In this document: positions 1 to 64,000 of the stretch, piece after piece
Numbering within the stretch: the stretch's first letter is position 1
How the letters are laid out: each line of letters begins with the position of its first letter
Assembly (NCBI GenBank): GCA_043803385.1
Contig: JAZDKA010000041.1
Coordinates: 19,799 to 83,798, forward strand
DNA: 64,000 nucleotides
Source of the DNA: Patescibacteria group bacterium
Lineage (GTDB): Bacteria > Patescibacteriota > Minisyncoccia > Moranbacterales > JAKLHP01
Direction: 5' to 3'
The notes under the pieces: model-generated
The model's database searches: none
The model's input: the letters and a program-made list of their open reading frames with translations, nothing else
Told to the model about the DNA's origin: nothing
Position numbers and translations under genes: made by a program

Positions 1-1231
1 GCAGCATGAAAAAGAAGCGCTTATTATTGCTAACGCCGGACAAAAAGGTTCAGTAACAATCGCAACCAATATGGCTGGCCGGGGAACCGATATTAAGCTC
101 GGAGAAGGCGTAAAAGGGCTTGAGGGGCTGTATATAATCGGTACAGAGCGCCATGAGGCCAGGCGCATTGATAATCAGCTTCGAGGACGCTCCGGACGAC
201 AGGGAGATCCGGGAGTTTCAGAATTTTATGTTTCTCTGGAAGACGAACTGATGCGAAGATTCGGCGGAGACAAAATGAAAAATATGATGGACAAGCTTGG
301 CCTTCCAGAAGACCAGCCGATTCAAAATGCTATTATTTCAAAAACGATCGAAAATGCCCAGAACAAAATAGAAGGATACAATTTTGATATCCGGAAGCAT
401 GTCTTGGATTATGATGACGTAATGAACAAGCAAAGGGAAGTTGTCTACAAAAAACGGAAAGAAATTTTGGAATCAAAAAATTTGAAAAGCGAAATCAACA
501 ATGATATTTCGGAAGAAATAGAAAGAATAGTTTCTTTTCACACGGCCGGAGATGAGTTTGATTGGAATTTTGATGATTTATTTTCCGAAGTTAATAATAT
601 TTTCCTAATTAGCGGAGATAATAAAAAACAAATCGAGCTGATAAAAAATGACAAATCAAAAAATGATATAGAGAAAAAGGGAATGCTTCATGATTACCTG
701 ATGGATTTGGCAAAAACTGCTTATGGCCAGAAGGAAAAGGAAATTGGCGAAGAAAATATGCGCCAGGTAGAAAAGATGATTACCCTTCAAACGATTGACA
801 CGCTTTGGATGAATCATTTGGAAGAAATCGATTATCTTCGGGAAGGAATCGGGCTTCGCGGATATGGGCAGAGAGACCCGCTAATTGAATACAAGCGCGA
901 AGCTTTCGATTTATTTTCCCACTTAATGGACAATGTCCGCTCAACTATTGTCCGCACGATTTTCCGGATTCAGGCCACTCCATTATCACAGGCTCAAATG
1001 GAAGATAATAAGAACCTGCAGTTCAAAGGCGCAGATGAAGGAGTGGGACAATTCTCCGCCTTCGCCGGAGCTTCGGCGGACAAGGGCGCCGCCAAACAAA
1101 TGCAATCTTCCGGCGGAGAAAAAAGCGAAGAAGTTAAGCAAAAACCGATAATCAATGCCAACAAAATCGGCCGAAATGACCCTTGCCCATGCGGAAGCGG
1201 GAAAAAATATAAAAAATGTTGCGGGAAATAA
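1..1231 (+). CDS. secA: Preprotein translocase SecA, C-terminal part (5' end lies outside the window)
   Basis: Frame-2 translation from nt 2 gives ...[17 protein letters not shown]...[15 protein letters not shown]... ending in the SEC-C zinc motif [15 protein letters not shown]. No start codon is present, so the gene is truncated by the window edge. Confidence 0.9.
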
Positions 1232-1240
1232 GAATATCAA

Positions 1241-1720
1241 ATGGTTAAAATAGTAAAAAATAGTAAGATGAAAGCAAAAAACAATTTTGTTAAAATTAAG
1301 AAAGCCGGTAAAAAGGGTATTGGATTATTTGCGGGAAAAAATTTCAAAAAAGGAGAAGCCGTATATTCTTTTCCAAGAGGCAAGATAATAAAGAAATCAG
1401 AAATAAAGAAATTAATTTCGAAGGAGAAAAAATATCTGGATTACTATAGGAAAGGCGAGTATGAAATCATGGAGCCACCGGCGCGATGTGTTAATCATTC
1501 ATGTGATCCCAATATTATCGAAAGAAATCGAATTGCCTATACTATAAAACCGATAAAAAAAGGAGATGAAATTACAATTGATTATCGTCCAATTGGCTAC
1601 AGGGAAAAACCATTTAAGTGTTATTGCGGGTCAAAAAAATGCGTGAAACTTATCATGGGCAATGATAATTTATGCTATTGTGAAAGCGGGAAAAAATACG
1701 AAAAATGTTGTGGAAAATAA
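1241..1720 (+). CDS. SET-domain protein (putative lysine methyltransferase) with post-SET Cys cluster and C-terminal SEC-C zinc motif
   Basis: Carries NHSCDPN and EITIDY SET motifs, a CYCGSKKC post-SET cluster, and a C-terminus CYCESGKKYEKCCGK nearly identical to the SecA tail. It starts 10 nt after the secA stop. Confidence 0.7.
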   Translation: MVKIVKNSKMKAKNNFVKIKKAGKKGIGLFAGKNFKKGEAVYSFPRGKIIKKSEIKKLISKEKKYLDYYRKGEYEIMEPPARCVNHSCDPNIIERNRIAYTIKPIKKGDEITIDYRPIGYREKPFKCYCGSKKCVKLIMGNDNLCYCESGKKYEKCCGK

Positions 1721-1726
1721 TTGTAA

Positions 1727-1850
1727 ATTAATTGCTACTACACAACTACATATAGTAGTAATAAAAAAATATTATACACATTACTCCGACTGCAGGAATG
1801 TGTATAAAAATTATATAACACTTAACTCCGATCGGACGTAAGTGTTATAT
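1727..1850 (+). repeat. Family H structured intergenic element (three hairpins), copy 1
   Basis: ~120-nt element repeated at 3576-3700. It contains hairpins tactac/gtagta, tatacacatt-N14-aatgtgtata and tataacactta...taagtgttata with an inner ccgatcgg palindrome. Confidence 0.7.
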
Positions 1851-2441
1851 AGCAAAAATATGACGGAAGTTGTTGTTTTAATTGATGGATATTTCAAGAA
1901 TTTATCGAAAACGAGATGTATTGCTGGACCAACCATTACCTTGATAAAGGATGAAGAAAGGAATATCTTAGTTGACACTGGCAATCCCAAAGATAAGGAA
2001 AAAATATTGAAAGCTTTGGCGAAGCATAATTTAGAACCTAAGGATATTGACATTGTAATTAATACCCATTTTCACCCGGATCATACGGGGTGCAATTATC
2101 TATTCAATAAATCTCGTTTTTTGACTCATGGGGTAGCTTTTTGGAATGATATTTTCGATCGGAGCAAAAAACTTCAGGAAATATCAAATAATGTGAAAAT
2201 AATTCCAACACCGGGACATTCTGAAGGCAGCATCACTATTTTAGTGAAAAAGGACAAAAAAATAATTGCAATAGTTGGCGATTTATTTTGGTCAGAGAAA
2301 GATGTTAAGATAGGATTATTGAAAGAAGATTGTACTGATAAAAAACTATTTGGCAAAAATCGTAATAAAATTTTGAAAATAGCAGAGTGGATCATTCCGG
2401 GTCATGGAAAAATGTTTAAAGTGAAAAAATATATAACATAA
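1842..2441 (+). CDS. Metallo-beta-lactamase fold hydrolase
   Basis: Has the HFHPDHTG (HxHxDH) zinc motif and a later TPGHSEGS motif. Length 199 aa. Confidence 0.75.
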   Translation: MLYSKNMTEVVVLIDGYFKNLSKTRCIAGPTITLIKDEERNILVDTGNPKDKEKILKALAKHNLEPKDIDIVINTHFHPDHTGCNYLFNKSRFLTHGVAFWNDIFDRSKKLQEISNNVKIIPTPGHSEGSITILVKKDKKIIAIVGDLFWSEKDVKIGLLKEDCTDKKLFGKNRNKILKIAEWIIPGHGKMFKVKKYIT

Positions 2442-2463
2442 TTCGTCGGTCGACAGAAAAATT

Positions 2464-3552
2464 ATGAAACAATTAAAGAAAATTGAATATAAAAAAATAA
2501 ATAGCCCGTCATTTTTTATTGGTAAGGGAAATAATGATTTGATTTCATTTGGTTCGGGGCAGCCCGATTTGCCGCCACCGCCAGAGATTTTTCACATTCT
2601 GCCAAATTACCGTGATTTCAAATATGGTTTAGTTCAAGGACAGGAAAATTTGCGCCAGGCATTAGCGAAGCAGTATGAAGATGCCAGCGCCGAAAGCTTT
2701 GTAATTACAAATGGTGCATCCGAGGCGCTAGATTTGGTTTTGCGGGCTTTATATGAACCGGGTGCAAAAATTCTTTTGCCTCGGCCTTATTATTATTCCT
2801 ATCCCCACAATGTCCAGCTGGCATTTATGAAACCAGTTTATTATAATTTGGTGCGGGGAAAAATTGATTTTGAAAATTTTTCTAAGCAAATTCAAGGTTG
2901 CCGAGCTGTTTTAATCAATTCTCCGGCCAATCCGACCGGCAGCATCCAGGATCTGGATGTCTTGAAAAAGATTGAAAAATTGGCGCACGACCTCAGCATT
3001 TACATAATTTCTGACGAGGTTTATAAAGACCTTATTTATGAGCGGGAAAATTATCTGTTCAAAGGCAAGAAAATAATCACTCTTAATTCTTTTTCCAAAA
3101 CCTTTGCTATGTGCGGTTTCAGGGTAGGCTATGTATACGCGCGGGAAAAATGGATTATTGAAAAAATTGTGGAGATGAAAACGCATACTTCCATGAACAC
3201 TAATATTTTAGGGCAGGAAATGGCTTTTGAAGCCATAAAAGTGCCGCGAAGTTATGTTGATGCGCAGGTCAAAACTTGGAAGGAGAGGCGAGATTTGATT
3301 TATCACGGCTTGCTGGATTTGGGGCTGGATTTATGGAAACCCGAAGGTGCTTTTTATGTTTTTCCCAGATTCAAAAATCCAAATAAAGTTGTAAATGATT
3401 TATACTATAAGTATAAGATGATTACTTACGACGGGACTTGGTTTGGCGATCCGGCCAGAGTCCGCTTTTCCTATGCACTGGATATTGAAAAAATTCAGGA
3501 GGGATTAAGAAGATTAAAAAAATATCTAAGCAAAGAATACAAAGAAAATTAA
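2464..3552 (+). CDS. PLP-dependent aminotransferase class I/II (aspartate aminotransferase family)
   Basis: Has NSPANPTG and the SFSKTFAMCGFRVGY lysine-region motif typical of fold-type I aminotransferases. Confidence 0.8.
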   Translation: MKQLKKIEYKKINSPSFFIGKGNNDLISFGSGQPDLPPPPEIFHILPNYRDFKYGLVQGQENLRQALAKQYEDASAESFVITNGASEALDLVLRALYEPGAKILLPRPYYYSYPHNVQLAFMKPVYYNLVRGKIDFENFSKQIQGCRAVLINSPANPTGSIQDLDVLKKIEKLAHDLSIYIISDEVYKDLIYERENYLFKGKKIITLNSFSKTFAMCGFRVGYVYAREKWIIEKIVEMKTHTSMNTNILGQEMAFEAIKVPRSYVDAQVKTWKERRDLIYHGLLDLGLDLWKPEGAFYVFPRFKNPNKVVNDLYYKYKMITYDGTWFGDPARVRFSYALDIEKIQEGLRRLKKYLSKEYKEN

Positions 3553-3575
3553 AAAATATTGCAGGAAATACCGGA

Positions 3576-3700
3576 AATTAATTGCTACTACACAATTACA
3601 TATAGTAGTAATAAAAAACATTCTACACATTACTCCGACTGCAGGATTGTGTAGAAAAATTCTACAACACTTAACTCCGGCCGGACGTAAGTGTTATATA
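3576..3700 (+). repeat. Family H structured intergenic element, copy 2
   Basis: Same three-hairpin architecture as 1727-1850. Stem substitutions are compensatory (tata..tata -> tcta..taga; ccgatcgg -> ccggccgg). Confidence 0.7.
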
Positions 3701-3721
3701 AAAATATTTAAAATGTAATTT

Positions 3722-4555
3722 ATGGCAAATAAAGCTAAAAGAAAATATTCGATTGGAGTTTTTGATTCAGGTTTTGGCGGGCTTCAGATTTTGAAACATA
3801 TTGTCAAGGAGCTTCCTGAATATAATTATATTTATCTCGGAGATACAGCCAGAATTCCATATGGAAGCCGATCTCAAGAAAGTATCCTTAATTTTGCCAC
3901 TCAAGCTGTGGATTTTCTTTTCAAAAAAGATTGCAAGCTAATAATTTTCGCCTGTAATACTGTCTCGGCAAAGGCTCTTCGTAAAATTCAGAGGGAATAT
4001 TTACCGAGACATTATCCTGATAGAAAAGTTTTGGGAGTAATTATTCCAGCCGTTGAGGAAGTGACCAGCAAGGGCCACAACGCAATCGGGATTATTGCTA
4101 CGCAAGGCAGCGTTTCTTCCAATGCATTTGTCGAAGAAATAAAGAAAATTAATCCCAATGCTAAAGTTTTTCAACAAGCTTGTCCGCTGCTGGTTCCAAT
4201 TGTGGAAGCAGGCGAGGAAAAATCAAAAGCAACAGGCATAATACTTGAAAAATATCTCAAGTCATTGCTCAAAAATAACATAGATGCTTTGATTTTGGGC
4301 TGCACGCATTACGGTTTTTTAGAGAATAAAATTAAAAAAATAATAGGAAAAAACATTGAAGTTATTAGCGAGGGGAAAATAGCAGCTAAGAAATTAAGAG
4401 AATATTTGTTAAAACATCCTGAAATAGAAAAAGCACTTGGTCAAAGTTCAAAAATAAATTTTTTTACAACTGATTTAACTGAAGAGTTTGAAATTATGGG
4501 AAGCAAATTTTTTGGCAAAAAAATTGTTCCACAGAAAGCAAAAATAGATAAATAA
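3722..4555 (+). CDS. murI: Glutamate racemase
   Basis: Has VFDSGFGGL, FACNTVSA and LGCTHY catalytic-cysteine motifs. Length 277 aa. Confidence 0.85.
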   Translation: MANKAKRKYSIGVFDSGFGGLQILKHIVKELPEYNYIYLGDTARIPYGSRSQESILNFATQAVDFLFKKDCKLIIFACNTVSAKALRKIQREYLPRHYPDRKVLGVIIPAVEEVTSKGHNAIGIIATQGSVSSNAFVEEIKKINPNAKVFQQACPLLVPIVEAGEEKSKATGIILEKYLKSLLKNNIDALILGCTHYGFLENKIKKIIGKNIEVISEGKIAAKKLREYLLKHPEIEKALGQSSKINFFTTDLTEEFEIMGSKFFGKKIVPQKAKIDK

Positions 4556-4629
4556 AAAATTATGTCTTGGAAAAAAATTTCTTCAAAGCAAATTTATAAA
4601 AATAATCAAAATATTTTGAATTTATTAAA

Positions 4630-4836
4630 ATGAAACTAGGAATTTATCAGCATTATAAGGGAAAGTTTTATAAAGTTATTGGTGTAGCAACCCATAGTGA
4701 AACTTTGGAAAAGCTAGTAATTTATCAAGCGATGTATGGAAAGAAAAAACTATGGGTAAGACCGCTAGGTATGTTTATGGAAAAAATAAAAATAAACGGA
4801 AAATTAGAAAAAAGATTTAAATATATTAAAAAATAA
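4630..4836 (+). CDS. DUF1653 family small protein
   Basis: A 68-aa protein with the YQHYKG...LVIYQAMYG...LWVRP pattern typical of DUF1653. Confidence 0.55.
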   Translation: MKLGIYQHYKGKFYKVIGVATHSETLEKLVIYQAMYGKKKLWVRPLGMFMEKIKINGKLEKRFKYIKK

Positions 4837-4841
4837 AAAGG

Positions 4842-4868
4842 ATCAGATTTTAACCTGATCCTGTGGCT
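4842..4868 (-). terminator. Rho-independent terminator for the 4850-5287 gene
   Basis: ggatcag/ctgatcc stem followed, on the minus strand, by a T-run (aaaaataaaaa on the plus strand). Confidence 0.5.
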
Positions 4869-5287
4869 ATAGATCCGAAAAATTTCGTGTAATAATCTCC
4901 ATATAGCCGTATAATGTTTTCGTCTAAGCCCAATCCCTTTCCATATTTCATAAAATCTTCTAATGAAGGAAAGTGGCTGAGATCAAGTTCCGAAAGAACA
5001 ACGGAGAACTCTACAAAACAATTTTGGCAGCTTCTGTATGTTCTCTTGAGTTCTGACTCAAAATTCTCGTGCCGATACTCGTAATCTATCGGCGATCTCT
5101 CCAGCGAATAAATTTCCGCTCCGTTTTTTATGAACCAGACCCTTTTCCAAAAACACATACCAGTTCTCCAGATTTCAATGGAAACTCCATGCCAGTTGCA
5201 ATCGTATAATTTTTGGGGAGTATCAGCTGCAAGCTTATTTGTTTCCTCTAAAGTTTTATGCATTTCTTCTATGACTCTGATATCCAT
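4850..5287 (-). CDS. Hypothetical protein, foreign-looking (strong SD, higher GC)
   Basis: A 145-aa ORF preceded by GAGGAGGTAAAA-ATG, whereas neighbouring genes lack SD. No recognisable domain. Confidence 0.5.
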   Translation of the reverse strand: MDIRVIEEMHKTLEETNKLAADTPQKLYDCNWHGVSIEIWRTGMCFWKRVWFIKNGAEIYSLERSPIDYEYRHENFESELKRTYRSCQNCFVEFSVVLSELDLSHFPSLEDFMKYGKGLGLDENIIRLYGDYYTKFFGSIATGSG

Positions 5288-5561
5288 TTTTACCTCCTCG
5301 AAATATTATATAATGAGTTTAACCTGAATAATTAATTGCTGTCAAGAAAGCTACAAAACTAAAAATAATTATTTTGATAACTTATAGAAATGAAAAAGAT
5401 TCAGACGCTTTGCATTGTTCATTTTGAATGCCATTATTTTTAAAAAATAAAAAGTTTAAAGGAAAATTTATTTTTGAAGGGATGAATAAAATTATTGATT
5501 ATAGTTTAAAAGAAATATAAAAAATACTTAATACAAAATACTTTATACTAGATACTAGTCT

Positions 5562-6017
5562 ATGATCGCATTTGAAAAATCAGTCGGAGCGGTGATTTTT
5601 AGGAGAGAAAATAATAAAATTTATTATCTCCTGCTTAAATATAGGAACGGTCATTGGGATTTTCCAAAAGGGCACGTAGAAAATGATGAAGTAGAGGAAG
5701 AAACAATGGCAAGAGAAGTCAAGGAAGAAACGGGAATTAATGATTTAAAAATAATTCCTGGATTTTCTGAAAAAATTCGTTTTTTTTATAGAGCTAAAGG
5801 TAATGAACGCGAAAGAAGAAAAGCAGAGAATAGAAAAACTATGATAACAAAAAGGGTCATATTTTATTTGGCCGAAACTTTTCAAAAAGAAATAAAATTG
5901 TCTATTGAGCAAACGGATTATATCTGGCTTGAATTCGATAAAGCTCTGGATAAAATTACCTACGAAAAACCCAAAAAAGTCCTTAAAAAAGCCAATAAAT
6001 TTCTTGAAAAATCTTAA
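5562..6017 (+). CDS. Nudix hydrolase
   Basis: Nudix box GHWDFPKGHVENDEVEEETMAREVKEETGI (GX5EX7REUXEEXGU). Confidence 0.8.
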   Translation: MIAFEKSVGAVIFRRENNKIYYLLLKYRNGHWDFPKGHVENDEVEEETMAREVKEETGINDLKIIPGFSEKIRFFYRAKGNERERRKAENRKTMITKRVIFYLAETFQKEIKLSIEQTDYIWLEFDKALDKITYEKPKKVLKKANKFLEKS

Positions 6018-6126
6018 AAATGGCTATTTTGACCTTAAGCTGATTTTAAGGTATTATTAACAGCATACAAATACAAAAATAAAATAGGGGTTTTTATAAA
6101 CCGTAATACGCTAGGTTAGTTTTTTT

Positions 6127-7209
6127 ATGTTTAAAAAATTTGAAAATTTTTCTAAAATGATAGGAGGATTATTCGGTAAAGTTTCCCAGGATATCGGAAT
6201 CGATCTTGGAACAGCCAACACTTTGGTATACGTTAAAGGAAAAGGGATTATGATCAATGAACCTTCTGTTGTAGCCGTTAACAAAAAAACCGGACAAATT
6301 TTAGCTATCGGGAAAGATGCCAAAAGAATGGTTGGAAAAACCCCGAGTCATATTGTGGCAACCAGGCCATTAGTTGACGGGGTAGTGAGCGACTTTGAAA
6401 TTACTGAACAAATGCTCCGCCATTTTATTAATAAAGTCGGAAAGCAATCCTTTTCTCTTATTCCTCGCCCAAGAGTGCTCATTGGAATTCCTTCAGGAAT
6501 AACAGAAGTCGAAAAGAAAGCAGTTGTTGATGCCGCAACCAATGCGGGAGCAAGAGAAGCTTTTCTTATTGATGAACCGATGGCGGCGGCAATTGGAGCG
6601 CGCCTTCCAGTAACGGAAGCAGCGGGGAATATGGTGGTAGATATCGGCGGAGGAACTTCAGAAATCGCGGTAATATCTCTGGGCGGAGTGGTAGTTTCAA
6701 GAAGTTTGCGTGTAGCCGGAGATGAAATGAATGAAGATATCGTGAGATATTGCCGGGACGAATTCAATCTGCTGATTGGAGAGAAAACAGCTGAGGATGT
6801 AAAAATAGCCATCGGAAGCGCTTATCCGATGAAAGAAAGCATGACTCTTCCTGTTCGAGGAAGAGATCTTATCAGCGGGCTTCCAAAAGAAGTTATCGCC
6901 AATGACGAGCAAATCAGGCAGGCATTATCAAGGTCAATCAGGATCATTGTTAATAATATCAAATCGGTAGTAGAAGATACTCCGCCGGAACTTTTGGCCG
7001 ATGTGATGCAAAGGGGGATAATATTGGCCGGGGGTGGAAGTTTGATCCGCGGAATGGATAAATTAGTTGCCAACCAAACTGAGATGCCGGTTAGAATGAT
7101 GGAAGATCCTTTGACAGCCGTAGTTCGCGGAACTGGAATAGTGCTTGAAGATCTTGAAAATCTTAAGGACGTCTTGGTTGAAAGCGAATACGGAAAATCC
7201 CTTATTTAA
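6127..7209 (+). CDS. mreB: Rod shape-determining protein MreB
   Basis: Has GIDLGTANT, EPSVVA and DIGGGTSE actin-fold motifs. Length 360 aa. Confidence 0.9.
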   Translation: MFKKFENFSKMIGGLFGKVSQDIGIDLGTANTLVYVKGKGIMINEPSVVAVNKKTGQILAIGKDAKRMVGKTPSHIVATRPLVDGVVSDFEITEQMLRHFINKVGKQSFSLIPRPRVLIGIPSGITEVEKKAVVDAATNAGAREAFLIDEPMAAAIGARLPVTEAAGNMVVDIGGGTSEIAVISLGGVVVSRSLRVAGDEMNEDIVRYCRDEFNLLIGEKTAEDVKIAIGSAYPMKESMTLPVRGRDLISGLPKEVIANDEQIRQALSRSIRIIVNNIKSVVEDTPPELLADVMQRGIILAGGGSLIRGMDKLVANQTEMPVRMMEDPLTAVVRGTGIVLEDLENLKDVLVESEYGKSLI

Positions 7210-7302
7210 CTACGAATTACGAATTTTATACAAATATACGAATGTACTAATATTTTTTAATTCGTATATTGGTATATTTGTACTTGATTAGTAATTCGTA
7301 GT
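7210..7302 (+). repeat. Family A MITE-like palindromic element (ctacgaattac...gtaattcgtag)
   Basis: Terminal inverted repeats ctacgaattac/gtaattcgtag with a nested inner palindrome tacaaatatacgaat/attcgtatatttgta. A near-identical reverse-complement copy is at 31114-31206. Confidence 0.8.
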
Positions 7303-7308
7303 CTATTT

Positions 7309-8121
7309 ATGTCTTTTAACTTTTTTCAAACAAAACTTTTCAAGGTGATTGCCGTATCTTCAATAGCATTTTTTTTCATAATTATAAATCCCTACAAGAT
7401 TTTTAATCCAGTTCGCTCGGTATTTTTAGTGATTTTTTCTCCAATTCAGAAAGTAGCTTATGGGCTGTCTTTTGAAATTAAACAAGTCAAAAATTTTCTT
7501 TCTTCCATAGGCCAGCTAAAAAACGAAAATGAAAAGCTTATAAAAGAAAACAGGGAACTTTTGTCTTTGAAAATAAGCCTTGAAGAAGCAGGAAGGGAAA
7601 ATGAAATTTTGCGCCGGGAACTAAAACTGCTTCCAATGGATAAATTTAATCTTGAAGGAGCTTCACTGGTAGGGAAAGATCCTCATGGAAAAGGCGATTG
7701 GATTGAGATTGACAAAGGGGGAAAGGATGGAATTGGCGAGGAAATGCCGGTTGTTGTCGGTTCAGGAATTTTAATAGGGAAAGTAAGCGAAGTTTTTCCG
7801 ACGACTTCGAAAATCGTCCTGCTTAGCAATCCAGGGAGCGCCATAAATGCCGTAGATTCGAAAACCGGTTCCAAGGGAGTAGTTCGAGGAGAATATGGCC
7901 TGGGAATAATAATGGATATGGTTCTCCAAAGCGAAGCCTTGAATCAAGGCGATGATGTGATTACTTCCGGAATAGGCAAGGAATTTCCCAGAGGACTCCT
8001 GATAGGAAAAGTGTCCGCGGTAAATCCTTCAGAAGATAGGCTTTTTCAAAAAGCGATAATTTCTTCTCCAGTGGATTTTAATAACTTGCAGTTCGTTTTT
8101 GTCGTTAAAAAAGGCATTTGA
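7309..8121 (+). CDS. mreC: Rod shape-determining protein MreC
   Basis: N-terminal TM segment, a coiled-coil region (ENEKLIKENRELLSLK), and a C-terminal beta domain. It sits between mreB and mreD. Confidence 0.75.
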   Translation: MSFNFFQTKLFKVIAVSSIAFFFIIINPYKIFNPVRSVFLVIFSPIQKVAYGLSFEIKQVKNFLSSIGQLKNENEKLIKENRELLSLKISLEEAGRENEILRRELKLLPMDKFNLEGASLVGKDPHGKGDWIEIDKGGKDGIGEEMPVVVGSGILIGKVSEVFPTTSKIVLLSNPGSAINAVDSKTGSKGVVRGEYGLGIIMDMVLQSEALNQGDDVITSGIGKEFPRGLLIGKVSAVNPSEDRLFQKAIISSPVDFNNLQFVFVVKKGI

Positions 8122-8130
8122 TAAAAAATA

Positions 8131-8682
8131 TTGCGGATGAGAAAAAAATTATTCATTTTTTTGGTTATCTTTTTAGCGGTTATTTTTCAAATAAGCGTTT
8201 TTCCGCTTTTCTTTTCAAGGAACAATATTCCCGATTTAGCACTGATTATCCTTGTTTCTTCTGTTGCCGTTCTCGGGTTTCAGCAGGTTTTGGTCTGGGC
8301 GGTAATTTCCGGATTTATTTTTGATATTTTTTCTTTTAGCAGGATAGGCGTGAACATTTTTTCTTTTGTACTGTTTTCTTACGCCATAAGTTTTTTTTCC
8401 CGAAGGATGATTTTGGGAGAAAAATCAGGGGGAATCCTTATGGGAGCCATCTTTGTTTCTTTCATGACTTTTTTCTACAGGCTATGGGCCATCTTTAATG
8501 AGTTAGGCCTTAATTTCCAAGAAATTTGGAAAATGAAAACAGAATTTTTGGAAGGAATGGGATGGAAAATTATTTTTAATCTCATCTTGTTTTTCCTTTC
8601 AATTTTATTTTTAAAAAGAATAAGGAACAAAATTTCTCCTAAAAATAATATTTACCCCTACACCAAAATTCCACCGTTATGA
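8131..8682 (+). CDS. mreD: Rod shape-determining protein MreD (polytopic membrane protein)
   Basis: A 183-aa multi-TM protein directly downstream of mreC. Its last ~10 codons are supplied by repeat family C. Confidence 0.6.
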   Translation: MRMRKKLFIFLVIFLAVIFQISVFPLFFSRNNIPDLALIILVSSVAVLGFQQVLVWAVISGFIFDIFSFSRIGVNIFSFVLFSYAISFFSRRMILGEKSGGILMGAIFVSFMTFFYRLWAIFNELGLNFQEIWKMKTEFLEGMGWKIIFNLILFFLSILFLKRIRNKISPKNNIYPYTKIPPL

Positions 8683-8757
8683 ATGCGTGGATGAATAAAT
8701 AGATGACACTGAATGTATTAATCCGATATCATGGCATAAGCCATTGGTGTGGGGTTA
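8652..8757 (+). repeat. Family C palindromic element copy C1 (acccctacacc ... ggtgtggggtt)
   Basis: Inverted repeats flank ~80 nt. The element spans the mreD 3' end and the mreD-mrdA spacer. Confidence 0.7.
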
Positions 8758-8771
8758 AACTGGCAAAATAA

Positions 8772-10658
8772 ATGTTCAAGAATAGCAAAACTAAAGCAAG
8801 GGCATCCAGAGGGATAGAGCTTGAAGACTATCTTTTTTCCGTTTCAAAAGAAGAATCGGCCAGGATTGAATTCCCGCTGGAAAAAAAGAAATTAGGAATA
8901 TTCTGGGCTATTATCGTAATATTCCTGGCAATTTTGGGAGGAAGAATTTTTTATCTTAATATTGTTAAAGGAAATTATTACAGGGAACTTGCTAATGGAA
9001 ACAGCATCAGGTCGGTTCCGATAAAAGCGCCCAGAGGGAAGATAATGGATCGCTTCGGGAATGTTCTGGTTAATAACGTTCCCAGCGTTGACGCGGTTGC
9101 CATACCTGCCGACCTCCCCAAAAATCCCGATGATATTAAAAAAATATCAGCTGATGTTTCAAAAATACTTTCGATCAGCGAGGAAGATTTTATTTCCAAA
9201 ATTACTTCAGCAGGCATGTCATCGCTTAATCCTATTCTGATAAAAGAAAATATTTCCCAGGATGAATATCTGTCTCTTGAGGAAAGAAGGCCGGATTTTC
9301 CCGGAGTAATGACTGAAAAAACAGCTATCCGCGAATATCCGGACAGCTCGATCTTTTCTCATATTCTCGGGTATGTCGGAAAAATAGACAAAAAAGAGCT
9401 GGAGGGAAGCGGCGGATATCTGCTTACCGATTATATCGGCAAGCAGGGAGTTGAAAAAACATACGAAAAATATCTGAAAGGAAAAAATGGCGCGGTCAAG
9501 GTCGAAGTTGATTCTATGGGAAAAATGAAACAAGAACGAGGAATTATTTCTCCTGAAGCCGGAAATGATTTAGTTTTGGGAATTGACTACGAACTCCAAA
9601 AAAAGATTTATGACGATTTGACCGACATGCTTTCAAAAACAAATACCAGGACTGCCGCAGCGGTGGCAATTGATCCAAAAAATGGAGAAGTGAGAGCGCT
9701 GATAAGCCTTCCGAGCTTTGACAATAATTTGTTTTCCGGAAAAATTTCTCAAGAGGATTATTCGAGATTGATTACTGATCCTGATAAGCCGTTGTTTAAC
9801 AGGGCTATTTCAGGCGAATATCCTCCCGGTTCGACTATTAAGCCATTGATCGCGTCGGCTGCTCTTTCGGAAGGAACGATTACTTCCGATACAACGGTAA
9901 ACGATAGCTCTGGCGCAATAAATATTGGAAGTTATCGTTTTGGGGATTGGAAAATCCACGGAGTGGTGAATATTAGAAAAGCCATAGCGGAAAGTTGCGA
10001 TGTGTTCTTTTATTCGGTAGGAGGAGGTTACGGAGATATAAAAGGTTTAGGAATGGATAGGATGGCGAAATATGAAAATATGTTTGGTTTGGGAAATATT
10101 ATAGGAATTGACATTCCGAGCGAGTCTAGCGGTTTTATCCCTAATACTGCCTGGAAATTGGATAAACTTGGAGAAAAATGGTATCTGGGAGATGATTATC
10201 ATGCGGCAATCGGCCAGGGTTTTTTAACAGCCACTCCGCTTCAAATAGTCAATTATATTGCGGCTATATCCAATGGAGGAACTTTATACCAGCCGAGAGT
10301 AGTATCTAAAATTGTTGATGAGGAAGGAAAAACTATCAATAATTCATCAGTTGCAATAAGAGATAAATTTATTTCTCCCGATATTTTGAAAATTGTGCAG
10401 GAAGGAATGAGAGAAGCAGTCGTTTCCGGATCAGCAAGGTCGCTAAACGATCTTCTAGTCCACGTGGCCGGAAAAACAGGAACATCCCAGTTTGGCAGTG
10501 AAAATAAAACCCATGCCTGGTTTGTTTCCTACGCGCCTTATGAAAATCCAGAACTCGCCATGATAATCCTGGTTGAAGGTGGGGGAGAGGGAAGCTCCAG
10601 CGCCGTTCCGGTGACAAGAGATGTTTACCAATGGTATTTTGGAGAAAGGAATAAATAA
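8772..10658 (+). CDS. mrdA: Penicillin-binding protein 2 (peptidoglycan D,D-transpeptidase)
   Basis: N-terminal TM segment, then SxxK (GSTIKP), SxN-like SCD and KTG (AGKTGT) motifs. Length 628 aa, following mreBCD. Confidence 0.85.
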   Translation: MFKNSKTKARASRGIELEDYLFSVSKEESARIEFPLEKKKLGIFWAIIVIFLAILGGRIFYLNIVKGNYYRELANGNSIRSVPIKAPRGKIMDRFGNVLVNNVPSVDAVAIPADLPKNPDDIKKISADVSKILSISEEDFISKITSAGMSSLNPILIKENISQDEYLSLEERRPDFPGVMTEKTAIREYPDSSIFSHILGYVGKIDKKELEGSGGYLLTDYIGKQGVEKTYEKYLKGKNGAVKVEVDSMGKMKQERGIISPEAGNDLVLGIDYELQKKIYDDLTDMLSKTNTRTAAAVAIDPKNGEVRALISLPSFDNNLFSGKISQEDYSRLITDPDKPLFNRAISGEYPPGSTIKPLIASAALSEGTITSDTTVNDSSGAINIGSYRFGDWKIHGVVNIRKAIAESCDVFFYSVGGGYGDIKGLGMDRMAKYENMFGLGNIIGIDIPSESSGFIPNTAWKLDKLGEKWYLGDDYHAAIGQGFLTATPLQIVNYIAAISNGGTLYQPRVVSKIVDEEGKTINNSSVAIRDKFISPDILKIVQEGMREAVVSGSARSLNDLLVHVAGKTGTSQFGSENKTHAWFVSYAPYENPELAMIILVEGGGEGSSSAVPVTRDVYQWYFGERNK

Positions 10659-10661
10659 TAA

Positions 10662-10688
10662 TTAGCAATCTTGACATCCGAGTGCTAA
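10662..10688 (+). promoter_or_regulatory. CIRCE (HrcA operator) inverted repeat upstream of groES
   Basis: TTAGCAATC-N9-GAGTGCTAA has one mismatch to the consensus TTAGCACTC-N9-GAGTGCTAA. Confidence 0.8.
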
Positions 10689-10699
10689 TAAGCTAAAAT
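10671..10699 (+). promoter_or_regulatory. Sigma70-type promoter for groES (-35 TTGACA, 17-nt spacer, -10 TAAAAT)
   Basis: TTGACA at 10671-10676 and TAAAAT at 10694-10699. The promoter overlaps CIRCE. Confidence 0.65.
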
Positions 10700-10731
10700 A
10701 AAAAAGCTAATAATTAATTTTTTAGTAGAAT

Positions 10732-11007
10732 ATGAAAAAATTAACAGTAAAACCACTAGGCGAAAACGTTTTGATTAAGCCGGAAAAATCCGATAAGAAA
10801 ACTGATTCCGGAATTTTTCTTCCCGAAAACGCTTCCGAAGAAAAACCCCAGCAAGGGAAAGTAATTGAAGTAGGGGATAGCAAAGAAATTAAAGTCAAAA
10901 AGAACCAAAAAGTCATTTTCAACCGCTACAGCGGAACAGAAGTAAAGATTGAAGGAGAAGAATATTTGATTGTGAAAAATGAAGATGTCCTGGCGGTGAT
11001 TGGTTAA
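10732..11007 (+). CDS. groES: Co-chaperonin GroES
   Basis: A 91-aa protein: MKKLTVKPLGENVLIKP...GKVIEVG...EYLIVKNEDVLAVI. Confidence 0.9.
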   Translation: MKKLTVKPLGENVLIKPEKSDKKTDSGIFLPENASEEKPQQGKVIEVGDSKEIKVKKNQKVIFNRYSGTEVKIEGEEYLIVKNEDVLAVIG

Positions 11008-11025
11008 AATTTTTAAGCGTTTTTA

Positions 11026-11068
11026 AAAGCCGAGCTTTAGGATTTTCCTAAAGCTCGGCTTGGTTTAT
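11026..11068 (+). terminator. Rho-independent terminator after groES
   Basis: 15-bp stem aagccgagctttagg/cctaaagctcggctt, followed by a T-rich tract. Confidence 0.75.
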
Positions 11069-11148
11069 AATTAAAAATAAAAAAACAGGGCAACACATTT
11101 ATGTGCGCCCCTTCGAACTTTCGAAATTTTGGTCAATCTCCTATTGAC

Positions 11149-11691
11149 CTACGTTCTCATTTTTTTGATGGTAATTATCGCTTTCTTGAGATTCTCCAGG
11201 TAGAGAGGGGTATTAATAGCTGCGAGAGCATCCATCGAAATATTCACGGCTACTATGCAAATAACGTTGAGAGCTTCACACTTTGCAGAGCTTTCGCTAC
11301 ACACTTTTAGTATCGAGCAGTTTTCGCATATATCATCGAAAACTGCATCGATGCCTTCCATACCCATCTTTTCCAGAGACGATGAGGTTGCTCGCCTTTT
11401 GTGTGTAGCTGGCTTTTCTTCCGGATTCTCGGCAGCTTCCTCAATCTGCTGATTAAGATTGTCAATGGCCTGTTGCACGGTTGATTTGAGATCGGGCATT
11501 TCAGCTTCGCGGTTGATCTTGCTTATCGCGTTGCTGAAAGTTTTAATGAGTCCGAGGATATCCTCGGGCGGAACTATTCCTCCTGCGGAATACACTTCTG
11601 CCCAATGGCTCAACTTAGACACCAGAGTTAAAGATTCCGAAAGTTCTTCCATACAAATCAAATGAACCGGTCTCCACTTTTTTTCGTCCAT
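11149..11691 (-). CDS. Hypothetical Cys-rich protein, foreign-looking
   Basis: A 180-aa ORF with AAAGGAGGATTCAAA-ATG SD and higher GC and codon bias than its neighbours. C-terminal CENCSILKVCSESSAKCEALNVIC cluster. Confidence 0.5.
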   Translation of the reverse strand: MDEKKWRPVHLICMEELSESLTLVSKLSHWAEVYSAGGIVPPEDILGLIKTFSNAISKINREAEMPDLKSTVQQAIDNLNQQIEEAAENPEEKPATHKRRATSSSLEKMGMEGIDAVFDDICENCSILKVCSESSAKCEALNVICIVAVNISMDALAAINTPLYLENLKKAIITIKKMRT

Positions 11692-11761
11692 TTTGAATCC
11701 TCCTTTTTGGCTTTATTGAACAACATAATAAGATAACACTCCTAGCGCTAGCTGTCAATAT

Positions 11762-12358
11762 TCAAATTTTAATTTCAGATATCGGGACATCAATTTGTTC
11801 CTGGATCTGTTTTTCTATATTTCTGCAGGCATCTAGCAATCTTTCAAAATTCGGACGGCTGGTATATTTTGGCATTCGTTTTCTGATATCATCAAATCTG
11901 TCATTTAATGTTCCCAATCCGGAAGGCAAAACTCTCAAATCAGAATAAAGAAGTATTTTCAAATACCAGTCATTACCGCCGGCAGTTTTAATTGAATTTC
12001 CAAAAGATTTTTTTAAAATTATATCAATTATTTTTTTGTCTATTTTTATTTCAGGAAGTATCTTTTTAGTTGCCTCGTGGTCATCTGATCCATATTTCTC
12101 TATCATTTTTTTCTGCACATTTTTCCAATAGCTGACATTATCTTTTTTGGTTCCCAATAAATCAGAGTATTTATCCAAATCGAATTTAACAATATTGCCA
12201 ATGTCATGAAGAAGAGCTGATTTCTGAATAATTTCCCAATCCAACCACGGTCCCTTCCAATGGATTTTGATAAAATTTGCAACTTCAGCCACTCTCTTCA
12301 TATGCTTCTGAAGATTGGGCGGGACTGAATATTTTTCGTATATTTTCTCAATGTTCAT
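11762..12358 (-). CDS. HD-domain phosphohydrolase family protein
   Basis: Has the H...LLHDIG metal-binding motif. Length 198 aa. Confidence 0.65.
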   Translation of the reverse strand: MNIEKIYEKYSVPPNLQKHMKRVAEVANFIKIHWKGPWLDWEIIQKSALLHDIGNIVKFDLDKYSDLLGTKKDNVSYWKNVQKKMIEKYGSDDHEATKKILPEIKIDKKIIDIILKKSFGNSIKTAGGNDWYLKILLYSDLRVLPSGLGTLNDRFDDIRKRMPKYTSRPNFERLLDACRNIEKQIQEQIDVPISEIKI

Positions 12359-12406
12359 ACTTTAAATATTTGTATATTTGTAATTAATTTGTAATTCGTA
12401 GAAGTT

Positions 12407-13204
12407 TTATTTTTTCACCGGAAATCCTTTTTCTTTCCATCCTGCGAAACCGCCCTGGAGGGATTGAGAAGCGAGGAAGCCGAGGTCGTAGAGGCGGACT
12501 CCGCCCTGAAATCCCTGGGTTTCCGTGTCTCCATAAACGAATATTTCTTTTCCGTAAGGTATTTTATCCTTGGATTTTTCAAGATCGTCGGCAAATATAT
12601 TTATGGCTCCGGGAATGTGGCCGTTATCAAAAGACTGTTTTCCTCTGATGTCAATTATAAATTTTTGGTAGTTGCTATTTTCAACAATTTCCTTGAGCTT
12701 TTCCGGCTCGATATAAGTGACTTTCGACTGATCGAAGAATGAACTCGGATTTCCGATGGATATCGTGTTTCCATTTGAATTTTTCCAAGCAGGAAATCCG
12801 CCAGTCAAGACAAGAACGCTCTTAGTTTGCTTGTTTTTTAAAAGTTTTATAATTCCTGAATATTCATCGCTTTCGCTGGAATTTCCGATGATAATTATCG
12901 TTTTTTCCGGATTTATTTCATTTGCCGATTCTTCCGAATTGATATTAAGGGAATCAACGATGTGTTCTATTTTAAATTCATCCTGGCTTCTGATGTCTAT
13001 GATTTGGATGTTTTCAGAATTCTTTATTTTGCTCTTTAAATCATCAGCTGATACTTGGGCATAGCTGATAACTTCCTTCGAGGCATTACTTTTTCCGGAA
13101 TCTTGCTTTTTAAATCCTGACCTGAAAAAGGTAAAAACAAAAACGAGGGCAATTAAGAGAAGGCCTATCAGCATCACTTTATTATTTTTTTTCTCGTCGT
13201 TCAT
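12407..13204 (-). CDS. Membrane-anchored tandem rhodanese-like domain protein (active-site Cys apparently absent)
   Basis: N-terminal TM segment and two rhodanese-like modules (IIDIRSQDEF..., IIDIRGKQSFDNGHIPGAINI). The loop positions carry S/D instead of Cys. Confidence 0.6.
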   Translation of the reverse strand: MNDEKKNNKVMLIGLLLIALVFVFTFFRSGFKKQDSGKSNASKEVISYAQVSADDLKSKIKNSENIQIIDIRSQDEFKIEHIVDSLNINSEESANEINPEKTIIIIGNSSESDEYSGIIKLLKNKQTKSVLVLTGGFPAWKNSNGNTISIGNPSSFFDQSKVTYIEPEKLKEIVENSNYQKFIIDIRGKQSFDNGHIPGAINIFADDLEKSKDKIPYGKEIFVYGDTETQGFQGGVRLYDLGFLASQSLQGGFAGWKEKGFPVKK

Positions 13205-14157
13205 TTTAATTTGCTTCCAATAAAGTTAGGATATCCATTGATAAAATCTTTTATCAAAACCAGTTTTTTGCCTTCAACTTGAACTTCTTCCATAATAATA
13301 GCTCCTTTGGATGCTTTCACACCAACGCTATCATTTATTTTTATGACTTCTCCGATTTGGCAGTTATTTTCAACATCTTTTTCCCATAGCTTTATTTTAG
13401 TAAGTTTTATTCTTATTATTATTTTTTCATTTCCCCAGACAGAAAAAATTCCCGGCCAAGAATAAAAAGCCCGATATTTATTATATATATCCTGCGCTTC
13501 TGAATCCCAAAAAATATGCCCGTCTTCTCTTTCGATAAGCTGGCAATAAGTGGCTTTTGAATTGTCTTGTTTTTGAGGCTTGATTTTTTTTTCTGTCCAG
13601 AGCGGAATAGTTTCTAAAAGCAGATAAGAACTAAGTTTTGCCAATTTTTCCGAAAGAGTTTCCGTAGTATCGTCCTCACTCATTTTTATGCTTTTTTGTG
13701 CGAGAATATCGCCATGGTCCATTTTTTCATCAACGAGCATTATCGTTGTTCCCGTTTCTTTTTCTCCGGCAAGTATCGCGTTTTGAATAGGCGATGGGCC
13801 ACGGAATTCTGGAAGAAGCGAGGGGTGGACATTTATGCTTTTGAATTTAGGATATTCAATAATTTCCTTCGGGATTATTTTTCCATACGCCGCAACAATT
13901 ATAAGATCCGGATGGGATCCTTTTATTTGAGAAATTACTTTCTCCGTTAATTTTTCCGGCTGAAGAAAAGGAATTTTTTGGGCTCTAGCTATTTCTTTTA
14001 TGGGGCTGGAAATTATCTTTCTTTCTCGTCCTGATTTTTTGTCAGGCTGGGTAACAACTCCCAAAATTTTATATTTATCCTCAATTAAAGAAGCCAGAAT
14101 TTCTTTGGCAAAATAGGAAGTGCCCATAAAGAGTATTTTTATATTTTCTTTTTCCAT
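13201..14157 (-). CDS. fmt: Methionyl-tRNA formyltransferase
   Basis: MGTSYFA... HPSLLPEFRGPSPIQNAIL. Length 318 aa; overlaps def as in the canonical def-fmt operon. Confidence 0.85.
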   Translation of the reverse strand: MEKENIKILFMGTSYFAKEILASLIEDKYKILGVVTQPDKKSGRERKIISSPIKEIARAQKIPFLQPEKLTEKVISQIKGSHPDLIIVAAYGKIIPKEIIEYPKFKSINVHPSLLPEFRGPSPIQNAILAGEKETGTTIMLVDEKMDHGDILAQKSIKMSEDDTTETLSEKLAKLSSYLLLETIPLWTEKKIKPQKQDNSKATYCQLIEREDGHIFWDSEAQDIYNKYRAFYSWPGIFSVWGNEKIIIRIKLTKIKLWEKDVENNCQIGEVIKINDSVGVKASKGAIIMEEVQVEGKKLVLIKDFINGYPNFIGSKLK

Positions 14158-14591
14158 TTTTTTGCTCTTTCAATGAATAAAATCCCGTCGAGATGATCGA
14201 TTTCATGCTGGATTATCCTAGCCAAAAGGCCATCGGTTTTCAATTTTGTCTCGACTCCTTTTTCATTCAAAAATCTCACTTTAACTTTTTTTGAACGTTT
14301 GATAAGCAAAAATTTTCCTGGAAAACTCAAGCAGCCTTCCTCGCCGATTTCTTTTTCTCGTGAATAGGAAGTGATTTTGGGGTTTATCAAAGCGAAAATT
14401 TCTCCGTCGTTTTGAATGACGCAGAGCCTTAATAATTTTCCAACTTGAGGCGCGGCCAGTCCGGCTCCGTCAGCTTCTTTTAAAATAGCCATCATATTTT
14501 TAGCAAGAGCTTGTATTTCCGGATCAAGAGCCTTTTTTATCTTTTTTGCCTTTTTCTCGAGTATTTTGTTGGGGTAAGTTAATATTTTCAT
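14139..14591 (-). CDS. def: Peptide deformylase
   Basis: Has GLAAPQVG, EGCLSFPG and HEIDHLDG motifs. Confidence 0.9.
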   Translation of the reverse strand: MKILTYPNKILEKKAKKIKKALDPEIQALAKNMMAILKEADGAGLAAPQVGKLLRLCVIQNDGEIFALINPKITSYSREKEIGEEGCLSFPGKFLLIKRSKKVKVRFLNEKGVETKLKTDGLLARIIQHEIDHLDGILFIERAKKWKKKI

Positions 14592-14745
14592 TTACCCTGT
14601 TAAATAAGATTTGAGTTTGTCTCAATGAATCTCTTATTTTTATAATTACTTAATTCAATTAATTTCTTTATTCACTCCCTGTGATTAGTTCAAATCTATT
14701 TTTTAAACTTATAGAAGTTTAAAAAATTTATTTAACAGGGTGAAT

Positions 14746-16776
14746 TTATATTAGACTTATCGGATCAACGTCGATTACCCAGTCGCTCGAAAGCATTTTT
14801 AAGTGGCGCTTTAGTTCTTGGGGGACATCATTTACCCCCACACCAATATTTTTATTATTGGCTAGAGGCATTAAATTATCGACATTGGTGTGGGGGTGTA
14901 TCTTTATTATAATCTGTTTTCGGAATTTGTCCCGTACTTTTGAAAGCTGGGGAGTAAACGGTTCAAAAATTGAAATATTTTTGTCTCTCTCGGATAATTT
15001 CCTGATTCTTTCAAAAACTGCTGCACTTTCCTTTTCTATTATTTTTTTATTGGCAGTCCGCAGGATCAATTTGATAATTTTGTAAAACGGCGGATATTTA
15101 AGTGTTTTTCTTTCCTCTATAATTTTTGCGTAAAAACCTTCCAGATCATTTTGAATTACATATTTAATTACGTAATTATCCGGATTATATGCCTGAATCA
15201 CAAGCTTTCCGTTGCTTGCTTTTCCTTTGATTTGCATTAACGCCTGAAAAGCTTTTTCATCTGAATTAAAATCGGAAAAATCCAGCAAATCGTCGGCATT
15301 TATAATACCAATTAAGCCAAGATAAGGCAATTCCCAGCCCTTAAGAACCGCTTGAGTTCCGATTAGGATATCGTGTTTTTTATCCCGGATATTTTCGAAT
15401 ATTTTTTGCTGGCCATCTTTGCTTTTCAGCGATTCGAAATCAACAAGCTTTGTTTTTGCTCCCGGAAAAATTTTCTTTATTTCCCGTTCAACTGTCTGAT
15501 TTCCGGTTCCAATATTTTTAAATTCCACCCCATTGCATTTTGGACAGTAGGGGAAAATATCCGTTTTGTATGAACAGTGGAAGCAGCGATAAATCCCGCT
15601 GCTATCATAGATTAAAGCTCTCTCGCATCGGGGACAGCGGAAAACTTCTTTGCAACTTGCGCAAATCGAAAAGGAGCTCATTCCCCGGCGATTAACGAAA
15701 AGAAATACTTGCTTGCCGTATTTAAGCGTAAATCCAATTTCCGATATTAACTTTTTACTAAATATGATATTATTATTTCTTTTTCTGCTATTATTATTCC
15801 ATCCCTCATTTCTCATGTCTACAATTTCTAAATCAAAATCCTTGATTCGTGATTTATGATTCATAATTCTTTCGTGCTTATAATACGAATCGACATTCGG
15901 TGCAATCGACCATAATACTAGCTTGCTATTATAAATTTTTGCCAATTCCTCAGCTACTTTAACCGCGCTATATCTCGGGTTCATATCCCATTGCTTGTAA
16001 GAAATATCCTGCTCCTCATCAACAATTATTAATCCCAAATTTTTAAATGGCGCGAAAACCGCCTGCCGGGTGCCGATGATAATTTTCGCTTCGCCGGATT
16101 TTATTTTAGTGTAATTTTCGTATAATTCGCTGCCCTTGAGCTGGCTATGGAAAAGAGCGATTGAATTCTCATCGAAATATTCTCTTAAAATTTCCAGAAC
16201 ATGATAGGCGAGTGGAATTTCTGGAACAAGTAGTAATGTTTGTTTTTTAGCTTTTAAATTTTTCTTTATTAACTCCAGACAAATTTGAACTCCTTCACTA
16301 CCGGCAATCAATAGATATTTTGTATCTTGTATTTCGTATTTAGTATTTTTTAATATCGCAGCTACTATTTTTTTCTGTTCTGCAGCTAATACTATTTTTT
16401 TAAATTTCTTGTTCCTTGTCTCTTGCTCCTTGTCTCTTGATTTTGTCTTTTTCACCACAAAAAACTTCAATACTATACCTAGCGGACATAAGTAATATTC
16501 CGACACAAATTTAGCCAGTTCCAACTGTTTTTCGGTCAAAAATTTTTCATCCAGGATTTTATTAATTTTTTTAAGCTTGATATGCCCGAACCGGAAAAAA
16601 TCATCCCGATTATTTATCACGATTCCGTTGATATTCCTTCGAAAGAGGGGAATGGAAACGAGCGAGCCAAAAGATACAGGGCTATCATTTAAATACGAAA
16701 AACTCTGCTGTCTGGTAAGCGGCAGGCGAGTGAGCGGGATAACGTCAATAATGGTGTTTTTTTCTTCTTTTTTCAT
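14746..16776 (-). CDS. priA: Primosomal protein N' (PriA helicase), Walker A apparently degenerate
   Basis: Has the DEEQ box, the 4-Cys zinc ribbons CASCKEVFRCPRCE...CFHCSYK...CPKCNG, and a C-terminal domain. The P-loop region reads IAGSEGVQ (no GKT). The C-terminus contains the in-frame family C insertion (HPHTNVDNLMPLANNKNIGVGV). Confidence 0.8.
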   Translation of the reverse strand: MKKEEKNTIIDVIPLTRLPLTRQQSFSYLNDSPVSFGSLVSIPLFRRNINGIVINNRDDFFRFGHIKLKKINKILDEKFLTEKQLELAKFVSEYYLCPLGIVLKFFVVKKTKSRDKEQETRNKKFKKIVLAAEQKKIVAAILKNTKYEIQDTKYLLIAGSEGVQICLELIKKNLKAKKQTLLLVPEIPLAYHVLEILREYFDENSIALFHSQLKGSELYENYTKIKSGEAKIIIGTRQAVFAPFKNLGLIIVDEEQDISYKQWDMNPRYSAVKVAEELAKIYNSKLVLWSIAPNVDSYYKHERIMNHKSRIKDFDLEIVDMRNEGWNNNSRKRNNNIIFSKKLISEIGFTLKYGKQVFLFVNRRGMSSFSICASCKEVFRCPRCERALIYDSSGIYRCFHCSYKTDIFPYCPKCNGVEFKNIGTGNQTVEREIKKIFPGAKTKLVDFESLKSKDGQQKIFENIRDKKHDILIGTQAVLKGWELPYLGLIGIINADDLLDFSDFNSDEKAFQALMQIKGKASNGKLVIQAYNPDNYVIKYVIQNDLEGFYAKIIEERKTLKYPPFYKIIKLILRTANKKIIEKESAAVFERIRKLSERDKNISIFEPFTPQLSKVRDKFRKQIIIKIHPHTNVDNLMPLANNKNIGVGVNDVPQELKRHLKMLSSDWVIDVDPISLI
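14833..14897 (-). repeat. Family C palindromic element copy C2, in-frame inside priA
   Basis: acccccacaccaat...attggtgtggggg. It is ~85% identical to the copy in ligT and is read in the same frame in both genes. Confidence 0.75.
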
Positions 16777-16849
16777 ATATTTATTCTAGCATTCGTTAGA
16801 ATAAAGGCAAAGTTTGAAAAATTGCTGTATTTAAGCTAGAATTAAATAT

Positions 16850-17458
16850 ATGCAAAGGAGAATTTTTATCGGCATTAGCTTGCCAGAGGATGTTAAAAAA
16901 AGGATAAATCAAAGGATTGAGAAATGGAAGGAGTTGCCAATCTGTCCCCACACCAATAGCGGGGATAATTTATCTTCAGCCAATAGTAAAAATATTGGTG
17001 TGGGGATAACATGGTCGCTTCCGGAGAATTTTCATATCACTTTGTCTTTCTTGGGTTTTGTGGGTGATGAAAGTCTGGCTGATATTTGTTTGGCTATTAA
17101 AAAAACTGCTCAAAATTTTGAGAGTTTTGATATTGATTTTGAAGGAATAAGATTGGGACCGGATCCGGAAGATCCAAGGATGGTCTGGCTTTTTGGCGGC
17201 GCCAGTAAGGAACTTCGAAAACTACAAACTGAAATTGAAAAATCTTTGGATATTTTTGTGAGTGAAAAAAAAGAATTTAAACCGCATGTGACACTGGGGA
17301 AAATAGACAGAGGGAAATGGAAAACTCTACCGGAAAAACCGAAAATAGAAGAGCGATATAAAGTTTCTATTCCGGTTGAAAGTGTGGATATTTTTGAAAG
17401 CAAGATTGAAAAAGGAAGAACAAGATACACGGTCTTGGAATCGTGCAAATTAAAATAA
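16850..17458 (+). CDS. ligT: 2H phosphoesterase (RNA 2',3'-cyclic phosphodiesterase LigT/ThpR-like)
   Basis: Two H-x-T/S-x motifs (FHITLSFLG and PHVTLGK). An inserted peptide CPHTNSGDNLSSANSKNIGVGI near the N-terminus is encoded by the family C element. Confidence 0.7.
   Translation: MQRRIFIGISLPEDVKKRINQRIEKWKELPICPHTNSGDNLSSANSKNIGVGITWSLPENFHITLSFLGFVGDESLADICLAIKKTAQNFESFDIDFEGIRLGPDPEDPRMVWLFGGASKELRKLQTEIEKSLDIFVSEKKEFKPHVTLGKIDRGKWKTLPEKPKIEERYKVSIPVESVDIFESKIEKGRTRYTVLESCKLK
16945..17007 (+). repeat. Family C palindromic element copy C3, in-frame inside ligT
   Basis: tccccacaccaatagc...aatattggtgtgggga. Confidence 0.75.
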
Positions 17459-17530
17459 CCAAATCGCAACAAAACTTAAATTATATGCTATAGCATTAAA
17501 TTTAAGTTTTGTTGCGGAGTTAATGAATAG

Positions 17531-18349
17531 ATGGATATCCTGGGAGTTAAAGTGGATAATTTGGATAGGGGAGAGATATTAGAAAAAATATCTCGTTTTT
17601 TGAGCGAAAATAATTTTAGGCAAATTGCGACAATTAATCAGGAAATTATCTTGAAGGCGCAAGAGGACGAGGAATTTAAAAATATATTAAATAGCTGTGA
17701 TTTAAATGTGGCTGATTCGATTGGAATAAAATTTGCATTTTGGTGGCTAGGAGGAAAATTAAAATGCCGGATGACTGGAATCGATTTGATGCAGGAAATT
17801 TTGAAAATAGCCGATGAAAGGAAATTAAAAGTATTTCTAGCAGCTAATAATAGGGGATTGAGCAGTTGGGAAGAGACAAAAGACGCAATTTTGAAAATTT
17901 ATCCAAGTCTGGAAATTAGTGGGGCGAATATGGATAAAAATAAAGTCGTTGGTCATCAGTTATTGGTCATTGGCGAGAATGATATAGTTTTCTGCAATTT
18001 CGGTGCGCCGTTTCAAGAAAAGTTCCTGAATAGCTTAAAATGTGATTTACCCCCACACCTTTTTAAAGAAAATAATAATATGGTTAAAAATAACTTAGAA
18101 AATAGTAATTTAAATGAAAATTATGGTTTGCATAATAAAAGGTGTGGGGGTAAAATAAAGCTAGCCGTCGGAGTAGGGGGTAGTTTTGATTATCTGACTG
18201 GTAAACTAAAAAGAGCACCAAAATGGATGCAATTTTTTGGCGTTGAATGGTTTTGGCGATTGCTATTGCAGCCGAAAAGAATTAAAAGGATTTTTAACGC
18301 GGTGATAATCTTTCCAATTAAATTAATTTTTTATAAAAAAACATTATGA
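17531..18349 (+). CDS. WecB/TagA/CpsF family glycosyltransferase
   Basis: MDILGVKVDNL..., ...GAPFQE..., ...VGVGGSFD...RAPKW...EW.WRLLLQPKR. A ~35-aa insertion between the QE and GVGG motifs is encoded by family C copy C4. Confidence 0.75.
   Translation: MDILGVKVDNLDRGEILEKISRFLSENNFRQIATINQEIILKAQEDEEFKNILNSCDLNVADSIGIKFAFWWLGGKLKCRMTGIDLMQEILKIADERKLKVFLAANNRGLSSWEETKDAILKIYPSLEISGANMDKNKVVGHQLLVIGENDIVFCNFGAPFQEKFLNSLKCDLPPHLFKENNNMVKNNLENSNLNENYGLHNKRCGGKIKLAVGVGGSFDYLTGKLKRAPKWMQFFGVEWFWRLLLQPKRIKRIFNAVIIFPIKLIFYKKTL
18047..18153 (+). repeat. Family C palindromic element copy C4, in-frame inside the WecB/TagA gene
   Basis: tacccccacacc ... ggtgtgggggta flanks ~80 nt. Confidence 0.7.
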
Positions 18350-18771
18350 CAACAAAATCAAAAATTATCCGGACAATTTATCTGTATGTGGCGGCGCTGG
18401 TGAGTCTGATTTTCGTCGCAGTTGGGACGGGAACAATTTTAAACACGGTTCTTAAAGCATATGTTTTTCCCAAAGCAGAGAAAGGAGGATTTAGCCGCTG
18501 TAATGGCCAGCCGCCAGTTTATGCCCTGGATAAAAACGCTTTGGCTGGAGCAGCAACAACTGATCAAAAGGTCCAGCTTGATAATTTGCTTCGGGATTAT
18601 GAACAGTGGAAAAAAGACAATACGGGAGAAGAATGTTATAGCCAGGAAAGGCAGAGTAATGTCGTGGACGCCATCACTATGATTATGATAGCCCTGCCGA
18701 TCTGCTTGTTTCATTGGAGATTAATCAAAAAAGATAAAGGAGAAAAAGAAGCGGAAAGTTCAGTCGTATAA
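18346..18771 (+). CDS. Hypothetical membrane protein (2 TM)
   Basis: A 141-aa protein with N- and C-terminal hydrophobic helices. ATGA overlap with the upstream gene. Confidence 0.45.
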   Translation: MTTKSKIIRTIYLYVAALVSLIFVAVGTGTILNTVLKAYVFPKAEKGGFSRCNGQPPVYALDKNALAGAATTDQKVQLDNLLRDYEQWKKDNTGEECYSQERQSNVVDAITMIMIALPICLFHWRLIKKDKGEKEAESSVV

Positions 18772-18783
18772 AAATTTACTGGA

Positions 18784-18801
18784 TTCCCGTTTTCACGGGA
18801 A
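18784..18801 (+). terminator. Putative terminator hairpin (ttcccg/cgggaa + T-run)
   Basis: ttcccgttttcacgggaa followed by tgacatatttatttt, just before gltX. Confidence 0.4.
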
Positions 18802-18816
18802 TGACATATTTATTTT

Positions 18817-20265
18817 ATGGAAAAAGTACGCGTCAGATTTGCGCCGTCGCCGACAGGGGAGCTTCATATTGGAGGGTTGAAAACAGCTCTTACTGATTTT
18901 TTGCTGGCCAAGAAAAATAACGGAACTTTTATTTTGCGCATTGAAGACACTGACAGGAAAAGATATGTCGAAGGCGCGGCAGAAAGAATAATAAAATCCT
19001 TAGAGTGGGCGGGAATCACAATCGACGAGGGTCCCTATATTCAATCAGAAAGGCTGGATATTTATAAAAAATATGTCGATCAGCTTATGGCGAAAGGAGA
19101 AGCTTATCTTTGTTTTTGCACGCCAGAGAGGCTAGAGGAAATGAGGAATCGGCAAATGGCTGAAAAAAAAGCGCCAATGTACGACCGATGCTGCCTTAAT
19201 CTTTCCAAAGAAGAAGCAGAAGAAAAAATTAAAAATGGAATTCCATATGCCGTGAGATTAAAAATTCCCGAAGGGAAAACTGAATTCGAGGATTTAGTTT
19301 TCGGGAAAATAACAGTTGAAAATTATGTTTTGGACGACCAGGTGATACTCAAATCTGACGGATTTCCCACTTATCATCTAGCGGTCGTGGTAGATGACGC
19401 GCTGATGGAAATAACGCATGTAGTCAGGGGCGCTGAATGGCTTCCCAGCACGCCAAAACATATTTTATTGTATAAAGCACTTGGATGGGATGACAAAATT
19501 CCGAAATTCTGCCATATGCCAAATATTCTCAATAAAAATCACAAGAAACTTTCCAAGCGGGAAGGGGATGTGAGCGTAGAAGATTTTAGGAAGCAAGGAT
19601 ATTCTCCGGAAGCGATTATTAATTTCATCGCGCTTCTAGGATGGAATCCAAAGACAGAACAAGAAATTTTTACCAAGGAAGAACTCATTGAGCAATTCGA
19701 TATTTCCAAAATGAACAAAGCCGGAGGAGTTTTCGATATGGATCGGCTCAATTGGATCAGCGCCCAGCATATCAAAAAAATGAGCGATAAGGAACTATAC
19801 AAAAAAACCATTGAATTTTTGAAAGAAAAAGAATTTTTCGAAAATGCGAAACCGGAAAGAAAAACGGAAGAATACGTAAAAAAAGTTTTATCCGTTGAAA
19901 AAGAGAGGCTTAGCAAATTTACCGAAGTAGGGGAGAGCAATTGGTTCTTTTTCAAAGATGATTTTGAAATCAAGAAAGATGATTTGAGATGGAAAAAAAT
20001 GTCCGATGAAGAACTTAAAAATTCCCTTGAAGCTTCCCTGTCGGTATTAAATGGAATAGGGGAGAGTGGATGGAAAAAAGAAAATATTGAAAAAGAATTA
20101 CTTGAAGCGGCGAGGGACAAAAGAGGGGATTTACTTTTCCCGCTCCGTTGGGTTTTGACCGGACAAAAATTTTCCCCGACACCATTTGAAGTAGCCTGGG
20201 TCTTAGGGAAGGAAGAGAGCGTAAGGAGAATAAATAATGCCCTAAAATTATTTAATGAAGAATAA
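18817..20265 (+). CDS. gltX: Glutamyl-tRNA synthetase
   Basis: HIGH-type motif PTGELHIGG and the KLSKR (KMSKS) motif. Length 482 aa. Confidence 0.9.
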   Translation: MEKVRVRFAPSPTGELHIGGLKTALTDFLLAKKNNGTFILRIEDTDRKRYVEGAAERIIKSLEWAGITIDEGPYIQSERLDIYKKYVDQLMAKGEAYLCFCTPERLEEMRNRQMAEKKAPMYDRCCLNLSKEEAEEKIKNGIPYAVRLKIPEGKTEFEDLVFGKITVENYVLDDQVILKSDGFPTYHLAVVVDDALMEITHVVRGAEWLPSTPKHILLYKALGWDDKIPKFCHMPNILNKNHKKLSKREGDVSVEDFRKQGYSPEAIINFIALLGWNPKTEQEIFTKEELIEQFDISKMNKAGGVFDMDRLNWISAQHIKKMSDKELYKKTIEFLKEKEFFENAKPERKTEEYVKKVLSVEKERLSKFTEVGESNWFFFKDDFEIKKDDLRWKKMSDEELKNSLEASLSVLNGIGESGWKKENIEKELLEAARDKRGDLLFPLRWVLTGQKFSPTPFEVAWVLGKEESVRRINNALKLFNEE

Positions 20266-21616
20266 AATAAAGACAAAAACAGCTGGAAATTTACCCCCAC
20301 TGGTTTATGTTTATAAAATAAAATATTTTTTTTCCAGAGTTTTTTCCTGCTGGAAATTTTGGTGTGGGGGTAAAAAAATAATCTTTCTCGGATTATCAAT
20401 TTTTATTTTGCTTGGATTTAGTTTTTTTCAAAAGACAAGTGCTGATGATACCGCCCAAAAAATAAAAGACCTTGAAGAAAAAGCCAAGATATACCAGCAA
20501 ATAATAGATATTAAACAGAAACAGCAGGATACTCTGGAAAATCAAACAGCCCTTCTGGAAGCTGAAGCCAGCAAGATCGAAAATGAAATAGAGCTCAAGA
20601 AAAGCGAGATTGACGAGCTGAATAGTAAGATTAATAGCCTGGAACAGCAAATAGAAGATACTGAAGTTTCTATCACGCTCCAAAAAAAGATTTTAGCTGA
20701 TCTTCTGCAGGCTTATTATGAAAACAAAGACCAGAATGTTGTGACTGCTTTTCTTAGCGACAAAAATCTTTCCGCGTTTATGTCCAAAGACGACCGATTT
20801 GTGCAGGTAGAAGACAAAACAAACGAGATCCTTAAAAATATAAAATCACTTAAGGAAGGATTGGAAAGTGAGAAAAAATCAGTCGAAGACAAGAAAAAGG
20901 AAATAACTGATTTGTTTTACCAGCTTCAGGAAAAAAGTTCTGAGCTTCAAGATAAAAAAGACCAAAAAGAAGCTTTGATAACGCAGACACAAGGAGAACA
21001 AAAAAAATATGAGGGACTTCTCGAAAGAGTAGAAGAGCAAAAACAGGAACTTTTGAATATTGATGAATTAGGAGGAAATTTGTCTGCTGATTCTTATCCT
21101 AAGCCTCCTTCATCAGCTTATGCTTCTGCTAGCTGGTATTATTCCCAGAGAGATTCACGTTGGGGAAATCAAACTATCGGAAACACAAAAACTTTAATGA
21201 AGAGTTATGGTTGCGCCGTTACGGCTGTTGCGATGGCTTTCACTTATCATGGCGATTCAATTACTCCCGGGTCAATGGCCAGGAAGAAAATATTCAGCTC
21301 GGATCTTATTGTTTGGCCAGCATCCTCATTTGGTAAAAAAGTTTCTTTGAGCGGAGGATATTCTCATGGAAACATAAATTGGAAAACTGTCGACAATGAG
21401 CTTAAAAATAAAAATCCTGTCATCGTTTACATTAAAAAAACTAAAGGAAGCGGAGGGCACTATGTCGTGATTCACACAAAAATGTCCAATGGAAAATATG
21501 TGGTCCATGATCCGTATTGGGGAGCAAATATTTATTTGGACACAACGCGTGCCCTAATGGGACAAATGGCTCCGCAAAGCGGCACTCAAATCGACCAGAT
21601 GATTATTTATAAGTAG
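20255..21616 (+). CDS. Secreted coiled-coil protein with C-terminal C39-like/CHAP-like cysteine peptidase domain (the true start probably lies after the family C element, near 20375)
   Basis: Signal peptide, a long coiled coil (EnvC-like), and a C-terminal WYYSQRDSRWG...GCAVTAVAMAF...GGHYVV (Cys/His papain-like fold). Confidence 0.6.
   Translation: MKNKIKTKTAGNLPPLVYVYKIKYFFSRVFSCWKFWCGGKKIIFLGLSIFILLGFSFFQKTSADDTAQKIKDLEEKAKIYQQIIDIKQKQQDTLENQTALLEAEASKIENEIELKKSEIDELNSKINSLEQQIEDTEVSITLQKKILADLLQAYYENKDQNVVTAFLSDKNLSAFMSKDDRFVQVEDKTNEILKNIKSLKEGLESEKKSVEDKKKEITDLFYQLQEKSSELQDKKDQKEALITQTQGEQKKYEGLLERVEEQKQELLNIDELGGNLSADSYPKPPSSAYASASWYYSQRDSRWGNQTIGNTKTLMKSYGCAVTAVAMAFTYHGDSITPGSMARKKIFSSDLIVWPASSFGKKVSLSGGYSHGNINWKTVDNELKNKNPVIVYIKKTKGSGGHYVVIHTKMSNGKYVVHDPYWGANIYLDTTRALMGQMAPQSGTQIDQMIIYK
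20290..20373 (+). repeat. Family C palindromic element copy C5 at the 5' end of the peptidase gene
   Basis: tacccccactgg...ggtgtgggggta. Confidence 0.6.
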
Positions 21617-21631
21617 AAATAAAATTCTCCT

Positions 21632-22285
21632 ATGCCCAAGATAAAATGGAATCTTGAAAAAGTAAGAGAAGGATTTAAAAAGTTTCATGAAGAGTATGGC
21701 AGATATCCAACATCAAATGAGATTGATGATTTTAAACATCTTCCGTCAGCAAGACAAATACAAAGAAGTCTCGGTGGATTAGTCTCTTTGCGTAAAGAAA
21801 TCGGATTGTCTGTAGAAAATTATAGTAGTGGAGAGGAAAGATCCAAAATTTCTACAGATTTAGGAAAAAGAGGAAAGAATTGTGAATATTTGGTTTATGA
21901 TTTTCTAAAGGGAATATTTAAAGAATCATTTGTGCATGTTGAAAGGCCTATTAGCATATGTTCTGATATGAATTCTGAAGATTGGGGTCGCAATAGATTT
22001 GATTTTTATGTTTATGCAAAACCGAACAATTTTGCTGTTGATGTTTTTGGTACGCGTGATTTCAGATGTTTTCTCAAGGTAATGAATATCAAAGAGGGTA
22101 AATATAAAATGACGAAAAAGATGAAAAGAGGGGAGTGGCTGTACTTTGTATATTTCAGCGATTTTAATTTAAAGGACAGAATAAATTTATGGCTGTCAAG
22201 AAAGAGGGAATTAATGCCAGCGAATTGGAAGATATTAAATTTTGATGAGTTTAAAGAGGAGATAAGAAGCTACAAAAGTTTTTGA
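21632..22285 (+). CDS. Hypothetical protein with N-terminal HEAR-like (homing-endonuclease-associated repeat) motif and possible nuclease-like C-terminal domain
   Basis: The N-terminus WNLEKVREGFKKFHEEYGRYPTSNEIDD...LPSARQIQRSLGGLVSLRKEIGL resembles the HEAR pattern. This is a free-standing gene with its own terminator. Confidence 0.4.
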   Translation: MPKIKWNLEKVREGFKKFHEEYGRYPTSNEIDDFKHLPSARQIQRSLGGLVSLRKEIGLSVENYSSGEERSKISTDLGKRGKNCEYLVYDFLKGIFKESFVHVERPISICSDMNSEDWGRNRFDFYVYAKPNNFAVDVFGTRDFRCFLKVMNIKEGKYKMTKKMKRGEWLYFVYFSDFNLKDRINLWLSRKRELMPANWKILNFDEFKEEIRSYKSF

Positions 22286-22371
22286 TAGATTTTGCTAAAG
22301 CAAGCTTCACTAGTAGTTAATTAAACTTGTAGGGTCGCAAAATCTATAATGTGCGACGTTCTCGATATAAA

Positions 22372-22400
22372 GACAAAAGCCCTAAATAAGGGCTTTTGTC
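22372..22400. terminator. Bidirectional terminator hairpin between convergent genes
   Basis: gacaaaagccc-taaataa-gggcttttgtc, flanked by T/A runs. Confidence 0.6.
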
Positions 22401-22414
22401 TTTATCCTCTCTCT

Positions 22415-22828
22415 TTACAGCTCTAACCTAAATACGCCTGTATCATAAAGCTCAAATCCCAAAGATTCATATAAACTTCTCGCCTCTACTCTCTTCGGAT
22501 TGCTGGTCAGATTTATTTTTTTGATTTTTTTCTTTTTAGCAATTTTAATCAATTCTTCCATCATTTTTCTTCCATAACCTTTGCCTCTCTGGTTTTGGTC
22601 AATGATGACATCTTCTATCCTTGCAACAAATCCTTCACAAGGAATTTGATGGATTATTAATGACCCGAAACCTATAATTTTCCCATTCTCTTCCAAAACA
22701 AGGCAGTCAGCGCCCTCATCTTTGATTAAAGACTTCATATCAACCTTAACTTTTTTCCCCGTAAGCTGGATTAAAAGTTTTTCAATTTCTTTTTTATCTG
22801 TTAATTTTATTTTTCTAAATTTAAGCAT
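22415..22828 (-). CDS. GNAT family N-acetyltransferase
   Basis: Has Q/RxxGxG/A-like QNQRGKGYGRKMMEEL. The start is taken at MLKFRK (the upstream extension in the ORF track overlaps iscU). Confidence 0.7.
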   Translation of the reverse strand: MLKFRKIKLTDKKEIEKLLIQLTGKKVKVDMKSLIKDEGADCLVLEENGKIIGFGSLIIHQIPCEGFVARIEDVIIDQNQRGKGYGRKMMEELIKIAKKKKIKKINLTSNPKRVEARSLYESLGFELYDTGVFRLEL

Positions 22829-22862
22829 AATTTTAAAACCCAGTGTAATTATATGATAGTAA

Positions 22863-23255
22863 TCATTTTTCTGCGTCAGTCCGCGTCTTGTAATCTTCAA
22901 TCGCTTTTTGGAGCGCTTCGGCAGCAAGGTTTGAACAATGCATTTTGGTTGGCGGGAGGCCTTCAAGCTCGTCGGCGACATTCTGGCGGGTGATTTTTCC
23001 TGCCTCTTCCAATGTTTTTCCCTTAGCTAAATCAGTTATCATTGACGAAGTTGCGATAGCCGCTCCACAGCCTAGAGTTTCAAATTTAACGTCTTTGATG
23101 TATTCCTCGCCTTCTTTATTTTTAGAAACTTTAATGTAAAGTTTCATAATATCTCCACAAACGGGATTGCCGACGGTACCAACACCGCTGGCATTCTTAA
23201 TTATACCCTGGTTATGGGGCTTGGTAAAATACTGGATTACTTTTTTTGAATACAT
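22863..23255 (-). CDS. iscU: Fe-S cluster assembly scaffold IscU/NifU-like
   Basis: Conserved Cys in NPVCGD, LGCGAAIA and KMHCSNLAAEAL. Confidence 0.85.
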   Translation of the reverse strand: MYSKKVIQYFTKPHNQGIIKNASGVGTVGNPVCGDIMKLYIKVSKNKEGEEYIKDVKFETLGCGAAIATSSMITDLAKGKTLEEAGKITRQNVADELEGLPPTKMHCSNLAAEALQKAIEDYKTRTDAEK

Positions 23256-23351
23256 AGTAAACTCGCGAATAGAAAGCTAATATTGGCAAATGAGTGCTAA
23301 TTTTATTTAGCATTCGTGTCCATTAGCTTTTATTCGCTAATAATTAGCGAG

Positions 23352-24572
23352 TTATTTAAATTCTTTTAGTACATTTCCCGATATACTCCTTAATCTATCC
23401 GCTATTTCTTTTAACTTATCAATGGTATAATCTATTTCCTCTTTCGTTGTATCTTTGCCTAGTGTTAATCTTAAGCTTCCGTGGGCTTGTTCCGGCTTGA
23501 GCCCAAGCGCTAGAAGCACATGGGACGGTTTCAGGTCTCCCGAGGAGCAAGCCGAGCCGGTAGAAGCGGCGATTCCTTCCTGATCAAGGGCGATAACTAA
23601 ACTCTCCCCTTCTACATTATCAAATCTAAAGTTGATATTGTTCGGCGATCTTTTTTCTTTTGAACCGTTTAAATATGAATCCGGAATTTCCTTCAAAACC
23701 CTATCGATAAAATAATTTCTTAATTCCAAAATGCTTTTGACTTTTGACTTTTGACTTTTGACTTGTCGGATAGCTTCAGCTAATCCGACTATTCCCGTCA
23801 CATTATGCGTTCCAGCGCGTTTTCCGAATTCCTGGTCTCCCCCATCCTGGATTCTGGAAATCGGCGTTCCTTTTTTAATATACAATGCGCCGATTCCTTT
23901 CGGCCCATAAATTTTGTGTCCGGAAAGTGAGAGCATATCAACACCTAACTTGTCCACATTGCAGTCGAAATAATTCACTGCTTGAGTCGCATCCGAATGA
24001 AAGATAATTTTGTTATGGGTTATGGGTTGTGAGTTATGAGTTGAAGTCAGCTTGCTAATTTCTTGAATCGGCTGGACGGTTCCAATTTCATTATTGACAT
24101 ACATTACGGAAACTAGGATCGTATTCGGCTTGATAGCTTTTTTTACATCTTCAACCCCAACTATGCCGTCTTTATTTACCGGAAGATAAGTTATTTCCGC
24201 TCTTCCGGATTTTTCTATAAATTTGGCCGTGTCTGAAATACAATGGTGCTCAATGGAAGAAGTTATTATGTGGGGAATAATATTTTTGTTGCAAAATCCG
24301 TTGTCGTAGTATTTCTTTACTACTCCTTTAATCGCCAGATTATTGCTCTCGGTGGCTCCGGAAGTGAAAATTATTTCAGTTGTTTCACAATTTAAAAAAT
24401 CAGCCACTTGTTTTCTAGCTTTATCAACTGCTTCCATTGCTTCTTGTCCAAAACTATGAATGGACATCGGATTGCCAAATTTTTCGGAAAAATATGGAAG
24501 CATCGCCTTCAAAACCTCCGGATCAATGGGAGTAGTAGCGGCATTATCTAAATATACTTTTTTCATTTTCAT
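23352..24572 (-). CDS. iscS: Cysteine desulfurase (IscS/NifS)
   Basis: Has SSIEHH and the PLP-lysine region SLSGHKIYGPKGIGALY. Contains two in-frame heptanucleotide tandem-repeat inserts. Confidence 0.9.
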   Translation of the reverse strand: MKMKKVYLDNAATTPIDPEVLKAMLPYFSEKFGNPMSIHSFGQEAMEAVDKARKQVADFLNCETTEIIFTSGATESNNLAIKGVVKKYYDNGFCNKNIIPHIITSSIEHHCISDTAKFIEKSGRAEITYLPVNKDGIVGVEDVKKAIKPNTILVSVMYVNNEIGTVQPIQEISKLTSTHNSQPITHNKIIFHSDATQAVNYFDCNVDKLGVDMLSLSGHKIYGPKGIGALYIKKGTPISRIQDGGDQEFGKRAGTHNVTGIVGLAEAIRQVKSQKSKVKSILELRNYFIDRVLKEIPDSYLNGSKEKRSPNNINFRFDNVEGESLVIALDQEGIAASTGSACSSGDLKPSHVLLALGLKPEQAHGSLRLTLGKDTTKEEIDYTIDKLKEIADRLRSISGNVLKEFK

Positions 24573-24629
24573 ATTTTTAAAATTTTTAAAAACTTAAATT
24601 TTATGCCATAGCAATGAATTTAAGTTTTG

Positions 24630-25019
24630 TTATCTTGTTAAATCTTTTAATTTTATTGAATACAAAGTTTTCTTTATCTGTTCCTGAAGTTTTGTCCAGA
24701 CGATACTGGAGGCGCAAGAACATTTGGCGTCGCATTTTCCGCTGGCGCATTCCATCGGCACGATTGGTCCTTCAAGAATTTCGATAATTTCTCCAACTTT
24801 AATATTTTTCGGATTCTGGGAAAGCGTATATCCGCCCTCTCTCCCCTTCTGGCTGGATACCAGTTTATTTTTTTTCAAAGCTCTGAATAATTGTTCCAAA
24901 TACTTCAAGGATATCCCCTCTTCTTTGGAGATTTCCTGGAGACTTTTTTGATTGGGATAATTTTTCGCCAGATTAACTGTAGCGCGAAGCCCGTATCCAG
25001 CGCGGGTAGAAAAACGCAT
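24630..25019 (-). CDS. iscR: Rrf2 family transcriptional regulator (IscR-like)
   Basis: N-terminal wHTH (MRFSTRAGYGLRA...) and a C-terminal Cys cluster (CASGKCDAKCSC). It sits upstream of iscS-iscU. Confidence 0.75.
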   Translation of the reverse strand: MRFSTRAGYGLRATVNLAKNYPNQKSLQEISKEEGISLKYLEQLFRALKKNKLVSSQKGREGGYTLSQNPKNIKVGEIIEILEGPIVPMECASGKCDAKCSCASSIVWTKLQEQIKKTLYSIKLKDLTR

Positions 25020-25145
25020 AAATTAAGTCCTACCAATTTACTATGCTTTAATGATACAAAATATTTCAAAGGGTGTCAAATTTAAACAAAAAAATAAGAG
25101 GGTTAACTCTTTTCGCTCACGCGTTTTTAGAGTCAACCCTCATTT

Positions 25146-25487
25146 TCATATCCCGAGTGTTTTTTTTACTGCATCCGACAATTCATATTCCGAGCAACTA
25201 TGGGCGTTGTCTCTTACTTTTCTAAATGAGAATCCCCAGCTAGGAATATTGGTTATGCCAAAAATTGGTGTTTCTTCCTCGATTGACCTTATAAATTTCT
25301 CAATCTCAGAAAAATCGTGGGTAAGAAGTATCGCCACGGCATCGACTACTTCATTCTTAAGGATCTTTATTGCTTCCTCAATCGAATTAGACTGAAGCAG
25401 ATTTACCTCTCCAATGAATTCCAGAGCCAGTCTTCTGAGAAAACAGAGGTCCGGATGAATCAAAAGCAAGTTCTTTTCATTAGCCAT
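25146..25487 (-). CDS. Hypothetical protein (degenerate receiver-like fold?), foreign-looking with strong SD
   Basis: A 113-aa ORF preceded by AAGGAGGGACAGCA-ATG. No conserved Asp pocket is recognisable. Confidence 0.4.
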   Translation of the reverse strand: MANEKNLLLIHPDLCFLRRLALEFIGEVNLLQSNSIEEAIKILKNEVVDAVAILLTHDFSEIEKFIRSIEEETPIFGITNIPSWGFSFRKVRDNAHSCSEYELSDAVKKTLGI

Positions 25488-25613
25488 TGCTGTCCCTCCT
25501 TATTTATTTTTCATTTCATACTGCGTTGGTAGATATTATCTGATAAATCGGAAATAGTCAAGCGGCGGCTTGATACTTCATACTTTCTACTTTATACTTA
25601 AAAGTAGATACTA

Positions 25614-25784
25614 TCCCAGCACCAATTCCGAGATAGTCTTTAATAAATTTGATAGTTTATTCTTGGAATCGCCTCGCCTGAGGCAGGCTTGGCTTTAGCT
25701 GGTTATGGTATGAAATTCACATTGCGAATTAGTGCGGGATGCTCAATTTTATAGCTACTCGCTCTGCTCGCAGACAAAATTGGC
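25614..25784 (-). repeat. Family B MITE-like element copy B1, abutting the start codon of the PD-(D/E)XK nuclease gene
   Basis: TIRs atcccagcaccaattcc / gaattagtgcgggatgc and the conserved core aggcgattcc. It ends ...cgcagacaaaattggc-ATG. Confidence 0.75.
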
Positions 25785-26900
25785 ATGCGAATCTCTTATT
25801 CCGCTCTGGAAACTTACAAAACCTGTCCTCTGAAGTACAAATTTCAGGAAATTGACAGGATAAAGACTCCCAAATCCAAGGAGGCAGTTTTTGGTACGAT
25901 TTTGCATTCCACGCTTAATTTTATCCATACTCCGAGCATGCTTTCCCCCACTTTGGAGCAGGCGCTGGATTATTTTTCCCGCAATTGGAATAGTGATGTT
26001 TTTGAGAATGAATTAGAAGAAAGATCAGCATTTTCCCAAGGAGTTTCAATGATTCAGGATTATTACAAAAAAAATGATCCGACAAAAACAAATGTAGTTG
26101 ATTTAGAAAGCAGATTTACAATAGAACTAGGCGACCATATCGTTTCCGGAATTATTGACCGGATCGATAAGACCGAAGATGGCTATGAAATCGTTGACTA
26201 TAAGACGACCAAAAAAATGCCTTCTCAAAATAAGGTTGATAATGATTTGCAATTATCCATTTATCTCCAGGCGTTTCTTAAAAGATATCCTAAGGAAATC
26301 GAAAACATTGATAAAATAAAAGTAAGTTTGTATTATCTCAAGCATGGAGTGAAGCTTACTTCCACTAGAACAGTTGATCAGCTCAAAAAAATCGATGATT
26401 TATTTTTGGATGTTATCAAGCAGATCGAAGAAGGAAAATTTGACGCGCAAATTAATCCCCTTTGCGACTGGTGCGGATACCAGAATGCCTGTCCGATGTG
26501 GAAACACAAGTTCAAGGAAAAGAGAAAAATTGACACGGAAGAGGTGAATAAAATTATTGCCGAGTACATTGCCAGTAAATCCCAAATCACAACTCTCAAA
26601 TCACAACTCTTGAATCTGGAAGATAAAATCTCGGAATATATGGATCAAGAAAGCGTGGAAAGAGTTTTTGGAGAAAACGGAATTATTGCCAGGACATTGC
26701 GAAAAACTTATAAATACGATGAAAAAAAGATTAGGGAAATACTCGAACCACTCGACAAATGGGAAGATGTTTTGAAAGTCGACGGAATCGCGCTCAAAAA
26801 TATATTAGCCGTCTTGCCTTTTAACGCCAAAAAAGAAATTGAAAAAGCGAAAGTGGTGGATAAGGAAAGCAAGAGCTTTAGCGTGAAAAAATCAAGTTAA
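25785..26900 (+). CDS. PD-(D/E)XK nuclease superfamily protein (Cas4/AddB-like, C-terminal 3-4 Cys cluster)
   Basis: N-terminal SYSALETYKTCPLKYKF, ...IDRID...YEIVDYKT (D..E.K motif), and C-terminal CDWCGYQNACPMW. Confidence 0.7.
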   Translation: MRISYSALETYKTCPLKYKFQEIDRIKTPKSKEAVFGTILHSTLNFIHTPSMLSPTLEQALDYFSRNWNSDVFENELEERSAFSQGVSMIQDYYKKNDPTKTNVVDLESRFTIELGDHIVSGIIDRIDKTEDGYEIVDYKTTKKMPSQNKVDNDLQLSIYLQAFLKRYPKEIENIDKIKVSLYYLKHGVKLTSTRTVDQLKKIDDLFLDVIKQIEEGKFDAQINPLCDWCGYQNACPMWKHKFKEKRKIDTEEVNKIIAEYIASKSQITTLKSQLLNLEDKISEYMDQESVERVFGENGIIARTLRKTYKYDEKKIREILEPLDKWEDVLKVDGIALKNILAVLPFNAKKEIEKAKVVDKESKSFSVKKSS

Positions 26901-26905
26901 TGATA

Positions 26906-27016
26906 AATTACCAATTTCCAATGTCAAATCAATATCAAAAACCAAAATCCAAATTTTTTGACATTTAGTCATTTAGGCTTGATTGGAAATTTGACATTTG
27001 ATATTTGGATTTTCAG
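26906..27016 (+). repeat. Family D palindromic element copy D1
   Basis: attaccaatttccaa...ttgacatttagtcatttaggcttgattggaaatttgacatttg. A reverse-complement copy lies at 29708-29790. Confidence 0.7.
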
Positions 27017-27042
27017 GCTATTTTTTAAATAAGATATTTCTA

Positions 27043-27528
27043 ATGAAAAACAAATTTAAGAATTTAATTAAACAGTTTTTTCTCATTAACGATACTCCTC
27101 AAAAGATTTCCGGTGGCGCGGCTCTCGGAATTTTTTTGGGTATTTTTCCCGGAGAAGGAGTATTCTCTACTTTATTTTTTGCGGCTGTTTTCAGATTAAA
27201 CAAATTAGCAGCTACTGCCGGAGTGCTGGCGACCAATATGTGGATGACAGCGGTAGCGCTTCCCGCAGCTGCTTTTGTCGGCGGATTTTTATTCAATGAA
27301 AAATATTCTGACCTGATCCGTCAATTTCAGAATTACCGGCATACGGATACGATAAAAGAGGTCTTTCTTTTCAGCCTCTCTATTTTTTCCCAAACTTTTC
27401 TTCCGCTTCTGGTCGGTTTTTTTGTCGTCGCCGGAGCAATTTCACTAGGCTTTTATTTTCTTTTACTTTTTATTTTAAAGCGAAAGCATATCGAACATCT
27501 GAAAGACGCGATACGGATTAGAAAATAA
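27043..27528 (+). CDS. DUF2062 family membrane protein
   Basis: The start is taken at MKNKFKNL, because the ORF-track start lies inside repeat D1. Has the ...ISGGAALGIFLGIFPGEGVFSTLFFAAVFRLNKLAA... signature. Confidence 0.55.
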   Translation: MKNKFKNLIKQFFLINDTPQKISGGAALGIFLGIFPGEGVFSTLFFAAVFRLNKLAATAGVLATNMWMTAVALPAAAFVGGFLFNEKYSDLIRQFQNYRHTDTIKEVFLFSLSIFSQTFLPLLVGFFVVAGAISLGFYFLLLFILKRKHIEHLKDAIRIRK

Positions 27529-27624
27529 GCATTACCATAATGCTTGAAATTCCGTCACTCGTCTTAAATAAAAGCAAGCTTTTATTTATAAACTCGCTAG
27601 GAATTATAAAAAATCCGGATAGCT

Positions 27625-27652
27625 CTCTCAAGAACTATCCGGTTTATTTCTC
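27625..27652 (+). terminator. Rho-independent terminator
   Basis: ccggatag-ctctctcaagaa-ctatccgg followed by tttatttct. Confidence 0.6.
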
Positions 27653-27669
27653 GTTGTCCCCCCTTCCCG

Positions 27670-28779
27670 TTAGGTGTTGAATTCCAGGAGTATTTTCTCC
27701 CACCTCTCTGGAAATAAATCGGGACCCGTGCATGAGGTAACTGTATCAGCTCCCATATCGAGGGATTCCGTGACATCATCCTTATCCATTATCCCACCAC
27801 CTTTGATTAGCCAAAGGTTTACTTTTTTTCTCAACCCAGAAAAATAATCGTTACCCAACTTCTTAATTATCTTTCCAGAAACCGCTCCACCTCCGACTTT
27901 TTGCAATGGCGATCTTTGGCTATCTCCATATACAATCGAGAATGGGACAGCATTAATAGCATGAATAGCTTTCACGCCAATAAGCTCCGCTTCCTGGCAA
28001 AAATCATAAGTGTGCAGAAAACCGACTTTTGCTATAATATCCACGCCCTTTCGTTTGGCATTGGGGGCTATTAACCGTAAAAACATCAGAGATTTTTCCA
28101 TGGCCTTGTCTATGTCCTTATTCGTGTCTTCCTGCCTATTCGGGCAATACATAGCCAGTTCTATTTTACTGAATTTTCCCCCCATCGTCAGCTTTAGCTG
28201 ATTGATGACATCGGTGAATTGCAGAACAAGAACGTAAATGTTTTTAGAAAGATCGGGAAAAAAGTTGGGAATAGCCCAAATACCTTTTTTTGAGGATTTT
28301 CCGATTCTTTCGATGCTCTTTTTTGCTCCAGGACCAGTGTGATTATAGGAGTTTAATAATCCCATTTTGTTTCTTGTTCCAAAAAACTTCCAGAATTCAT
28401 ACGGGCTTATTATTTCTCCATTTTTGTGGATTCTCTGGATATACTTCCATGTCCACGGCCACCATATGTGAAAGTTTCCGTTCCATTTCGGGTAAGTAAA
28501 TGACTTTCCCTCAATGGGAGTCCGCGTGTCAATCGCAGTTTTGAGAAGCCCATTATACGAAGATTTCAAAATGCTGGGGAAAATTCCGTCACAATAAATC
28601 CCGAAAAGCGAATTTAAAGATATTTTTGGCATCCAATCCATTTTTTCACCTCTTTGAGTTATTTTTGAAACTTTATTCAATTCTCTTTGGAAACAATAGT
28701 TTCTCACCGTTCCAGGGATTTTTGACGATGCCATTGTTGTAGATAATATCGTCAATCTTTTCCTCCAGTTCATATCCAA
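27670..28779 (-). CDS. Dihydroorotate dehydrogenase family (FMN TIM-barrel) protein, divergent (TTG start)
   Basis: Has a YCPN active-site motif, GGGAVSGK (GGLSG-like), and LIKGGGIMDKDDVTESLDMGADTV (GGI..G.DA...GA). An unusual N-terminal insert (W-rich). Confidence 0.5.
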   Translation of the reverse strand: MDMNWRKRLTILSTTMASSKIPGTVRNYCFQRELNKVSKITQRGEKMDWMPKISLNSLFGIYCDGIFPSILKSSYNGLLKTAIDTRTPIEGKSFTYPKWNGNFHIWWPWTWKYIQRIHKNGEIISPYEFWKFFGTRNKMGLLNSYNHTGPGAKKSIERIGKSSKKGIWAIPNFFPDLSKNIYVLVLQFTDVINQLKLTMGGKFSKIELAMYCPNRQEDTNKDIDKAMEKSLMFLRLIAPNAKRKGVDIIAKVGFLHTYDFCQEAELIGVKAIHAINAVPFSIVYGDSQRSPLQKVGGGAVSGKIIKKLGNDYFSGLRKKVNLWLIKGGGIMDKDDVTESLDMGADTVTSCTGPDLFPERWEKILLEFNT

Positions 28780-28901
28780 CTGTTTTTCTGGAAATATTTA
28801 AGCCGAAGAAATCGGCTACGTTCCATGAGATAAGCTGGCAAACTTGTTCGTCCGAAATTTCAAGCTTTTTGGCAAAGTTAATTGTTAATGAACTGCCTCC
28901 A
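28676..28901 (-). pseudogene. Possible remnant of an amidohydrolase (dihydroorotase-like) C-terminus: ~75 codons, no start, +1 frame relative to the downstream gene
   Basis: Manual translation gives ...GGSSLTINFAKKLEISDEQVCQLISWNVADFFGLNISRKTVGYELEEKIDDIIYNNG..., which resembles the amidohydrolase C-terminal consensus (..ea....T.NPA...GL). There is no ATG and it overlaps the DHOD-like start. Confidence 0.3.
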
Positions 28902-28988
28902 AATTTAACTCATATTACCAATTTACAATAAATAAATCAAGTCAAAGCAAGGCTTTTGACCTTGCTTTTAAGACTGTACTAATATTGA

Positions 28989-29696
28989 TTAAAACCTCAA
29001 ATAATCTCTCCAATATCTATATAATTCTCTCGTCGCTTTGATATCACCAACATTATATTTGGCAATTTCCAGATATTTTTTTTCTTTAAATAACTTTCCA
29101 ACATCATCTCCGGTTATGCCTTCCGCTTTGGGGCTTTTGATCCCAAATGCCCGGCACCAGAGATGCAAATTTCCACGCCTTCGCATGGCGCCGTAAAAGC
29201 TTAATTGATCTAGCAAATCTATATGCTTTGAATCATATTTTTGACTGCCTATATATTTATGGGACATCAAATTCTTTGAAGGCCGAATATTGTGGATAGC
29301 CGAACGAACCATCAAGAACGGCACATCAAATCCCATTCCATTGAAACTTACAAATTCCTGATATTTTTCGCACAGCTTCCAAAATTGCTCCAGCATTTCT
29401 TTTTCTGACATCGGCTTGAGTTTTATTCCCCCTTCATCCGATTCTTCCTTTTTTTCTCCCGGTGATTGATAATAAACTCCGCCTTTGTCTTCCTCGCTGT
29501 CTAAAACTCCAATAGCAACAATTTCACCAGTTAAAGGAGAAAATCCTAATCCATTTTTCAAATCTTCCAGGGCAGTTTCATATTCTTTCTCATTCTGGGT
29601 TTCTCTTTTTATCCAGCGTGTCAAAGAATCCTTCGTTGTGCTATCTAATTTATCGTAATTTTCTCCCACTGTTTCTATATCAAAGATAAGTGCCAT
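28989..29696 (-). CDS. RNase H-fold 3'-5' exonuclease (DnaQ/PolB-exo-like)
   Basis: Exo I motif FDIET near the N-terminus, further acidic motifs (GFDVPFL), and YxxxD near the C-terminus. Confidence 0.65.
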   Translation of the reverse strand: MALIFDIETVGENYDKLDSTTKDSLTRWIKRETQNEKEYETALEDLKNGLGFSPLTGEIVAIGVLDSEEDKGGVYYQSPGEKKEESDEGGIKLKPMSEKEMLEQFWKLCEKYQEFVSFNGMGFDVPFLMVRSAIHNIRPSKNLMSHKYIGSQKYDSKHIDLLDQLSFYGAMRRRGNLHLWCRAFGIKSPKAEGITGDDVGKLFKEKKYLEIAKYNVGDIKATRELYRYWRDYLRF

Positions 29697-29707
29697 ATAG
29701 TTAGTCT

Positions 29708-29790
29708 TTAATTTCAAAATCCAAATGACAAATTTCCAATCAAGCCCAAATGACTAAATGTCAACTATTTGGAAATTGGTAATTTGAAAT
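29708..29790 (-). repeat. Family D palindromic element copy D2
   Basis: Reverse complement of D1 but lacking D1's ~35-nt internal segment. Confidence 0.7.
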
Positions 29791-30488
29791 TATTTAATGA
29801 TCGTTCCTTTAAACTTCTTCCCATCCATATAATTTCCCAGATTCATTAAATCTCGGCCGTTCATAATTGCCACCTCGATATTTTCTTCCTGGGCGATTTT
29901 GGAAGCAATTGGGTCGAAGGGCGCGTTCATCCCGGGATCCCACTTATCCCCCACTATTTTTCGGAAATCTTTCCAGGAAATTTTTTCTATTTTCTTAGCA
30001 TCGGGAAATTTTCGGGGATCCTTAGTGTAAACGTAATCAATATTGGATAGATTAACCACTCGCTTGATATCCATATATTTTGCCAGAATTACCGCGTCGT
30101 AATCAGAAGAAAAGCCCGGTCTCCAGCCAGCTCCAATTAAAATAGATTCTTTGAAGTTATAGAAATCTTCCAGATCGTGAGGATTGGTATTTATTCTTGG
30201 ATGGGCATAATTTCTGAAAATTGTTCTTAGAAAATGTCCATTCATTCTGGTCGCGTGAATTCCCAACCAATCTTTGTCATCATTGGTGACAGAGCTATCG
30301 CCTACCTTGACTGAAGCCTCGATATATTTTCTGGCTGTTTTTCCTCCTCCGGTAATTAAGATAAATTTATAACCTTTTTTGATGTAGCCAACAATTAATT
30401 TCTTGAAGTTTTTTACAAATTGAGCATCGATTTCATCGGGAACGATGAGCGATCCTCCAAGAGAGATTACGATGGTTTTTTTTGCCAT
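29790..30488 (-). CDS. pyrH: UMP kinase (amino-acid kinase family)
   Basis: Start taken at MAKKTIVISLGGSL. Has ITGGGKTARKYI and ILIGAGWRPGFSSDYDA...YTKDPRKFPDAKK. Confidence 0.75.
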   Translation of the reverse strand: MAKKTIVISLGGSLIVPDEIDAQFVKNFKKLIVGYIKKGYKFILITGGGKTARKYIEASVKVGDSSVTNDDKDWLGIHATRMNGHFLRTIFRNYAHPRINTNPHDLEDFYNFKESILIGAGWRPGFSSDYDAVILAKYMDIKRVVNLSNIDYVYTKDPRKFPDAKKIEKISWKDFRKIVGDKWDPGMNAPFDPIASKIAQEENIEVAIMNGRDLMNLGNYMDGKKFKGTIIK

Positions 30489-30655
30489 TTTTGTCTGCGA
30501 GGTACGAGCAGCTACAAAAATGAGCATCCCGCACCAATTCTATTAGTTAACTTTTTATTATTTAAAATTAAGCCGCACTTGCCTAAAGTAAGGCGATTCC
30601 GTGAATAAAACTATAAATTTACTCAAGGATATATTCGGAATTGGTGCGGGAAGGC
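30489..30655 (-). repeat. Family B MITE-like element copy B2, filling the whole HIT-pyrH spacer
   Basis: TIRs gagcatcccgcaccaattc / gaattggtgcgggaag and the core aggcgattccgtgaataaaa. It ends ...cgcagacaaaa-ATG. Confidence 0.8.
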
Positions 30656-31105
30656 TTACTTGTTTAATTTAATTATTCTAGCGATTTTTTGGAGTTCTTT
30701 TATATCGGCTTGCTGACCTAATTGAGTTGTCAAATAGCCTTGATATTTTTTCAAAAATACTTTTTCTTTTGCCCAAACTGCTTTAAATTCCGGTCCGACG
30801 CCATGAAGTGGATATAATTTTATATGCGCGTGATTAACTCCCATTCCTTCCATTACTATTGCTACCCTGTTCACTTTTAATCCTTTCTTGAGGAGCTTAG
30901 CCACTTTCTTGGCGGCCAGAAAAAAATCTTTGTAAATTTTGTCATCCATCTCAATCGCATCAGAATCGTAATGCTTTTTCAGCATCACCAGCGCCATTCC
31001 CTTGGTATTGGGAAACGCATCTAAAATGGCGAGAAAATTTTTGTCTTCCCAGATTTTTACTGATGGAATTTCTCCTTTGATAATTTTACAAAAAATACAA
31101 GACAT
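30656..31105 (-). CDS. HIT family (histidine triad) protein
   Basis: CIFCKII...; the histidine motif is GVNHAHIKLYP. Confidence 0.85.
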   Translation of the reverse strand: MSCIFCKIIKGEIPSVKIWEDKNFLAILDAFPNTKGMALVMLKKHYDSDAIEMDDKIYKDFFLAAKKVAKLLKKGLKVNRVAIVMEGMGVNHAHIKLYPLHGVGPEFKAVWAKEKVFLKKYQGYLTTQLGQQADIKELQKIARIIKLNK

Positions 31106-31113
31106 AAATACTG

Positions 31114-31206
31114 ACTACGAATTACTAATCAAGTACAAATATACCAATATACGAATTAAAAAATATTAGTACATTCGTATATTTGTATTAAATTCGTAGT
31201 TCGTAG
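31114..31206 (-). repeat. Family A MITE-like palindromic element, reverse-complement copy
   Basis: >90% identical to the reverse complement of 7210-7302. Confidence 0.8.
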
Positions 31207-31212
31207 AGAAAA

Positions 31213-31656
31213 TCATTTAAAACAACTCGCCGCTCTCTGGTATCCTTTCTTTTGCGCTTCTGCTTCGCTTCCGAAGCAAACCTTATTTTCCGGCTTTATG
31301 CGCTTGGCATATGAACAGCTGGGAGGATAATATTTGTCGGAATTTTTACTACCTACGAAAGAGCAGCTTGTTGAGGTTTTCGGGGCTTCCTCCCCTATCT
31401 TAGTAGAAACCTCGCCTAACGTCAAATTTTGCGTTTTTTGGCTGTCTTGGGGGCTACTTGGAGTATTTGCATATTGGGCTGGTTTTTCAATAATTAGGGC
31501 TGGTTTTTGCCATTTTTCACCTTTCAGGATCCCAAATTGAAAGGAAATGGCAGCTACCAAAATTAGACCGAAAAGCAGCACTATTTTTTGCTCATATTTA
31601 AGCCAAACTTGCTTGATTTTCAGAAAATGCTTATTCTTGGGTTTTTCAGTTGACAT
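31213..31656 (-). CDS. Membrane-anchored protein with C-terminal Cys-rich putative metal-binding domain
   Basis: N-terminal TM segment and C-terminal CSFVGSKNSDKYYPPSCSYAKRIKPENKVCFGSEAEAQKKGYQRAASC. Confidence 0.45.
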   Translation of the reverse strand: MSTEKPKNKHFLKIKQVWLKYEQKIVLLFGLILVAAISFQFGILKGEKWQKPALIIEKPAQYANTPSSPQDSQKTQNLTLGEVSTKIGEEAPKTSTSCSFVGSKNSDKYYPPSCSYAKRIKPENKVCFGSEAEAQKKGYQRAASCFK

Positions 31657-31687
31657 AATTGATTTTTCTCGCTATATTTATGAAGTT

Positions 31688-31734
31688 AAATCACTAATCA
31701 ACGCGAATTAACTCTCGAATGCTCACGAATAGTC
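31688..31734 (+). repeat. Family G short repeat (aaatcactaatcNacgcNaattaactNtcgaat..tcacgaata)
   Basis: A second copy is at 38688-38735. Confidence 0.55.
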
Positions 31735-31794
31735 TAAAAATTATTAGTGATAATTTGTGATTAAAATTAGAGTAGATTCGCGATTTATATCATT

Positions 31795-32067
31795 ATGGCT
31801 CACAGAAAGGCTGGTGGCTCTACAACATTAGGACGAGATTCGATTTCCAAAAGGCTGGGCGTTAAAGTTTTTGGCGATCAAAAAGTTAAAAAAGGAAATA
31901 TTATTATCCGCCAAAGAGGAACCAAATGGCATCCGGGAAAAAATGTGAAACGCGGTGAAGACGATACTTTATTCTCTCTCAAAGACGGAATCGTGAAATT
32001 CAAGACAAAAAAAGTCAAAAACTTTACCGGCAAACTGGTGCAGAGAAGATTTGTGAGCGTAGTATAG
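31795..32067 (+). CDS. rpmA: 50S ribosomal protein L27
   Basis: [23 protein letters not shown]...[16 protein letters not shown]. Confidence 0.9.
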
Positions 32068-32089
32068 ATTATCAAAAAAACTTTTATAA

Positions 32090-32114
32090 AAGAGCGACAC
32101 ACTGGCGCTCTTTT
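32090..32114. terminator. Terminator hairpin between rpmA and convergent pyrG
   Basis: aagagcg-acacactg-gcgctctt followed by a T-run. Confidence 0.6.
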
Positions 32115-32145
32115 ATTTTATCATAAATATTCTTAATTCGTAATT

Positions 32146-33780
32146 CTATTTCTCAAGCCCTGCTTTTACGAATTCCAAAAACAGCGGATGGGATTTGATT
32201 GGAGAAGATGTAAATTCCGGATGGAATTGGGTTCCCAGAAAGAATGGATGGATATTTCTCGGAAGCTCGGCGATTTCCATTAATTTTCGATTAGGAGACT
32301 TTCCGGAAAATACTAACCCGCCTTTTTCCAATTTTTCAATATATTCCGGATTCACTTCCCATCGGTGCCTGTGCCTTTCGGAAATTTTGGTTTTTCCGTA
32401 AGCGTCAAACGCGATAGTGCCTCTTTTGAGATTGGCGGGATAAGTACCAAGCCTCATCGTGGCTCCATAATTTTTGTCTTCCAGATTTTTCTTTTGTTCC
32501 GGCATAATATCGATTACCGGATTTTTTGTATCGCGGTCAACCTCGGTTGTATTAGCATCTTTTAAATCTAAAACATTTCTGGCAAATTCGATAACCGCCA
32601 ATTGCATTCCGTAGCAAAGCCCGAAATACGGAATTTTATTAACCCGGCAATATTCGATTACTTTAATTTTTCCTTCAATGCCTCTTGAACCGAATCCTCC
32701 CGGAACTAGGATACCGTTATAATCCTTGAGTATTTCTATTTTATGAGGCTCTTTTTCGAACAGCTCGCTGTTTATCCAATCGACTTCCGGTTTGGCTCCA
32801 AGCTGGTAGCAAGCGTGCTTGATGGCCTCGATAACGCTGATATAGGAATCACTTAAAATAAAATCTCCCGTTCCGAAATATTTTCCCACAATTCCAATTT
32901 TAACTTTTTCCTTGGCTGATTTTATTTTTTCAACTAGCTCGTACCATTTTTGCAGATCTGTCTTTTGGGGTTTGAGCCCTAATTTTTTAAGGATTAGCCG
33001 GCTCAAGTCATCTCTTTCAAAATTAAGCGGAACCTCGTAAATGCTATCAATGTCCGGAGCTGAAATAACATAGCGTTCGGGAATATTGCAAAACATTCCC
33101 AGTTTCTCTTTTCTTTTAGCATCAAGGAAGGTTTCACTTCTGGCGATTATAAAATCAGGCTGAATTCCAGTACCATTTAAAGTTCTTACCGCATATTGAG
33201 TCGGCTTGGTTTTCATTTCTCCTATTTTAGAAGGTACGGGCAAGTAGCTTACCATCACAAAAATAACGTCTTCAGGATTTTTTATTTTCATCATTCTGGC
33301 TGCCTCCAGGAAAAGAATATTTTGATATTCCCCGATCGTTCCGCCTATTTCAACAATAGTAATATCAGATTTAGTTTTGTTGGATGCTTTTTCTATCCTG
33401 GAGATAACTTCCAGTGGAATATGAGGAACGACTTCAACGCATTTTCCGTTATATTCAAGATTTCTTTCCTTGTGGATTACAGTTTCATAAACTCTTCCGG
33501 TGGTCATATAGTTAGTTCGGGAAAGGGTAATATCCATAAATCTTTCGTAATTTCCCATATCCTGGTCGGTTTCGTCGCCGTCATCCAAAACAAAGACTTC
33601 TCCGTGTTCAGTCGGATTCATTGTTCCAGCATCCATATTGATGTATGGATCTATTTTTAGCGCAGTAACATTGAATCCCCTGGCTTTTAGAATCGTGCCG
33701 ATTGACGAAGTAGTTATTCCTTTTCCCACTCCGCTCATTACTCCCCCTACGACGAAAATGTATTTTCTGGTCTTTTTCAT
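32146..33780 (-). CDS. pyrG: CTP synthase
   Basis: N-terminal synthetase domain (VVGGVMSGVGKG) and C-terminal glutamine amidotransferase domain (GLCYGMQ). Length 544 aa. Confidence 0.95.
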   Translation of the reverse strand: MKKTRKYIFVVGGVMSGVGKGITTSSIGTILKARGFNVTALKIDPYINMDAGTMNPTEHGEVFVLDDGDETDQDMGNYERFMDITLSRTNYMTTGRVYETVIHKERNLEYNGKCVEVVPHIPLEVISRIEKASNKTKSDITIVEIGGTIGEYQNILFLEAARMMKIKNPEDVIFVMVSYLPVPSKIGEMKTKPTQYAVRTLNGTGIQPDFIIARSETFLDAKRKEKLGMFCNIPERYVISAPDIDSIYEVPLNFERDDLSRLILKKLGLKPQKTDLQKWYELVEKIKSAKEKVKIGIVGKYFGTGDFILSDSYISVIEAIKHACYQLGAKPEVDWINSELFEKEPHKIEILKDYNGILVPGGFGSRGIEGKIKVIEYCRVNKIPYFGLCYGMQLAVIEFARNVLDLKDANTTEVDRDTKNPVIDIMPEQKKNLEDKNYGATMRLGTYPANLKRGTIAFDAYGKTKISERHRHRWEVNPEYIEKLEKGGLVFSGKSPNRKLMEIAELPRNIHPFFLGTQFHPEFTSSPIKSHPLFLEFVKAGLEK

Positions 33781-33840
33781 AAATATGATTAAAAGCCGCG
33801 CCCCCCCGCGACTTAATTAATTCCTGTGTATATTATAAAT

Positions 33841-34302
33841 TTATTTTTCCTGAATGTCCAGAGCGACCTCCGTTTTGATGTTTTTTCCAAAGTCGATGGT
33901 TATTTTTCTTTCTCCGATGCTTTTTATTGGCTCTTTTAGGATGATGTTCTTCTCGCTTATCTCAAAATCTTGATTTTTGATCTCGTTGGCAATATCTTTA
34001 GTGGTTATCGAGCCGAATAATTTTCCTTTTTCGGCTTTTGCTTTGATTATTATCTTTTTATTTTGGATGTTAAAAGCAGCTTTCATGAGTCTTTCTTCCT
34101 CGTTCTTGTTTTTCTGCTGAATTGTTTCCTGCTCTTTTTTTAGCCTCTGAATTGCTTCCGGAGTAGCGATTTCCGCCAGTTTTTTGGGAAGCAAGAAATT
34201 CATTGCATAACCTTCGGCTACGTCTTTAAGCTCCCCTTTTCTTCCCAAGTTTTTTGCGTCGCTTAACAAAATAATTTTCATAGATAATTTTTTCTTGAGC
34301 AA
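33841..34302 (-). CDS. rplI: 50S ribosomal protein L9
   Basis: MKIILLSDAKNLGRKGELKDVAEGYAMNFLLP... Confidence 0.9.
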   Translation of the reverse strand: MLKKKLSMKIILLSDAKNLGRKGELKDVAEGYAMNFLLPKKLAEIATPEAIQRLKKEQETIQQKNKNEEERLMKAAFNIQNKKIIIKAKAEKGKLFGSITTKDIANEIKNQDFEISEKNIILKEPIKSIGERKITIDFGKNIKTEVALDIQEK

Positions 34303-34976
34303 TTATACAAAAACAATGAATGGGATGCCAAAGCTTTTAGCATTTCCGGATCGTCGATTTTTTGCTGGCGGTTATTTTTTGCTATTATTATGGCTGAAAT
34401 TATTCCATCTATTTCTTTTGGAGAAGTTATAATGAAATGATAGTCGTCTTCGAAAAAACTTCTGTTGCTTTCGAAGAGATTTCTTATTATTTCTTCATTG
34501 CTTACTTTCAAAAAAACTCTTTTTTTACTTTTTACCTCGCGTCCCGTTTCTCCATTTTTTATATTTATGAACCGCACCGAGAATTTTTTTGACTTTGCCA
34601 GAATATAGATTGATTCCATTAAAATATCAAAAAATTTTCTTTCTTCCCCAGCGTTCATCTTCGGAATTTCCAGAAGATTCATTGAAACGCTTTTCATTAT
34701 GTCCAATTTCCTGTTGGTTTCTCCGATATATGAATAAGTATCAGTAAGGCTTTTCGATATTACGCTGGTTTCTTTTTGCATTTTTATCTTGTCAGCCAGA
34801 TACCTATTTGACTGCTTTTCTTCCCATCTGAAAATAATAAAGCCGGTGAGTCCCAAAAGGAAAATCAAAACTTCCTCAATCTGCTCTTCCTGTAGAAAGA
34901 AGAATTTCCGATCGTGAGTAATTATATCTGGCACCAATACTGCCAGAACGAATAACGCCAGGTATATCCAATACAT
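34278..34976 (-). CDS. Hypothetical membrane protein (2 N-terminal TM)
   Basis: A 232-aa ORF upstream of rplI. No recognisable catalytic motifs. Confidence 0.45.
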   Translation of the reverse strand: MYWIYLALFVLAVLVPDIITHDRKFFFLQEEQIEEVLIFLLGLTGFIIFRWEEKQSNRYLADKIKMQKETSVISKSLTDTYSYIGETNRKLDIMKSVSMNLLEIPKMNAGEERKFFDILMESIYILAKSKKFSVRFINIKNGETGREVKSKKRVFLKVSNEEIIRNLFESNRSFFEDDYHFIITSPKEIDGIISAIIIAKNNRQQKIDDPEMLKALASHSLFLYNCSRKNYL

Positions 34977-35846
34977 CTATTCTTTTTTACAAAGCAGCTC
35001 GTTTATATATTTCTTTAAATCTTCTCCGATATCCTTTCTTTCAAATGCGTAGGACAGCATAGCTTTCATATAGTTAAGGGGATCTCCTGTTGTGAGCCAT
35101 TCTCCGTCTTCAATTTTTTTCGCTATAAATTTTCCGCCATTTTTAACATATGTCCTAATGGCATCGACAATCCAGAGCTCGTTGCCTTTTCCCAGGGCGG
35201 TATCCTTTAAAATATTGATGAATTCCTGATCCAAAATCATTCTTCCAAAGTCAGCCAAATTAGAAGGGGCTTTTTCAATAGGGGGTTTTTCGATAATATC
35301 CTCAATTTCCATCGTTCCTTCTTTTAGCTTCACTATTCCGTATCGATTTAAGACTTCTTTTGGCATTTCCTGGACTCCAATCATAAGATTGCCATTTTTT
35401 TCATATTCATCAACCATTTGCTTAGTGAAAGAAACTTTTGATTTAACTAAATCATCGCCGAAGGCGAAAACAAAAGGCTCATCATCAACCAGGCTAGCGG
35501 CAGATAAAACCGGAGTCCCATTTCCGTAGGGTCCTTTTTGGCGAACATAAATAAAATTTGCCATATCTGCTATATTTTTTACCATGTTTGCCAACTCGGT
35601 TTTTCCGTTTTTTTCAAGATCGTCCTCCAGCGCGATACTGTGGTCAAAATGATCCTCCAATGGTTTTTTGTCCCATTTTGTAACCATTATTATATCTTCT
35701 ATCCCGGCTTCTACCATTTCTTCAACGAGTAATTGTATTATCGGTTTATCGACAATCGGAATCATTTCCTTAGGCATTGATTTGGTGGCTGGAAGAAGTC
35801 TTGTTCCTGAACCGGCGACTGCAATTACCGCTTTTTTGATCTTCAT
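34977..35846 (-). CDS. galU: UTP--glucose-1-phosphate uridylyltransferase
   Basis: AVIAVAGSGTRLLPATKSMPKEMIPIVDKPIIQ... Confidence 0.85.
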   Translation of the reverse strand: MKIKKAVIAVAGSGTRLLPATKSMPKEMIPIVDKPIIQLLVEEMVEAGIEDIIMVTKWDKKPLEDHFDHSIALEDDLEKNGKTELANMVKNIADMANFIYVRQKGPYGNGTPVLSAASLVDDEPFVFAFGDDLVKSKVSFTKQMVDEYEKNGNLMIGVQEMPKEVLNRYGIVKLKEGTMEIEDIIEKPPIEKAPSNLADFGRMILDQEFINILKDTALGKGNELWIVDAIRTYVKNGGKFIAKKIEDGEWLTTGDPLNYMKAMLSYAFERKDIGEDLKKYINELLCKKE

Positions 35847-35849
35847 AAA

Positions 35850-35941
35850 TTCTAACCGATTCGAAATTACGAAAAATTATGCGAATCTGCAAAATTTTTG
35901 TTCGTAGATTCGCATTCAATTCGTAGTTTCGCATCGGGTCT
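35850..35941. repeat. Degenerate family A-related repeat (tacgaa/ttcgtag motifs)
   Basis: cgaaattacgaa...ttcgtagattcgcat...aattcgtag. Confidence 0.45.
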
Positions 35942-36739
35942 TTATAATAATTTCTTCTTGGCTATATTTTTTAATTCCTCATTGAATTCAGCGATTGCTT
36001 TTTCAATGAGCGGATCGAATTTTTTGTAAATTTCTTTTTTCTTGACAATATTCCCCGCTTCAAGAAGCGAATCGAATGTTCCGGCATCCAGCCATTCGCC
36101 TTTCACAATGCCTACTTCCAGCTCGCCTTTTTCCAAATAATAATTATGGAGAGAGGTAATTTCTATTTCTCCCCTATCGGAAGGCTTTACTTCTTTAGCT
36201 ACTTTCAAAACCTGATTGTCATAAATATAAAGTCCGGGAATGGCATAATCACTTATCCATTCTTTTGGTTTTTCTACTATTTTAATGGCTTTATTATTTT
36301 CATCGAATTTCACAACGCCGGATCTTTCCGGATCATTCACCTTTTTGGCGAATATTTTTCCTCCAGACTTAAAATTCTTAATATCCTCGGAAAAATCATC
36401 TTCAAAAATATTATCTCCCAGGATCATTGTTACGTTGTCATTGTCAATAAAATTTTCTCCGACAATAAAAGCGTCAGCCAAACCTCTCGGAGTTTTTTGC
36501 ACTTCAAAAAACAAATCGATGCCGTAATTTTTAAAAATTGATCCCAGAAGATTAAGGAATTGCCCGCTGTGTTCCGGCGCGACAATGACTAAAATTTCTT
36601 TAATCCCGGCTTTAATTAAGGTATTCAACGGATAGAAAATCATCTGCCGATCATAAACCGGTAAAAGCTGCTTGGATGTCGTAGCGGTGAGAGGGAGTAA
36701 ACGCGTGGCTGTCCCTCCGGCGAGAATAATGCCTTTCAT
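35942..36739 (-). CDS. rmlA: Glucose-1-phosphate thymidylyltransferase-like nucleotidyltransferase
   Basis: MKGIILAGGTATRLLPLT..SKQLLPVYD..MIFYPL. Confidence 0.75.
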   Translation of the reverse strand: MKGIILAGGTATRLLPLTATTSKQLLPVYDRQMIFYPLNTLIKAGIKEILVIVAPEHSGQFLNLLGSIFKNYGIDLFFEVQKTPRGLADAFIVGENFIDNDNVTMILGDNIFEDDFSEDIKNFKSGGKIFAKKVNDPERSGVVKFDENNKAIKIVEKPKEWISDYAIPGLYIYDNQVLKVAKEVKPSDRGEIEITSLHNYYLEKGELEVGIVKGEWLDAGTFDSLLEAGNIVKKKEIYKKFDPLIEKAIAEFNEELKNIAKKKLL

Positions 36740-36912
36740 GCAATTTTTATCTGCGAGCGTAGCGAGCAGCTATAAAAATTAGCATCCCGCACCAATTCGC
36801 AGTTTATATTTTAATTTTTTTGAAATTTGAGCCGCAGCCTGCCTCAGGCGAGGCGATTCCGTGAATAAAATTATAAATTACCCGTAGCTTTATTCGGAAT
36901 TGGTGCTGGACA
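36740..36912 (-). repeat. Family B MITE-like element copy B3 (its right TIR supplies the last codons and stop of rmlD)
   Basis: ttagcatcccgcaccaattc ... gcctgcctcaggcgaggcgattccgtgaataaaa ... cggaattggtgctgg. Confidence 0.8.
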
Positions 36913-37825
36913 AGTATTCCTTTAATGCTTCTTTCCAGCTTCGAAGTGGGTTTAGTTTGGTATTTATCAAAACTGAAATTTCCGGTCTTTTGGCTGGCCT
37001 TTTGAGGTCTTTCGAAGCTATCGGAATAACTTTAGTTTTGACTTTCTTTAACTTATATAATTCTAACGCGGCTTGGTGCCATGTGCAAGCGCCGGAATTG
37101 GTAACGTGATAAATTCCAAAAGGTTTTTTGGCTTCAACTATTTCTTTAGTTTTTCGCGCCAAATCCGGCGCGTAAGTATAGCAGCTTATTTCATCGTTAA
37201 CTATTTTTACAGATTTATTTTTTCCCCCTAATTCTAGCATTACATCAAAAAAACTTTTTTTTGCTCCTTCGGCTTTGGCAGGTTTTCCGAATAATTTTGA
37301 AGTTCGGATAATATAATACTTCTTAGTGTTCTTTTGAACTTCTATTTCTCCCAAAAGTTTTGTTTTTCCGTATTTATTTATTGGTTTCGGCTTGTCGCTT
37401 TCCTTAAATCCTATTTCCGGCTGAAAATTAGCGTGAAGCATGCAGGAATGACAAGAATGAGCGCATCCCTCCGGCTCTTCTATTTTTGGCTTTCCGTCAA
37501 AAACATAATCAGTTGAATAATGAATGAACATTGCTCCGATTTTTTTGGCGATTTTAGCGAGATATCCTAGAGCCAATCCGTTTATTTTTTTGGCAATTTC
37601 AAACTCTTTTTTTTCTTCGCATTTATCCACAGCATTGTAAGCGGCGGAATTGATAATAATTTTAGGATTTATCACTTTAATTTTTTTGTGAACGGCCACT
37701 TCATTGGCAATATCCAAATCATCTTTGTCCCAAGCGATAACTTTGTAATCCTTATCAGACTTAAAGACAGAAACCAATTCCTGTCCCAGCATTCCTTTCG
37801 CGCCGATTATTAGTATCTTTGCCAT
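36890..37825 (-). CDS. rmlD: dTDP-4-dehydrorhamnose reductase
   Basis: Start taken at MAKILIIGAKGMLGQEL (Rossmann fold). Has YGKTKLLGE (YxxxK). The ORF-track N-terminal extension MVRDAH... is read-through into repeat B4. Confidence 0.75.
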   Translation of the reverse strand: MAKILIIGAKGMLGQELVSVFKSDKDYKVIAWDKDDLDIANEVAVHKKIKVINPKIIINSAAYNAVDKCEEKKEFEIAKKINGLALGYLAKIAKKIGAMFIHYSTDYVFDGKPKIEEPEGCAHSCHSCMLHANFQPEIGFKESDKPKPINKYGKTKLLGEIEVQKNTKKYYIIRTSKLFGKPAKAEGAKKSFFDVMLELGGKNKSVKIVNDEISCYTYAPDLARKTKEIVEAKKPFGIYHVTNSGACTWHQAALELYKLKKVKTKVIPIASKDLKRPAKRPEISVLINTKLNPLRSWKEALKEYLSSTNSE

Positions 37826-37984
37826 TTTTATCTTCGAGTGAAACGAGAAGCTATAAAAATGAGCATCCCGCACCAATTCTTTAAATTAAACTTTTTTATT
37901 ATTTGAGATTAAGCTGCAGGCGATTCCGCGGATATAGATTTTTAATATTGCATATATCTATATTCGGAATTTGGTGCGGGATTT
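37826..37984 (-). repeat. Family B MITE-like element copy B4
   Basis: gagcatcccgcaccaattc ... aggcgattccgcggata ... cggaatttggtgcggga. Confidence 0.8.
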
Positions 37985-37986
37985 CA

Positions 37987-38694
37987 TTATTCATTTATTA
38001 TTTTTTCTAAATATTCTTTAATTTTCAATTGCTCTTCGAATGAATTTTCCAGTTCAATGCTGATAATATCAGGCATATATTTCAGGTATTTTTTGATGTA
38101 GTTTAATTCTTTTAAATCATTCAGAGTGTGGATATCATATGATGGCTCACAATAAGTATATGGAAATAATTCTTTTGATACTCCAGATATATGGCAACAG
38201 CCAATCGGATATTTTTGTATTAGTTTCTCAAAATCAGCGTATTTTTTATTGTTCTTTTTAATTCCATTTTCCCAATGCGAGAAATCAATGCATAATCCAT
38301 TTCCCAGTGATGATATTTCATCTGAAATTGGCACAAAATCCGTATTTTCTAAATAAATTATATTTTTGTATTTAGAATAATCATAATTTACAGGAAATTC
38401 TTTGGGGGAATGAATATTGAAAACCGCTGTCTTAAATTTACTTACGAAATAATTTAATTCATCAACCGGCATATCATCTGGTCTTAAGTGCACATGCGGG
38501 ATTGATTCAATGCCGGTTTTTTCGAGTAAATTATATAGTTCTTTTCTTTCCTCGTTTTTTAAAAAAGTTGGAAAAAGAGCAAGTTCTTTAATATTAAATT
38601 TATCTATTTCTTTGATTTTTTCTCTCCAGTCCGATCCGGGAGTGGTCGTTAGCCCTAATAAAATTTTCTTTTGAGGCATAATAATATAAATCAC
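37987..38694 (-). CDS. Hypothetical protein inside the rml cluster
   Basis: A 235-aa ORF with no recognisable motif. Confidence 0.45.
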   Translation of the reverse strand: MIYIIMPQKKILLGLTTTPGSDWREKIKEIDKFNIKELALFPTFLKNEERKELYNLLEKTGIESIPHVHLRPDDMPVDELNYFVSKFKTAVFNIHSPKEFPVNYDYSKYKNIIYLENTDFVPISDEISSLGNGLCIDFSHWENGIKKNNKKYADFEKLIQKYPIGCCHISGVSKELFPYTYCEPSYDIHTLNDLKELNYIKKYLKYMPDIISIELENSFEEQLKIKEYLEKIINE

Positions 38695-38735
38695 TAATCT
38701 ACGCTAATTAACTTTCGAATTATCACGAATAATTT
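38688..38735 (+). repeat. Family G short repeat copy 2, followed by a perfect 14-bp palindrome ttattcagtatact/agtatactgaataa
   Basis: aaatcactaatctacgctaattaactttcgaattatcacgaataat. Confidence 0.55.
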
Positions 38736-38764
38736 ATTCAGTATACTAGTATACTGAATAAACA

Positions 38765-39775
38765 TTATCTGCTTACTTTTTCGTAATTCTCGACAAATCC
38801 TTTTCCGAGAAGTGGCCGCCACCAAAATTCATTATTTTTATACCATTCAACTATTTCGTCCATTCCTTTTTCAAAATCAATTTCCGGTTTCCATCCCAGT
38901 TCCTCTTGCATTTTTGTCGTATCAAGAAGATATCTCCTGTCGTGTCCCGGACGGTCTTCAATGTAAGTCTTTAGGCTTTCCGGCTTATTAAGTCTTTTCA
39001 ATACTGCTTCGGAAATTTCTTCTATGCTTTTTTCAATTCCGCTTCCAATATTATATGCCTCGCCTGCTTTTCCTTTGTGAATAATCAAATCTATCGCCCG
39101 GCAATGATCTTCCGTGTGAAGCCATTCCCTTCTGTTTAAACTGCTCTTGAATAATGGCAATTCCTTATTATCTATCGCGTTAGTAATGAAACGAGGGATT
39201 ATTTTTTCCGGAAATTGGTATGGCCCGTAATTATTTGAACAATGGCTGATAGTAACCGGAAGTTTAAATGTGTGAAAATACGCCATTACTTCGTGATTAG
39301 CTCCGGCTTTCGAAGAATTATAGGGAGTTTTTGGCATATATGGATCTGTTTCTTTAAATGCTCTGTTTTCATCCAGCGCTAAATCGCCAAAAACTTCGCA
39401 AGTGGAAATGTGATGAAATTTTTTGACTCCAACTTCTTTTGCGGCTTCAAGCAGCATTTGGGTTCCCAGCACATTTGTTTTAACAAAAATATCCGGCTCA
39501 ACCATCGCGCGGCCATTATGTGATTCAGCGGCAAAATTAACAATCACATCAATTTTTTCTTCCTTCAGTAAATTTTTATTATTTTCCAAATCTCCAATAT
39601 CCCCTTTCACGAATTTATAGTTCGGATTATTCTCGATATCTCTCAAATTTTCCAAATTTCCGGCGTAGGTCAAAATGTCAAGATTAACAACTTGGTAATC
39701 AGGGTATTTCTTGAGAATGTAATGGATAAAATTACTTCCAATAAAACCTGCGCCTCCGGTTATTAATAATTTCAT
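38765..39775 (-). CDS. rmlB: dTDP-glucose 4,6-dehydratase
   Basis: MKLLITGGAGFIGSNF and the YNSSKAGANHEV (YxxxK) motif. Confidence 0.85.
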   Translation of the reverse strand: MKLLITGGAGFIGSNFIHYILKKYPDYQVVNLDILTYAGNLENLRDIENNPNYKFVKGDIGDLENNKNLLKEEKIDVIVNFAAESHNGRAMVEPDIFVKTNVLGTQMLLEAAKEVGVKKFHHISTCEVFGDLALDENRAFKETDPYMPKTPYNSSKAGANHEVMAYFHTFKLPVTISHCSNNYGPYQFPEKIIPRFITNAIDNKELPLFKSSLNRREWLHTEDHCRAIDLIIHKGKAGEAYNIGSGIEKSIEEISEAVLKRLNKPESLKTYIEDRPGHDRRYLLDTTKMQEELGWKPEIDFEKGMDEIVEWYKNNEFWWRPLLGKGFVENYEKVSR

Positions 39776-39834
39776 GAAGCATGGAACATAGAGCATGGAA
39801 CATTTTTATTTTGTTTCATGTTTTATGCTATGTG

Positions 39835-40284
39835 TTATATAATTTTGAATGGCGAATTAGGATCTTTTTCCCATCTGATTTCATCCACTTCTTCTTTTTT
39901 GCTCCTGCCTTTGTATAATTTGTCAGGAAAATTGACGCAATAGCCGGGAGTTTCGGAAACGCATTTGTAGCCGTGGACAACTCCGGGCGGAACAATAGCC
40001 AGAGTAGGATTATTTTCTCCCACTTCTATTTTCACATATTCTCCTTTAGTCGGGCTATTTTCGCGGTTATCCCAAAGATGAAGTTCGAAATTTCCCGGTC
40101 CGGCAAAAGCGAAACAATCGGATTGCTTTTTGTGTTCGTGCGGCCCGCGATACATTCCCGGATTAGTCATGCTCACATAACTCATTACGGGTGCATATTC
40201 CGCTTCATCGCTTCGAAAAATTTCCGAAAGCCAGCCTCTCTTATCTTCGAATTTTGTTAATTTTTTTATTATTAGTCCTTTCAT
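39835..40284 (-). CDS. rmlC: dTDP-4-dehydrorhamnose 3,5-epimerase-like cupin
   Basis: FEDKRGWLSEIFR... and a conserved His/Tyr region HGYKCVSETP. Length 149 aa. Confidence 0.65.
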   Translation of the reverse strand: MKGLIIKKLTKFEDKRGWLSEIFRSDEAEYAPVMSYVSMTNPGMYRGPHEHKKQSDCFAFAGPGNFELHLWDNRENSPTKGEYVKIEVGENNPTLAIVPPGVVHGYKCVSETPGYCVNFPDKLYKGRSKKEEVDEIRWEKDPNSPFKII

Positions 40285-40499
40285 ATTGGCATGGTTAGCA
40301 TAATTATACAGTAATGTTAATATAATTTAGCCAAAAAGGCAAAATTTAAGAAAATTAAACAAAAAATTAATAGTGAACATTTATTGCGTACGCAATAAAA
40401 ATACGGTATCTTATAAAATATGTGTAGGATAAAAAAAGTGGGCAGGTTCGAGTTAGTTTTCGAAACTGTCCGCATTTTCTCCCTTTTTCGAGTATCTTA

Positions 40500-40862
40500 T
40501 CACGGAATATGGACAAACTGAATGTGATAAGCGTATTCTTTGTCTCCTTTTCGGATGATGGTCAGATCTTTTTGCCTGGATAGTAACTCGATATTATAAC
40601 GAGGATCACTATGCCCCACGAGAAAAATGTACTCCTCATCTACAAAATCAACCATCATGAACAGCCTTTTGGGATGAAGCTTTATTAAATCTCCTCTCGA
40701 GAGCTGTTTTAGCGTATTTGCCAGTTGAGTTGCTTGAGTTTTTTCTTCTGCAGTCGCCTTTTCTTTCCAATTTGGAATAGTGAACTGTAAGACTACAATA
40801 CCAACCAAAAGAATACCAAGAATTACTAAAAGAACAGTAGACATTACTTTCTTTGTGTTCAT
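40500..40862 (-). CDS. Hypothetical membrane-anchored small protein
   Basis: A 120-aa protein with a single N-terminal TM segment. Confidence 0.45.
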   Translation of the reverse strand: MNTKKVMSTVLLVILGILLVGIVVLQFTIPNWKEKATAEEKTQATQLANTLKQLSRGDLIKLHPKRLFMMVDFVDEEYIFLVGHSDPRYNIELLSRQKDLTIIRKGDKEYAYHIQFVHIP

Positions 40863-40930
40863 ACTAAACCTCCTCGCATTGTATTTTTTATTTTATTTCA
40901 CCTGAAACTATATCTAAAATCATTATAAAT

Positions 40931-41926
40931 CTATAATTCACCTTTTAAAAGCTGATTTAATCTTTTCTTTAATTCCTCCTGTGTCGGTTCACGGTGAAAA
41001 TTAACAGATTCTTTCTTGCTTGCCGCAGTTTGTTTTTCGGGCTTTATTTCTTCTTTAATTTCTCGTTGTTCAGCAATACTTTCCTTAACAGGCTTTGCGT
41101 TTTTAATTATGTTATTTCTAAAATATTCTTCATCAATAAAGGGCAAGTTTCCCGGAACATTGGAAACTCCCGGAAGATTTTCTGGCGCGGAAGAAATTTT
41201 GGCCGGAATTTTAGGTTTTGTTTCTTCCGGCTTTTTTTCTTGAGTTTCAGGAAGTTTTTCAAGCTCTTTGAAATAGTTTTCTTCCACCGGAATTTCTATT
41301 TTCGGCTTTTTCCCAAAATCAAATTTAGGAAAACTAATTTTTATTTCCCGGCTTTTTTGCAGGAAATAGCTTGAGATAAAACCTAAAATAAAAGAAATCC
41401 CGGTTCCGATGGCAAGGCTTATTAAAATTGCCAAAACCCAGTTATCAAATGCCGGCCGGACAGCCGGCTCTTCAATTATTCGAAGGTCAACATCATTTTT
41501 AATGTCATAATAAAAACTCACAACGCTGAAAAGCGTAGAAACAGTTGCGTTGGAAATTAATTTAGCCTCGCCGGGACTCTGGGAAACGGCGGTTATTTTT
41601 ACTATCGAACTTTTCTTTTCCTTTTTGGCTTTAATCATTTCGTCCCATAACTTTTTTCTTTTATTATCAGAAAGGCCGGAAAATTTGTCCTCCAGTTTGT
41701 TATCCTTTATCAGTTTTTCATAGAAAGACAGCTTTGTCGGGAAAACTTCCAAATTTCCAATTATATTTCCCGAATCTGAAGCAGCCTTTTCGCTTTTAGG
41801 AATGAAAATAATTGAAATTTCCGATTCATAATTCCGGTAATTTCCCAGAATAAAAAGAAAGGCAACCGCTGAAAGTATCAAGGATATCAGTATTAATGAT
41901 AATTTATTTCTAAACATAAGATTCAA
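40931..41926 (-). CDS. Wzz-like polysaccharide co-polymerase (chain-length determinant) with Lys/Pro/Glu-rich C-terminal tail
   Basis: Two TM segments flank a soluble domain. Has the EPAVRPAFDNW...AILISLAIGTGISF proline/glycine motif before TM2. Confidence 0.5.
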   Translation of the reverse strand: MNLMFRNKLSLILISLILSAVAFLFILGNYRNYESEISIIFIPKSEKAASDSGNIIGNLEVFPTKLSFYEKLIKDNKLEDKFSGLSDNKRKKLWDEMIKAKKEKKSSIVKITAVSQSPGEAKLISNATVSTLFSVVSFYYDIKNDVDLRIIEEPAVRPAFDNWVLAILISLAIGTGISFILGFISSYFLQKSREIKISFPKFDFGKKPKIEIPVEENYFKELEKLPETQEKKPEETKPKIPAKISSAPENLPGVSNVPGNLPFIDEEYFRNNIIKNAKPVKESIAEQREIKEEIKPEKQTAASKKESVNFHREPTQEELKKRLNQLLKGEL

Positions 41927-43088
41927 CTTTTTTACTTAATGCATTTAATTTTTTCTTTTCTTTGCTTTCCGCTGCCAGTTCGTATATCCGGAGAGTTTTT
42001 CTGGTAATTGAATCCCAGCTGAATTGCTTTTGGATTCTTTCCCTGGCCATTCTTCCCATTTTTTGGGTCTCAAGAGGCTTGTTTAAAATATATGACATTA
42101 CTTCTTTGGTATTTTCGAGGCTGCTGGAATTAAAAACGAATCCGCATTTTCCAACAGTTTCCAGATTGCTATGGCTTCCGCAAACCAATGGCGCCGTTTT
42201 CGAGTTCATTGCTTCGATAAGCCTCATAGGAATTTCCTCGCTGCTGGAAGGCTGGATGAAAAGATAGGCATGGGACAGAAGCTGTTCTGCTGAAGAGCGG
42301 TTTTGTTTTTCGGTAAAAATAATGCTATTTCTTCCCTTGATTATTTTTTTGATAAAAGTTTTTTGTTTGCTGTTTAGAAGCGCGTCCCCCAAAAGCAAAA
42401 GCTTGAATCCGTTGGCAATTTTACTGGTGTCTTCTATTTTCTTGAAAGCGCTGATTATCTTTTCTACTGCTTCGCTGACTTCCGGCTTTATTTCCATCAC
42501 TATATATTTTTTCTCCTTGAGTTCCCAGCGTTCCAGCGACTTTGTTCCGGCGTCATATTTCAAAGATGGTCCGGTTGGGATATGGATGATGTTTCTTCTG
42601 TATTGGCTAAGCGCGTATCTTTTCAAAACTTTACTAGTAGTGATGATCCTTTCTGAAATGTCAAAAAATATTTTTTCCGATAACTTGATAATTTTTTTCT
42701 CAAGCCGCCCCCTATTTTCCTGGAGATAATTCCGGCTGTGAAAAGTCGAAATGAAAGCTGTTTTTCTTTTTAGCAGTTTTAGGATAATTCCAAAAAAAGA
42801 AGATTCAATTCCCTGAAAATGGATAACATCGTATTTTTTGAAAATAATTTTGAAAGTAGTGAACAGAAAATGGCTGGCTCTTTTCATTTTTCTTGATCCA
42901 AATCCGGAAACGCGGACGAACTTTACTCCTTCTGATTCAAAAAAATCTTTGCCATTGTGGCATTTTTCGACATAGGAAAAAACGTCGTGTCCCCTTTCGG
43001 CGAGGCGAATCGCCAGTTCTTCAATATATCTGTCGATTTCCCGGCTAGTGGCGGGAAATTCCTTTTGTCCGATAAAGGCAATGCGCAT
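41910..43088 (-). CDS. Glycosyltransferase family 4 (GT1 fold)
   Basis: MRIAFIGQKEFPATSREIDRYIEELAIRLAERGHDV (GT4 N-terminus) and a C-terminal E..E motif region. Confidence 0.75.
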   Translation of the reverse strand: MRIAFIGQKEFPATSREIDRYIEELAIRLAERGHDVFSYVEKCHNGKDFFESEGVKFVRVSGFGSRKMKRASHFLFTTFKIIFKKYDVIHFQGIESSFFGIILKLLKRKTAFISTFHSRNYLQENRGRLEKKIIKLSEKIFFDISERIITTSKVLKRYALSQYRRNIIHIPTGPSLKYDAGTKSLERWELKEKKYIVMEIKPEVSEAVEKIISAFKKIEDTSKIANGFKLLLLGDALLNSKQKTFIKKIIKGRNSIIFTEKQNRSSAEQLLSHAYLFIQPSSSEEIPMRLIEAMNSKTAPLVCGSHSNLETVGKCGFVFNSSSLENTKEVMSYILNKPLETQKMGRMARERIQKQFSWDSITRKTLRIYELAAESKEKKKLNALSKKVESYV

Positions 43089-43239
43089 AAAACCGATGCG
43101 AATCTACGAATTAAATGCGAATCTACGAAATGTATGAATCGCGAAGTTGACTTAGTAATCTAGCAAAGATGAGTTATATTGTCAATGTTTTTAGGCTTCA
43201 ATAATATTCGGATAGTTTTAATTTATAAATTTCATAAAT

Positions 43240-43284
43240 CAGACAATTACTTTGATACTTTCGAGTATCAAAGTAATTGTCTGA
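43240..43284. repeat. Perfect 20-bp-stem hairpin (cagacaattactttgatact-ttcg-agtatcaaagtaattgtctg)
   Basis: Seen directly in sequence. Tetraloop ttcg. Confidence 0.8.
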
Positions 43285-43625
43285 TAGTGATAAAATAGAT
43301 TTGAAAGGTTAGCTTAGGATAAATTAAAATTTCGTGGAGTATGCATAAATTAAAAGCGGGTAGTGCTCGATGGCTCTACCCGCGGTATTTCTATGACTTT
43401 CACCTCTCGTTTGAAAGGATTTTTTTCGAGTTTAAGTTTTGAATCTTTGAATTTTGATAAAAATCTAAACTAACTGCAATACTTTCTGCCCACGGATGTG
43501 GAATAGATTGTATATCAGACCTCCTAAGGGAGAATCTAGTGCATGCTTGAAAACTCCAAGGAGTATTTCAAGATATCACCTACCAAGGTAGAGTGATATT
43601 AAGCTAGAAGAACTTAAGATATTGG

Positions 43626-43660
43626 GGAATCCAGACTGTTTTCAATCTGGACTCCCCCTT
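43626..43660. terminator. Hairpin ggggaatccagact...atctggactcccc + T-run, at the junction with the foreign-like island
   Basis: On the plus strand it is followed by tttctgttt. It lies immediately 3' of the minus-strand gene 43666-44664. Confidence 0.5.
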
Positions 43661-43665
43661 TCTGT

Positions 43666-44664
43666 TTAACCGATGATCTGAACTTCCGCATCATGACCGC
43701 CTGCCAGATGTGAGAAAAGTGCCTGTTGCTGACGGGAATGCAGGTCTGCCTTGCCCTCATATTCACCCATGAGGAACTTCATGGCAGTGGTTCTGCAATC
43801 GTTGTACGCCTTTGTGAAATTGTCCGTATGCTTCCGTTCTATTTCCGACGGAAACGGAACTTCGGCAATACCTTCACTGGGCACATAGGTTGTGATGTAA
43901 TATCCGTCTATAATGCGTGGCCGTACAATTGCTGTGCGACCATTGTAGCTTACCCTTACCGTAAGCGGTTTGAGTCTTTTTACTTCCTCTGCCGTTTTTG
44001 ACGGCAGCGTATTCACGGTATAAATTGTTTCGGCATGATTCTGAGCGATTTGTTCGCCCAGTCCGGTAATCGCGGTCTGGATTTCTCCCAAATTACGATT
44101 AGTCGCTTGCTGTCGTCTTTCCCCGTCCTGCCTGCGTCTTTCGTCCTGGCGCCGGTTATAAAGAATATATGCGCCGAGACCAAGGAAGCCGAAGATCAAA
44201 ATTGCTGCCATTATCCGGAAGTTTTTGACAATCATGTCGGATACGTTTCCGAGTCTTTCGTAGAGCCAATCAATGTTGCTCGCATTGACTCTATTGGCTT
44301 CCGTATTTTTGATAACAGCGTCTGCGAGCTTATCCACTGATTTCATCGCAGACTTGTGTACCTCCAGGGCAGCTGCATTCGCTCCTTCGACGGCAACTTT
44401 TATTTTTTTGTCGAGAGCATTAAACGCTCCCTCAACCTTGCCGTCCTTGCTTCCGAGGAGTTTCTTCTCGAGACCGTAGACGCTCCCGACTTTCTTCTGG
44501 ACCGCTTTCGCAATCCCCTCCTCGGTAATCTGAGCCGGCTGAGCCGACTGTCCGGCAACGGACGTGTTGCTGTCAACCTGCGGTACTTTAATTTCCGCTT
44601 GTGCCGTGAAAGACACAAGCACCAATGTCAAGATGGCCATAATGGCCAGAATTTTTGTTCTCAT
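43666..44664 (-). CDS. Hypothetical secreted/membrane protein, foreign-looking (GC ~50%, strong SD)
   Basis: Signal peptide, a central TM segment, and an RRQDERRRQDGERRQ stretch. Preceded by AAGGAGGCATCG-ATG. Confidence 0.55.
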   Translation of the reverse strand: MRTKILAIMAILTLVLVSFTAQAEIKVPQVDSNTSVAGQSAQPAQITEEGIAKAVQKKVGSVYGLEKKLLGSKDGKVEGAFNALDKKIKVAVEGANAAALEVHKSAMKSVDKLADAVIKNTEANRVNASNIDWLYERLGNVSDMIVKNFRIMAAILIFGFLGLGAYILYNRRQDERRRQDGERRQQATNRNLGEIQTAITGLGEQIAQNHAETIYTVNTLPSKTAEEVKRLKPLTVRVSYNGRTAIVRPRIIDGYYITTYVPSEGIAEVPFPSEIERKHTDNFTKAYNDCRTTAMKFLMGEYEGKADLHSRQQQALFSHLAGGHDAEVQIIG

Positions 44665-44674
44665 CGATGCCTCC

Positions 44675-46087
44675 TTATCGTTTGAGTTCTTCGTATTTAT
44701 CAGGAATAGAATCTAGCTTCTTCTCCTGCCCGTGCCTTATCGCTATCTCTTTCCCTTTGAGTTCGAGAATGGCCAAAGCCCAGTTGTAGCGGACCTTGTA
44801 AATGACATTCTGCGCCCCACTCAGGGTTGAGGTTTTGATGTGCTTCTTGGTTTTGGGGTCTTTCTTTGACTCATGGCCATTATTGAAATCCCGTTCGGCA
44901 ATCTCATACTGTTTGATTGCTTTTTCAAGAAGCTCCTTGTTGGTTCTGCCAGTGCAGAAATACCAATCAAGGTAAGCATCTCCGTATTCCTTCCGGAGCC
45001 GTTCGTTGTTATAGGAAGGTGTATCGCAGAATAGCGTACCTTCCTCCATTTCCTTGATCTTTTCGATATAAATTGATGGATTGCAGACTGGCTTCGGTGG
45101 CTCGACTTTCGGTGGCGGACATGGTTCCGGCTTTTTTTCCACAATCACTACTTTAGTTTTTGGTGGAGGAGGCGGACTGCAAATATCCACACCGTTTGGC
45201 GGCGTAGTCGGTCCATCATTAAGAGCTAGAACCATCCAGTCATATGCCGTATCGACATATGCTTCGGTCGTTCCGATTAATCCGCCGAGTGACATAGCTA
45301 CTGCCGTGTCGTCCGGCGAACCAAACAGTTTTGCTCCGGCTGCTCCAGATCCAATTGAGAACCCGGAATTTTTCGGGTCTCTGCGCATCCTGTAGAATGC
45401 AAAGACCCGGCTGGTATTGGTCGTCGCCTTAGCTTCCGCCAAGCAACGTCCCAATGCCGCTCCTTTCGGCCACCCATAGTAACCCTCGCATTCGAACTCA
45501 CCTAAGAGTTGGTCACTCGGATAAATCATAGATGAATCCCAATTCAGGATCACCACAGGTTTGTTATCCGAGTTTCCATTGAATGGCACATGAATAACTT
45601 TTTTCACTTCACCTGAAAAGAGCTTGTGAAAAAATCCGCCTTTCCGGTCCGAGAACGAACCGGAACTTCCTGTGTTGCTAAGTCGCTCTTTGGTATAAAT
45701 CCGATAGAGCGGCTGGCATAAGAAAGGTTTCCAACCGTCAACAGTCGGAAAGAGTGGAGCTCCGACGAAACTTCCTACGGGACCAGGTAACGCAGTGATA
45801 TGTTCCCGCTTATCTTCACTGACATATGTGTTAGTCAGCGAATTATCTGCGGAAGAATTTCCGCTGGTGGCATTTGCGTTGCCACCCTTTCCACCAATAC
45901 CAATAGCAGTCTGTTTCTGCTGTTGGTCTTGATTTTGCTTTTGATTCTGATCCTGCGTGGCGTTTCCGCCGGTTGATGTCGCAGTATTCGAGTTTGAATT
46001 ATCAACATTCGTGCTGACGTCTGCCAACACTGGTCCTGTAAAAATCAGGACCGCCAATGCCATAAATACTACAAAAACTGTCTTCAT
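44675..46087 (-). CDS. Hypothetical secreted protein, foreign-looking. Its N-terminal module matches that of the LPXTG protein at 47450-47995.
   Basis: Signal peptide. ADVSTNVDNSNSNTATSTGGNATQ matches ADVNVSVKNTNKNTATATGGTATQ. A proline-rich PPPPKTKVV...PEPCPPPKVEPPKP segment. Preceded by GGAGGTGCAAT-ATG. Confidence 0.55.
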   Translation of the reverse strand: MKTVFVVFMALAVLIFTGPVLADVSTNVDNSNSNTATSTGGNATQDQNQKQNQDQQQKQTAIGIGGKGGNANATSGNSSADNSLTNTYVSEDKREHITALPGPVGSFVGAPLFPTVDGWKPFLCQPLYRIYTKERLSNTGSSGSFSDRKGGFFHKLFSGEVKKVIHVPFNGNSDNKPVVILNWDSSMIYPSDQLLGEFECEGYYGWPKGAALGRCLAEAKATTNTSRVFAFYRMRRDPKNSGFSIGSGAAGAKLFGSPDDTAVAMSLGGLIGTTEAYVDTAYDWMVLALNDGPTTPPNGVDICSPPPPPKTKVVIVEKKPEPCPPPKVEPPKPVCNPSIYIEKIKEMEEGTLFCDTPSYNNERLRKEYGDAYLDWYFCTGRTNKELLEKAIKQYEIAERDFNNGHESKKDPKTKKHIKTSTLSGAQNVIYKVRYNWALAILELKGKEIAIRHGQEKKLDSIPDKYEELKR

Positions 46088-46283
46088 ATTGCACCTCCGT
46101 GCTGTATTTTTTGATTCTTTTTCCCTATATGAAACCGACTAGGTCGGTTATCTAAATTGTTAAAAAACATTCTTATCTATATTTTTATCCTCCTCCCATT
46201 TTAAGCAAAGTGTTAAGTAAACTATTACTTAAAACGGCAGAGGGACAATGGAATCAATCAGCGCCAGGCGCTGAACATGATTT

Positions 46284-46433
46284 TTATTGAGCCTCTAAAC
46301 TTAGAATATTTTCCTCTAATCTTTTTATCTCATTTTCAGCTAAATCAGCCTCTTTCCAATCCCCATTAAGGAACTGATTGGCTTGAAAAGCTATAAGATA
46401 TTCCAGTTTTTTCAGTAATTCAAATTTAGACAT
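46284..46433 (-). CDS. Possible small protein (49 aa) MSKFELLKKLEYLIAFQANQFLNGDWKEADLAENEIKRLEENILSLEAQ
   Basis: An ATG-initiated ORF below the ORF-track size cutoff, with host-like composition. Confidence 0.25.
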   Translation of the reverse strand: MSKFELLKKLEYLIAFQANQFLNGDWKEADLAENEIKRLEENILSLEAQ

Positions 46434-46492
46434 ATATTTAGGGTTAATTTTTATGGTATTTTCAGAACCTCGTATTCTAGCAGATAACTACA

Positions 46493-46575
46493 GTTCTGTC
46501 AACCCCGCACTAACTTTTTGCTGGCGTAGCCGATTTAGCGCTTTGCGCTTGCAAAAAGTTAGTGCGGGGCAAGTC
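46493..46575. repeat. Family E long-stem hairpin repeat (tgtcaaCCCCGCACTAACTTT...AAAGTTAGTGCGGGGcaag), copy 1; likely bidirectional terminator
   Basis: A 19-bp stem, T-rich on both sides. It is 3' of the sortase gene. Copy 2 is at 55381-55466. Confidence 0.75.
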
Positions 46576-46578
46576 TTT

Positions 46579-47433
46579 TTATTTCACCATTTCTGCTTTG
46601 ACGACAATCCTCCGAAGAGCTGTTCCTAGCGGCCAGCAAGTGGATAATGTTAGCGTCGGTTCGGATGTTTCGGCAAATATTCTTTCATCATCCGGAGCAT
46701 CAATATATTTTCCGGAAACTTTGTACTGGTAAATGACAACTGCTCCATTGTATTGGATAGTTTTTACGGAAATCAGATCTCCGGCTTCAAGATTATTCAA
46801 ATCTTTGAAGATATAATTATAATCTCCCTTCACCCAAACGTAATTGCTTGAATGTCCGGAAATTACCATATTTCCATTCTGTCCGGGCGAAGCAGTTTTT
46901 GGATAATGGGCAATCCCGCTTTTCAAATCTTCCAGCATATTTTTTTCATCTTCGCTCACTGACCAAATCATTGGAGCATTCACCGATATTTTTTCTATAG
47001 ACAGTTCCACTTTCATTTTTCTGTCTCCCGGAAAACTTGGGTCGTAGCCGTTAGCTATTTCATTCTTGTCAGAATATCCGTCTCCGTCCGTGTCGGCTTT
47101 TCGCGGATCAGTCCCGTGGACATATTCCAAAAAATTAGGAAGCCCGTCTCCATCCGGATCGCCGTCATATTTTTCGCTTCCTGCGCCCAAATTATGCTGT
47201 TCCGCCCATCCGTCATAATCCAGGGAAGCAATAGAACTCGAACCCATTCTTTTTTTGAGTTCCTGGTTGCTATTGTCGCTGGAAACGTTTAAAGAAGCGG
47301 GTAATTTTTGGTTGCTCGGTTTGATGTCCAAATTGGACAGATAAAAAAGAATAAAAAATATGGCCAATAAAAAACAGCTGAAAAGAATAGAATTAATCCA
47401 ACTGCCTCTTATTTTTCGCCAAAAATTGTTCAT
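46579..47433 (-). CDS. Sortase family transpeptidase with thrombospondin-type-3-like Ca-binding repeats
   Basis: Has the TLSTCWP catalytic motif (TLxTC) and DPDGDGLPN / DTDGDGYSD repeats. N-terminal TM segment. Confidence 0.75.
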   Translation of the reverse strand: MNNFWRKIRGSWINSILFSCFLLAIFFILFYLSNLDIKPSNQKLPASLNVSSDNSNQELKKRMGSSSIASLDYDGWAEQHNLGAGSEKYDGDPDGDGLPNFLEYVHGTDPRKADTDGDGYSDKNEIANGYDPSFPGDRKMKVELSIEKISVNAPMIWSVSEDEKNMLEDLKSGIAHYPKTASPGQNGNMVISGHSSNYVWVKGDYNYIFKDLNNLEAGDLISVKTIQYNGAVVIYQYKVSGKYIDAPDDERIFAETSEPTLTLSTCWPLGTALRRIVVKAEMVK

Positions 47434-47449
47434 GATTTTAATTCAAAAA

Positions 47450-47995
47450 CTATTTTGCGTATCTTTTGTAAGTTTTTACAGAACCTGCAGCTACTAATCC
47501 TGAAGCGGCTAAAATTCCAAGCAGTCCCGGAATTCCTGCTCCCGTAGCTGGCAATACTTTCTTGGTTATATAAACTTTTTTTCCGTCTTTATTATGAGTG
47601 TAATAAACCTTCTTTCCGTTTTTGTATTCGTAATGATCATTATTATGATCCTTATTTCCGTTATCTTTATCAACGTCTACCTCCACCTTTGTTTTTGAAG
47701 TTTGGCTAACAGAAGCGCTACCGCCAGTAGTTGACCGCGACTGGCTTTGAGATTGCGACTGTGATTGCGATTGTGATGATTGCGCAAGCTGTGAAGACGA
47801 AGATTGTTTCTGGCCTTGAGATTGCGACTGTGATTGTGATTGCGTTGCAGTTCCTCCTGTCGCAGTTGCCGTGTTTTTGTTAGTATTTTTCACGCTAACG
47901 TTTACGTCAGCGAATGCCAAATTTACAGCCAAAAAACACAAGGCTACGGCTGAAATAGCAAGCATTGACGCATAGATTATTCCCCTTTTTGCCAT
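47450..47995 (-). CDS. LPXTG-motif cell-surface protein (sortase substrate) with Ser-Gln repeats
   Basis: Signal peptide, (SQ)n low complexity, and a C-terminal LPATGAG + hydrophobic stretch + KTYKRYAK sorting signal. Confidence 0.65.
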   Translation of the reverse strand: MAKRGIIYASMLAISAVALCFLAVNLAFADVNVSVKNTNKNTATATGGTATQSQSQSQSQGQKQSSSSQLAQSSQSQSQSQSQSQSRSTTGGSASVSQTSKTKVEVDVDKDNGNKDHNNDHYEYKNGKKVYYTHNKDGKKVYITKKVLPATGAGIPGLLGILAASGLVAAGSVKTYKRYAK

Positions 47996-48122
47996 ATTGA
48001 TTAAGTATATTAATAATTATTACCCGATAAGGGATTTTGTAGGCTAACAGATATCCGGTTTTTTGTCAAGTAAAAATGCCGACAGTTAGCCGGCAAGTAT
48101 AAATCTTTTTAAATATGATTTT

Positions 48123-49298
48123 TTATAACTGCACTTTCACTTTCATCTCTTGCCCGTCTCTAATTACGGTAAGTTCAATGGAATCCCCCTTTTTATATTG
48201 GCTCAAAAGATTAGATAATGGATTATCGAGATTAACTTCCTTATCGCCCACTGAAATTATAATGTCGTTTATTTTTAGCCCTGCTTTTTCCGCCGGAGAT
48301 CCGGAAAGTATAGCCAGTCCTTGCTTTCCAGATGAGGAATAAATTAGCGCGCCCTTATCGCGATTCAAATTATTAGCAATCGCATAAGCTTTGCTTATGG
48401 GCAAATAATAAATTCCAAGATACGGCCTTTTGCTGAATTCATTTCCAGTTGCCAAATTCATTGAGTTCTTGACTATATTGGAAGGAATTTCGAAAAATTT
48501 TTCTTGGTTATCGGTAGTGAGCGATCCGATAATTCCAACTAGCTCGCCGTTATAATTAATAATTGGTCCGCCTAAGTAATCTTTTTTGTCCAAAAAATCC
48601 GTTTCAAAAACTCCTTCCATTTTTTCCGAAGAAGAAAGAGTTTTTCCGGAAATATTGAAAGTTTTGTCGATATTACTCAAAAGTCCCGAAGAATATCTGT
48701 TTTGATAATCCTCAAATGAATTTCCGATAGCGATAAGTTTTTTTCCCGGATAGAAATCATCTGAATTTGAAAACGGGATAGGAGAAAAGTTTCCCGCCTC
48801 GATTTTTAAAAATGCAAGATTGGTAAATTCATCTATTCCGACCAATTTCGCTTCATGCGAAGAACCGTTGAAGGGCAAAATTTGGTATCTGGCATCGCTT
48901 TCGGTTATAGCGGTTCGATATGTTGCAATAAGCCCGTCTGAAGTTATGATCACTCCAGTCCCATTTCTGATTCCTCCTAGCGGATTTAAAGCAGTTTTAT
49001 CTTTGTCTGAAATTGAAATTATGTTTACTACGGAAGCTCCGGCCTGTGAGGCAATCTTATTCACTGAATCTTCTTCTTTGATGGTTACTTGCTCGGTTTT
49101 GCTTATGATGGTCGTGTTTTCGATAGCTTTTTTAAATAATTTTAATTTTGATAATGTCGGAGAACTGCTGGCTTTTGGCAAAATATACGCATTGAAAACG
49201 ACGGATCCGAATCCACCGACTATGAACATAAACAATGCTAACAATAATATCCTGGTAAACTTCCTCATCTTATTTTTTATTATACCGCCAATTGCCAC
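48123..49298 (-). CDS. HtrA/DegP-like trypsin-fold + PDZ protein with all three catalytic residues substituted (pseudo-protease)
   Basis: Alignment to the neighbouring htrA shows His->Thr (LIATYRTAI vs LVATNKHVV), Asp->Asn (NLAFLKIE vs DIAIIKVE) and Ser->Leu (DYLGGP vs GNSGGP). The PDZ region is retained. Confidence 0.7.
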   Translation of the reverse strand: MAIGGIIKNKMRKFTRILLLALFMFIVGGFGSVVFNAYILPKASSSPTLSKLKLFKKAIENTTIISKTEQVTIKEEDSVNKIASQAGASVVNIISISDKDKTALNPLGGIRNGTGVIITSDGLIATYRTAITESDARYQILPFNGSSHEAKLVGIDEFTNLAFLKIEAGNFSPIPFSNSDDFYPGKKLIAIGNSFEDYQNRYSSGLLSNIDKTFNISGKTLSSSEKMEGVFETDFLDKKDYLGGPIINYNGELVGIIGSLTTDNQEKFFEIPSNIVKNSMNLATGNEFSKRPYLGIYYLPISKAYAIANNLNRDKGALIYSSSGKQGLAILSGSPAEKAGLKINDIIISVGDKEVNLDNPLSNLLSQYKKGDSIELTVIRDGQEMKVKVQL

Positions 49299-50017
49299 CT
49301 TGAGCTGGTTAATATCAGCCCGATTATTATGCTGAATACGATTAAATTTACAATTATCCTTTTTTTGGAAAGCTTTCTTGAAAAGTAGCTGTTAGCCATA
49401 TCCCAAAACACATAATAGAAAATAAGGGCTATTACTCCGGTTGTCAAGTATCCGAACGGCCAGAAATTTATTACCCATGAAAGTTCCGCCATAGCCATGG
49501 AGAGTATCAAACTATAATTCAGGATTTTCTTTTTGTCTTTGGAAATAACGCTGAAATAATGATAGCTTAAAATAAAAGTAATAGCCAGAAAAGCAAACAT
49601 CAGTATAGTTAGCGGAATGGAAAAATTTATGTAAATTCCGTAAAATCCGGCATAGAAAAAGAAAGCCGATGCCATTATCGCTCCCGCGTAAACTCCGGCA
49701 GCTGTCTGATCTTTGGAATAATTTTTGAGCCGATATATTCCAAGAAGAATAAAATAGAATACAGTAGAAGAAAAAATAATAAATATCTGTTTTTCTAATG
49801 GAAAGTCTATAAGATAAAATAGAACTATCGATGACAGGGAAAATAGCATCGGAATAACGGAAAAAGAATATTTTTCCCCCAGCCTTTTTCCCGCAAAGAA
49901 TGAAAAAAACAAAAAAAATGCCGCCAAAAACCAAACGAGATTTTCATTGAGATAAATAAGTTCAAAAGCAGATAAAAACAATACGGAATAAAATAGAGAT
50001 TTAAGGTGAAAAAACAT
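49280..50017 (-). CDS. Hypothetical polytopic membrane protein
   Basis: A 245-aa protein with ~7 predicted TM helices. Confidence 0.45.
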   Translation of the reverse strand: MFFHLKSLFYSVLFLSAFELIYLNENLVWFLAAFFLFFSFFAGKRLGEKYSFSVIPMLFSLSSIVLFYLIDFPLEKQIFIIFSSTVFYFILLGIYRLKNYSKDQTAAGVYAGAIMASAFFFYAGFYGIYINFSIPLTILMFAFLAITFILSYHYFSVISKDKKKILNYSLILSMAMAELSWVINFWPFGYLTTGVIALIFYYVFWDMANSYFSRKLSKKRIIVNLIVFSIIIGLILTSSRWQLAV

Positions 50018-50137
50018 ATACCGGAAATTACTAATTTCTAATTATTCTAATTTCTAATCAAATCCCAATTACTAAATTTTCTAATTTAAAAAATTAGAAA
50101 TTAGGTTAATTAGGTCAATTAGAAATTTTATTTTATT

Positions 50138-51364
50138 TTATTTTATTTCCTCCAACGTGGCTTTTACGTCATTCGTACTTCCTTTATGCCAGACTTTTAA
50201 CGTTATTGTGTCTCCGACATTGTAATTAGCAATAAGATCGCTAAGCTGGTTGCTGTCATTTACTTTGGTTCCATTTACTTCCAGTATTATATCATTTTCA
50301 ACTATTCCGGCTTTGTCAGCTGGAGAATTGGGCATTACTGCCAGATCTGTCGGCTTTGATCCCCTCAAGACAAGTGCGCCGTAGCCAAAAGGAAGATTAT
50401 TGTCGGACTGAATCTGCTTGTCTATAATAACGCTTCTTACTCCCAGATAAGGAGTTGATATTTTTCCCGTAGCATTCACTTGGTCCACTATTTTTTTTAT
50501 CTGGTTGGAAGGAATCGCGAATCCTATATTTTGAGCGCCTTGAGCTATGGCTACGTTTATGCCTATAACATTACCGCTGATGTCCAAAAGCGGACCGCCT
50601 GAATTTCCGGGATTTATGGCGGCATCCGTCTGAATTATATTGGAAAGCTGCTCGGTTTGTCCAAGGCCTGATCCGGCAGTCAGATTCCGGCTTAGGCCGG
50701 AGATAATGCCCTTGCTCACTGTATTATAAAACTCTCCTAAAGAATTTCCAATGGCGATAACAGTTTGTCCCACTTTCAAATTGTTCGAATCCCCAAAACT
50801 CAAAGTGGGAAAATTATTTCCTTCGACTTTGATTATTGCGATATCCTTAACTGGATCTCTGGCTAGAACTTTGGCTGGATATTCTTTTCCGTCATTTGCT
50901 ATAACGGTGTAATCAGCGTTTGCGTCGCTTACCACATGCTTATTGGTTGCTACTAATCCATTTTGATTTACCAGAAATCCTGATCCGGCGCCCACTGTTT
51001 GCTTCTCGGTGCCGCTACTTTGATTTTCTTCGAGGTCATTGAAAAACCCGAAAGGATCTTGGAAAAAGCTCCTGTATTTTGGCACATCCTTTGAAATAAC
51101 GATGCTAACAACTGCCGGAGTAGATTTGTTTACTGTTTCTATCACAGTCGATTCTTCCTCGGTGATATTTTGATTTACTGCTTGATTCGATTGGTCCGTT
51201 TTCTTTCCTATGGAAATTTTTCCACCCATAAATCCAAATACTGCTCCAAAAAAAGATGAAAGCAGGATCGAAAGTATGATTGCTGTTGTGAATATTGATT
51301 TTGAAGCACTCTTGACGCTATCTTGTTTTGGAATTTCTTGTTCTCGATTAGTTATATTTTCCAT
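50138..51364 (-). CDS. htrA: Serine protease HtrA/DegP (active triad) with PDZ domain
   Basis: Has TNKHVV (His), DIAIIKV (Asp) and GNSGGPLLD (Ser), plus a C-terminal PDZ domain. ATG start chosen at MENITNREQ; the ORF track used an upstream TTG. Confidence 0.85.
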   Translation of the reverse strand: MENITNREQEIPKQDSVKSASKSIFTTAIILSILLSSFFGAVFGFMGGKISIGKKTDQSNQAVNQNITEEESTVIETVNKSTPAVVSIVISKDVPKYRSFFQDPFGFFNDLEENQSSGTEKQTVGAGSGFLVNQNGLVATNKHVVSDANADYTVIANDGKEYPAKVLARDPVKDIAIIKVEGNNFPTLSFGDSNNLKVGQTVIAIGNSLGEFYNTVSKGIISGLSRNLTAGSGLGQTEQLSNIIQTDAAINPGNSGGPLLDISGNVIGINVAIAQGAQNIGFAIPSNQIKKIVDQVNATGKISTPYLGVRSVIIDKQIQSDNNLPFGYGALVLRGSKPTDLAVMPNSPADKAGIVENDIILEVNGTKVNDSNQLSDLIANYNVGDTITLKVWHKGSTNDVKATLEEIK

Positions 51365-51574
51365 ATTGGGAATAGATTTTAATTTTGGTTTTATATTTAA
51401 GACTTGCGCATTTGCCTCTGTCAAAGCCGTAGCTCCGGCGCGATGACGGACAATTTTGTAATCGCGCCTCCGAAAACGGCTTGTCATAGTCAAATACGCA
51501 AGCTTCGCTTTTTTTATCAAATTATTGCTTAAATGTCCGCATTAGTCTGCGTTAAGTCCGCGTAGGTCGGCGGA

Positions 51575-51757
51575 CTATTCTTCCATTGAAACAGCACTTA
51601 CTGGACAGCTGTTAATAACTTCTTCGCAGTTGCATTCCCCGCATTCGTCTGCGATCACTTTTGATTTCCCATTTTCAACTTTAAAAACATCGGGGCATGT
51701 TGACTCGCATGTTCCGCATCCAATGCAAGTATCCTCATCTACTTTTGGTTTTGGCAT
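51575..51757 (-). CDS. 4Fe-4S ferredoxin
   Basis: CIGCGTCESTCP and CGECNCEEVINSCP cysteine motifs. Length 60 aa. Confidence 0.8.
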   Translation of the reverse strand: MPKPKVDEDTCIGCGTCESTCPDVFKVENGKSKVIADECGECNCEEVINSCPVSAVSMEE

Positions 51758-51765
51758 AAAAAATT

Positions 51766-52810
51766 TTAAAATAATACTGATGCATCTCCCTGGGAGTTGT
51801 TTATTATTTCCTTTTCGAAATTTTTCATTGGTTCATCTTTGAAATCAACGGTTTCTTCTTCTTTGTTCCAGGAATAATCTTTGGAAAATACCATGATTTT
51901 CATTTTTTTCATTTCTTCGTAAAGAAATTCTCCGAAAGTTTTTTTGGGCAGAAAAATCTGCCTTATTCTTATAAGTTCGGAATCATTTTCTGTTTTTTTG
52001 TCTTCCACTTCAATAATATGGAATCCAAGGGAGCTTTCAATAATGTCGCTTATTTTCCCCTTGTCTGAAGCAAAGACTGCCTTCGATACTTCTTCAATGA
52101 GCTGGTCTTTTTTGAACCACCCAAGCTCTCCCCCATCTTGGGCAGTTGATCCTTTTGAATATTCCATGGCGACATCGGCAAAAACTTTCTTCTTATTGAG
52201 TTCGGCTTTTGCTTTTTCTATTTGTTCTTTTCCTTTCTTGACCGAACTATCTCTGGATGCAAATATTTTTTCAAGCTCCTGGCGGTATAGATCCGGTTTC
52301 ACGACTTTTTCCTTAAAATCATCAATTGACCAGCCGTATAGTTTTTCCAGGTTATTATTCAAATTATCTCCCGTTCCGTATTCTTCCATTTTTCTGCTTA
52401 AATTTTGGCTGACCATCGCATCCGTTATCTTCATACCTTCTTTTCGGGCTAAAATTTCAATCGCTTTGTCTTCGATCATTCTTTCGAGTACTTCTTTCTC
52501 TTTCATCTTCAGCCTTTTTTTTCCATTTTCAGTGGAAAAATCCACCCGCAAATCAACTTTCGAAAAATCCTGGTTTTCATAAAATTTCTTCACTGATTCA
52601 AGATTGTTATTGAGATTTTTAAATGTGATAAAATTATAATTATTCAAAACCGCAACCGGATATGGGATTATTTTTTCCATTTTTTTAACAGCCTTATAAT
52701 CTTTTCCAAATCCGTAAATAAGAATGCCAAAAACAACGATAATAGCTACAGCTACTATCAAACTAGAGTAAACAATAGTTGATATTTTTACTTCATTATC
52801 TTTTGCCATA
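51766..52810 (-). CDS. PpiC-type (parvulin) peptidyl-prolyl cis-trans isomerase, SurA/PrsA-like
   Basis: Start taken at MAKDNEV. N-terminal TM segment. The parvulin domain carries GGELGWFKKDQL...GFHIIEV. Confidence 0.75.
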
Positions 52811-52952
52811 ATTGTCTTTGAGCGTAGCGAGAAGCTACAATTATGAGCATCCCGCATCAATTTTTTAACTGATATTTATATTTATCCAGGTAAGCCGTAG
52901 GCGATTCCGTGGATAAAACTAGCTTTTGTTTTAAATTTTATTCGAAATTGAT
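52811..52952 (-). repeat. Family B MITE-like element copy B5
   Basis: gagcatcccgcatcaattt ... aggcgattccgtggataaaa ... gaaattgattgcggga. The TIRs show co-varying substitutions. Confidence 0.75.
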
Positions 52953-52971
52953 TGCGGGATTATACATATTT

Positions 52972-53361
52972 TTAATATCTAAAGAAATAATCCCACCATC
53001 TCACATAATTGGGCCGGCTGTCAGTTTCCGCGACAACATTTTTTGTTTCCTGGCTTTCGGCATTTCCTCCCCTCAAGACCGGGCTGGGTTTTATTACTGC
53101 CACATTTTCATTTTCTTTCTGGAGATTGAGTTTTTCTTTGGCAATCCGTTCTTGGAATTCCGGAGTTTCAAAATAGGTTATTTTTTCCTTCATATCGCCG
53201 TTGTTCTGGCGAAGCTTATCTGCTTCCTGGCGCAGAGAACTTATCTCATTTTCAATTTGCTTGTTTCTTCGGTTTTCTTTAAAAGCAAAATAGGAAATCC
53301 ATCCGGCAATAATAATTCCGAAAATTATGAAAATTATTGAAAAAAATGATCTTTTCCCCAT
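52972..53361 (-). CDS. ftsB: Septum formation initiator family protein (FtsB/DivIC-like)
   Basis: N-terminal TM segment and a coiled coil (EISSLRQEADKLRQNNGDMKEKI). Length 129 aa. Confidence 0.6.
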   Translation of the reverse strand: MGKRSFFSIIFIIFGIIIAGWISYFAFKENRRNKQIENEISSLRQEADKLRQNNGDMKEKITYFETPEFQERIAKEKLNLQKENENVAVIKPSPVLRGGNAESQETKNVVAETDSRPNYVRWWDYFFRY

Positions 53362-53363
53362 TT

Positions 53364-53477
53364 TTATTGGGTTCTGATTAGAGGAGCCAATTCAAAAGCA
53401 ATCATAGAAATTACTCCCAAAAGAGTAATTACTATCCAAATAACGCGCAACTTCTTTTTTCTTCGATTATTATGCAT
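53364..53477 (-). CDS. Possible 37-aa small membrane protein MHNNRRKKKLRVIWIVITLLGVISMIAFELAPLIRTQ
   Basis: An ATG-initiated ORF whose stop lies 2 nt before the ftsB start. Basic N-terminus plus one TM segment (FtsL-like layout). Confidence 0.3.
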   Translation of the reverse strand: MHNNRRKKKLRVIWIVITLLGVISMIAFELAPLIRTQ

Positions 53478-53687
53478 GATAATAAAATCAAAAATCAAAA
53501 TTATTTAATTTTATCCTTATTATATCCTATTTTTTTAGACCTGACAAATGCAATAAAAAAAACCGCCATTGGGCCATGAATTAAAGAAAAATGGCAATAA
53601 TATCAATGAGAGAGCAAAGATACTTCTTGCCAATTATATTTTCTTTAAATTCACAGCCCGCTAGCGGCTTAGATTTGCGATTTACCC

Positions 53688-53765
53688 CATTTAAATCCAC
53701 AAACAATTTCTGAATTTGAATCGGAAGGGAAATAAAATTGGTGTTGCAACTACTTCCCTGAAAAA
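53688..53765. repeat. Family F element copy 1 (cccatttaaatccacaaacaatttctgaatttgaatcggaagggaa...gttgcaac...ttccc)
   Basis: ~85% identical over ~50 nt to 54305-54392. It lies 3' of the gene 53886-54248. Confidence 0.65.
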
Positions 53766-53885
53766 GAACTTGGGTTCGGATTTGTAGTCATCATATCCGC
53801 AACTTCGCATATTCACTTTAGGACAATATGCTATCCCATGTATCTAGTTTAGGATGATACGTTATCCTTTATCATAAATATAAAT

Positions 53886-54248
53886 CTATAAAATTTTTTC
53901 GATTGTTTCATCAAGGAAATGATCCCAATCCGGCGCATGTCCGTTTGATTTTGCAGATTGCAAAACCTCAATCGATTTGTCTTTTTCAAGCCTCGTGGCT
54001 TTATCCATTGCGAACTCATCGTTAGTTCTGAATGGAATCTGCCAGATCGTAAAATCTTCTTTCATCCAGTACTCGCCAGCTACTCTCCCATATCTGCCAG
54101 TATACTGGTAAAGAGAAACGAATTTCTCTTTAGTGTGATACGTAGTTGTTCTTTTTGACCAGACATAATCTTTAGGTTGTCCACCTTCGATTATGCCTCC
54201 TTCAAAAATTGTAGACCTACTCCAAGGCATTTCTTTAAAAAATTTCAT
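53886..54248 (-). CDS. Hypothetical protein, foreign-looking (strong SD), cassette-like
   Basis: A 120-aa ORF preceded by AAAGGAGGATGT-ATG and followed by the family F element. Confidence 0.5.
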   Translation of the reverse strand: MKFFKEMPWSRSTIFEGGIIEGGQPKDYVWSKRTTTYHTKEKFVSLYQYTGRYGRVAGEYWMKEDFTIWQIPFRTNDEFAMDKATRLEKDKSIEVLQSAKSNGHAPDWDHFLDETIEKIL

Positions 54249-54304
54249 ACATCCTCCTTTGCGTTTTAAGCCCGCATGGCTTTAAGTTTTTTGAAACGAA
54301 CTAT

Positions 54305-54392
54305 GGGATTTTTCCCATTCAAACCCACAAAATAATTTATGAATTTGAATGGAGAGGGAATACTTGCGATGTTGCGTTGCAAGCATTCCCCG
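54305..54392. repeat. Family F element copy 2, contains hairpin gggaatacttgc/gcaagcattccc
   Basis: It lies 3' of the gene 54399-54941. Confidence 0.65.
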
Positions 54393-54398
54393 AAATTT

Positions 54399-54941
54399 CT
54401 ACTCCTCATGGATAAATTTCAGTAGCTTAATAACTGCTGGAATATCCTTGGGATGCTTGCGCAGGTTGTCTTCAACTCTCCTGCGGGCCTTCGCCAGTTC
54501 TTCTTCTGTCGGAAGAGCCTTGGCAAGTTCCCAATCTCTGACCAGCTCTAACTCAGCTTCTTCAAGTTTTTTCAGAAGCTCATTCCGAAGAGCCATGACA
54601 ACCTCCTTGGCCGTTGCTGGCCTAGAAAAAGAGTCTTTTTCTATTTCGCAATCCGAATCGCACTCCTCAGTATGCTCATGAGGCATCAACCAGCATACTT
54701 CAATGTCAAACCAACCCCCCGTGTGCTTATTTTTTCCCTCAAAGTAATAGCTCTGTATACTTACCCTGAGGATCTCCCCTTCTCTTAGGGGGAAATGATC
54801 AACTTTCATAAGGCTTTCATGGGTGAGTCCTAGAGATGCCAGTCTCTGGGCAAACTCATTTCTTGCTTCAACTTGACCCGCAAGCGAAGCGTCAAGAAGC
54901 GCCTTAATTTCCGCTAAATCTTTTTCTAATAAATCTTTCAT
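54399..54941 (-). CDS. Hypothetical protein, foreign-looking (strong SD, GC ~48%), cassette-like
   Basis: A 180-aa ORF preceded by AAAGGAGAAAAG-ATG. Acidic Cys/His patch HEHTEECDSDCE. Confidence 0.5.
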   Translation of the reverse strand: MKDLLEKDLAEIKALLDASLAGQVEARNEFAQRLASLGLTHESLMKVDHFPLREGEILRVSIQSYYFEGKNKHTGGWFDIEVCWLMPHEHTEECDSDCEIEKDSFSRPATAKEVVMALRNELLKKLEEAELELVRDWELAKALPTEEELAKARRRVEDNLRKHPKDIPAVIKLLKFIHEE

Positions 54942-55380
54942 CTTTTCTCCTTTGCTTCCAGGACTGAGCCCTAGAGCCTTGGATCACTTATATCTGTTTC
55001 TCTGCCATTACTGGTTCAGAGTGCCTAAAGCGAGGGATCTCGGTTTTCGCCGCCCGATTTCGATTTCAAATCGGGAAATATTTATTTTTTAAAACGAAAT
55101 TTCTCTTCTTTGCGAAGAGAGTGATGAAAAAGAATTTTTTTGATGGAAGTTTTGAAGGTTATATAATTGTTTAAAGCCTTAAACTATCCACCCCTCCTTT
55201 TCATCACTTTTTCCACAAAAATAAAAGCGACTAAGAAATTTTTCCGAAAAATTATTCGAGGAAGATTTCTCAATCGCTTTGGTAAATTTTTGAGTCTCTC
55301 TCCTCAATAATTTTTTTGAATTTTGATGAACTGTCATCTGATTTCAGCGTAACGGTCAAGCATATCATACAAAAAAGAAC

Positions 55381-55466
55381 CTGTCAACCCCGCACTAACT
55401 TTATACTGATTATTACAGGCTTTTAGCACCAAAGGTGCTGGTATAAAGTTAGTGCGGGGTCAAGCA
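55381..55466. repeat. Family E long-stem hairpin repeat copy 2 (3' of lepA)
   Basis: ctgtcaaccccgcactaacttt...aaagttagtgcggggtcaag, with a nested inner hairpin agcacc-aaa-ggtgct. Confidence 0.75.
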
Positions 55467-55504
55467 CAGATTCCTATTTTAGGCTTAGATAAAGGATAAT
55501 ATTT

Positions 55505-57304
55505 CTATTTCTTGAGAACCGCCAAGAAGGCTTCGGAAGGGATTTCTACTTTTCCGATGTTTCGCATTTTTTTCTTGCCTTTTTTCTGTTTTTCCAGCAG
55601 TTTTTTCTTGCGGGAAACGTCCCCGCCGTATAATTTTGCAATAACATCTTTACGGAAAGCTTTGATAGTTTCCCTGGCAATCACTTTAGCTCCGATTGCC
55701 GCTTGAAGCGCTACGGAAAAATTTTGCCGGGGAATAGATTCTTTTAATTTTTCAACAGTAGCCTTTCCTTCGCTGAAAGCTTTTTCTTTGGGAACGATCC
55801 GGGAAAAAGCTTCCACTTTTTCTCCAGCGACCAAAATATCAAGCCTTATTAAATCATAAGGCCGGTATCCGATCAGTTCATAACTCATCGAGGCAAAACC
55901 GGAAGTGGCGCTTTTAAGATTGTCATGGAAATTTATAATAACGTCGGCTAGCGGAGCTTCAAAGGCCAGAAGTACTCGTTCTTCGTCAAGGTATTCCGTA
56001 TTTTTATAAATTGAGCGGATAGTTCCCACGAGTTCCATTATTTGCCCGAGATAAGCCGATGGAGTGATAATATCCAGTTTTACGAATGGTTCAGAAATTT
56101 CTTCAATTACGGAAGGATCGGGCATGTCGGATGCCGAGTAAATATTTTCTATCTTGCCGGTATTTTGTATCTTTACTTCATAAACAACGCTCGGAGTAGT
56201 GATGGTCGGAAAAATATTGAATTCTCTTTTTAATCTTTCATGGATAATTTCCAGATGAAGCAATCCCAAAAATCCGCAGCGGAATCCTCTTCCCAGCGCT
56301 TTATTGCTTTCCGGCTCAAAAACAAAAGCGGCGTCATTAAGTTTAAGCTTATCCAAAGCGTCCCGCATAAAATTATAATTATCTCCTTCAATCGGATAGA
56401 AGCTGGCATAAACCATAGGTTTCACTTCTTTGTATCCGGGAAGGCTTGAGACTTGCCCTTTGAATTTCGTCAAAGTTATGGTATCTCCCACTCTTGAGTG
56501 CTCTACACTTTTGAATCCGGTGGCAATATATCCGATATCGCCAGCCTTTAAAATTTCAGAAGTTTCAAATTGCGGCTTGAAATATCCGACTTCAATTACC
56601 GTGCTTTCGTTTTTATTTTCAGTCATAAATATCTCGTTGTCTCTTTTGACTTTTCCGTCGACAATTCGAACATAAGCCACAACGCCTTTATAGGAATCAT
56701 ATTTGGAATCAAAAATAAGCGCCCGGAGCGGTTTTTCTTCATCGCCTGCCGGAGCTGGTATTTTTTCTATTATAGCTTCCAGTATTTTTTCCACGCCTTC
56801 ACCGGTTTTTCCGGAAGCCAGAAGGATTTCCTCTTCCTTGCATCCCAGAATATGAATTATTTCTTTTTTAGTTTTGGAAACATCGGCATTGGCAAGATCA
56901 ATCTTATTCACCACCGGAATTATTTCCAGCCCTTGCTCGATGGCAAGATATAAATTAGATAAAGTTTGCGCTTGGACGCCTTTGGTGGCGTCAACCAGAA
57001 GAATTGCGCCTTCAACCGCTGCCAGCGACCGCGAAACTTCATAATTAAAATCAACATGGCCGGGAGTGTCAATTAGATTCAGAATGTACTCCGCGTTAGT
57101 CCGCGATCGGTAGATGATTCTGACCGGCTGCAATTTAATGGTGATTCCTCTTTCTCTCTCTAAGTCCATCTGATCCAAAATCTGGTCTTTCATTTTCCTC
57201 TTTTCAATAGTATTGGTAAATTCCAAAAGCCGGTCGGCCAAAGTCGACTTCCCGTGATCAATATGGGCGATTATTACGAAATTTCGAACATTATTTTGAG
57301 CCAT
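55505..57304 (-). CDS. lepA: Elongation factor 4 (LepA)
   Basis: G-domain motifs AHIDHGKST, DTPGHVDF and NKID, plus the LepA C-terminal domain. Length 599 aa. Confidence 0.95.
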   Translation of the reverse strand: MAQNNVRNFVIIAHIDHGKSTLADRLLEFTNTIEKRKMKDQILDQMDLERERGITIKLQPVRIIYRSRTNAEYILNLIDTPGHVDFNYEVSRSLAAVEGAILLVDATKGVQAQTLSNLYLAIEQGLEIIPVVNKIDLANADVSKTKKEIIHILGCKEEEILLASGKTGEGVEKILEAIIEKIPAPAGDEEKPLRALIFDSKYDSYKGVVAYVRIVDGKVKRDNEIFMTENKNESTVIEVGYFKPQFETSEILKAGDIGYIATGFKSVEHSRVGDTITLTKFKGQVSSLPGYKEVKPMVYASFYPIEGDNYNFMRDALDKLKLNDAAFVFEPESNKALGRGFRCGFLGLLHLEIIHERLKREFNIFPTITTPSVVYEVKIQNTGKIENIYSASDMPDPSVIEEISEPFVKLDIITPSAYLGQIMELVGTIRSIYKNTEYLDEERVLLAFEAPLADVIINFHDNLKSATSGFASMSYELIGYRPYDLIRLDILVAGEKVEAFSRIVPKEKAFSEGKATVEKLKESIPRQNFSVALQAAIGAKVIARETIKAFRKDVIAKLYGGDVSRKKKLLEKQKKGKKKMRNIGKVEIPSEAFLAVLKK

Positions 57305-57366
57305 ATGTTCCTTATTCTATATTAAAAAAAGCCTTTTTTCAATAGGCATGGAATTTTATAAAAAAA

Positions 57367-57398
57367 TCGCCGTGGGTTCCAGTATGGGTCCCACGGCG
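57367..57398 (-). terminator. Rho-independent terminator after the purE-purC gene
   Basis: gccgtggg-ttccagtatgggt-cccacggc followed, on the minus strand, by a T-run. Confidence 0.65.
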
Positions 57399-57425
57399 GT
57401 GGTGTAAACTTATGCTTTTGTAGTG

Positions 57426-58988
57426 CTACTTTATGCTGTTACCGGTGAGTATCGTGAATATCTTCCGGTATCTATACGCCGTTTGTTCTGACACAAATGT
57501 GGGCAACTCCGGTCCTGGATAGGTTTTATCCCAGCTTAGAGTTTCGAGGTAGTCGCGGACAGGTTGCTTGTCAAGGCTATCCTGTCCTCTTCCCACTTCG
57601 TATTTTTCCATAGACCAGAACCGGGATGAATCGGGCGTAAGCATTTCATCTATGACTATGATCTCATTATTGAGCATTCCGAACTCAAGCTTTGTGTCGG
57701 CGACGATAATTCCCCTTTCCTCGGCAAACTTCGAAGCCTCGATGTATATCTTTAAGCTCAATTCCCTTATCCTTCGCGATGTCTCGGGACATATAAGCTC
57801 GCAGAGTTCAGAAAAGGTTTTGCTTTCATCATGACCTTCTTCTACTTTCGTCGTAGGAGTAAAAATCGGCTTCGAAAGCTTTTGGGATTCTTGCAATCCT
57901 GCGGGTAATTGTATTCCGCATATCATTCCAGTCTCCTGGTAGTCCTTCCATCCGGAGCCCGCCAAATATCCACGCACGACACATTCGGCGAGAATAGGCT
58001 TTGCTTTCCATACCAGCATACTACGACCTCTTAATATATCTCGATATGAATCGCAAATCTCAGGATATTTAAAAACATCCATGGAGATAAGGTGACTGCG
58101 GATGAGATCCCTGAAAAACCAGAACCAGAAGCCCGACAACTGATTCAGGACTTTCCCTTTACTCACAATTCCTGTCGGCAATACGACATCAAATGCCGAC
58201 AGGCGATCGGTGACAACTATAAGTAACTTGTCACCGAGGTCGTAAACATCCCGCACCTTTCCTCTTTTGGGAATCCCGATATCTGTGAAATTCGTTTCTC
58301 TTAATATCTCTTCTTGTATCATATCACGCCTCCTCGCGTTTTGTTGTACATATCTGTTTTCGAGAAAGTTCGTTAGTCCTTTCTTCCTGGCTATTTCAAT
58401 GGCCATTGCCAGTGCGTCCGGAAACTTCAAGCGCATTTGGGGCTTGATTGGTTTAAGTTCAATTACCGGAAGATCTTCTTCTCTATCGTTTACAGCGTGT
58501 ATGCATGCCCGAAGAAAACCCTCAGCACCAACGTAATCCCTGAAAATAACTCTGGTTCCGGGAACGTGAATTATGCTACTGATTGCCGCTTTCGTCTTTT
58601 CAGGATCCTCATCCTCAAAAGCCACTGCATAAACTCTGATATGTGAATCTTGCAGGACGTTCCGAAGAAATGCATCATCACAGCCCGAAAGATGATTCGC
58701 CCAACCTGCGCCGACGATGAGTCTGTCAACATTAGGCACAGAAGGACGATTCTGATTTCCATTGCCGCGACCAAAAATCCTGCCACAATAGCTTCTTAGG
58801 CGATGCTGCACAGCAAGTGTATGTCTATGCTGGCTGTTTATATCGAACCACCTAAGGGATATGGAGCCTTCCATTTCTTTACTGGTTAGATAATCCAGAC
58901 CCCAAATGCATTGCGGCAAATCAGAGTCCGAACCTGTCGCCGCACCGATCCGTAATTTTTGAGGTGCTAATTGCAAGTTTGTCGCCAT
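57426..58988 (-). CDS. purEC: Fusion protein: N5-CAIR mutase (PurE-like) N-terminal domain + SAICAR synthetase (PurC) C-terminal domain
   Basis: N-terminus has GAATGSDSDLP, SQHRH and LIVGAGWANHLSG (PurE signatures). C-terminal half has GKVRDVYDLGDKLLIVVTDRLSAFD (PurC signature). GC ~50%; preceded by GGAAGAGGAGAGATC-ATG. Confidence 0.7.
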   Translation of the reverse strand: MATNLQLAPQKLRIGAATGSDSDLPQCIWGLDYLTSKEMEGSISLRWFDINSQHRHTLAVQHRLRSYCGRIFGRGNGNQNRPSVPNVDRLIVGAGWANHLSGCDDAFLRNVLQDSHIRVYAVAFEDEDPEKTKAAISSIIHVPGTRVIFRDYVGAEGFLRACIHAVNDREEDLPVIELKPIKPQMRLKFPDALAMAIEIARKKGLTNFLENRYVQQNARRRDMIQEEILRETNFTDIGIPKRGKVRDVYDLGDKLLIVVTDRLSAFDVVLPTGIVSKGKVLNQLSGFWFWFFRDLIRSHLISMDVFKYPEICDSYRDILRGRSMLVWKAKPILAECVVRGYLAGSGWKDYQETGMICGIQLPAGLQESQKLSKPIFTPTTKVEEGHDESKTFSELCELICPETSRRIRELSLKIYIEASKFAEERGIIVADTKLEFGMLNNEIIVIDEMLTPDSSRFWSMEKYEVGRGQDSLDKQPVRDYLETLSWDKTYPGPELPTFVSEQTAYRYRKIFTILTGNSIK

Positions 58989-59036
58989 GATCTCTCCTCT
59001 TCCTTTTATAGTTTATTTTCGGCTTCGCGCCGAGTT

Positions 59037-60368
59037 TTATGCGACCTTGTTAAATCTTTCGAATATTTCGTCCACATACTTCAGATTCATCTCCGGATTA
59101 AAACATTCTTCGATTTCTGTGGTTGACAGCAGATTGGAGATTTCAGGGTGACTTTTGACCAGATCGCGGAAACTTTCGTCCTTAGCATTAACAAAGATTC
59201 CGCGCTGGACTGATTTTGCCAGTCCCTCCAGCAGATCATAAGCTATATCCCTGGGCATTGCCTTTTTGGTAAGAGCGATCATAAGTTGCTGGGCAAAAAC
59301 AATGCCGCCGGTTTTCCAAAGATTTCTATTCATTTGTTCAGGAAAGACCTCTAGTTTTTCCATAACAGTTGAAAAACGATCAAGCATGAAATCCAGCAGA
59401 GTTGTAGAATCCGGAATAAAGATTCTTTCCAGAGCGGAATTATCCAAAGATCTTTCGCACCAGAGATTTTCATCCTCGTTTGCCATAACGAGATAACCTC
59501 TCATTGCTTTAGCTAGTCCGCAAGTATTCTCGCTCTTAATGGGATTACGGAGAAAACTTTTTCCAGGCATGGCTGAAGAACCCTTAGCTGTATCCTTTTT
59601 ATATTCGGCAACTTCGCTTAAATCCGTTCCAGCCAAATGTCTTATTTCTGTGGCGAATCTATCCAACGAATTGGAAACACCGACCAGGCAGCTTATATAT
59701 CTGACCAGTAGATCGCGGCTTATAACTTGGTTGGAAATTTTGGCTGGTTTCAATCCGAGGAGTTTGCAAGCAATCCTTTCAATCTCGGGATTTAATGAAT
59801 ATTTTCCTACGGCTCCGGAAATCTTGCCAACTCTGATTTCTTCTCTGGCTGATCGCATTCTAGCCAGATGACGGTCCAATACATCAACCCAGTTGATTAG
59901 CTTTAAACCGAAGGTGATTGGCTCGGCATGGATAAAATGTGTCCGGCCTATCATAATTGTGTGCTTGTGCTCAAGTGCTCGGTGAAATACGACGGTCCGG
60001 AGTCTTTTGACTTGTTCGATCAGTATATCCATAGCCTCGACTAGAAGCATGGCCAATGCCGTGTCTTCAATGTCAAAAGAAGTAACTCCAGTGTGGTAAT
60101 AGATTTTGGTCGATTCATCCAGCAGTTCGGAAACTGCAAGTATAAAGGCGATCATGTCGTGGTCGCCCAATGCCTCGAGTTCATCTGCTCGCTGTAAGAT
60201 TTCCGAAGTGATGACTATTCTTTGTGCGTTTTTATAAACTATCGCGGGTATATTTTCACGCCGTGTCCTAGCCATGAGAATAGCAACCTCAACATTATGC
60301 CAGTAAGTTTTCTTTTTTAACTCTTCCCAAAGTTCCCCCATCGGTTTTCTAGTGTATCTTTCAATCAT
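59037..60368 (-). CDS. purB: Adenylosuccinate lyase
   Basis: A 443-aa fumarase/aspartase-fold protein; the conserved region includes ...GSSAMPGK... Strong SD (AAGGAGGTTATT-ATG). Confidence 0.85.
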   Translation of the reverse strand: MIERYTRKPMGELWEELKKKTYWHNVEVAILMARTRRENIPAIVYKNAQRIVITSEILQRADELEALGDHDMIAFILAVSELLDESTKIYYHTGVTSFDIEDTALAMLLVEAMDILIEQVKRLRTVVFHRALEHKHTIMIGRTHFIHAEPITFGLKLINWVDVLDRHLARMRSAREEIRVGKISGAVGKYSLNPEIERIACKLLGLKPAKISNQVISRDLLVRYISCLVGVSNSLDRFATEIRHLAGTDLSEVAEYKKDTAKGSSAMPGKSFLRNPIKSENTCGLAKAMRGYLVMANEDENLWCERSLDNSALERIFIPDSTTLLDFMLDRFSTVMEKLEVFPEQMNRNLWKTGGIVFAQQLMIALTKKAMPRDIAYDLLEGLAKSVQRGIFVNAKDESFRDLVKSHPEISNLLSTTEIEECFNPEMNLKYVDEIFERFNKVA

Positions 60369-60530
60369 AATAACCTCCTTATGTCCTTAAGATTAAAGGC
60401 CGAAAAGCCTTTTTGAAACAAATCTATATTGTCAAAGGACCAAAAAACCAAGCAAAAACTTGGTCCTCCTCGATAATTTAAAGATAGCAAATGTTGATAA
60501 AAAAGCAAGGAATTTTTATAGCTGTATCGT

Positions 60531-60564
60531 ATAACATATTCCGTCGGTTGACGGAATATGTTAT
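60531..60564. promoter_or_regulatory. 15-bp-stem perfect palindrome ataacatattccgtc-ggtt-gacggaatatgttat upstream of purB (candidate operator)
   Basis: Seen in sequence. No adjacent T-run, so it is not a canonical terminator. Confidence 0.35.
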
Positions 60565-60650
60565 AAAAAAATCTTTACTTATTGCTAATCGGCATTAAAT
60601 GAAGAATAAAATATTTAGATAATTTTGATTTTTGCACTTTGCATTTTCTA

Positions 60651-62294
60651 TTACATTCCGTCCGTTTCCTCGGTGATTTCAGAGATCGGCTCCTTAACTC
60701 TGAAAAGTTTTCTGGAAATTGAGTTTTTGAAGTGGAAAAATTCTTCGACTTTAAAAACCCAGCTCATAAAAAGAAATACGATAATTCCCATTCCTCCGGA
60801 AATGACAAGTTGTGAAAAAATTCCGATAAAGGTGTCGATGTTGGCAACTCTATTTATCGCGTATTTTAGCATCTGGGTAATAAATCCGGCAATAATCGCA
60901 GCCAAAAGTATTCTCGAGATTGAATTCAAGATATGTTTTTCATCCAAATTACCTATCTTTTTTCGAAGTATCGCAAAAAGGAGCGCCATATTAATTATGC
61001 TGGCTGCTGAAAAAGCAATTGCCAGTCCTGATACGGCGTAATTCTTTATTAAGATTATCACTAAAATAATATTTACCGCTTCGCTGGCGAGCGCTACATA
61101 AAAAGGAGTTTTGGTATTATGAATAGCATAAAAAGCTCTGGCCAGAAGCGGGATGAGGCACTGGGCAAACAAGCTCGCGGTGAGGAATCCCAAAGTTTCA
61201 AAAGTAAGTACTGTATCTTCCCAATTAAATTGTCCTGCTCCCAAAATAACACGCACAAGCTGGGCTCTTAGCAACAGCATCAGGATGCTTAATGGAATAA
61301 TAAAAAACAATATCCTTCGAAAAACTTTGGAAAAATTTTGTATGAATTCATCATTCATTCCTTTTGCATAAGCGGCGCTTAGGGTCGGAAAAACCGCTAC
61401 GGCAAAAGAAACTCCAAAAAGGCCCAGCGGGAAGCTCTGGATATTATTGGCAAAATTAAAAATCGCCAGGCTTCCTGAAGCCAAAGTGGAAGCAAAAATA
61501 GTTATCACCAGAAAATTTACCTGGCTTACCGCGATTCCCATCGTCCTGGGAATCATTAATCGCGCTATTCTTCTGATATTTTCATTTCTGAAAACTCCGA
61601 AGAGAACGGGCTTGAATTTAAAACCGGAGAATTTGACTGCCGGATACTGGATAAGCATATGCATAAAAGCTCCGAGAACTACTCCGACAGCCAGTCCTGC
61701 GGGTCCCATAAGCTTTACAAAAAACAGAGCCCCGATAATTATTCCGACATTATACATTATCGGCGCGATGGAATAGATGAGAAAATTTTTGAGTGAAACT
61801 AAAACCCCGCCAAAAATAGCGCTGATTCCCAAAAATACGGGACTTAGAAACATTATCCGCGTAAGCGTTATTGCCAAATCTATTTTTTCCCCTGAAAATC
61901 CGGGAGTAATAAGGTGCATAATAAAAGGAGCAAATATCGCCAAGATTCCCGCTACGATAATCAAAGCAAGAATGATAATATTCATCATTCCGGAAACTAG
62001 CTCCCATGCCTCATCTTTTTTTTCATTAGAAACAAGACTAGTAAAAACAGGAATAAAAGCGGCGCTTAAAGCCCCGAGGATTAATAAGTTATATAATAGA
62101 TCCGGAATTCTGAATGCGGCATAATAAGCATCAAGAGTATCTCCGGCTCCAAACTGGGAAGCTAAAATTCTGTCTCGGAATAATCCCAAGAATCGGCTGG
62201 CAAAACCAGAAACGGCAATAATAAAAGCCGCAGCGGTAATTGACTCCGTGGGTTTGCCGTTGAATATTTTGTTATTAGTTAGTTTTTGTATCAT
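60651..62294 (-). CDS. murJ: Lipid II flippase MurJ/MviN
   Basis: A 547-aa protein with ~14 TM helices. N-terminus ...GFASRFLGLFRDRILASQFGAGDTLDAYYAAFRIPD is typical of MurJ. Confidence 0.85.
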   Translation of the reverse strand: MIQKLTNNKIFNGKPTESITAAAFIIAVSGFASRFLGLFRDRILASQFGAGDTLDAYYAAFRIPDLLYNLLILGALSAAFIPVFTSLVSNEKKDEAWELVSGMMNIIILALIIVAGILAIFAPFIMHLITPGFSGEKIDLAITLTRIMFLSPVFLGISAIFGGVLVSLKNFLIYSIAPIMYNVGIIIGALFFVKLMGPAGLAVGVVLGAFMHMLIQYPAVKFSGFKFKPVLFGVFRNENIRRIARLMIPRTMGIAVSQVNFLVITIFASTLASGSLAIFNFANNIQSFPLGLFGVSFAVAVFPTLSAAYAKGMNDEFIQNFSKVFRRILFFIIPLSILMLLLRAQLVRVILGAGQFNWEDTVLTFETLGFLTASLFAQCLIPLLARAFYAIHNTKTPFYVALASEAVNIILVIILIKNYAVSGLAIAFSAASIINMALLFAILRKKIGNLDEKHILNSISRILLAAIIAGFITQMLKYAINRVANIDTFIGIFSQLVISGGMGIIVFLFMSWVFKVEEFFHFKNSISRKLFRVKEPISEITEETDGM

Positions 62295-62338
62295 CTCTAC
62301 GAATTACGAATCTGTACAAATATACGAATGTACGAATT
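62295..62338. repeat. Partial family A repeat (tctacgaattacgaatctgtacaaatatacgaatgtacgaatt)
   Basis: Matches the left half of 7210-7302. Confidence 0.6.
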
Positions 62339-64000
62339 TTAGTTGTTTATTATCACATTACTTTTCGTAAAAACCAATCCAATAAATCTGTCTACATCTA
62401 ACTTTGTCTCTAGTCTCAAACTGCTATCTCCTTTCTCAATATTATTTTCCGGATAATTCCAGATATCTTTATAATTTTTTGGAAATTTTATGTCCGAGAT
62501 AAAATTGCTTCCAATACTTCCTGACTGTTTTTGAACAAGCAAAGAATAAGAATCAGCTTCAGTTTTTTCGCTGTTCAAATTTATTTTGAAAGGAAGGAGA
62601 TATTTATACCTTAAAACCATTGTTTCTTTAGGACTCACATAGGTCCAGTTGGCAAAAACTGTTTTTCCCGAATCTTCATAAATTCTTGTTCCTGAATTTT
62701 CATCAATTAGCACATTTCCTTCTTCTTTTTGCACCAGGGGATCTTTTTTGAATCCCAGGCTATCATAATCAAGCGGAGGATTGACTGTCTCTCTGGTTTG
62801 CCCTTCTGCTTCAAGGAGTTTTGCGCCAAGCGGCACATAAACTCTCATATAATCAGCGTTCACCTTATTCCACCATTCATAATCAGTGTCGCCTCCATTA
62901 TGATGCCGTGTAATCGTTACTGTGTCAATGATTGTTCCGTCGTTTTGAATCTCCGCTATGTGTTCTATTTTTTCATCTATCACCCCGTCAGTTTTAAAAC
63001 CGTTAATGTTAGTATTTATTACGCTCAAATAATCTTTTTGCGTGTCTAAAATTTCTCCCGACCATCCTTTTTCTGAAATTATTTTTTGGAGATCTTCGTT
63101 TTGGGAATAAAAAAGGACGTGCTTTTGTGCTAGCCCTTCAGAAAAAGCCTCAAAAATGCCTGCTATGCTTTTTGCATCGCGGGCGTTGAAAATTCTGTCC
63201 AAAATAATTGGAGCAAGGTCTGATAATATTTTTTTCGGCTTATTCTCTTCTTTGTCATAATCAACTTCTACTTCGTACTGCGTTTTTTCAATGAAATTTT
63301 CGGAATCGATGGTAACATCATAATCTTTCATTTCGATTGGTCCGGTTATTTTTAGAAGTTCCTGCATTATTGTCGGAGTGAGGGTTATTACTCCGTCTGC
63401 TGTTGGTCCGCCTGTTTTTTCGTAAAAATCCATTGCCTTTTTAGCTGAAGTTGGGAAGTCGGGAAACCAGTTGCTGTCATGAAGGCTCCAAGCCGCGCTG
63501 ATTTTTTGGATTGGTTTTGGAGGAACTATTTTTTCCTGGAGCTGCCCATCGGGATTAAAAATTCCGTCAATGAAAAAATTACGGATTCTTCCTTCCGAAA
63601 TATCCATAATCCCGTAGCTTCCGATAAATCCTCCGGTAGCTCTCATTTCCTGATTGTTCTGAAAGAGAAAAAGATATTTTCTCGGCCCGTTTCCTCCCAG
63701 AAGATCGGAAAATATTTCGCTATTGCCCAGAAAATTTTTGACAAACTGCCTGATCGAGGGCAGTTTTTCTTTTATAGCTGAAAATTGTTCGCGCTTGTCT
63801 TCAGGAAGGTCGTCAACATTTATTTTATCGATATTTTCTTGGATCTGGTCTAATTCCGCACTCACTATTTTAATGTCTTTTTCCGAGGACTTGAAAATTT
63901 CAAGGAAAGAAATATTATTGTTGCCTTTTTCGCCGAGCGGATTTTGAAGATAACTCACTTTTTTTATTATTTCATTCAGCGATTGTCCAGCAATAGCAAT
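62339..64000 (-). CDS. DUF4012 domain protein (5' end outside the window)
   Basis: YLFLFQNNQEMRATGGFIGSYG signature. The reading frame stays open upstream of the GTG chosen by the ORF track, all the way to the window edge. Confidence 0.6.
   Translation of the reverse strand: MAIAGQSLNEIIKKVSYLQNPLGEKGNNNISFLEIFKSSEKDIKIVSAELDQIQENIDKINVDDLPEDKREQFSAIKEKLPSIRQFVKNFLGNSEIFSDLLGGNGPRKYLFLFQNNQEMRATGGFIGSYGIMDISEGRIRNFFIDGIFNPDGQLQEKIVPPKPIQKISAAWSLHDSNWFPDFPTSAKKAMDFYEKTGGPTADGVITLTPTIMQELLKITGPIEMKDYDVTIDSENFIEKTQYEVEVDYDKEENKPKKILSDLAPIILDRIFNARDAKSIAGIFEAFSEGLAQKHVLFYSQNEDLQKIISEKGWSGEILDTQKDYLSVINTNINGFKTDGVIDEKIEHIAEIQNDGTIIDTVTITRHHNGGDTDYEWWNKVNADYMRVYVPLGAKLLEAEGQTRETVNPPLDYDSLGFKKDPLVQKEEGNVLIDENSGTRIYEDSGKTVFANWTYVSPKETMVLRYKYLLPFKINLNSEKTEADSYSLLVQKQSGSIGSNFISDIKFPKNYKDIWNYPENNIEKGDSSLRLETKLDVDRFIGLVFTKSNVIINN

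Follow-up and report, generated by a model that had tools for sequence, protein, structure and literature searches.

A locus in a Patescibacteria group bacterium (GCA_043803385.1, JAZDKA010000041.1:19799-83798) raises the question of how a small methyltransferase came to end in a tail closely resembling that of SecA, the protein encoded immediately upstream, and whether this tail contributes to the function of the enzyme. The locus was studied within a 64,000-nt stretch of DNA analyzed as a whole, referred to here as the window; all features described below lie on its plus strand. The C-terminal metal-binding domain (MBD) of SecA (SEC-C, PF02810) spans approximately residues 878–901 of E. coli SecA, with structures available as PDB 1SX0 and 1SX1 and, for the SecB complex, 1OZB. 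The SecA MBD has both SecB and 70S ribosomes as binding partners and crosslinks to uL23 (PMC6620043), and the residues that define its fold are the metal ligands together with a Ser and a Tyr, S889 and Y893 in E. coli (PMC6620043; 10.1101/613315).

Both the SET and the SEC-C parts are well known, and their combination is absent from the literature searched, in which no paper mentions both. For gene evolution, the locus offers a small example of a new domain architecture acquired through the terminal module of an upstream neighbor, followed by concerted evolution of the two copies. To work on the Sec system it contributes one more observation on the role of the SecA MBD in organisms without SecB, and a 159-aa protein with a 16-residue tail makes a simple construct.

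The SET protein and its predicted fold

The gene of interest occupies 1241..1720, as read from the open reading frame, and encodes 159 aa plus stop. Its product, P0001, is identical to NCBI MFH0969574.1, annotated as 'SET domain-containing protein-lysine N-methyltransferase [Patescibacteria group bacterium]'. A preliminary description of this DNA had claimed SET and post-SET signatures, and both are present: PF00856 reaches 56.8 bits (cutoff 22.4), covers profile positions 1–104 of 105 and places the catalytic domain at aa 26–115 (1316..1585). The SET motifs comprise GxG (G26, G28), NHSCDPN (aa 85–91) and EITIDY (aa 110–115), and N85, C88, N91, E110 and Y115 are invariant in an alignment of 90 family members. 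Beyond the domain lies the post-SET CxCx4C motif, CYCGSKKC (aa 127–134; 1619..1642), which aligns with the post-SET motifs of MLL and SETD2; its cysteines C127, C129 and C134 are invariant among the 90 homologues and, together with C88, constitute the canonical post-SET zinc site. The alignment further delimits a linker, VKLIMGNDN (aa 135–143; 1643..1669), to which the SEC-C-type tail is joined.

An AlphaFold2 (AF2) model built from the alignment of the 90 homologues reached a mean pLDDT of 86.9, with values above 90 in the core, below 50 for residues 1–11, and 70–77 in the tail (141–159), where a short helix is predicted at 153–156. Since residues 1–11 are predicted to be disordered, translation may in fact begin at Met10 (nt 1268); homologues begin near residue 10–14 of the window protein. 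Foldseek searches with the model returned a probability of 1.00 to MLL1, ASH1L, SETD2 and vSET, and also matched the NSD SET plus post-SET module. Judged by its motifs and modeled fold, the gene product is probably a minimal SET plus post-SET protein-lysine methyltransferase that depends on AdoMet and is apparently catalytically competent.

The best sequence and fold matches of the window protein are the SET plus post-SET modules of MLL/SET1, SETD2 and ASH1L (E about 1e-8; Foldseek probability 1.00), with which it shares the NHSC...ELxxDY...CxCx4C arrangement. It differs from them in its identity of ~25–28%, in having neither an AWS/pre-SET nor a partner-binding region, and in its prokaryotic context. 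As a single small SET protein devoid of reader domains, it also resembles PBCV-1 vSET, Methanosarcina mazei Go1-SET and chlamydial cpnSET/NUE (~120–160 aa); vSET matches it in sequence at E 3.2e-5 and in structure with a Foldseek TM of 0.76 normalized to the target. Unlike these proteins, it combines a complete MLL/SET2-type post-SET zinc motif with a SEC-C knuckle, and it comes from a free-living or episymbiotic Patescibacterium rather than an enzyme-secreting pathogen. The known substrates of prokaryotic SET proteins are small basic DNA-binding proteins (PMC3980110).

The GC content of the SET gene is 31%, compared with 42% for secA and 37.7% for the window. Low GC was considered as a sign of a foreign gene and dropped, because the small genes nearby are just as AT-rich and the protein has many Lys residues; base composition therefore says nothing about foreign origin.

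The secA end and the secA–SET junction

The 3' part of the upstream gene fills 1..1231 and extends past the 5' end of the window; its first listed in-frame ATG is at 71 and its stop codon at 1229–1231. The product matches Pfam SecA_SW (224.7 bits), P-loop_SecA (121.4 bits) and SEC-C (40 bits), as well as the NCBIfam SecA equivalogs (E 4e-101), and by these matches is identified as the C-terminal part of SecA. Its SEC-C metal-binding domain lies at 1172..1228 (PF02810, 40 bits; aa 368–386 of the SecA fragment) and is presumably the donor copy of the SET tail.

The SET gene had been described as lying directly downstream of secA, 10 nt away; the two are indeed adjacent, and direct reading gives a spacer of 9 nt (gaatatcaa, 1232..1240). 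No terminator-like site was found on the plus strand between secA and SET, and promoter-like matches are at background level (7 found, 6.3 expected). From this arrangement, co-transcription of the SET gene with secA appears likely, and the two may also be translationally coupled. Downstream of SET, hairpins at 1731-1850 are candidate termination sites. Rfam and tRNA scans of the window returned no matches.

The SEC-C-type tail and its DNA match to the secA tail

The tail, LCYCESGKKYEKCCGK plus stop, occupies aa 144–159 (1670..1720), and the last 15 residues of the protein (aa 145–159) read CYCESGKKYEKCCGK. A second protein, P0002 (153 aa, 62% identical to P0001), encoded at two other loci (L001 and L002), carries the comparable tail CYCGSELEYKDCHGK. 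Both tails have the CxCx8C(H/C) ligand spacing (CYCESGKKYEKCC in the window protein and CYCGSELEYKDCH in P0002), with Ser at tail position 5 and Tyr at position 9. The SEC-C motif named in the preliminary description is thus present, and P0002 passes the Pfam cutoff with 23.3 bits; the window tail itself scores 20.1 bits (E 5.9e-4; profile positions 4–19 of 19), which is 0.3 bits below the cutoff of 20.4.

The near-identity of this tail to that of the neighboring SecA, also proposed earlier, holds in the protein (12/15 aa) and, beyond the Cys spacing, can be seen in the DNA. A repeat search identified a 42-nt direct repeat whose first copy lies in the secA tail (1190..1231) and whose second copy, 489 nt downstream, lies in the SET tail (1679..1720). 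The copies are identical at 36/42 positions (86%) and form the longest direct repeat in 1-2600. Over a longer stretch, 13/17 aa and 39/51 nt are identical, and tblastn within the window aligned the two tails over 21 residues (62% identity, E 1.8e-4). First-order Markov simulation of this 2.6-kb region, repeated 100 times, gave a best 42-mer match of 30/42, which rules out a chance origin of the 36/42 likeness. An analogous secA/SET-tail repeat is found at L001 (38 nt, 76% identity, spacing 451). The fused architecture also occurs in an independent ENA assembly and in a Logan assembly (L001, L002), ruling out an assembly artefact. A six-frame regular-expression search of the window returned no SEC-C-like motif besides the SecA and SET tails.

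Rarity of the fusion

The occurrence of the tail was surveyed by a word-indexed protein search, a profile search with the two tail-bearing sequences and a phmmer search. Among the 295 sequences retrieved, the CxCx8C[CH] tail was present only in P0001 and P0002, as determined by regular expression and manual inspection. All other proteins among the best 150 phmmer matches (1.84 billion representatives searched) and the best 120 of 4,504 profile matches (5.8 billion clusters searched) lacked a SEC-C-type tail, and scores dropped from 306 to 180 bits after the tail-bearing pair. The tail was found at 0/80 loci of GTDB species representatives, and a degenerate DNA pattern for the NLCYC...C[CH]GK junction was not found in viral contigs. 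The C-termini of the other family members take two forms, either ending a few residues past the post-SET motif or continuing into a conserved helical extension, 'FFxLPxxLQKKYLPY'. Among the matches listed, the SET plus SEC-C fusion is, on the sequence evidence, a rare but real domain capture.

The secA–SET neighborhood in relatives

Proximity of secA and SET recurs in relatives, as the preliminary description had suggested checking, though unrelated genes intervene in some of them. The tail-bearing gene lies directly 3' of secA in the window and at both loci encoding P0002 (L001 and L002; 11-nt overlap). Tail-less SET genes occupy the same position at L003 (45% identical), L085 (57%, 4-nt overlap) and L092 (4-nt gap), are separated from secA by one unrelated gene at L004 (ASCH-like) and L005 (MazG-like), and follow it after two genes at L087 and four at L088. 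The junctions of secA with orthologues are either overlaps of 4 or 11 nt or gaps of 4–12 nt. The small genes found between secA and SET in some genomes are ASCH-like, MazG-like, NUDIX, pyrophosphatase and HAD genes, and the order that recurs is murB-hpf-secA and then, in varying composition, small genes (NUDIX, ASCH, DUF1653, SET). Because tail-less orthologues are adjacent to secA as well and unrelated genes have been inserted in some genomes, this arrangement looks like a conserved gene order and not an obligatory operon.

With tail-less orthologues lying 0–4 genes downstream of secA at seven loci (L003, L004, L005, L085, L087, L088 and L092), the secA–SET neighborhood is probably older than the tail fusion. 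No secA was found within 5 kb of SET at L086, L093/L094, L009, L062 or the ~75 remaining, more distant loci in the GTDB scan. Nor does a SET gene follow secA in the closest SecA relatives of the window (L089 and L090; 65–75% identical), and vertical inheritance of the arrangement is therefore not established. By the loci compared, the SET family is a Patescibacteria family, usually found in a variable block of small genes directly downstream of hpf-secA. This neighborhood offers a weak hint to the substrate of the SET enzyme.

Origin and probable concerted evolution of the tail

Tail-less orthologues end at about the ...KLIMG of the window protein, and the tail-bearing pair runs on with N(D/Y)NLCYC.... 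The linker reads VKLIMGNDN in the window protein and AKLIMGNYN in P0002. From the linker through the first half of the tail, the two proteins agree at 11/13 aa, and the segment AATTTATGCTATTG is identical at 14/14 nt. Their common junction, KLIMGNxNLCYC, has Tyr rather than Pro between the first two cysteines and differs from both secA genes. P0001 and P0002 are also reciprocal nearest neighbors and form neighbor-joining sisters on the SET core alone (bootstrap 136/200). As the fusion is shared with an orthologue of 62% identity, it predates the split between the two.

The remainder of the tail has a different affinity. We compared the SET tails with the eight secA tails for which DNA was at hand, the L001 SecA tail being CPCGSGLKYKKCHGK. 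The window SET tail is closest to its own secA tail (39/51 nt, against at most 35/51 for the others), and so is that of L001 (34/51 nt, against at most 31/51); the two SET tails agree with each other at 30/51 nt, and at 18/36 in the 3' part. In the alignment of all four tails, the parsimony-informative sites that group sequences by gene are nt 1, 3, 7 and 8, those that group them by genome are nt 15, 16, 17, 22, 23, 27, 39, 40 and 41, and only nt 30 is of the conflicting cross-type. The tail is thus divided, its 5' sites sorting by gene and its 3' sites by genome. The statistics on this pattern draw on two tail-bearing lineages, ~50 nt and ~14 informative sites: the four gene-type sites would by chance take the leftmost places among 13 with a probability of 1/715, in a breakpoint test picked post hoc, and the true cognate pair has 9 genome-type sites, against at most 7 for pseudo-cognate secA pairs, ranking 1/56.

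Among the genome-type sites are the serine codon family (AGC/AGC versus TCA/TCC) and synonymous third positions, a pattern that protein-level selection cannot produce; genome-specific codon bias could be the source of some of the synonymous sites. Leu at tail position 7 is common to the SecA and SET tails of L001 and occurs in 1/106 SecA tails, a sample biased toward window-like SecA. The choice of CC or CH was also considered as a rare state linking the SecA and SET tails of the window, and was dropped with CC found in 73/106 and CH in 33/106. Taken at the nucleotide level, these patterns suggest with moderate confidence that the 3' two-thirds of the tail was converted or re-captured from secA in at least one lineage.

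The sequences are probably best explained if the 3' end of secA was captured once and gene conversion came afterwards. In one small sub-lineage, known from two sequences, the 3' end of the SET gene would have gained a duplicate of the final ~60 nt of secA, its upstream neighbor. The simplest route would be an in-frame tandem duplication of the unit formed by the secA tail and SET, with subsequent loss of the second SET copy, and its outcome would be the addition of a SecA-type SEC-C metal-binding knuckle ~9 residues past the post-SET zinc site. The two tail copies, 40–50 nt long, on the same strand and ~450–490 nt apart, would then have swapped sequence by gene conversion, so that the 3' two-thirds of each SET tail came to follow the secA tail of its own genome. 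A tblastn search with SET found no second copy in the window, and no duplication remnant was seen on reading the sequence downstream of the tail (1721-1841 in the window; 6463-6613 at L001). The recent tail duplication proposed in the preliminary description is therefore supported as a duplication; it is not simply recent, being shared with a 62%-identical orthologue and probably since homogenized in its 3' part.

Alternatively, each lineage may have fused its own secA tail to SET independently, with no need for conversion. Each SET tail is indeed nearest to the secA tail of its own genome, and abutting genes would make repeated capture easy, tail-less orthologues abutting secA as well. However, both SET genes share a junction and a first tail half that are derived and unlike either secA gene, and P0001 and P0002 are sisters even on the SET core alone, which together make two captures highly improbable.

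What the tail may do

Capture followed by conversion explains how the fusion arose; the role of the tail is a separate matter. Since both lineages retain the four ligands along with Ser and Tyr, the SET tail most likely still folds as a Zn/Fe knuckle. Its surface has changed. In SecA tails (n=106), the conserved residues are G4 (105), G6 (104), K7 (104), K8 (106), K10 (106) and K/R11 (100). Relative to this consensus, the window SET tail carries G4E and K10E, and the P0002 tail carries G6E, K8E and K11D in addition to L7, so that neither retains the SecA-type surface (G4, G6, K7, K8, K10, K/R11) in full. The net charge falls from about +5 in the SecA tail to +2 in the SET tail of the window, and from +4 to -1 for P0002.

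The reading implied by the earlier suggestion of a common target takes the tail for a functional MBD of the SecA type, through which the enzyme docks on the partner of SecA, either the ribosome near uL23 or a SecB-like chaperone; the likeness of the two tails within each genome would on this view stem from co-selection by this partner and not from DNA exchange. The binding of the SecA MBD to SecB and 70S ribosomes and its crosslinking to uL23 (PMC6620043) are consistent with this reading, as are the MBDs of methionine aminopeptidases, YecA and YchJ, for which ribosome association has been proposed (10.1101/613315). The retention of all metal ligands, Ser5 and Tyr9 in both lineages, the 11/13 identity of the linker and first tail half in orthologues that are 62% identical overall, and the rare Leu7 common to SecA and SET at L001 point the same way. 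On the other hand, positions that vary little or not at all among the 106 SecA tails have changed in the SET tails, and part of the positive charge has gone with them; the synonymous sites and the Ser codon family among the genome-type sites cannot be explained by co-selection of proteins; and most orthologues are tail-less, though they too lie beside secA. YchJ, which has SecA-like MBDs, is reported as a redox-sensing transcription factor (PMC13377102), and an MBD alone thus does not imply ribosome binding. We regard functional co-targeting of this kind as unlikely, and the case for the same partner as SecA is somewhat weakened. The tail could instead be a functionless by-product of local duplication that looks conserved through overwriting from the selected secA copy. 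The signs of homogenization with secA, the substitutions at SecA-invariant positions in both lineages, and the presence of the fusion in two sequences among the matches listed, in a family with hundreds of tail-less proteins, all fit such a neutral passenger. Against it, the unconverted 5' part has been kept (14/14 nt and 11/13 aa) between proteins whose SET cores are ~60% identical, and both lineages preserve an intact reading frame together with the four ligands, Ser and Tyr. Most differences between cognate tails are also synonymous, with ~2 nonsynonymous and ~4 synonymous changes in the window, numbers too small to test. On balance a neutral passenger is rather doubtful; should the tail turn out to do nothing, the locus would be no more than an evolutionary curiosity.

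The position of the tail permits another reading. The post-SET motif of SET enzymes helps to form the lysine channel, and auto-inhibitory post-SET loops occur in ASH1L and NSD1. The Lys-rich SecA tail, or something similar, might be the substrate of the enzyme, and the appended copy might be automethylated or held as a pseudo-substrate by the active site. The tail starts ~9 residues past the post-SET motif, the wider SET family adjoins secA, and the chlamydial SET protein NUE automethylates (PMC3980110). The adjacency of secA and SET is, however, loosened by unrelated inserted genes. To our knowledge, no case of SecA lysine methylation has been described, and we consider substrate mimicry or autoregulation far-fetched.

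Our best single guess, which we hold only tentatively, is that through the tail the enzyme docks weakly on the ribosome surface, in the manner of the SecA MBD. Since the interface residues have drifted, an altered partner or none is about as likely. A strong claim of docking would have to contend with the altered surface, with how rare the fusion is, and with the chance that the 3' half persists through conversion alone. In its fullest form, docking would make the tail a working address tag that brings the methyltransferase to the site of the SecA MBD, whether the ribosome near the exit tunnel or the SecA tail, which we judge quite unlikely. Were it true, then in Patescibacteria that lack SecB the enzyme would either methylate a component of the ribosome or of translocation, or act as a competitor of SecA, and the SET and SecA tails would co-vary to fit one partner. 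It would then be the first SecA-type MBD to recruit a protein-modifying enzyme, and would provide a handle on a SecB-independent role of the MBD.

Comparison with other metal-binding tails

Like the SecA MBD, the SET tail has the CxCx8C(C/H) spacing, a Ser after the second Cys and a Tyr, and it is C-terminal, ending in ...GK followed by the stop; it matches the neighboring SecA tail at 12/15 aa and with 86% identity over 42 nt. It differs in several respects. The MBD of SecA is connected by a long flexible linker, whereas the SET tail is joined to the methyltransferase by 9 residues. The GRNDP lead-in is replaced by GNDNL, Tyr replaces Pro between the first two Cys, and Glu or Asp in the SET tails replaces SecA-invariant Gly and Lys, weakening the positive charge. 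The Pfam score of the window tail is borderline (20.1 against 20.4).

In YecA/AscA, YchJ and SEC-C methionine aminopeptidases (MetAPs), the MBD is likewise a portable terminal module on unrelated catalytic or chaperone domains, and binding to the ribosome or SecB has been proposed for these proteins (10.1101/613315; 10.1101/2020.07.21.215244). Those fusions are widespread and old, and their MBDs keep the SecB-contact residues, whereas the SET fusion comprises two known sequences. Unlike them, the SET tail also lies beside its donor gene and seems to be still exchanging sequence with it. The NCBIfam MetAP model PRK12318 itself matches the SecA tail of the window, weakly.

Base composition and possible mobility of the SET gene

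The SET gene is far more AT-rich than the adjoining secA in both genomes in which the encoded protein carries a SEC-C-type tail. In the window, GC content is 31% in the SET gene (1241-1672) versus 42% in secA (71-1228), and the corresponding values at L001, the locus of the second tail-bearing protein (P0002), are 35% and 48%. Small accessory genes near the SET gene are similarly AT-rich, and the SET protein itself is very rich in lysine. At L093, a SET locus that does not adjoin secA, a gene for an rve-family integrase/transposase (2590-3585) lies 1.4 kb upstream, a position that fits with a movable SET block.

Variation in the C-terminal module and in SecA

A helical extension at the C-terminus, FFxLPxxLQKKYLPY...KEEFKK, is conserved in many proteins of the small SET family, from bacteria and archaea alike, and has no Pfam annotation. 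Present at L003 (6400-6501), where secA lies directly upstream of a tail-less SET gene, as well as at L005, L010, L014, L018, L019 and other loci, this extension is a C-terminal module alternative to the SEC-C tail.

The SecA metal-binding domain at L092 (1428-1502), another tail-less SET locus directly following secA, contains five extra residues between the ligand pairs (CPCGATNPDGSPKKYKKCHGK), giving a spacing of CxCx13CH versus the usual CxCx8CH; such an insertion is unusual in a motif that is near-invariant elsewhere. L089, a locus on a 360-kb contig, has the SecA most closely related to that of the window; its secA is divided into three gene calls (2012-4498), probably reflecting frameshifts introduced by sequencing or assembly error rather than a true split.

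RNA features and intergenic elements

The window (1-64000) is a long run lacking any recognized RNA gene or riboswitch: ARAGORN identified no tRNA genes, and no Rfam family reached the gathering threshold. Downstream of the SET gene, the 120-nt intergenic region at 1731-1850 is predicted to fold into three successive hairpins (RNA minimum free energy -36 kcal/mol; z -6.5 relative to shuffled sequences), two of which share ACTCCGA in their loops. This region had no Rfam match, and additional copies were not found within the 64-kb window. The hairpins could constitute a terminator cluster or the leader of the downstream MBL-fold hydrolase gene. At L001, an 11-nt unit (AATCGTCTAAA-like) is repeated three times in tandem (6475-6511) directly 3' of the SET-SEC-C gene encoding P0002.

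Follow-up and report, generated by a model that had tools for sequence, protein, structure and literature searches.

A probable REP-like mosaic of short dispersed palindromes, recently duplicated, in a CPR/Patescibacteria genome

We identified a composite repeat of ~126 nt in two intergenic spacers of a 64-kb stretch of CPR/Patescibacteria DNA, the whole of which is referred to here as the window. The finding is best explained as a recently duplicated mosaic of short dispersed palindromes that resembles a REP cluster (BIME), a reading to which we give a probability of roughly 0.6 and in which the palindromes are presumably mobile and presumably functional. Repeated non-coding DNA was unexpected because CPR/Patescibacteria genomes are tiny and tightly packed, and it has hardly been described in these organisms. 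Our literature search returned no link between REP-type repeats and CPR/Patescibacteria phyla, and the foot sequence of the palindromes was found in none of the papers searched.

The composite repeat and its hairpins

The two copies (1725-1851 and 3575-3700, both on the plus strand) are identical at 116 of 126 positions (92%), with one 1-nt indel. This agrees with the original prediction of two copies of a ~120-nt intergenic element in the same orientation, and the gene calls for the window confirm the predicted contexts. Copy 1 occupies the spacer from SET to MBL, beginning 5 nt past the SET stop codon (1720) and ending 8 nt short of the ATG of MBL (1860-2441), and copy 2 occupies the spacer from the aminotransferase to murI, beginning 23 nt past the aminotransferase stop codon (3552) and ending 21 nt short of the murI ATG (3722). 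All of the neighbouring genes are on the plus strand and form a co-directional array. Both borders of the composite are abrupt, with no similarity between the flanks of the two copies, and sub-patterns of 28-33 nt occur at these two sites only within the 64 kb (shuffled sequences are expected to contain none). Comparison of the flanks of both copies identified neither a target-site duplication nor terminal inverted repeats, and the border sequences (AAATTAATTG... and ...GTTATATA) are not inverted repeats of each other. A composite transposon with the arrangement element-MBL-aminotransferase-element is unlikely, because the aminotransferase gene is conserved and syntenic in all relatives.

Three hairpins are predicted in each copy, as had been proposed, with minimum free energies of -38.7 kcal/mol for copy 1 (z -7.9) and -31.8 kcal/mol for copy 2 (z -4.6); the minus strand folds about equally well. 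Hairpin 1 (HP1; 1731-1762 in copy 1) has a 10-bp stem that includes one G-U pair and a 12-nt loop (-7.4 kcal/mol), and differs in copy 2 (3581-3612) by a single C to T change in the loop. It has no family (only one chance match was found among the compared loci beyond the window) and is the only one of the hairpins to carry CTAC...GTAG. Hairpin 2 (HP2; 1772-1807 in copy 1, 3621-3656 in copy 2) is a palindromic unit of 36 nt (-11.7 kcal/mol in copy 1), which in copy 1 has the foot variant TTATACACATTA/AATGTGTATAA and the apical sequence ACTCCG...CAGG. Hairpin 3 (HP3; 1812-1851 and 3661-3700) is a unit of 40 nt, in copy 1 with the canonical foot of the family (TATATAACACTTA/TAAGTGTTATATA) and the centre CCGATCGG. 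The loop motif ACTCCGA, predicted for both HP2 and HP3, is present in three of the four hairpins, and its shorter form ACTCCG in all four.

The changes between the copies were originally taken as compensatory, and their covariation as an argument for a selected structure. One pair of HP2 is truly compensated (A-U to C-G, alignment columns 50/81), but three stem changes are not. HP2 of copy 2 has a disruptive A to T change near the stem top, which leaves one U-U mismatch. In the left arm of HP3 two uncompensated changes convert TATAT to TCTAC (the arm now reads TCTACAAC) while the right arm TATATA is unchanged, and the predicted stability falls from -16.3 to -11.0 kcal/mol. The difference between ccgatcgg and ccggccgg, which had been thought to preserve pairing, falls in the predicted tetraloop (GAUC to GGCC; the centre in copy 2 is CCGGCCGG) and thus maintains the dyad symmetry of the DNA without involving an RNA pair. 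The two uncompensated changes in HP3 create pairing between the right arm of HP2 and the left arm of HP3, so that an alternative hairpin is predicted on the plus strand of copy 2 (3649-3668, GTGTAGAAAAATTCTACAAC, -5.4 kcal/mol, compared with -1.4 kcal/mol for the matching stretch of copy 1). Covariation in the three composite sequences is not significant, given that 171 of 500 shuffles reach the observed score, and as an argument the covariation of the two copies is weak.

The element is lineage-restricted. At the orthologous aminotransferase-murI spacer, one relative (L004) has hairpins 2 and 3 and another (L080) has a single hairpin in which three stem positions are compensated. HP2 and HP3 are present in L004/L005, and L004 also retains the order HP2-linker-HP3. 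The composite is absent from the close relatives L001, L003, L077-79 and L179-183, and a search with nhmmer using a 3-sequence profile identified nothing further in close relatives. Relatives without the element have spacers of 1-23 nt upstream of MBL and murI. Identity to L004 is 73-79% over the HP2-HP3 block, compared with 54-62% at third codon positions of the flanking genes, and ACTCCG is strand-specific and present in all units of this lineage.

Palindromic units across CPR genomes

HP2 and HP3 are paralogous palindromic units of ~38-40 nt that can be aligned to one another and to 20 more units. Each unit has an AT-rich foot, (TA)TAACAC(T)TA ... TA(A)GTGTTA(TA), in which ACAC/GTGT is invariant, and a GC-rich inner palindrome that is lineage-specific and covarying, with a self-complementary centre (usually CGATCG or GGCC). 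The inner sequence is 12, 14 or 16 nt long. Units with the foot TATAACACTTA/TAAGTGTTATA occur in Saccharibacteria, Paceibacterota, Zambryskibacteria and other CPR contigs, including groundwater MAGs. The conservation of the foot is partly due to ascertainment, because the pattern by which CPR members were fetched was derived from HP3; the upstream units of the PaaX_M modules described below, the unit at 371-410 of L151 and the unit at 60529 of the window were not retrieved by the pattern. Of the 71 and 98 pattern matches, most were unrelated hairpins or chance occurrences from gut, marine and other genomes; these were set aside. A pattern consisting of the loops only (TCCGACTGCAGG N18-42 AACTCCGNNCGGAC) had no matches in genome contigs and none in metagenome contigs; the loops are not the conserved part.

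A covariance model (R1) was built from 24 palindromic units. Of the cells in this alignment 89.8% are paired; two-sided changes affect 12 of 18 pairs, and 60 cells are changed on both sides, an outcome equalled by none of 500 shuffles. The outcome was the same for the 11 CPR units whose inner part is 16 nt long, and in all 11 the apex tetranucleotide is self-complementary. Covariance modelling, which had been suggested as a check, thus returned significant covariation at the level of the family, but not between the two copies from which the prediction was made. The family covariation points to a palindrome at the DNA level rather than to an RNA hairpin under selection, because it runs through the apex as perfect dyad symmetry. 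Model R1 scores HP2 at 42.9 bits in copy 1 (a unit of the training set) and 39.3 bits in copy 2, and HP3 at 56.2 and 46.9 bits, respectively.

The search for more copies, also suggested at the outset, was productive, as the palindromic unit recurs in the window and in many CPR contigs, where solo copies occupy many unrelated intergenic spacers. The fifth unit of the window stands alone at 60529-60566 (no strand assigned) between two minus-strand genes; it is 38 nt long (TATAACATATTCCGTCGGTTGACGGAATATGTTATA, -22.2 kcal/mol), was seen in a hairpin scan and is recognised by R1 with 35.8 bits (E 4e-7) from outside the training set. The five units visible in the window lie at three loci, all intergenic. 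Other CPR MAGs or samples show 2-4 copies, located on separate contigs. Contigs of one MAG or sample agree exactly or almost exactly in the inner sequence (L145/L171; L022 twice, L023 and L064; L101/L127), and copies within one genome are identical over 36-41 nt. Units begin 0-14 nt away from a stop codon or occupy the space between convergent genes (e.g., L041, L046, L075). The ksgA gene of L151 contains two units in frame within the coding sequence, at loops that are 6 and 4 amino acids longer than in a homologue.

A candidate partner protein and competing explanations

We propose that the units spread as DNA, being either copied or moved, and may be recognised by a PaaX_M-like protein or another host factor. 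The 126-nt cluster (hairpin 1 followed by two units) could have originated in the aminotransferase-murI spacer and been copied into the SET-MBL spacer, or conversion could have homogenised the pair, with later changes possibly introduced by template switching from arm to arm. The clusters are probably transcribed within a polycistronic mRNA, because they lie inside a co-directional gene array and have no U tracts on the sense strand, and in such a transcript they would form very stable stem-loops. These may act in the manner of REP sequences, obstructing 3' exonucleases, offering sites to RNase III or serving as partial terminators that uncouple the expression of neighbouring genes.

A gene for a ~190-aa protein with wHTH and Cas2-like (PaaX_M) parts adjoins units at five of ~20 distinct sites, on five contigs. 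All four complete cases have a unit on both sides, and in all four modules 3-20 nt separate the end of the upstream unit from the ATG of the wHTH gene. The proteins are mutually only 29-39% identical, and the foot is nonetheless conserved. They share an invariant WDGKWR...FDIP, and the protein model resembles the repressor PaaX. CPR genomes contain 86 clusters of ~190-aa PF20803 proteins (E <= 1e-5). A profile search of the whole window identified no PaaX_M-like gene, a Pfam scan of ORFs of at least ~70 aa found no transposase domain in the window up to position 53 kb, and a search of viral contigs returned no PaaX_M-like relatives. Tentatively, HP2 and HP3 may belong to an undescribed CPR-wide system in which the ~190-aa wHTH + Cas2/VapD-fold protein is the cognate partner of the ~40-bp palindromes. 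In that system the palindromes bracket the partner gene and are dispersed in intergenic spacers and occasionally in ORFs; the physical association is seen in five contigs. The candidate partner might mobilise or bind the palindromes or be a nuclease. By analogy, the proposed system would be a functional counterpart of REP-RAYT, with a Cas2 fold in place of the HUH transposase.

The same modules could be read differently, with the units as DNA-level operators or binding sites of a dimeric wHTH protein (PaaX_M/Cas2-like) that regulates its own gene and controls other loci, as a regulon or in the manner of parS/matS, and with the clusters of the window as such sites before MBL and murI. Perfect dyad symmetry through the centre of the unit, retention of the foot by partners of such low identity, the position of the upstream unit just before the wHTH start codon and the likeness of the protein model to PaaX all fit this explanation, as does the location of HP3, which ends 8 nt and 21 nt ahead of the MBL and murI ATGs. 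However, the spacing of the half-sites varies with the length of the inner sequence, several units lie where no promoter is expected (between the convergent genes of L041, L046 and L075, or inside ksgA of L151), the neighbouring genes are functionally incoherent and the window yielded no partner gene. In addition, identity over 36-41 nt within a genome suggests copying rather than convergence on a motif. We consider binding sites an unlikely explanation.

It is more doubtful still that the three-hairpin element is a dedicated structured RNA, either an ncRNA or a cis-acting leader or attenuator for MBL and murI, whose structure is under selection. The predicted folds are strong (z -7.9 and -4.6), the copies differ by one compensated pair, the L080 hairpin has three compensated stem positions, ACTCCG is strand-specific in all units of the lineage, and the element is better conserved than synonymous sites. 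Against this, folding of the minus strand is just as good, the covariation seen between the copies falls short of significance, three of the stem changes lack compensation and the changes at the apex maintain the symmetry of the DNA. Rfam 15 had no matches in the whole window (the best sub-threshold scores were 20-24 bits, compared with gathering scores of 80), and a promoter scan found no site in either copy from which an independent transcript might start. Most relatives lack the element upstream of MBL and murI, where their spacers measure 1-23 nt, and the palindromic unit also occurs beside unrelated genes, between convergent genes and inside an ORF. The original prediction had offered four options (an ncRNA, an attenuator, a protein-binding site or a REP-like element), of which the last is favoured, possibly with recognition by a protein; a dedicated ncRNA or attenuator is not, given the lack of an Rfam match, promoter or terminator tail, the absence from most relatives and the unrelated contexts.

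Improbable as well, and the weakest of the explanations, is that hairpins 2 and 3 are transcription terminators, antisense or in both directions. In its favour, a U run comes after both HP3 (AAUUUUUA) and HP2 (AUAUUUUUUUA) on the minus strand, and family members often lie directly after stop codons and between convergent genes. The neighbouring genes, however, are all on the plus strand, where A runs precede the hairpins and no U tract follows any of them, and the intrinsic terminator scan was empty over 1725-1851 and 3575-3700. Neither L004 nor the CPR-wide units retain the U or A runs, the palindrome of L023 is directly preceded by a canonical GC-rich terminator with a U7 tail, and conservation of the foot across phyla is not needed for termination. 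Canonical terminators occur elsewhere in the window.

Several other identities were considered. The 3' end of the composite could be taken for a promoter (TGTTATATA as an extended -10), but the hexamer has no final T, the scan for promoters was empty in both copies and many units lie between convergent genes. A cluster of DnaA boxes (TTATNCACA) was rejected, as the arms of HP2 match TTATACACA/TGTGTATAA in copy 1 but read TTCTACACA/TGTGTAGAA in copy 2; the 64 kb contain only 2+2 such boxes. A DNA uptake sequence (USS/DUS-like) was dismissed because the words are not enriched: AACACTTA occurs 2+4 times compared with ~2 expected per strand, and ACTCCG 19+14 times compared with ~8 expected per strand, with the occurrences beyond the elements scattered. 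ATATAAC/GTTATAT resembles the RYYYAAC/GTTRRRY of integron attC sites with one mismatch each, but the units are perfect dyads without extrahelical bases, the flanking genes are housekeeping genes and no integrase was seen.

If the Cas2-like protein encoded between the palindromes does disperse or bind them, the result would be a new partnership of protein and repeat, and a Cas2-fold protein would have a function beyond CRISPR and toxin-antitoxin systems. The units can also break assemblies and create spurious calls of structured RNA, and may mark operon sub-boundaries in organisms for which transcript maps are not available.

Comparison with known repeat systems

Like parS, the site of ParB, the unit is a perfect palindrome with a very wide taxonomic range, is present in few copies per genome and lies beside the gene of its presumed binder. 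It differs in its length (36-42 bp), its variable, covarying inner part and its variable spacing, and the partner protein is unrelated to ParB. In addition, the CPR units are almost always intergenic, whereas parS is not. Correia elements of Neisseria and other MITEs are likewise small, non-autonomous intergenic repeats, with inverted-repeat ends that begin TATA..., and co-transcribed Correia elements form hairpins that are sensitive to RNase III. However, the composite has neither a target-site duplication nor separate terminal repeats, no IS-type transposase is associated with it, and the CPR unit is one third the size of a Correia element. Rickettsia palindromic elements (RPE) occur both between genes and in frame within genes, where they add a peptide segment, as do the units in ksgA of L151; they are ~100-150 bp long compared with ~40 bp here, share no sequence similarity with the units, and have no counterpart within an ORF of the window.

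The comparison favoured here is with REP/BIME sequences of Enterobacteria and Pseudomonas and with REPIN-RAYT systems. These are short (20-40 nt) extragenic palindromes, often located past stop codons or between convergent genes, and HP2 (36 nt), HP3 (40 nt) and the solo unit (38 nt) all fall within this size range and are intergenic. REP sequences form mosaics with short conserved linkers, as seen in the HP1-linker-HP2-linker-HP3 arrangement of both copies and the HP2-linker-HP3 arrangement of L004, and their sequence is specific to a genome yet common to the copies within it. The differences are that the foot of HP2, HP3 and the CPR units is TATAACAC/GTGTTATA rather than a GTAG/CTAC tetranucleotide, that the CPR units are perfect dyads through the centre, and that the copies seen so far are few (2-5 per available sequence, compared with tens to hundreds per genome). 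As in REPIN-RAYT, a single small gene is flanked by its cognate palindromes, although here it encodes a wHTH + Cas2/VapD-like (PaaX_M) protein and not an HUH Y1 transposase (RAYT). At the RNA level, REP sequences protect the 3' ends of mRNAs and cause partial termination of transcription, and by analogy similar effects may be expected of the CPR units.

The two copies in the window

The element occupies two spacers on the + strand. Copy 1 (1725-1851) and copy 2 (3575-3700), delimited by aligning one with the other, share 116/126 identities over 126-127 nt with one 1-nt indel, and their similarity is lost abruptly at both borders. Sub-patterns of 28-33 nt match only at these two sites in the 64-kb window (shuffles expect 0). 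Pfam matches bear out the gene context originally described: all on the + strand, the SecA C-terminus (71-1231) and a SET + SEC-C gene (1241-1720) are followed by copy 1, then an MBL-fold hydrolase (1860-2441) and a class I/II aminotransferase (2464-3552), copy 2 and glutamate racemase (murI, 3722-4555). The 3' ends of secA and the SET gene (1190-1231 and 1679-1720) are 86% identical over 42 nt, each coding for a C-terminal zinc motif of the SEC-C type; in relatives (locus L003), the small gene that follows secA likewise ends in this motif.

As claimed, three hairpins (HP1 to HP3) are predicted in each copy, with minimum free energies of -38.7 (copy 1) and -31.8 kcal/mol (copy 2) and z scores of -7.9 and -4.6. 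The reverse strand of both copies folds about equally well.

The original prediction also held that stem changes between the copies are compensatory, and took this covariation as evidence for a selected structure. The copies show ten differences. One lies in the HP1 loop and two are in the A-rich linker (an indel and a T to C change). In HP2 one A-U pair has become C-G, a true compensation and the part of the claim that stands, and one A to T change is disruptive. In copy 2, TATAT of the HP3 left arm has become TCTAC; neither of the two changes is compensated, and they make this hairpin less stable (-11.0 kcal/mol, against -16.3 in copy 1). At the HP3 centre GATC is replaced by GGCC; this double change, previously read as preserved pairing, falls in the tetraloop of the predicted fold. 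When both copies are aligned with the related locus L004, two-sided change occurs in 1/39 pairs, 8 cells are broken, and covariation is not significant (reached in 171/500 shuffles). Thus, these copies alone do not sustain the covariation argument.

After its two changes, the HP3 left arm of copy 2 is the same as the HP2 left arm (TTCTACA) and complementary to the HP2 right arm; an alternative hairpin arises at 3649-3668 (-5.4 kcal/mol, versus -1.4 in copy 1). We infer that these changes are the signature of a DNA-level process, either template switching from arm to arm or conversion of one paralogous palindrome arm by another.

The best matches of the aminotransferase and MBL proteins are in CPR/Patescibacteria, and the MBL protein is 100% identical to that of an NCBI 'Patescibacteria group bacterium' MAG. 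Copies were looked for in relatives, as suggested. Loci L004/L005 (aminotransferase 87-88% identical) have HP2 and HP3, without HP1, in the aminotransferase-murI spacer. L080 (78-79% identical) has a single hairpin there, its stem differing from HP2 by three compensated differences (GTGACACA/TGTGTCAC) with ACTC-GAC kept. The remaining loci examined (L001/L002, L003, L077/78, L079, L181/182, L183) lack such an element and mostly have 1-23-nt spacers or other genes at these junctions; MBL relatives L179 and L180 have different upstream genes, 6-8 nt away. Based on this distribution, the composite element is lineage-restricted, with copy 1 as the secondary one of the two. The HP2-HP3 block is 73-79% identical to that of L004, compared with 54-62% for third codon positions of the flanking genes, and thus is either constrained or younger than those genes.

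No Rfam family reached its gathering score in the window (only noise below threshold). DnaA boxes were considered (the HP2 arms of copy 1 fit the consensus) and rejected: copy 2 breaks the consensus in a compensated way, and the boxes are not enriched. An uptake sequence was likewise rejected, since the core words show no over-representation. Neither target-site duplication nor terminal repeats were identified on the 126-nt composite.

A palindrome family among CPR

HP2 and HP3 belong to a dispersed palindrome family, with covariation at family level, dyad symmetry, genome-specific inner sequences, copies within an open reading frame and an associated gene. They are paralogous units of the form TATA(A)CAC(W)TTA(A)CTCCG ... 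CGGAC(G)TAA(W)GTG(T)TATA, with an AT-rich foot (the outer arms) and a GC-rich inner part. A pattern requiring only the HP3 arms, with the inner part free, matched 71 loci in metagenome contigs and 98 in species-representative genomes, most of them unrelated hairpins or chance matches. A coherent subset comprises 36-42-nt dyads with a common foot and a GC-rich inner palindrome that differs per lineage; because the pattern derives from HP3, foot conservation outside the lineage is partly by design. Every named source is CPR: Saccharibacteria (L102, L145, L171, L152), Paceibacterota (L151), Zambryskibacteria (L169), and groundwater and sludge MAGs and contigs (L101/L127, L115, L006, L011/L025, L018, L021, L022/23/64, L041, L046, L075).

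The free inner part shows strong covariation: among the 11 units with a 16-nt inner part, two-sided changes occur in 23 cells (0/500 shuffles reach this) and 92.9% of cells are paired, versus 21-51% with partners slid. For 24 units, including four from the window, 12/18 pairs have two-sided changes, in 60 cells (0/500 shuffles); ACAC/GTGT is invariant, as is the innermost C-G pair. The central tetranucleotide is self-complementary in 11/11 units with the 16-nt inner part (GATC 6, GGCC 2, CATG 1, AATT 1, TATA 1). Because an RNA hairpin needs no self-complementary loop, this points to DNA-duplex symmetry or a DNA-level copying mechanism. The inner sequence is common to copies on different contigs of one MAG or sample: units of L145 and L171 are identical over 40 nt, those of L022 (two units), L023 and L064/L152 over at least 38 nt, and those of L101 and L127 are similar. 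The covariance model that had been proposed, built from the 24 units, identified a fifth window unit outside its training set at 60529-60566 (35.8 bits, E about 4e-7) and nothing further in the window below E 0.01, these E-values being rough.

Units often start within 0-14 nt of a stop codon or take up the gap of a convergent gene pair (L041, L046, L075). The genes flanking one unit diverge (L101); those flanking others, as in the window, are co-directional. The L023 unit has a canonical GC-rich terminator, ending in a U7 tail, directly on its 5' side. Two units are in frame within ksgA/rsmA of a Paceibacterota MAG (L151, 77-116 and 371-410). The peptides that they encode, ITLSSRSRTKCY and ITSLSRSRKRCY, are related and fall at two variable loops; compared with the L127 homologue (44% identity, frame kept throughout), these loops have 6 and 4 extra residues.

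On five independent contigs, a unit is 0-14 nt past, or overlaps, the stop codon of a ~185-192-aa gene matching Pfam PaaX_M (PaaX central Cas2-like domain; E 1e-14 to 1e-24), an association read in one direction, from palindrome matches to adjoining genes. These winged helix-turn-helix plus Cas2/VapD-like genes are in L022 (2115-2752), L041 (922-1576), L127 (4675-5344), L171 (7287-7951) and L046 (partial, 1-475). In 4/4 complete cases a second unit with matching genome-specific inner sequence, outside the pattern's own retrievals, precedes the ATG at a distance of 3-20 nt; the foot of this unit is sometimes altered with compensation (e.g., ATATCACACTCA/TGAGTGTGATAT in L041). The bracketing palindromes are ~40-bp perfect dyads, and the adjoining proteins have only 29-39% mutual identity. 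Members of the protein family occur widely in CPR, under the annotations hypothetical, 'Cas2' or 'PaaX', and their invariant residues include WDGKWR...FD(I)P. An AlphaFold model (pLDDT 76) is closest to E. coli PaaX and Rv0674, with VapD and Cas2 chains next; a profile search of PDB sequences gave only a weak PaaX match. Neither the 64-kb window nor the close relatives' loci encode a homologue, and no transposase domain was seen among window ORFs up to 53 kb. Full-text search found no description of this module of Cas2-like gene and flanking palindromes, though literature coverage is incomplete and this is absence of evidence only.

Other repeats and structured elements in the window

A ~180-nt structured element has four - strand copies (30470-30665, 36728-36925, 37809-38000, 52793-52990), directly 5' of genes for an amino-acid kinase family protein, an NTP transferase, RmlD and a PPIase. 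A long-range helix (UCCCGCACC...GGUGCGGGA) surrounds an AAUUCCG...CGGAAU helix and conserved CGGAAUCGCC, followed by a hairpin that ends at conserved AAAUGGCAAA, with the start codon within. RNAalifold gives 44 pairs, 8 with two-sided changes, and Rfam has no match; the element has the look of a family of riboswitch-like or leader RNAs.

A second palindrome family fills the co-directional LigT-WecG and Rrf2-IscS spacers (17465-17516, 24589-24631). The first holds CGCAACAAAACTTAAATTATATGCTATAGCATTAAATTTAAGTTTTGTTGCG, a near-perfect dyad of 52 nt, and the second a copy with 91% similarity. A further intergenic family, made up of words that contain ACGAAT (TACGAATTACGAAT...), occurs at 7194-7317, 31114-31180 and 62315-62353, the first, between mreB and mreC, being an inverted repeat with 58-nt arms. 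Spacers of a - strand sugar-nucleotide/glycosyltransferase array have long perfect hairpins at 38733-38762 (30-nt dyad centred on ACTAGT) and 43238-43285 (22-bp stem with TTCG loop). This genome seems generally prone to placing long stable stem-loops between co-directional genes.

Two adjacent ORFs without Pfam match (332 and 470 aa, 43666-46087) have raised G+C (0.48 versus about 0.36 elsewhere) and preceding gaps of 577 and 491 nt; this stretch may be acquired DNA. Within a 181-aa ORF, also without Pfam match, two 38-nt direct repeats (47741-47847) are rich in GATTGCGA/GATTGTGA; they share 89% identity and lie 69 nt from each other.

Interpretation and comparison with known repeats

Among the options first offered (ncRNA, attenuator, binding site, REP-like element), we favour a REP/BIME-like mosaic of the dispersed palindrome family, with a probability of roughly 0.6. 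It is unlikely that the units are operator or loading sites for the winged helix-turn-helix protein, as the in-frame ksgA units are hard to reconcile with this role. They are also hard to reconcile with a dedicated structured RNA, for which the self-complementary apex would be superfluous, and we regard that option as quite improbable. Antisense or bidirectional terminators are the least probable; a terminator scan rejected the hairpins of both copies as canonical terminators on the transcribed strand, finding those elsewhere in the window (4839-4862, 22367-22405, 32086-32116).

As a REP/BIME-like mosaic, the element would consist of units propagated at the DNA level, with the three-hairpin arrangement either copied from one spacer to another at a distance of 1.85 kb or kept similar in both by conversion. 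Transcribed within the secA-to-murI array, it would form stable stem-loops of -7 to -16 kcal/mol each. REP/BIME elements are known to block exonucleases, to be cut by RNase III or to terminate transcription leakily, and by analogy these stem-loops may do the same. Full-text search found no description of REP-type repeats in Patescibacteria or of the foot sequence, with incomplete coverage, and is absence of evidence only.

The likeness to REP/BIME concerns a possible way of working, but two defining features are lacking: the GTAG foot, and a RAYT among the window ORFs up to 53 kb. Rickettsia palindromic elements are not matched by the units in size or sequence, but have a known capacity for in-frame insertion, which the L151 ksgA units share.

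Follow-up and report, generated by a model that had tools for sequence, protein, structure and literature searches.

Ten of the 65 genes that we scored in the window (the whole 64,000-nt stretch of DNA analysed here) are preceded by a strong Shine-Dalgarno (SD) sequence. These genes also differ from the others in composition and in their presence/absence pattern among relatives, and SDs are conserved in orthologs. We give a probability of roughly 0.55 to the reading that these genes, having entered via the CPR gene pool, are a genuine accessory class in which selection maintains the SD as a second, stable mode of initiation. The window comes from a metagenome-assembled genome named 'Patescibacteria group bacterium' at NCBI. 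Its host is a Moranbacteria-like Patescibacterium (CPR) with a small genome: LepA finds its best relatives in Ca. Moraniibacteriota, and Pfam DUF5671, DUF5656 and DUF4012 together with sortase+TSP3 were counted toward the CPR identity.

We duplexed the 20 nt upstream of each gene with the 9-nt 16S anti-SD core ACCUCCUUU. The energies were bimodal: the strong class lies between -8.9 and -12.9 kcal/mol, while the best of the remaining 55 genes reached only -6.1 kcal/mol. Among the non-start ATGs of the window, 1.5% reach -8.9 kcal/mol, giving a binomial P=4e-8 for ten in 65 genes, and shuffled upstream 20-mers yielded 0.73 strong-SD genes on average. The two classes of translational signal proposed in the original prediction are thus borne out. 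All nine genes that it listed are strong, and a tenth (40500-40862; SD region gcGAGGAGGtttagtATG) had been overlooked. For 57426-58988, NCBI models a protein of 482 aa (P0026) from an ATG 38 codons downstream; the SD-linked starts of the other nine genes reproduce the NCBI-deposited protein sequences exactly. As had been claimed, the core genes mreB, PBP2, groES, gltX, murI, rpmA, rplI, priA, sortase and htrA all lack an SD, and so do lepA and secA, which were grouped with groES, rpmA, rplI and gltX as translation/chaperone genes. The SD-less backbone leaders are rich in A/U, with position -1 occupied by U and positions -4/-5 by A; in a subset of backbone genes a -10 box lies 6-9 nt ahead of the ATG, a leaderless-start pattern. 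Accessory genes without SD exist too (SET, MBL, the HD protein 11762 and DUF5671). The 16S rRNA gene is absent from the window and from the fetched loci of relatives.

Table 1. Positions of the SD-bearing genes and associated elements in the window (dG in kcal/mol).
Feature	Position	Strand	SD and its position	dG	GC	Other
Hypothetical, 145 aa	4850..5287	-	GAGGAGG 5293-5299	-12.9	0.384	NCBI V1804_03675
Hypothetical, 180 aa	11149..11691	-	AGGAGG 11699-11704	-11.8	0.442	intrinsic terminator about 11080-11111
Hypothetical, 113 aa	25146..25487	-	AAGGAGG 25495-25501	-11.6	0.392	NCBI V1804_03790; terminator after gene
120 aa, N-terminal membrane anchor	40500..40862	-	GAGGAGG 40869-40875	-12.3	0.375	NCBI V1804_03880
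Second gene of sortase-adjacent pair, 332 aa	43666..44664	-	AAGGAGG 44670-44676	-11.1	0.490	GC3 0.529; signal peptide; single internal TM helix
First gene of sortase-adjacent pair, secreted, 470 aa	44675..46087	-	GGAGG 46094-46098	-10.8	0.472	
'Family E' copy 1, after sortase	46474..46569	-				hairpin CCCCGCACTAACTTT..AAAGTTAGTGCGGGG fused to promoter TTGACA-17-TGCTAGAAT
Hypothetical, 120 aa	53886..54248	-	AAGGAGG 54253-54259	-11.8	0.383	
Coiled-coil hypothetical, 180 aa	54399..54941	-	AAGGAG 54947-54952	-8.9	0.453	terminator about 54340-54390
Conserved 5' leader of the 54399..54941 gene	54942..55095	-				about 130 nt alignable with L088
'Family E' copy 2, after lepA	55359..55460	-				identical hairpin stem fused to promoter TTGACA-17-TATGCT
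purC (SAICAR synthetase) part of 520-aa ORF	57426..58322	-				NCBIfam PRK13961, 368 bits, residues 230-519
Degenerate PurE-like N-terminal domain of purC ORF, 222 aa	58323..58988	-	GAGGAG 58994-58999 (weaker)	-9.0		
purB (adenylosuccinate lyase), 443 aa	59037..60368	-	AAGGAGG 60374-60380	-11.8	0.426	TIGR00928, 400 bits

The SD genes are richer in GC on average (0.427 vs 0.372, Mann-Whitney p=5e-4), also at third positions (GC3 0.431 vs 0.360, p=0.001). The correlation of SD with GC therefore holds for the means. Gene by gene, the proposed GC of 'roughly 40-50%' is true for six of the ten; the genes at 4850, 25146, 40500 and 53886 sit at the background of 0.37-0.39, and three of these four were among the genes first listed. 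The different codon choice was confirmed: G/(G+A) at Lys/Glu/Gln codons (0.393 vs 0.234, p=2e-5) separates the classes better than GC does, and nine of the ten SD genes exceed 0.33. Their proteins are lower in Lys and higher in Arg. One could ascribe the SDs and the G/C-ending codons to selection for translation rate on abundant, for example surface-layer-like, proteins. C-ending codons are indeed raised in the SD genes, and the secreted 470-aa protein has a strong consensus promoter that is conserved as TTGACAAA-17-TAGAAT-like ahead of its orthologs in L081, L083 and L084. However, the SD genes are enriched in both G-ending and C-ending codons, and the host translation genes are raised in C-ending codons only: G-ending codons stand at 0.224 in the SD-less translation/chaperone genes vs 0.417 in the six high-GC SD genes. 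Small cytosolic orphans and a decaying pur cassette are also unlikely to be top-expressed, and we regard high expression as a very improbable cause.

The two SD genes adjacent to the sortase stand apart from the rest. The 470-aa protein belongs to a small CPR-only family of 16 homologs, the named ones being Patescibacteria or Parcubacteria; its AF2 model (pLDDT 65) had no PDB match. Six other genomes have an ortholog with 36-49% identity in the corresponding place: directly after the sortase in L081, L083, L084, L171 and L172, and on a contig that stops short of the sortase in L170. Counting the window, a strong SD (GGAGG or GGGGGA) precedes this gene in six of seven genomes, with a weaker AAAGGA in L170. 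Nothing else in the leader can be aligned, yet the GGAGG persists at the correct spacing. Such retention at 36-49% identity points to selection, and thereby to a ribosome that reads the SD; it fits poorly with the SD-independent host of the original prediction. Purifying selection would thus retain the SD, and the ribosome would still have a usable anti-SD. Against the latter counts a survey in which just 48% of Parcubacteria 16S genes carried the anti-SD motif (PMC9297842). At the second position, where the SD of 43666..44664 overlaps the stop codon of the first gene, all seven genomes have an SD (GGAGG-type in five, GGAGA in two). The six relatives encode proteins there with a signal peptide but no detectable homology to, and no possible alignment with, the window's product. 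The sortase itself never carries an SD, and the neighbours have neither SD nor excess GC.

The 470-aa gene exceeds its neighbours by +0.07 to +0.11 in GC across genomes, and the excess of the pair persists in hosts with a locus GC of 0.365 to 0.475. Such an excess in seven diverged hosts does not match the amelioration expected of an old import and calls for a selective or recombinational cause.

Outside this pair, the SD genes are largely absent from relatives. They occupy intergenic gaps of two conserved gene orders, DUF4012-murJ-lepA-DivIC-PPIase-htrA-DUF5656-htrA-sortase and secA..mreBCD-PBP2-groES..priA..gltX, from which they are missing in relatives. Comparing nine of the ten (all but 25146-25487), we find seven missing from the equivalent spot. 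The colinear relative L092 (91% MreB identity) lacks both 4850..5287 between murI and NUDIX, as does L091, and 11149..11691 between groES and rhodanese. L085 (90% LepA identity) lacks both 54399..54941 and 53886..54248, the latter also absent between lepA and DivIC in other relatives and without any relative in a metagenome scan. In L081, L083 and L084, the interval from the 40931-like gene to the rml genes holds no homolog of 40500..40862, and 4850..5287 has no match in Pfam, NCBIfam or PHROG. We saw no integrase, transposase or flanking direct repeat at any SD-gene insertion, so differential loss in relatives may account for individual absences. The SD genes had no phage or plasmid match. 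A metagenome-assembled source invites the suspicion that SD- and GC-rich pieces of other organisms were joined into the contig. Yet each segment, 0.4-3.3 kb long, is bounded left and right by backbone within one contig, and at all junctions the order of the backbone genes agrees with L085 and L092. Assemblies made independently from other samples also have the sortase-adjacent pair and the pur cassette in these places. A chimeric assembly is unlikely, and we give it almost no weight.

The original prediction saw in the SD genes multiple independent acquisitions from SD-using donors into an SD-independent host. Spelled out, each would be a separate, fairly recent import from a higher-GC, non-CPR donor, with SD and GC un-ameliorated. 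Purine-synthesis genes are unusual in CPR generally. purB and purC were not found next to lepA in 80 genome relatives searched, and the named purC matches include Syntrophorhabdales and Proteobacteria at 62-65%; the atypical GC and codon use, and the absence of 4850, 11149, 53886 and 54399 from close relatives, also fit recent import. Against this, the cassette is present with SDs at the same murJ-lepA site in one close relative, L085, and is older than the split from it. L085 has a stand-alone purC with its own SD and an SD-bearing purE, while its truncated lyase at this site is only 26% identical to the window's purB. In the window, purC shares one ORF with the PurE-like domain, and an in-frame internal GAGGAGG (58329-58335) is spaced 6 nt from the ATG at 58322 that follows it. 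This domain has no Pfam match even at E<=1; it aligns with L085 PurE at 28% identity over 98 aa, including the motifs GSxSD, SxHR and AGxAxHLxG. The best matches of the purC part (about residues 226-520) form a flat distribution of 62-66% identity topped by a CPR copy; purC is no nearer to its CPR counterpart (65%) than to Syntrophorhabdales PurC (62%). purB has no close relative, its best library representative being 58% identical and the next 48%. The highest-GC genes, 43666-46087, form a module that six other genomes have in the corresponding place with SD kept, and conserved SDs argue for use by the host. No SD-using donor was identified, and the named homologs of the hypothetical SD proteins all fall within CPR (Patescibacteria or Parcubacteria). 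What stands of the proposed multiple independent acquisitions is the atypical composition of the SD genes, their place off the backbone and the absence of most of them from relatives; the strongest GC outliers (the sortase pair) and the pur cassette are instead shared. Recent foreign import has thereby lost ground for four of the ten genes, and it appears to us improbable as a general account.

The 180-aa coiled-coil gene 54399..54941 has only three homologs among 5.8 billion proteins. The two that we inspected (L088 and L089) lie in differing contexts with an identical GCAAAGGAGA SD. This motif and about 130 nt of leader are kept across three different genomic contexts, even though the protein is only about 52% identical in L088. 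The predicted leader helices have four compensatory pairs, from two sequences; the covariance model matches only the window, L088 and L089, and no Rfam family matched the leader. Upstream lies one of the 'Family E' elements that had been described as repeat hairpins. They are real long hairpins in two copies only (46496-46517 and 55381-55402), each joined to a TTGACA promoter. Transcripts from these promoters would have leaders of about 380 nt (470-aa gene) and about 410 nt (54399-54941). 'Family F' dissolved into separate intrinsic terminators with no common sequence. A sigma-70 promoter of their own is thus seen for two SD cassettes and a terminator-like hairpin after most SD genes; the 70 nt downstream fold at -17.9 kcal/mol for SD genes vs -11.6 for the others (p=0.015). 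Large inverted repeats occupy most intergenic gaps of the window. We rejected the hairpins as insertion scars; they are terminators or promoter-linked elements.

Such long or conserved leaders with dedicated promoters on two cassettes, and SDs kept over deep divergence on particular families, would also suit a native regulon, in which lineage genes undergo special SD-dependent translation, for example by a ribosome subpopulation with exposed anti-SD, and the composition shift is a by-product of selection on mRNAs. The clade resembles Bacteroidia in being SD-poor overall. A precedent comes from Flavobacterium, where ribosomes lacking bS21 are reported to translate the SD-bearing rpsU (PMC9976891, PMC13000453). 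However, the SDs of the window, at 5-7 nt and -9 to -13 kcal/mol with the 9-nt core, are ordinary and unlike the extended pairing described for rpsU. The genes share no common function or cellular location (secreted proteins, purine enzymes, small cytosolic orphans), and the majority are orphans or strain-specific, an odd trait in a regulon. We consider a native regulon doubtful.

The accessory-class reading agrees with a wider survey. In 167 pooled Parcubacteria loci, 3.9% of 1928 ORFs are SD-bearing, a set in which some core-gene calls are chance matches or wrong starts. Orphans make up 59% of these ORFs vs 24% of the others (73% vs 39% when length-matched, Fisher p=6e-6), and the mean GC offset is +0.021. 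In other hosts, the SD families of the window again form SD islands amid SD-less neighbours.

We propose that the ten genes belong to a flexible gene pool, several of them as self-contained cassettes in backbone gaps, and that horizontal transfer would have brought them in at widely differing times. The genes at 4850, 11149, 40500 and the 53886/54399 module would be strain-specific entries, the purB/purE-purC entry would be shared with L085, and the sortase-adjacent surface-protein pair may be as old as the sampled Moranbacteria-like clade. Their source is probably a pool circulating among CPR genomes or their mobile elements rather than identifiable non-CPR donors. A cassette arriving without a host-adapted leader would depend on SD pairing for initiation. 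With purifying selection on the SD and a usable anti-SD, the SD class would be a stable second initiation mode and not the decaying label of an import. The SD on these genes would then be more than a mark of recent foreign DNA, since relatives have kept it over the long term.

We scored all 65 genes called in the window (greedy ORF calling with Pfam and NCBIfam) by the duplex energy between ACCUCCUUU and the 20 nt upstream of each start. The energies were cleanly bimodal: ten genes (the SD genes) lie between -8.9 and -12.9 kcal/mol, and the best of the other 55 reaches -6.1. All nine genes for which the original prediction had claimed a strong SD fall into the strong class, along with one that it overlooked, 40500-40862 (GAGGAGG, -12.3). 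Only 1.5% of the non-start ATGs (n = 1,759) reach -8.9, so that ten such genes in 65 have P = 4e-8; shuffling the real upstream 20-mers gave 0.73 hits on average. The SD-linked starts reproduce the exact NCBI protein in 9/10 cases, the exception being the purC ORF, where the NCBI start lies 38 codons later (482 aa against 520 aa for the longest ORF). The SD genes all lie on the minus strand, which carries 45/65 genes overall (hypergeometric P = 0.018), and 4850 and 11149, located within the plus-strand-dominated first 22 kb, are oriented against their neighbours.

Coordinates of the SD genes and of the associated features in the window and in loci fetched from relatives' genomes (L-numbers)
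Feature	Locus	Position	Strand
SD gene	window	4850-5287	minus
SD gene	window	11149-11691	minus
SD gene	window	25146	minus
SD gene	window	40500-40862	minus
SD gene, 332 aa, second of the sortase-adjacent pair	window	43666-44664	minus
SD gene, 470 aa, first of the sortase-adjacent pair	window	44675-46087	minus
SD gene	window	53886-54248	minus
SD gene, 180 aa	window	54399-54941	minus
SD gene, purC ORF	window	57426-58988	minus
SD gene, purB	window	59037	minus
In-frame GAGGAGG within purC ORF	window	58329-58335	minus
ATG at beginning of PurC domain	window	58322	minus
49-aa ORF in 470-aa gene leader	window	46284-46433	minus
28-aa ORF upstream of 470-aa gene	window	46084-46170	minus
GGGAGGAGG in 470-aa gene leader	window	~46191-46199	
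180-aa gene leader	window	54942-55095	minus
180-aa gene leader	L088	2730-2887	
180-aa gene leader	L089	1199-1322	
Homolog of 58-aa membrane ORF	window	53364-53498	
68-aa ORF	window	4631-4837	plus
NUDIX-paralog remnant	window	~5390-5520	plus
Intact NUDIX paralog	L091	3220-3675	
Other SD gene in murJ-lepA gap	L008	9342-9863	
Other SD gene in murJ-lepA gap	L004	9051-9860	
Pair of ~510-aa SD genes	L093	6751-9818	
Pair of ~510-aa SD genes	L095	2348-5407	
76-nt repeat	window	30479-30554, 36737-36812, 37818-37893, 52802-52877; related sequence before 25785	
Two other short repeat families	window	30580-30651, 36840-36910, 52888-52927	
Imperfect palindromes	window	7194-7317, 31115-31206, 62315-62353, ~43100-43190	
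~127-nt direct repeat	window	1725-1851, 3575-3700	
Last 14 codons of secA	window	1190-1231	
Copy at end of SET-domain gene	window	1679-1720	
TAnAAT boxes of murI, priA, LigT, C39-like 20255, 21632, AA kinase, 47450 and lepA	window	upstream of 3722, 16776, 16850, 20255, 21632, 30527, 47995, 57304	

The SD genes also differ in composition. Their GC content was 0.427 against 0.372 for the other genes (p = 5e-4), and their GC3 was 0.431 against 0.360. The higher GC expected of this class holds on average and breaks down for 4850, 25146, 40500 and 53886, which have background GC. The expected difference in codon choice was borne out: the median G/(G+A) at Lys/Glu/Gln codons was 0.393 versus 0.234 (p = 2e-5), with 9/10 SD genes above 0.33, and this measure separates the classes better than GC. 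At the protein level, Lys is lower and Arg is higher. The translation and chaperone genes of the window show raised C-ending codons and no rise in G-ending ones, so the SD-gene signature is compositional and not the host's expression-linked bias. We therefore rejected translational selection as its cause. The idea that the SD genes are simply highly expressed genes is very improbable, since their codon signature is the wrong one and the translation genes themselves are SD-less. A role of the SD in offsetting structured start regions was likewise rejected, as folding from -30 to +30 was equal in SD and SD-less genes (-6.1 vs -6.3 kcal/mol).

Comparing the window with loci from relatives, we checked which SD genes are shared. 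Around lepA, the order DUF4012-murJ-lepA-DivIC-PPIase-htrA-DUF5656-htrA is conserved in 80 genome loci, and purB, purC, 53886 and 54399 were carried by 0/80 of these. In the close relative L085 (LepA 90%, MurJ 84%), the lepA-DivIC gap holds only a 58-aa membrane ORF, of which the window has a homolog, so the window exceeds L085 here by about 1.95 kb, which include 54399-54941 and 53886-54248; the latter gene had no relative in the metagenome scan. L092 (MreB 91%) is colinear with window positions 71-20265; missing from it are 4850-5287 and 11149-11691 and also four genes without an SD (SET, MBL, HD protein 11762 and DUF5671). Not every accessory gene has an SD. L081, L083 and L084 are without 40500-40862. 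Altogether, of the nine SD genes compared, relatives lack seven at the corresponding position; the two pur genes count among these seven, and a single relative has pur genes there. Chimeric assembly is hardly credible, because the cassettes have backbone, i.e., the conserved SD-less gene order, on both sides and two of them recur in independent assemblies.

Some of these sites carry other traces of change. Beside 4850-5287 there are a 68-aa ORF (MKLGIYQHYKGKFYKV...), presumably DUF1653-like, and a collapsed NUDIX-paralog remnant that keeps the first ~11 and the last ~20 codons of a gene intact in L091, which points to a site with a history of gene turnover. Different SD-bearing, GC-richer genes occupy the murJ-lepA gap in L008 and L004, so insertions may recur in this gap. 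Upstream of mreB, L093 and L095 share two adjacent conserved SD genes of ~510 aa each. The MBL-fold gene and the aminotransferase are flanked by a ~127-nt direct repeat (91-98% identical); L092 has the aminotransferase, and both MBL and SET are missing there. The neighbouring SET-domain gene ends in a copy of the last 14 codons of secA, which encode the SEC-C zinc motif (86% nucleotide identity).

The sortase-adjacent pair is not absent from relatives, and its second gene, 43666-44664, is shared only at the module level. The 470-aa protein has only 16 homologs among 5.8 billion proteins, and the named ones belong only to Patescibacteria, Parcubacteria or an unclassified 'bacterium'. We compared its orthologs in six other genomes (L081, L083, L084, L171, L172 and L170; protein identity 36-49%). 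The homolog directly follows the sortase in 5/6, the L170 contig not reaching a sortase. A strong SD (GGAGG or GGGGGA) precedes it in 5/6, the motif in L170 being a weaker AAAGGA. The gene exceeds its neighbours in GC by 0.07-0.11, in host loci ranging from 0.365 to 0.475 GC. In 6/6 genomes the next gene encodes a signal-peptide protein with an SD, unalignable between genomes, and the sortase was without an SD in every genome compared. A promoter of the form TTGACAAA-17-TAGAAT-like is conserved upstream of the 470-aa gene, and the remaining leader is unalignable. Such retention of the SD across diverged orthologs argues for long-term conservation by selection and hence for a ribosome that reads it. 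This implies that a working anti-SD would be kept in this sub-lineage. The structural model of the 470-aa protein (pLDDT 65, moderate) matched no PDB fold below E = 0.1, only TPR/14-3-3-like C-terminal helices lying above that value. The leader of its gene contains an ORF of 49 aa with a GC hairpin behind it, GGGAGGAGG with no start codon at SD distance, and an upstream ORF of 28 aa, the TGA of which overlaps the main ATG (ATGA).

The pur cassette is shared with L085. The best match of PurC is in L085 (65%) at the same murJ-lepA site, where PurC has its own SD (GAGGGGG); a stand-alone PurE (SD AAAGGAGG) and a truncated lyase lie ahead of it. The 222 residues before PurC in the window matched no Pfam model, with noise only at E<=1, and they align weakly to the L085 PurE via the GSxSD, SxHR and AGxAxHLxG motifs. 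An in-frame GAGGAGG lies inside the ORF, 6 nt ahead of the ATG that opens the PurC domain. We read this as a degenerate purE that would have become joined in frame with purC, leaving the former purC ribosome-binding site as a fossil within the ORF. The window PurB is intact (TIGR00928, 400 bits) and 26% identical to the L085 lyase fragment. Given the separate purE and purC and the truncated lyase of L085, the cassette seems to decay differently in each lineage. Further PurC matches are flat at 62-66%, the few named ones being from Syntrophorhabdales or Proteobacteria (62-65%); PurB has a best representative at 58% and the next at 48%, in a library without taxonomy. These matches name no donor, and the data fit acquisition by an ancestor with later decay or replacement.

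A search of the whole database gave three homologs of the 180-aa gene 54399-54941. Two could be placed, in different contexts (beside DUF5663 in L088 and beside greA in L089), and both share the same GCAAAGGAGA SD. In L088, ~130 nt of the leader is conserved with protein identity of only ~52%; there too a small SD gene comes next and the neighbours are SD-less. The gene looks like a small module moving between CPR genomes. In the distant genome its leader shows conservation no lower than that of the protein, with a few compensatory changes in the predicted helices. No Rfam family matched this leader, and a covariance model found no further copy in 2.3 Mb of CPR loci; with three copies, it is a candidate cis-regulatory RNA.

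We also searched for signs of mobility and for donors. No integrase or transposase domain occurs among the 65 window genes, and no flanking repeat pairs were found at the SD cassettes. Viral origin was rejected on negative searches of PHROG (eight hypotheticals), IMG/VR (six hypotheticals scanned) and 50,697 phage records (tblastn with eight concatenated hypothetical proteins); plasmid tblastn was also negative, and Pfam at E<=1 returned only noise for the hypotheticals. The original prediction took the SD genes for independent imports from SD-using donors into an SD-independent host. The absence of seven of them from relatives' sites agrees with it, and the old sortase-adjacent pair with its retained SD and the pur genes shared with L085 do not. 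Recent foreign import fails for the GC-richest genes, and searches covering the 470-aa protein, PurC and PurB found no donor; we consider it unlikely. The SD genes resemble the 'atypical', putatively horizontally transferred genes or small islets modelled by GeneMarkS-2 (bioRxiv 10.1101/193490) in being a patchy minority with odd GC and codons between conserved genes. However, they are also set apart by their translation-start signal, they lack mobility genes or att-like repeats, and orthologs in seven diverged genomes retain both the composition and the SD, where classical amelioration predicts otherwise.

We favour, with a probability of roughly 0.55, the reading that the SD genes form a flexible gene pool gained at very different times and probably circulating within CPR. 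Several would be self-contained cassettes, with their own promoter for two and a terminator-like hairpin after most. Usability by the ribosome would explain why the SD is maintained.

Two families of repeat hairpins had been proposed to flank several of the SD genes. Family E is real and has exactly two copies, each a terminator-like hairpin with a 20-24 bp stem directly after the stop of sortase or lepA that runs straight into a promoter, TTGACA-17-TAGAAT/TATGCT; these promoters are predicted to yield ~380-410 nt leaders for 44675-46087 and 54399-54941. Family F dissolved into unrelated, individually different intrinsic terminators. Predicted folding is stronger in the 70 nt 3' of SD genes than behind other genes (-17.9 vs -11.6 kcal/mol, p = 0.015), and long palindromes also occupy many backbone intergenic regions. 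Since the hairpins differ individually and palindromes occur throughout the backbone, we rejected the hairpin families as insertion scars and take the hairpins to mark separate transcription units.

The backbone has repeats of its own. A 76-nt family (72-79% identity) extends over leader and start codon in four backbone genes on the minus strand (AA kinase, rmlA-like, rmlD and PPIase) and contains a hairpin, ATTTTTATAGCTnCTCG...CGAGCAGATAAAAAT, ending a few bases before the ATG; two more short families lie just upstream. The 76-nt family could represent either a regulatory leader common to these genes or a small mobile element. Long imperfect palindromes of ATTCGTA/TAATTCGTAG units fill several intergenic gaps of the backbone and end only a few bases from the mreC, HIT, murJ and GT4 start codons, and the TAATTCGTAG motif also precedes a gene in L171.

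The window otherwise carries secA, mreBCD, PBP2, groES, fmt, def, priA, gltX, iscS/nifU, rpmA, pyrG, rplI, rml genes, two htrA, lepA and murJ, together with the CPR-typical DUF5671, DUF5656, DUF4012 and a sortase with TSP3 repeats. NCBI lists its proteins as 'Patescibacteria group bacterium' (locus tags V1804_, contig of 87,241 nt), exact-sequence look-ups of window proteins among contigs gave no match, and the nearest LepA sequences among GTDB genomes are from Candidatus Moraniibacteriota and Parcubacteria (70-75%). The window contains no tRNA, no Rfam family at gathering thresholds, and no rRNA, rpsU, rpsR or rpsF; a 16S 3' end was absent from every fetched locus scanned.

The SD is missing from 55/65 window genes and from 96% of 1928 ORFs in relatives. 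Upstream of SD-less starts, A+U makes up 72-77%, U stands at -1 (58%) and A is enriched at -4/-5. A TAnAAT -10 box 6-9 nt before the ATG, which would be the geometry expected for leaderless mRNAs, occurs in only ~8/55 backbone genes; that of lepA is conserved in L085. Pooling 167 Parcubacteria loci with 1,928 ORFs (cut-off dG <= -8.5), we found 76 SD ORFs (3.9%), whose GC is 0.021 above the locus mean. No homolog in any other pooled locus was found for 59% of them versus 24% of SD-less ORFs, and for 73% versus 39% among ORFs of 100-250 aa (Fisher p = 6e-6). One survey detected the anti-SD in only 48% of Parcubacteria 16S (Tsurumaki et al. 2022, PMC9297842), which explains the rarity of SD use in the clade; a conserved SD-bearing minority is not described there. 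Two start contexts also coexist in groups C and X of GeneMarkS-2 (leaderless promoter box plus SD). In group C, however, it is core-genome genes inside operons that use the SD, whereas internal or closely following backbone genes here (mreC, mreD, fmt, nifU, 34278 and 49280) have dG weaker than -3 and the SD is confined to non-backbone cassettes.

A further parallel may be Bacteroidia, whose ribosomes are described as SD-'blind' through sequestration of the anti-SD by bS21/bS18/bS6, with a strong SD on rpsU for autoregulation (PMC9976891, PMC13000453, PMC13000457). As in those accounts, nearly all genes are SD-less with A-rich leaders and a few keep conserved strong SDs. Here, though, the phylum is another one, the SD genes are accessory or orphan genes and purine enzymes instead of rpsU, and the SD length is ordinary. 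A native SD regulon resembling the Flavobacterium bS21 system would fit the SD conservation and the long leaders; it is doubtful, as it clashes with the functional heterogeneity and strain-specificity of the genes. Equally tentative, by the same analogy, is that in SD-poor Parcubacteria a canonical SD might be the hallmark of a CPR-circulating pool translated by a separately regulated SD-dependent route, the CPR counterpart of the specialised ribosomes of Flavobacteria. Members of the pool would be the two sortase-linked surface proteins and small modules that bring their own leader, for example the 180-aa gene and its conserved 150 nt. The excess GC that these genes keep in hosts of different GC would then arise from selection or continual exchange within the pool and not from foreign birth.

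CPR bacteria account for a large share of bacterial diversity and, to our knowledge, translation initiation in them is almost unstudied. One module kept both atypical GC and the SD across seven diverged genomes, so the two together are not proof of recent transfer, and we caution against equating them with it. If SD genes are consistently flexible and compositionally odd, an SD scan would be a cheap marker of accessory and surface genes in CPR MAGs. Gene callers would then need a dual start model for the clade, the purC start being disputed between NCBI and this analysis. The ribosome of this sub-lineage must, in that case, still read the SD, which would make the use of the anti-SD by SD-poor bacteria testable outside Bacteroidia.
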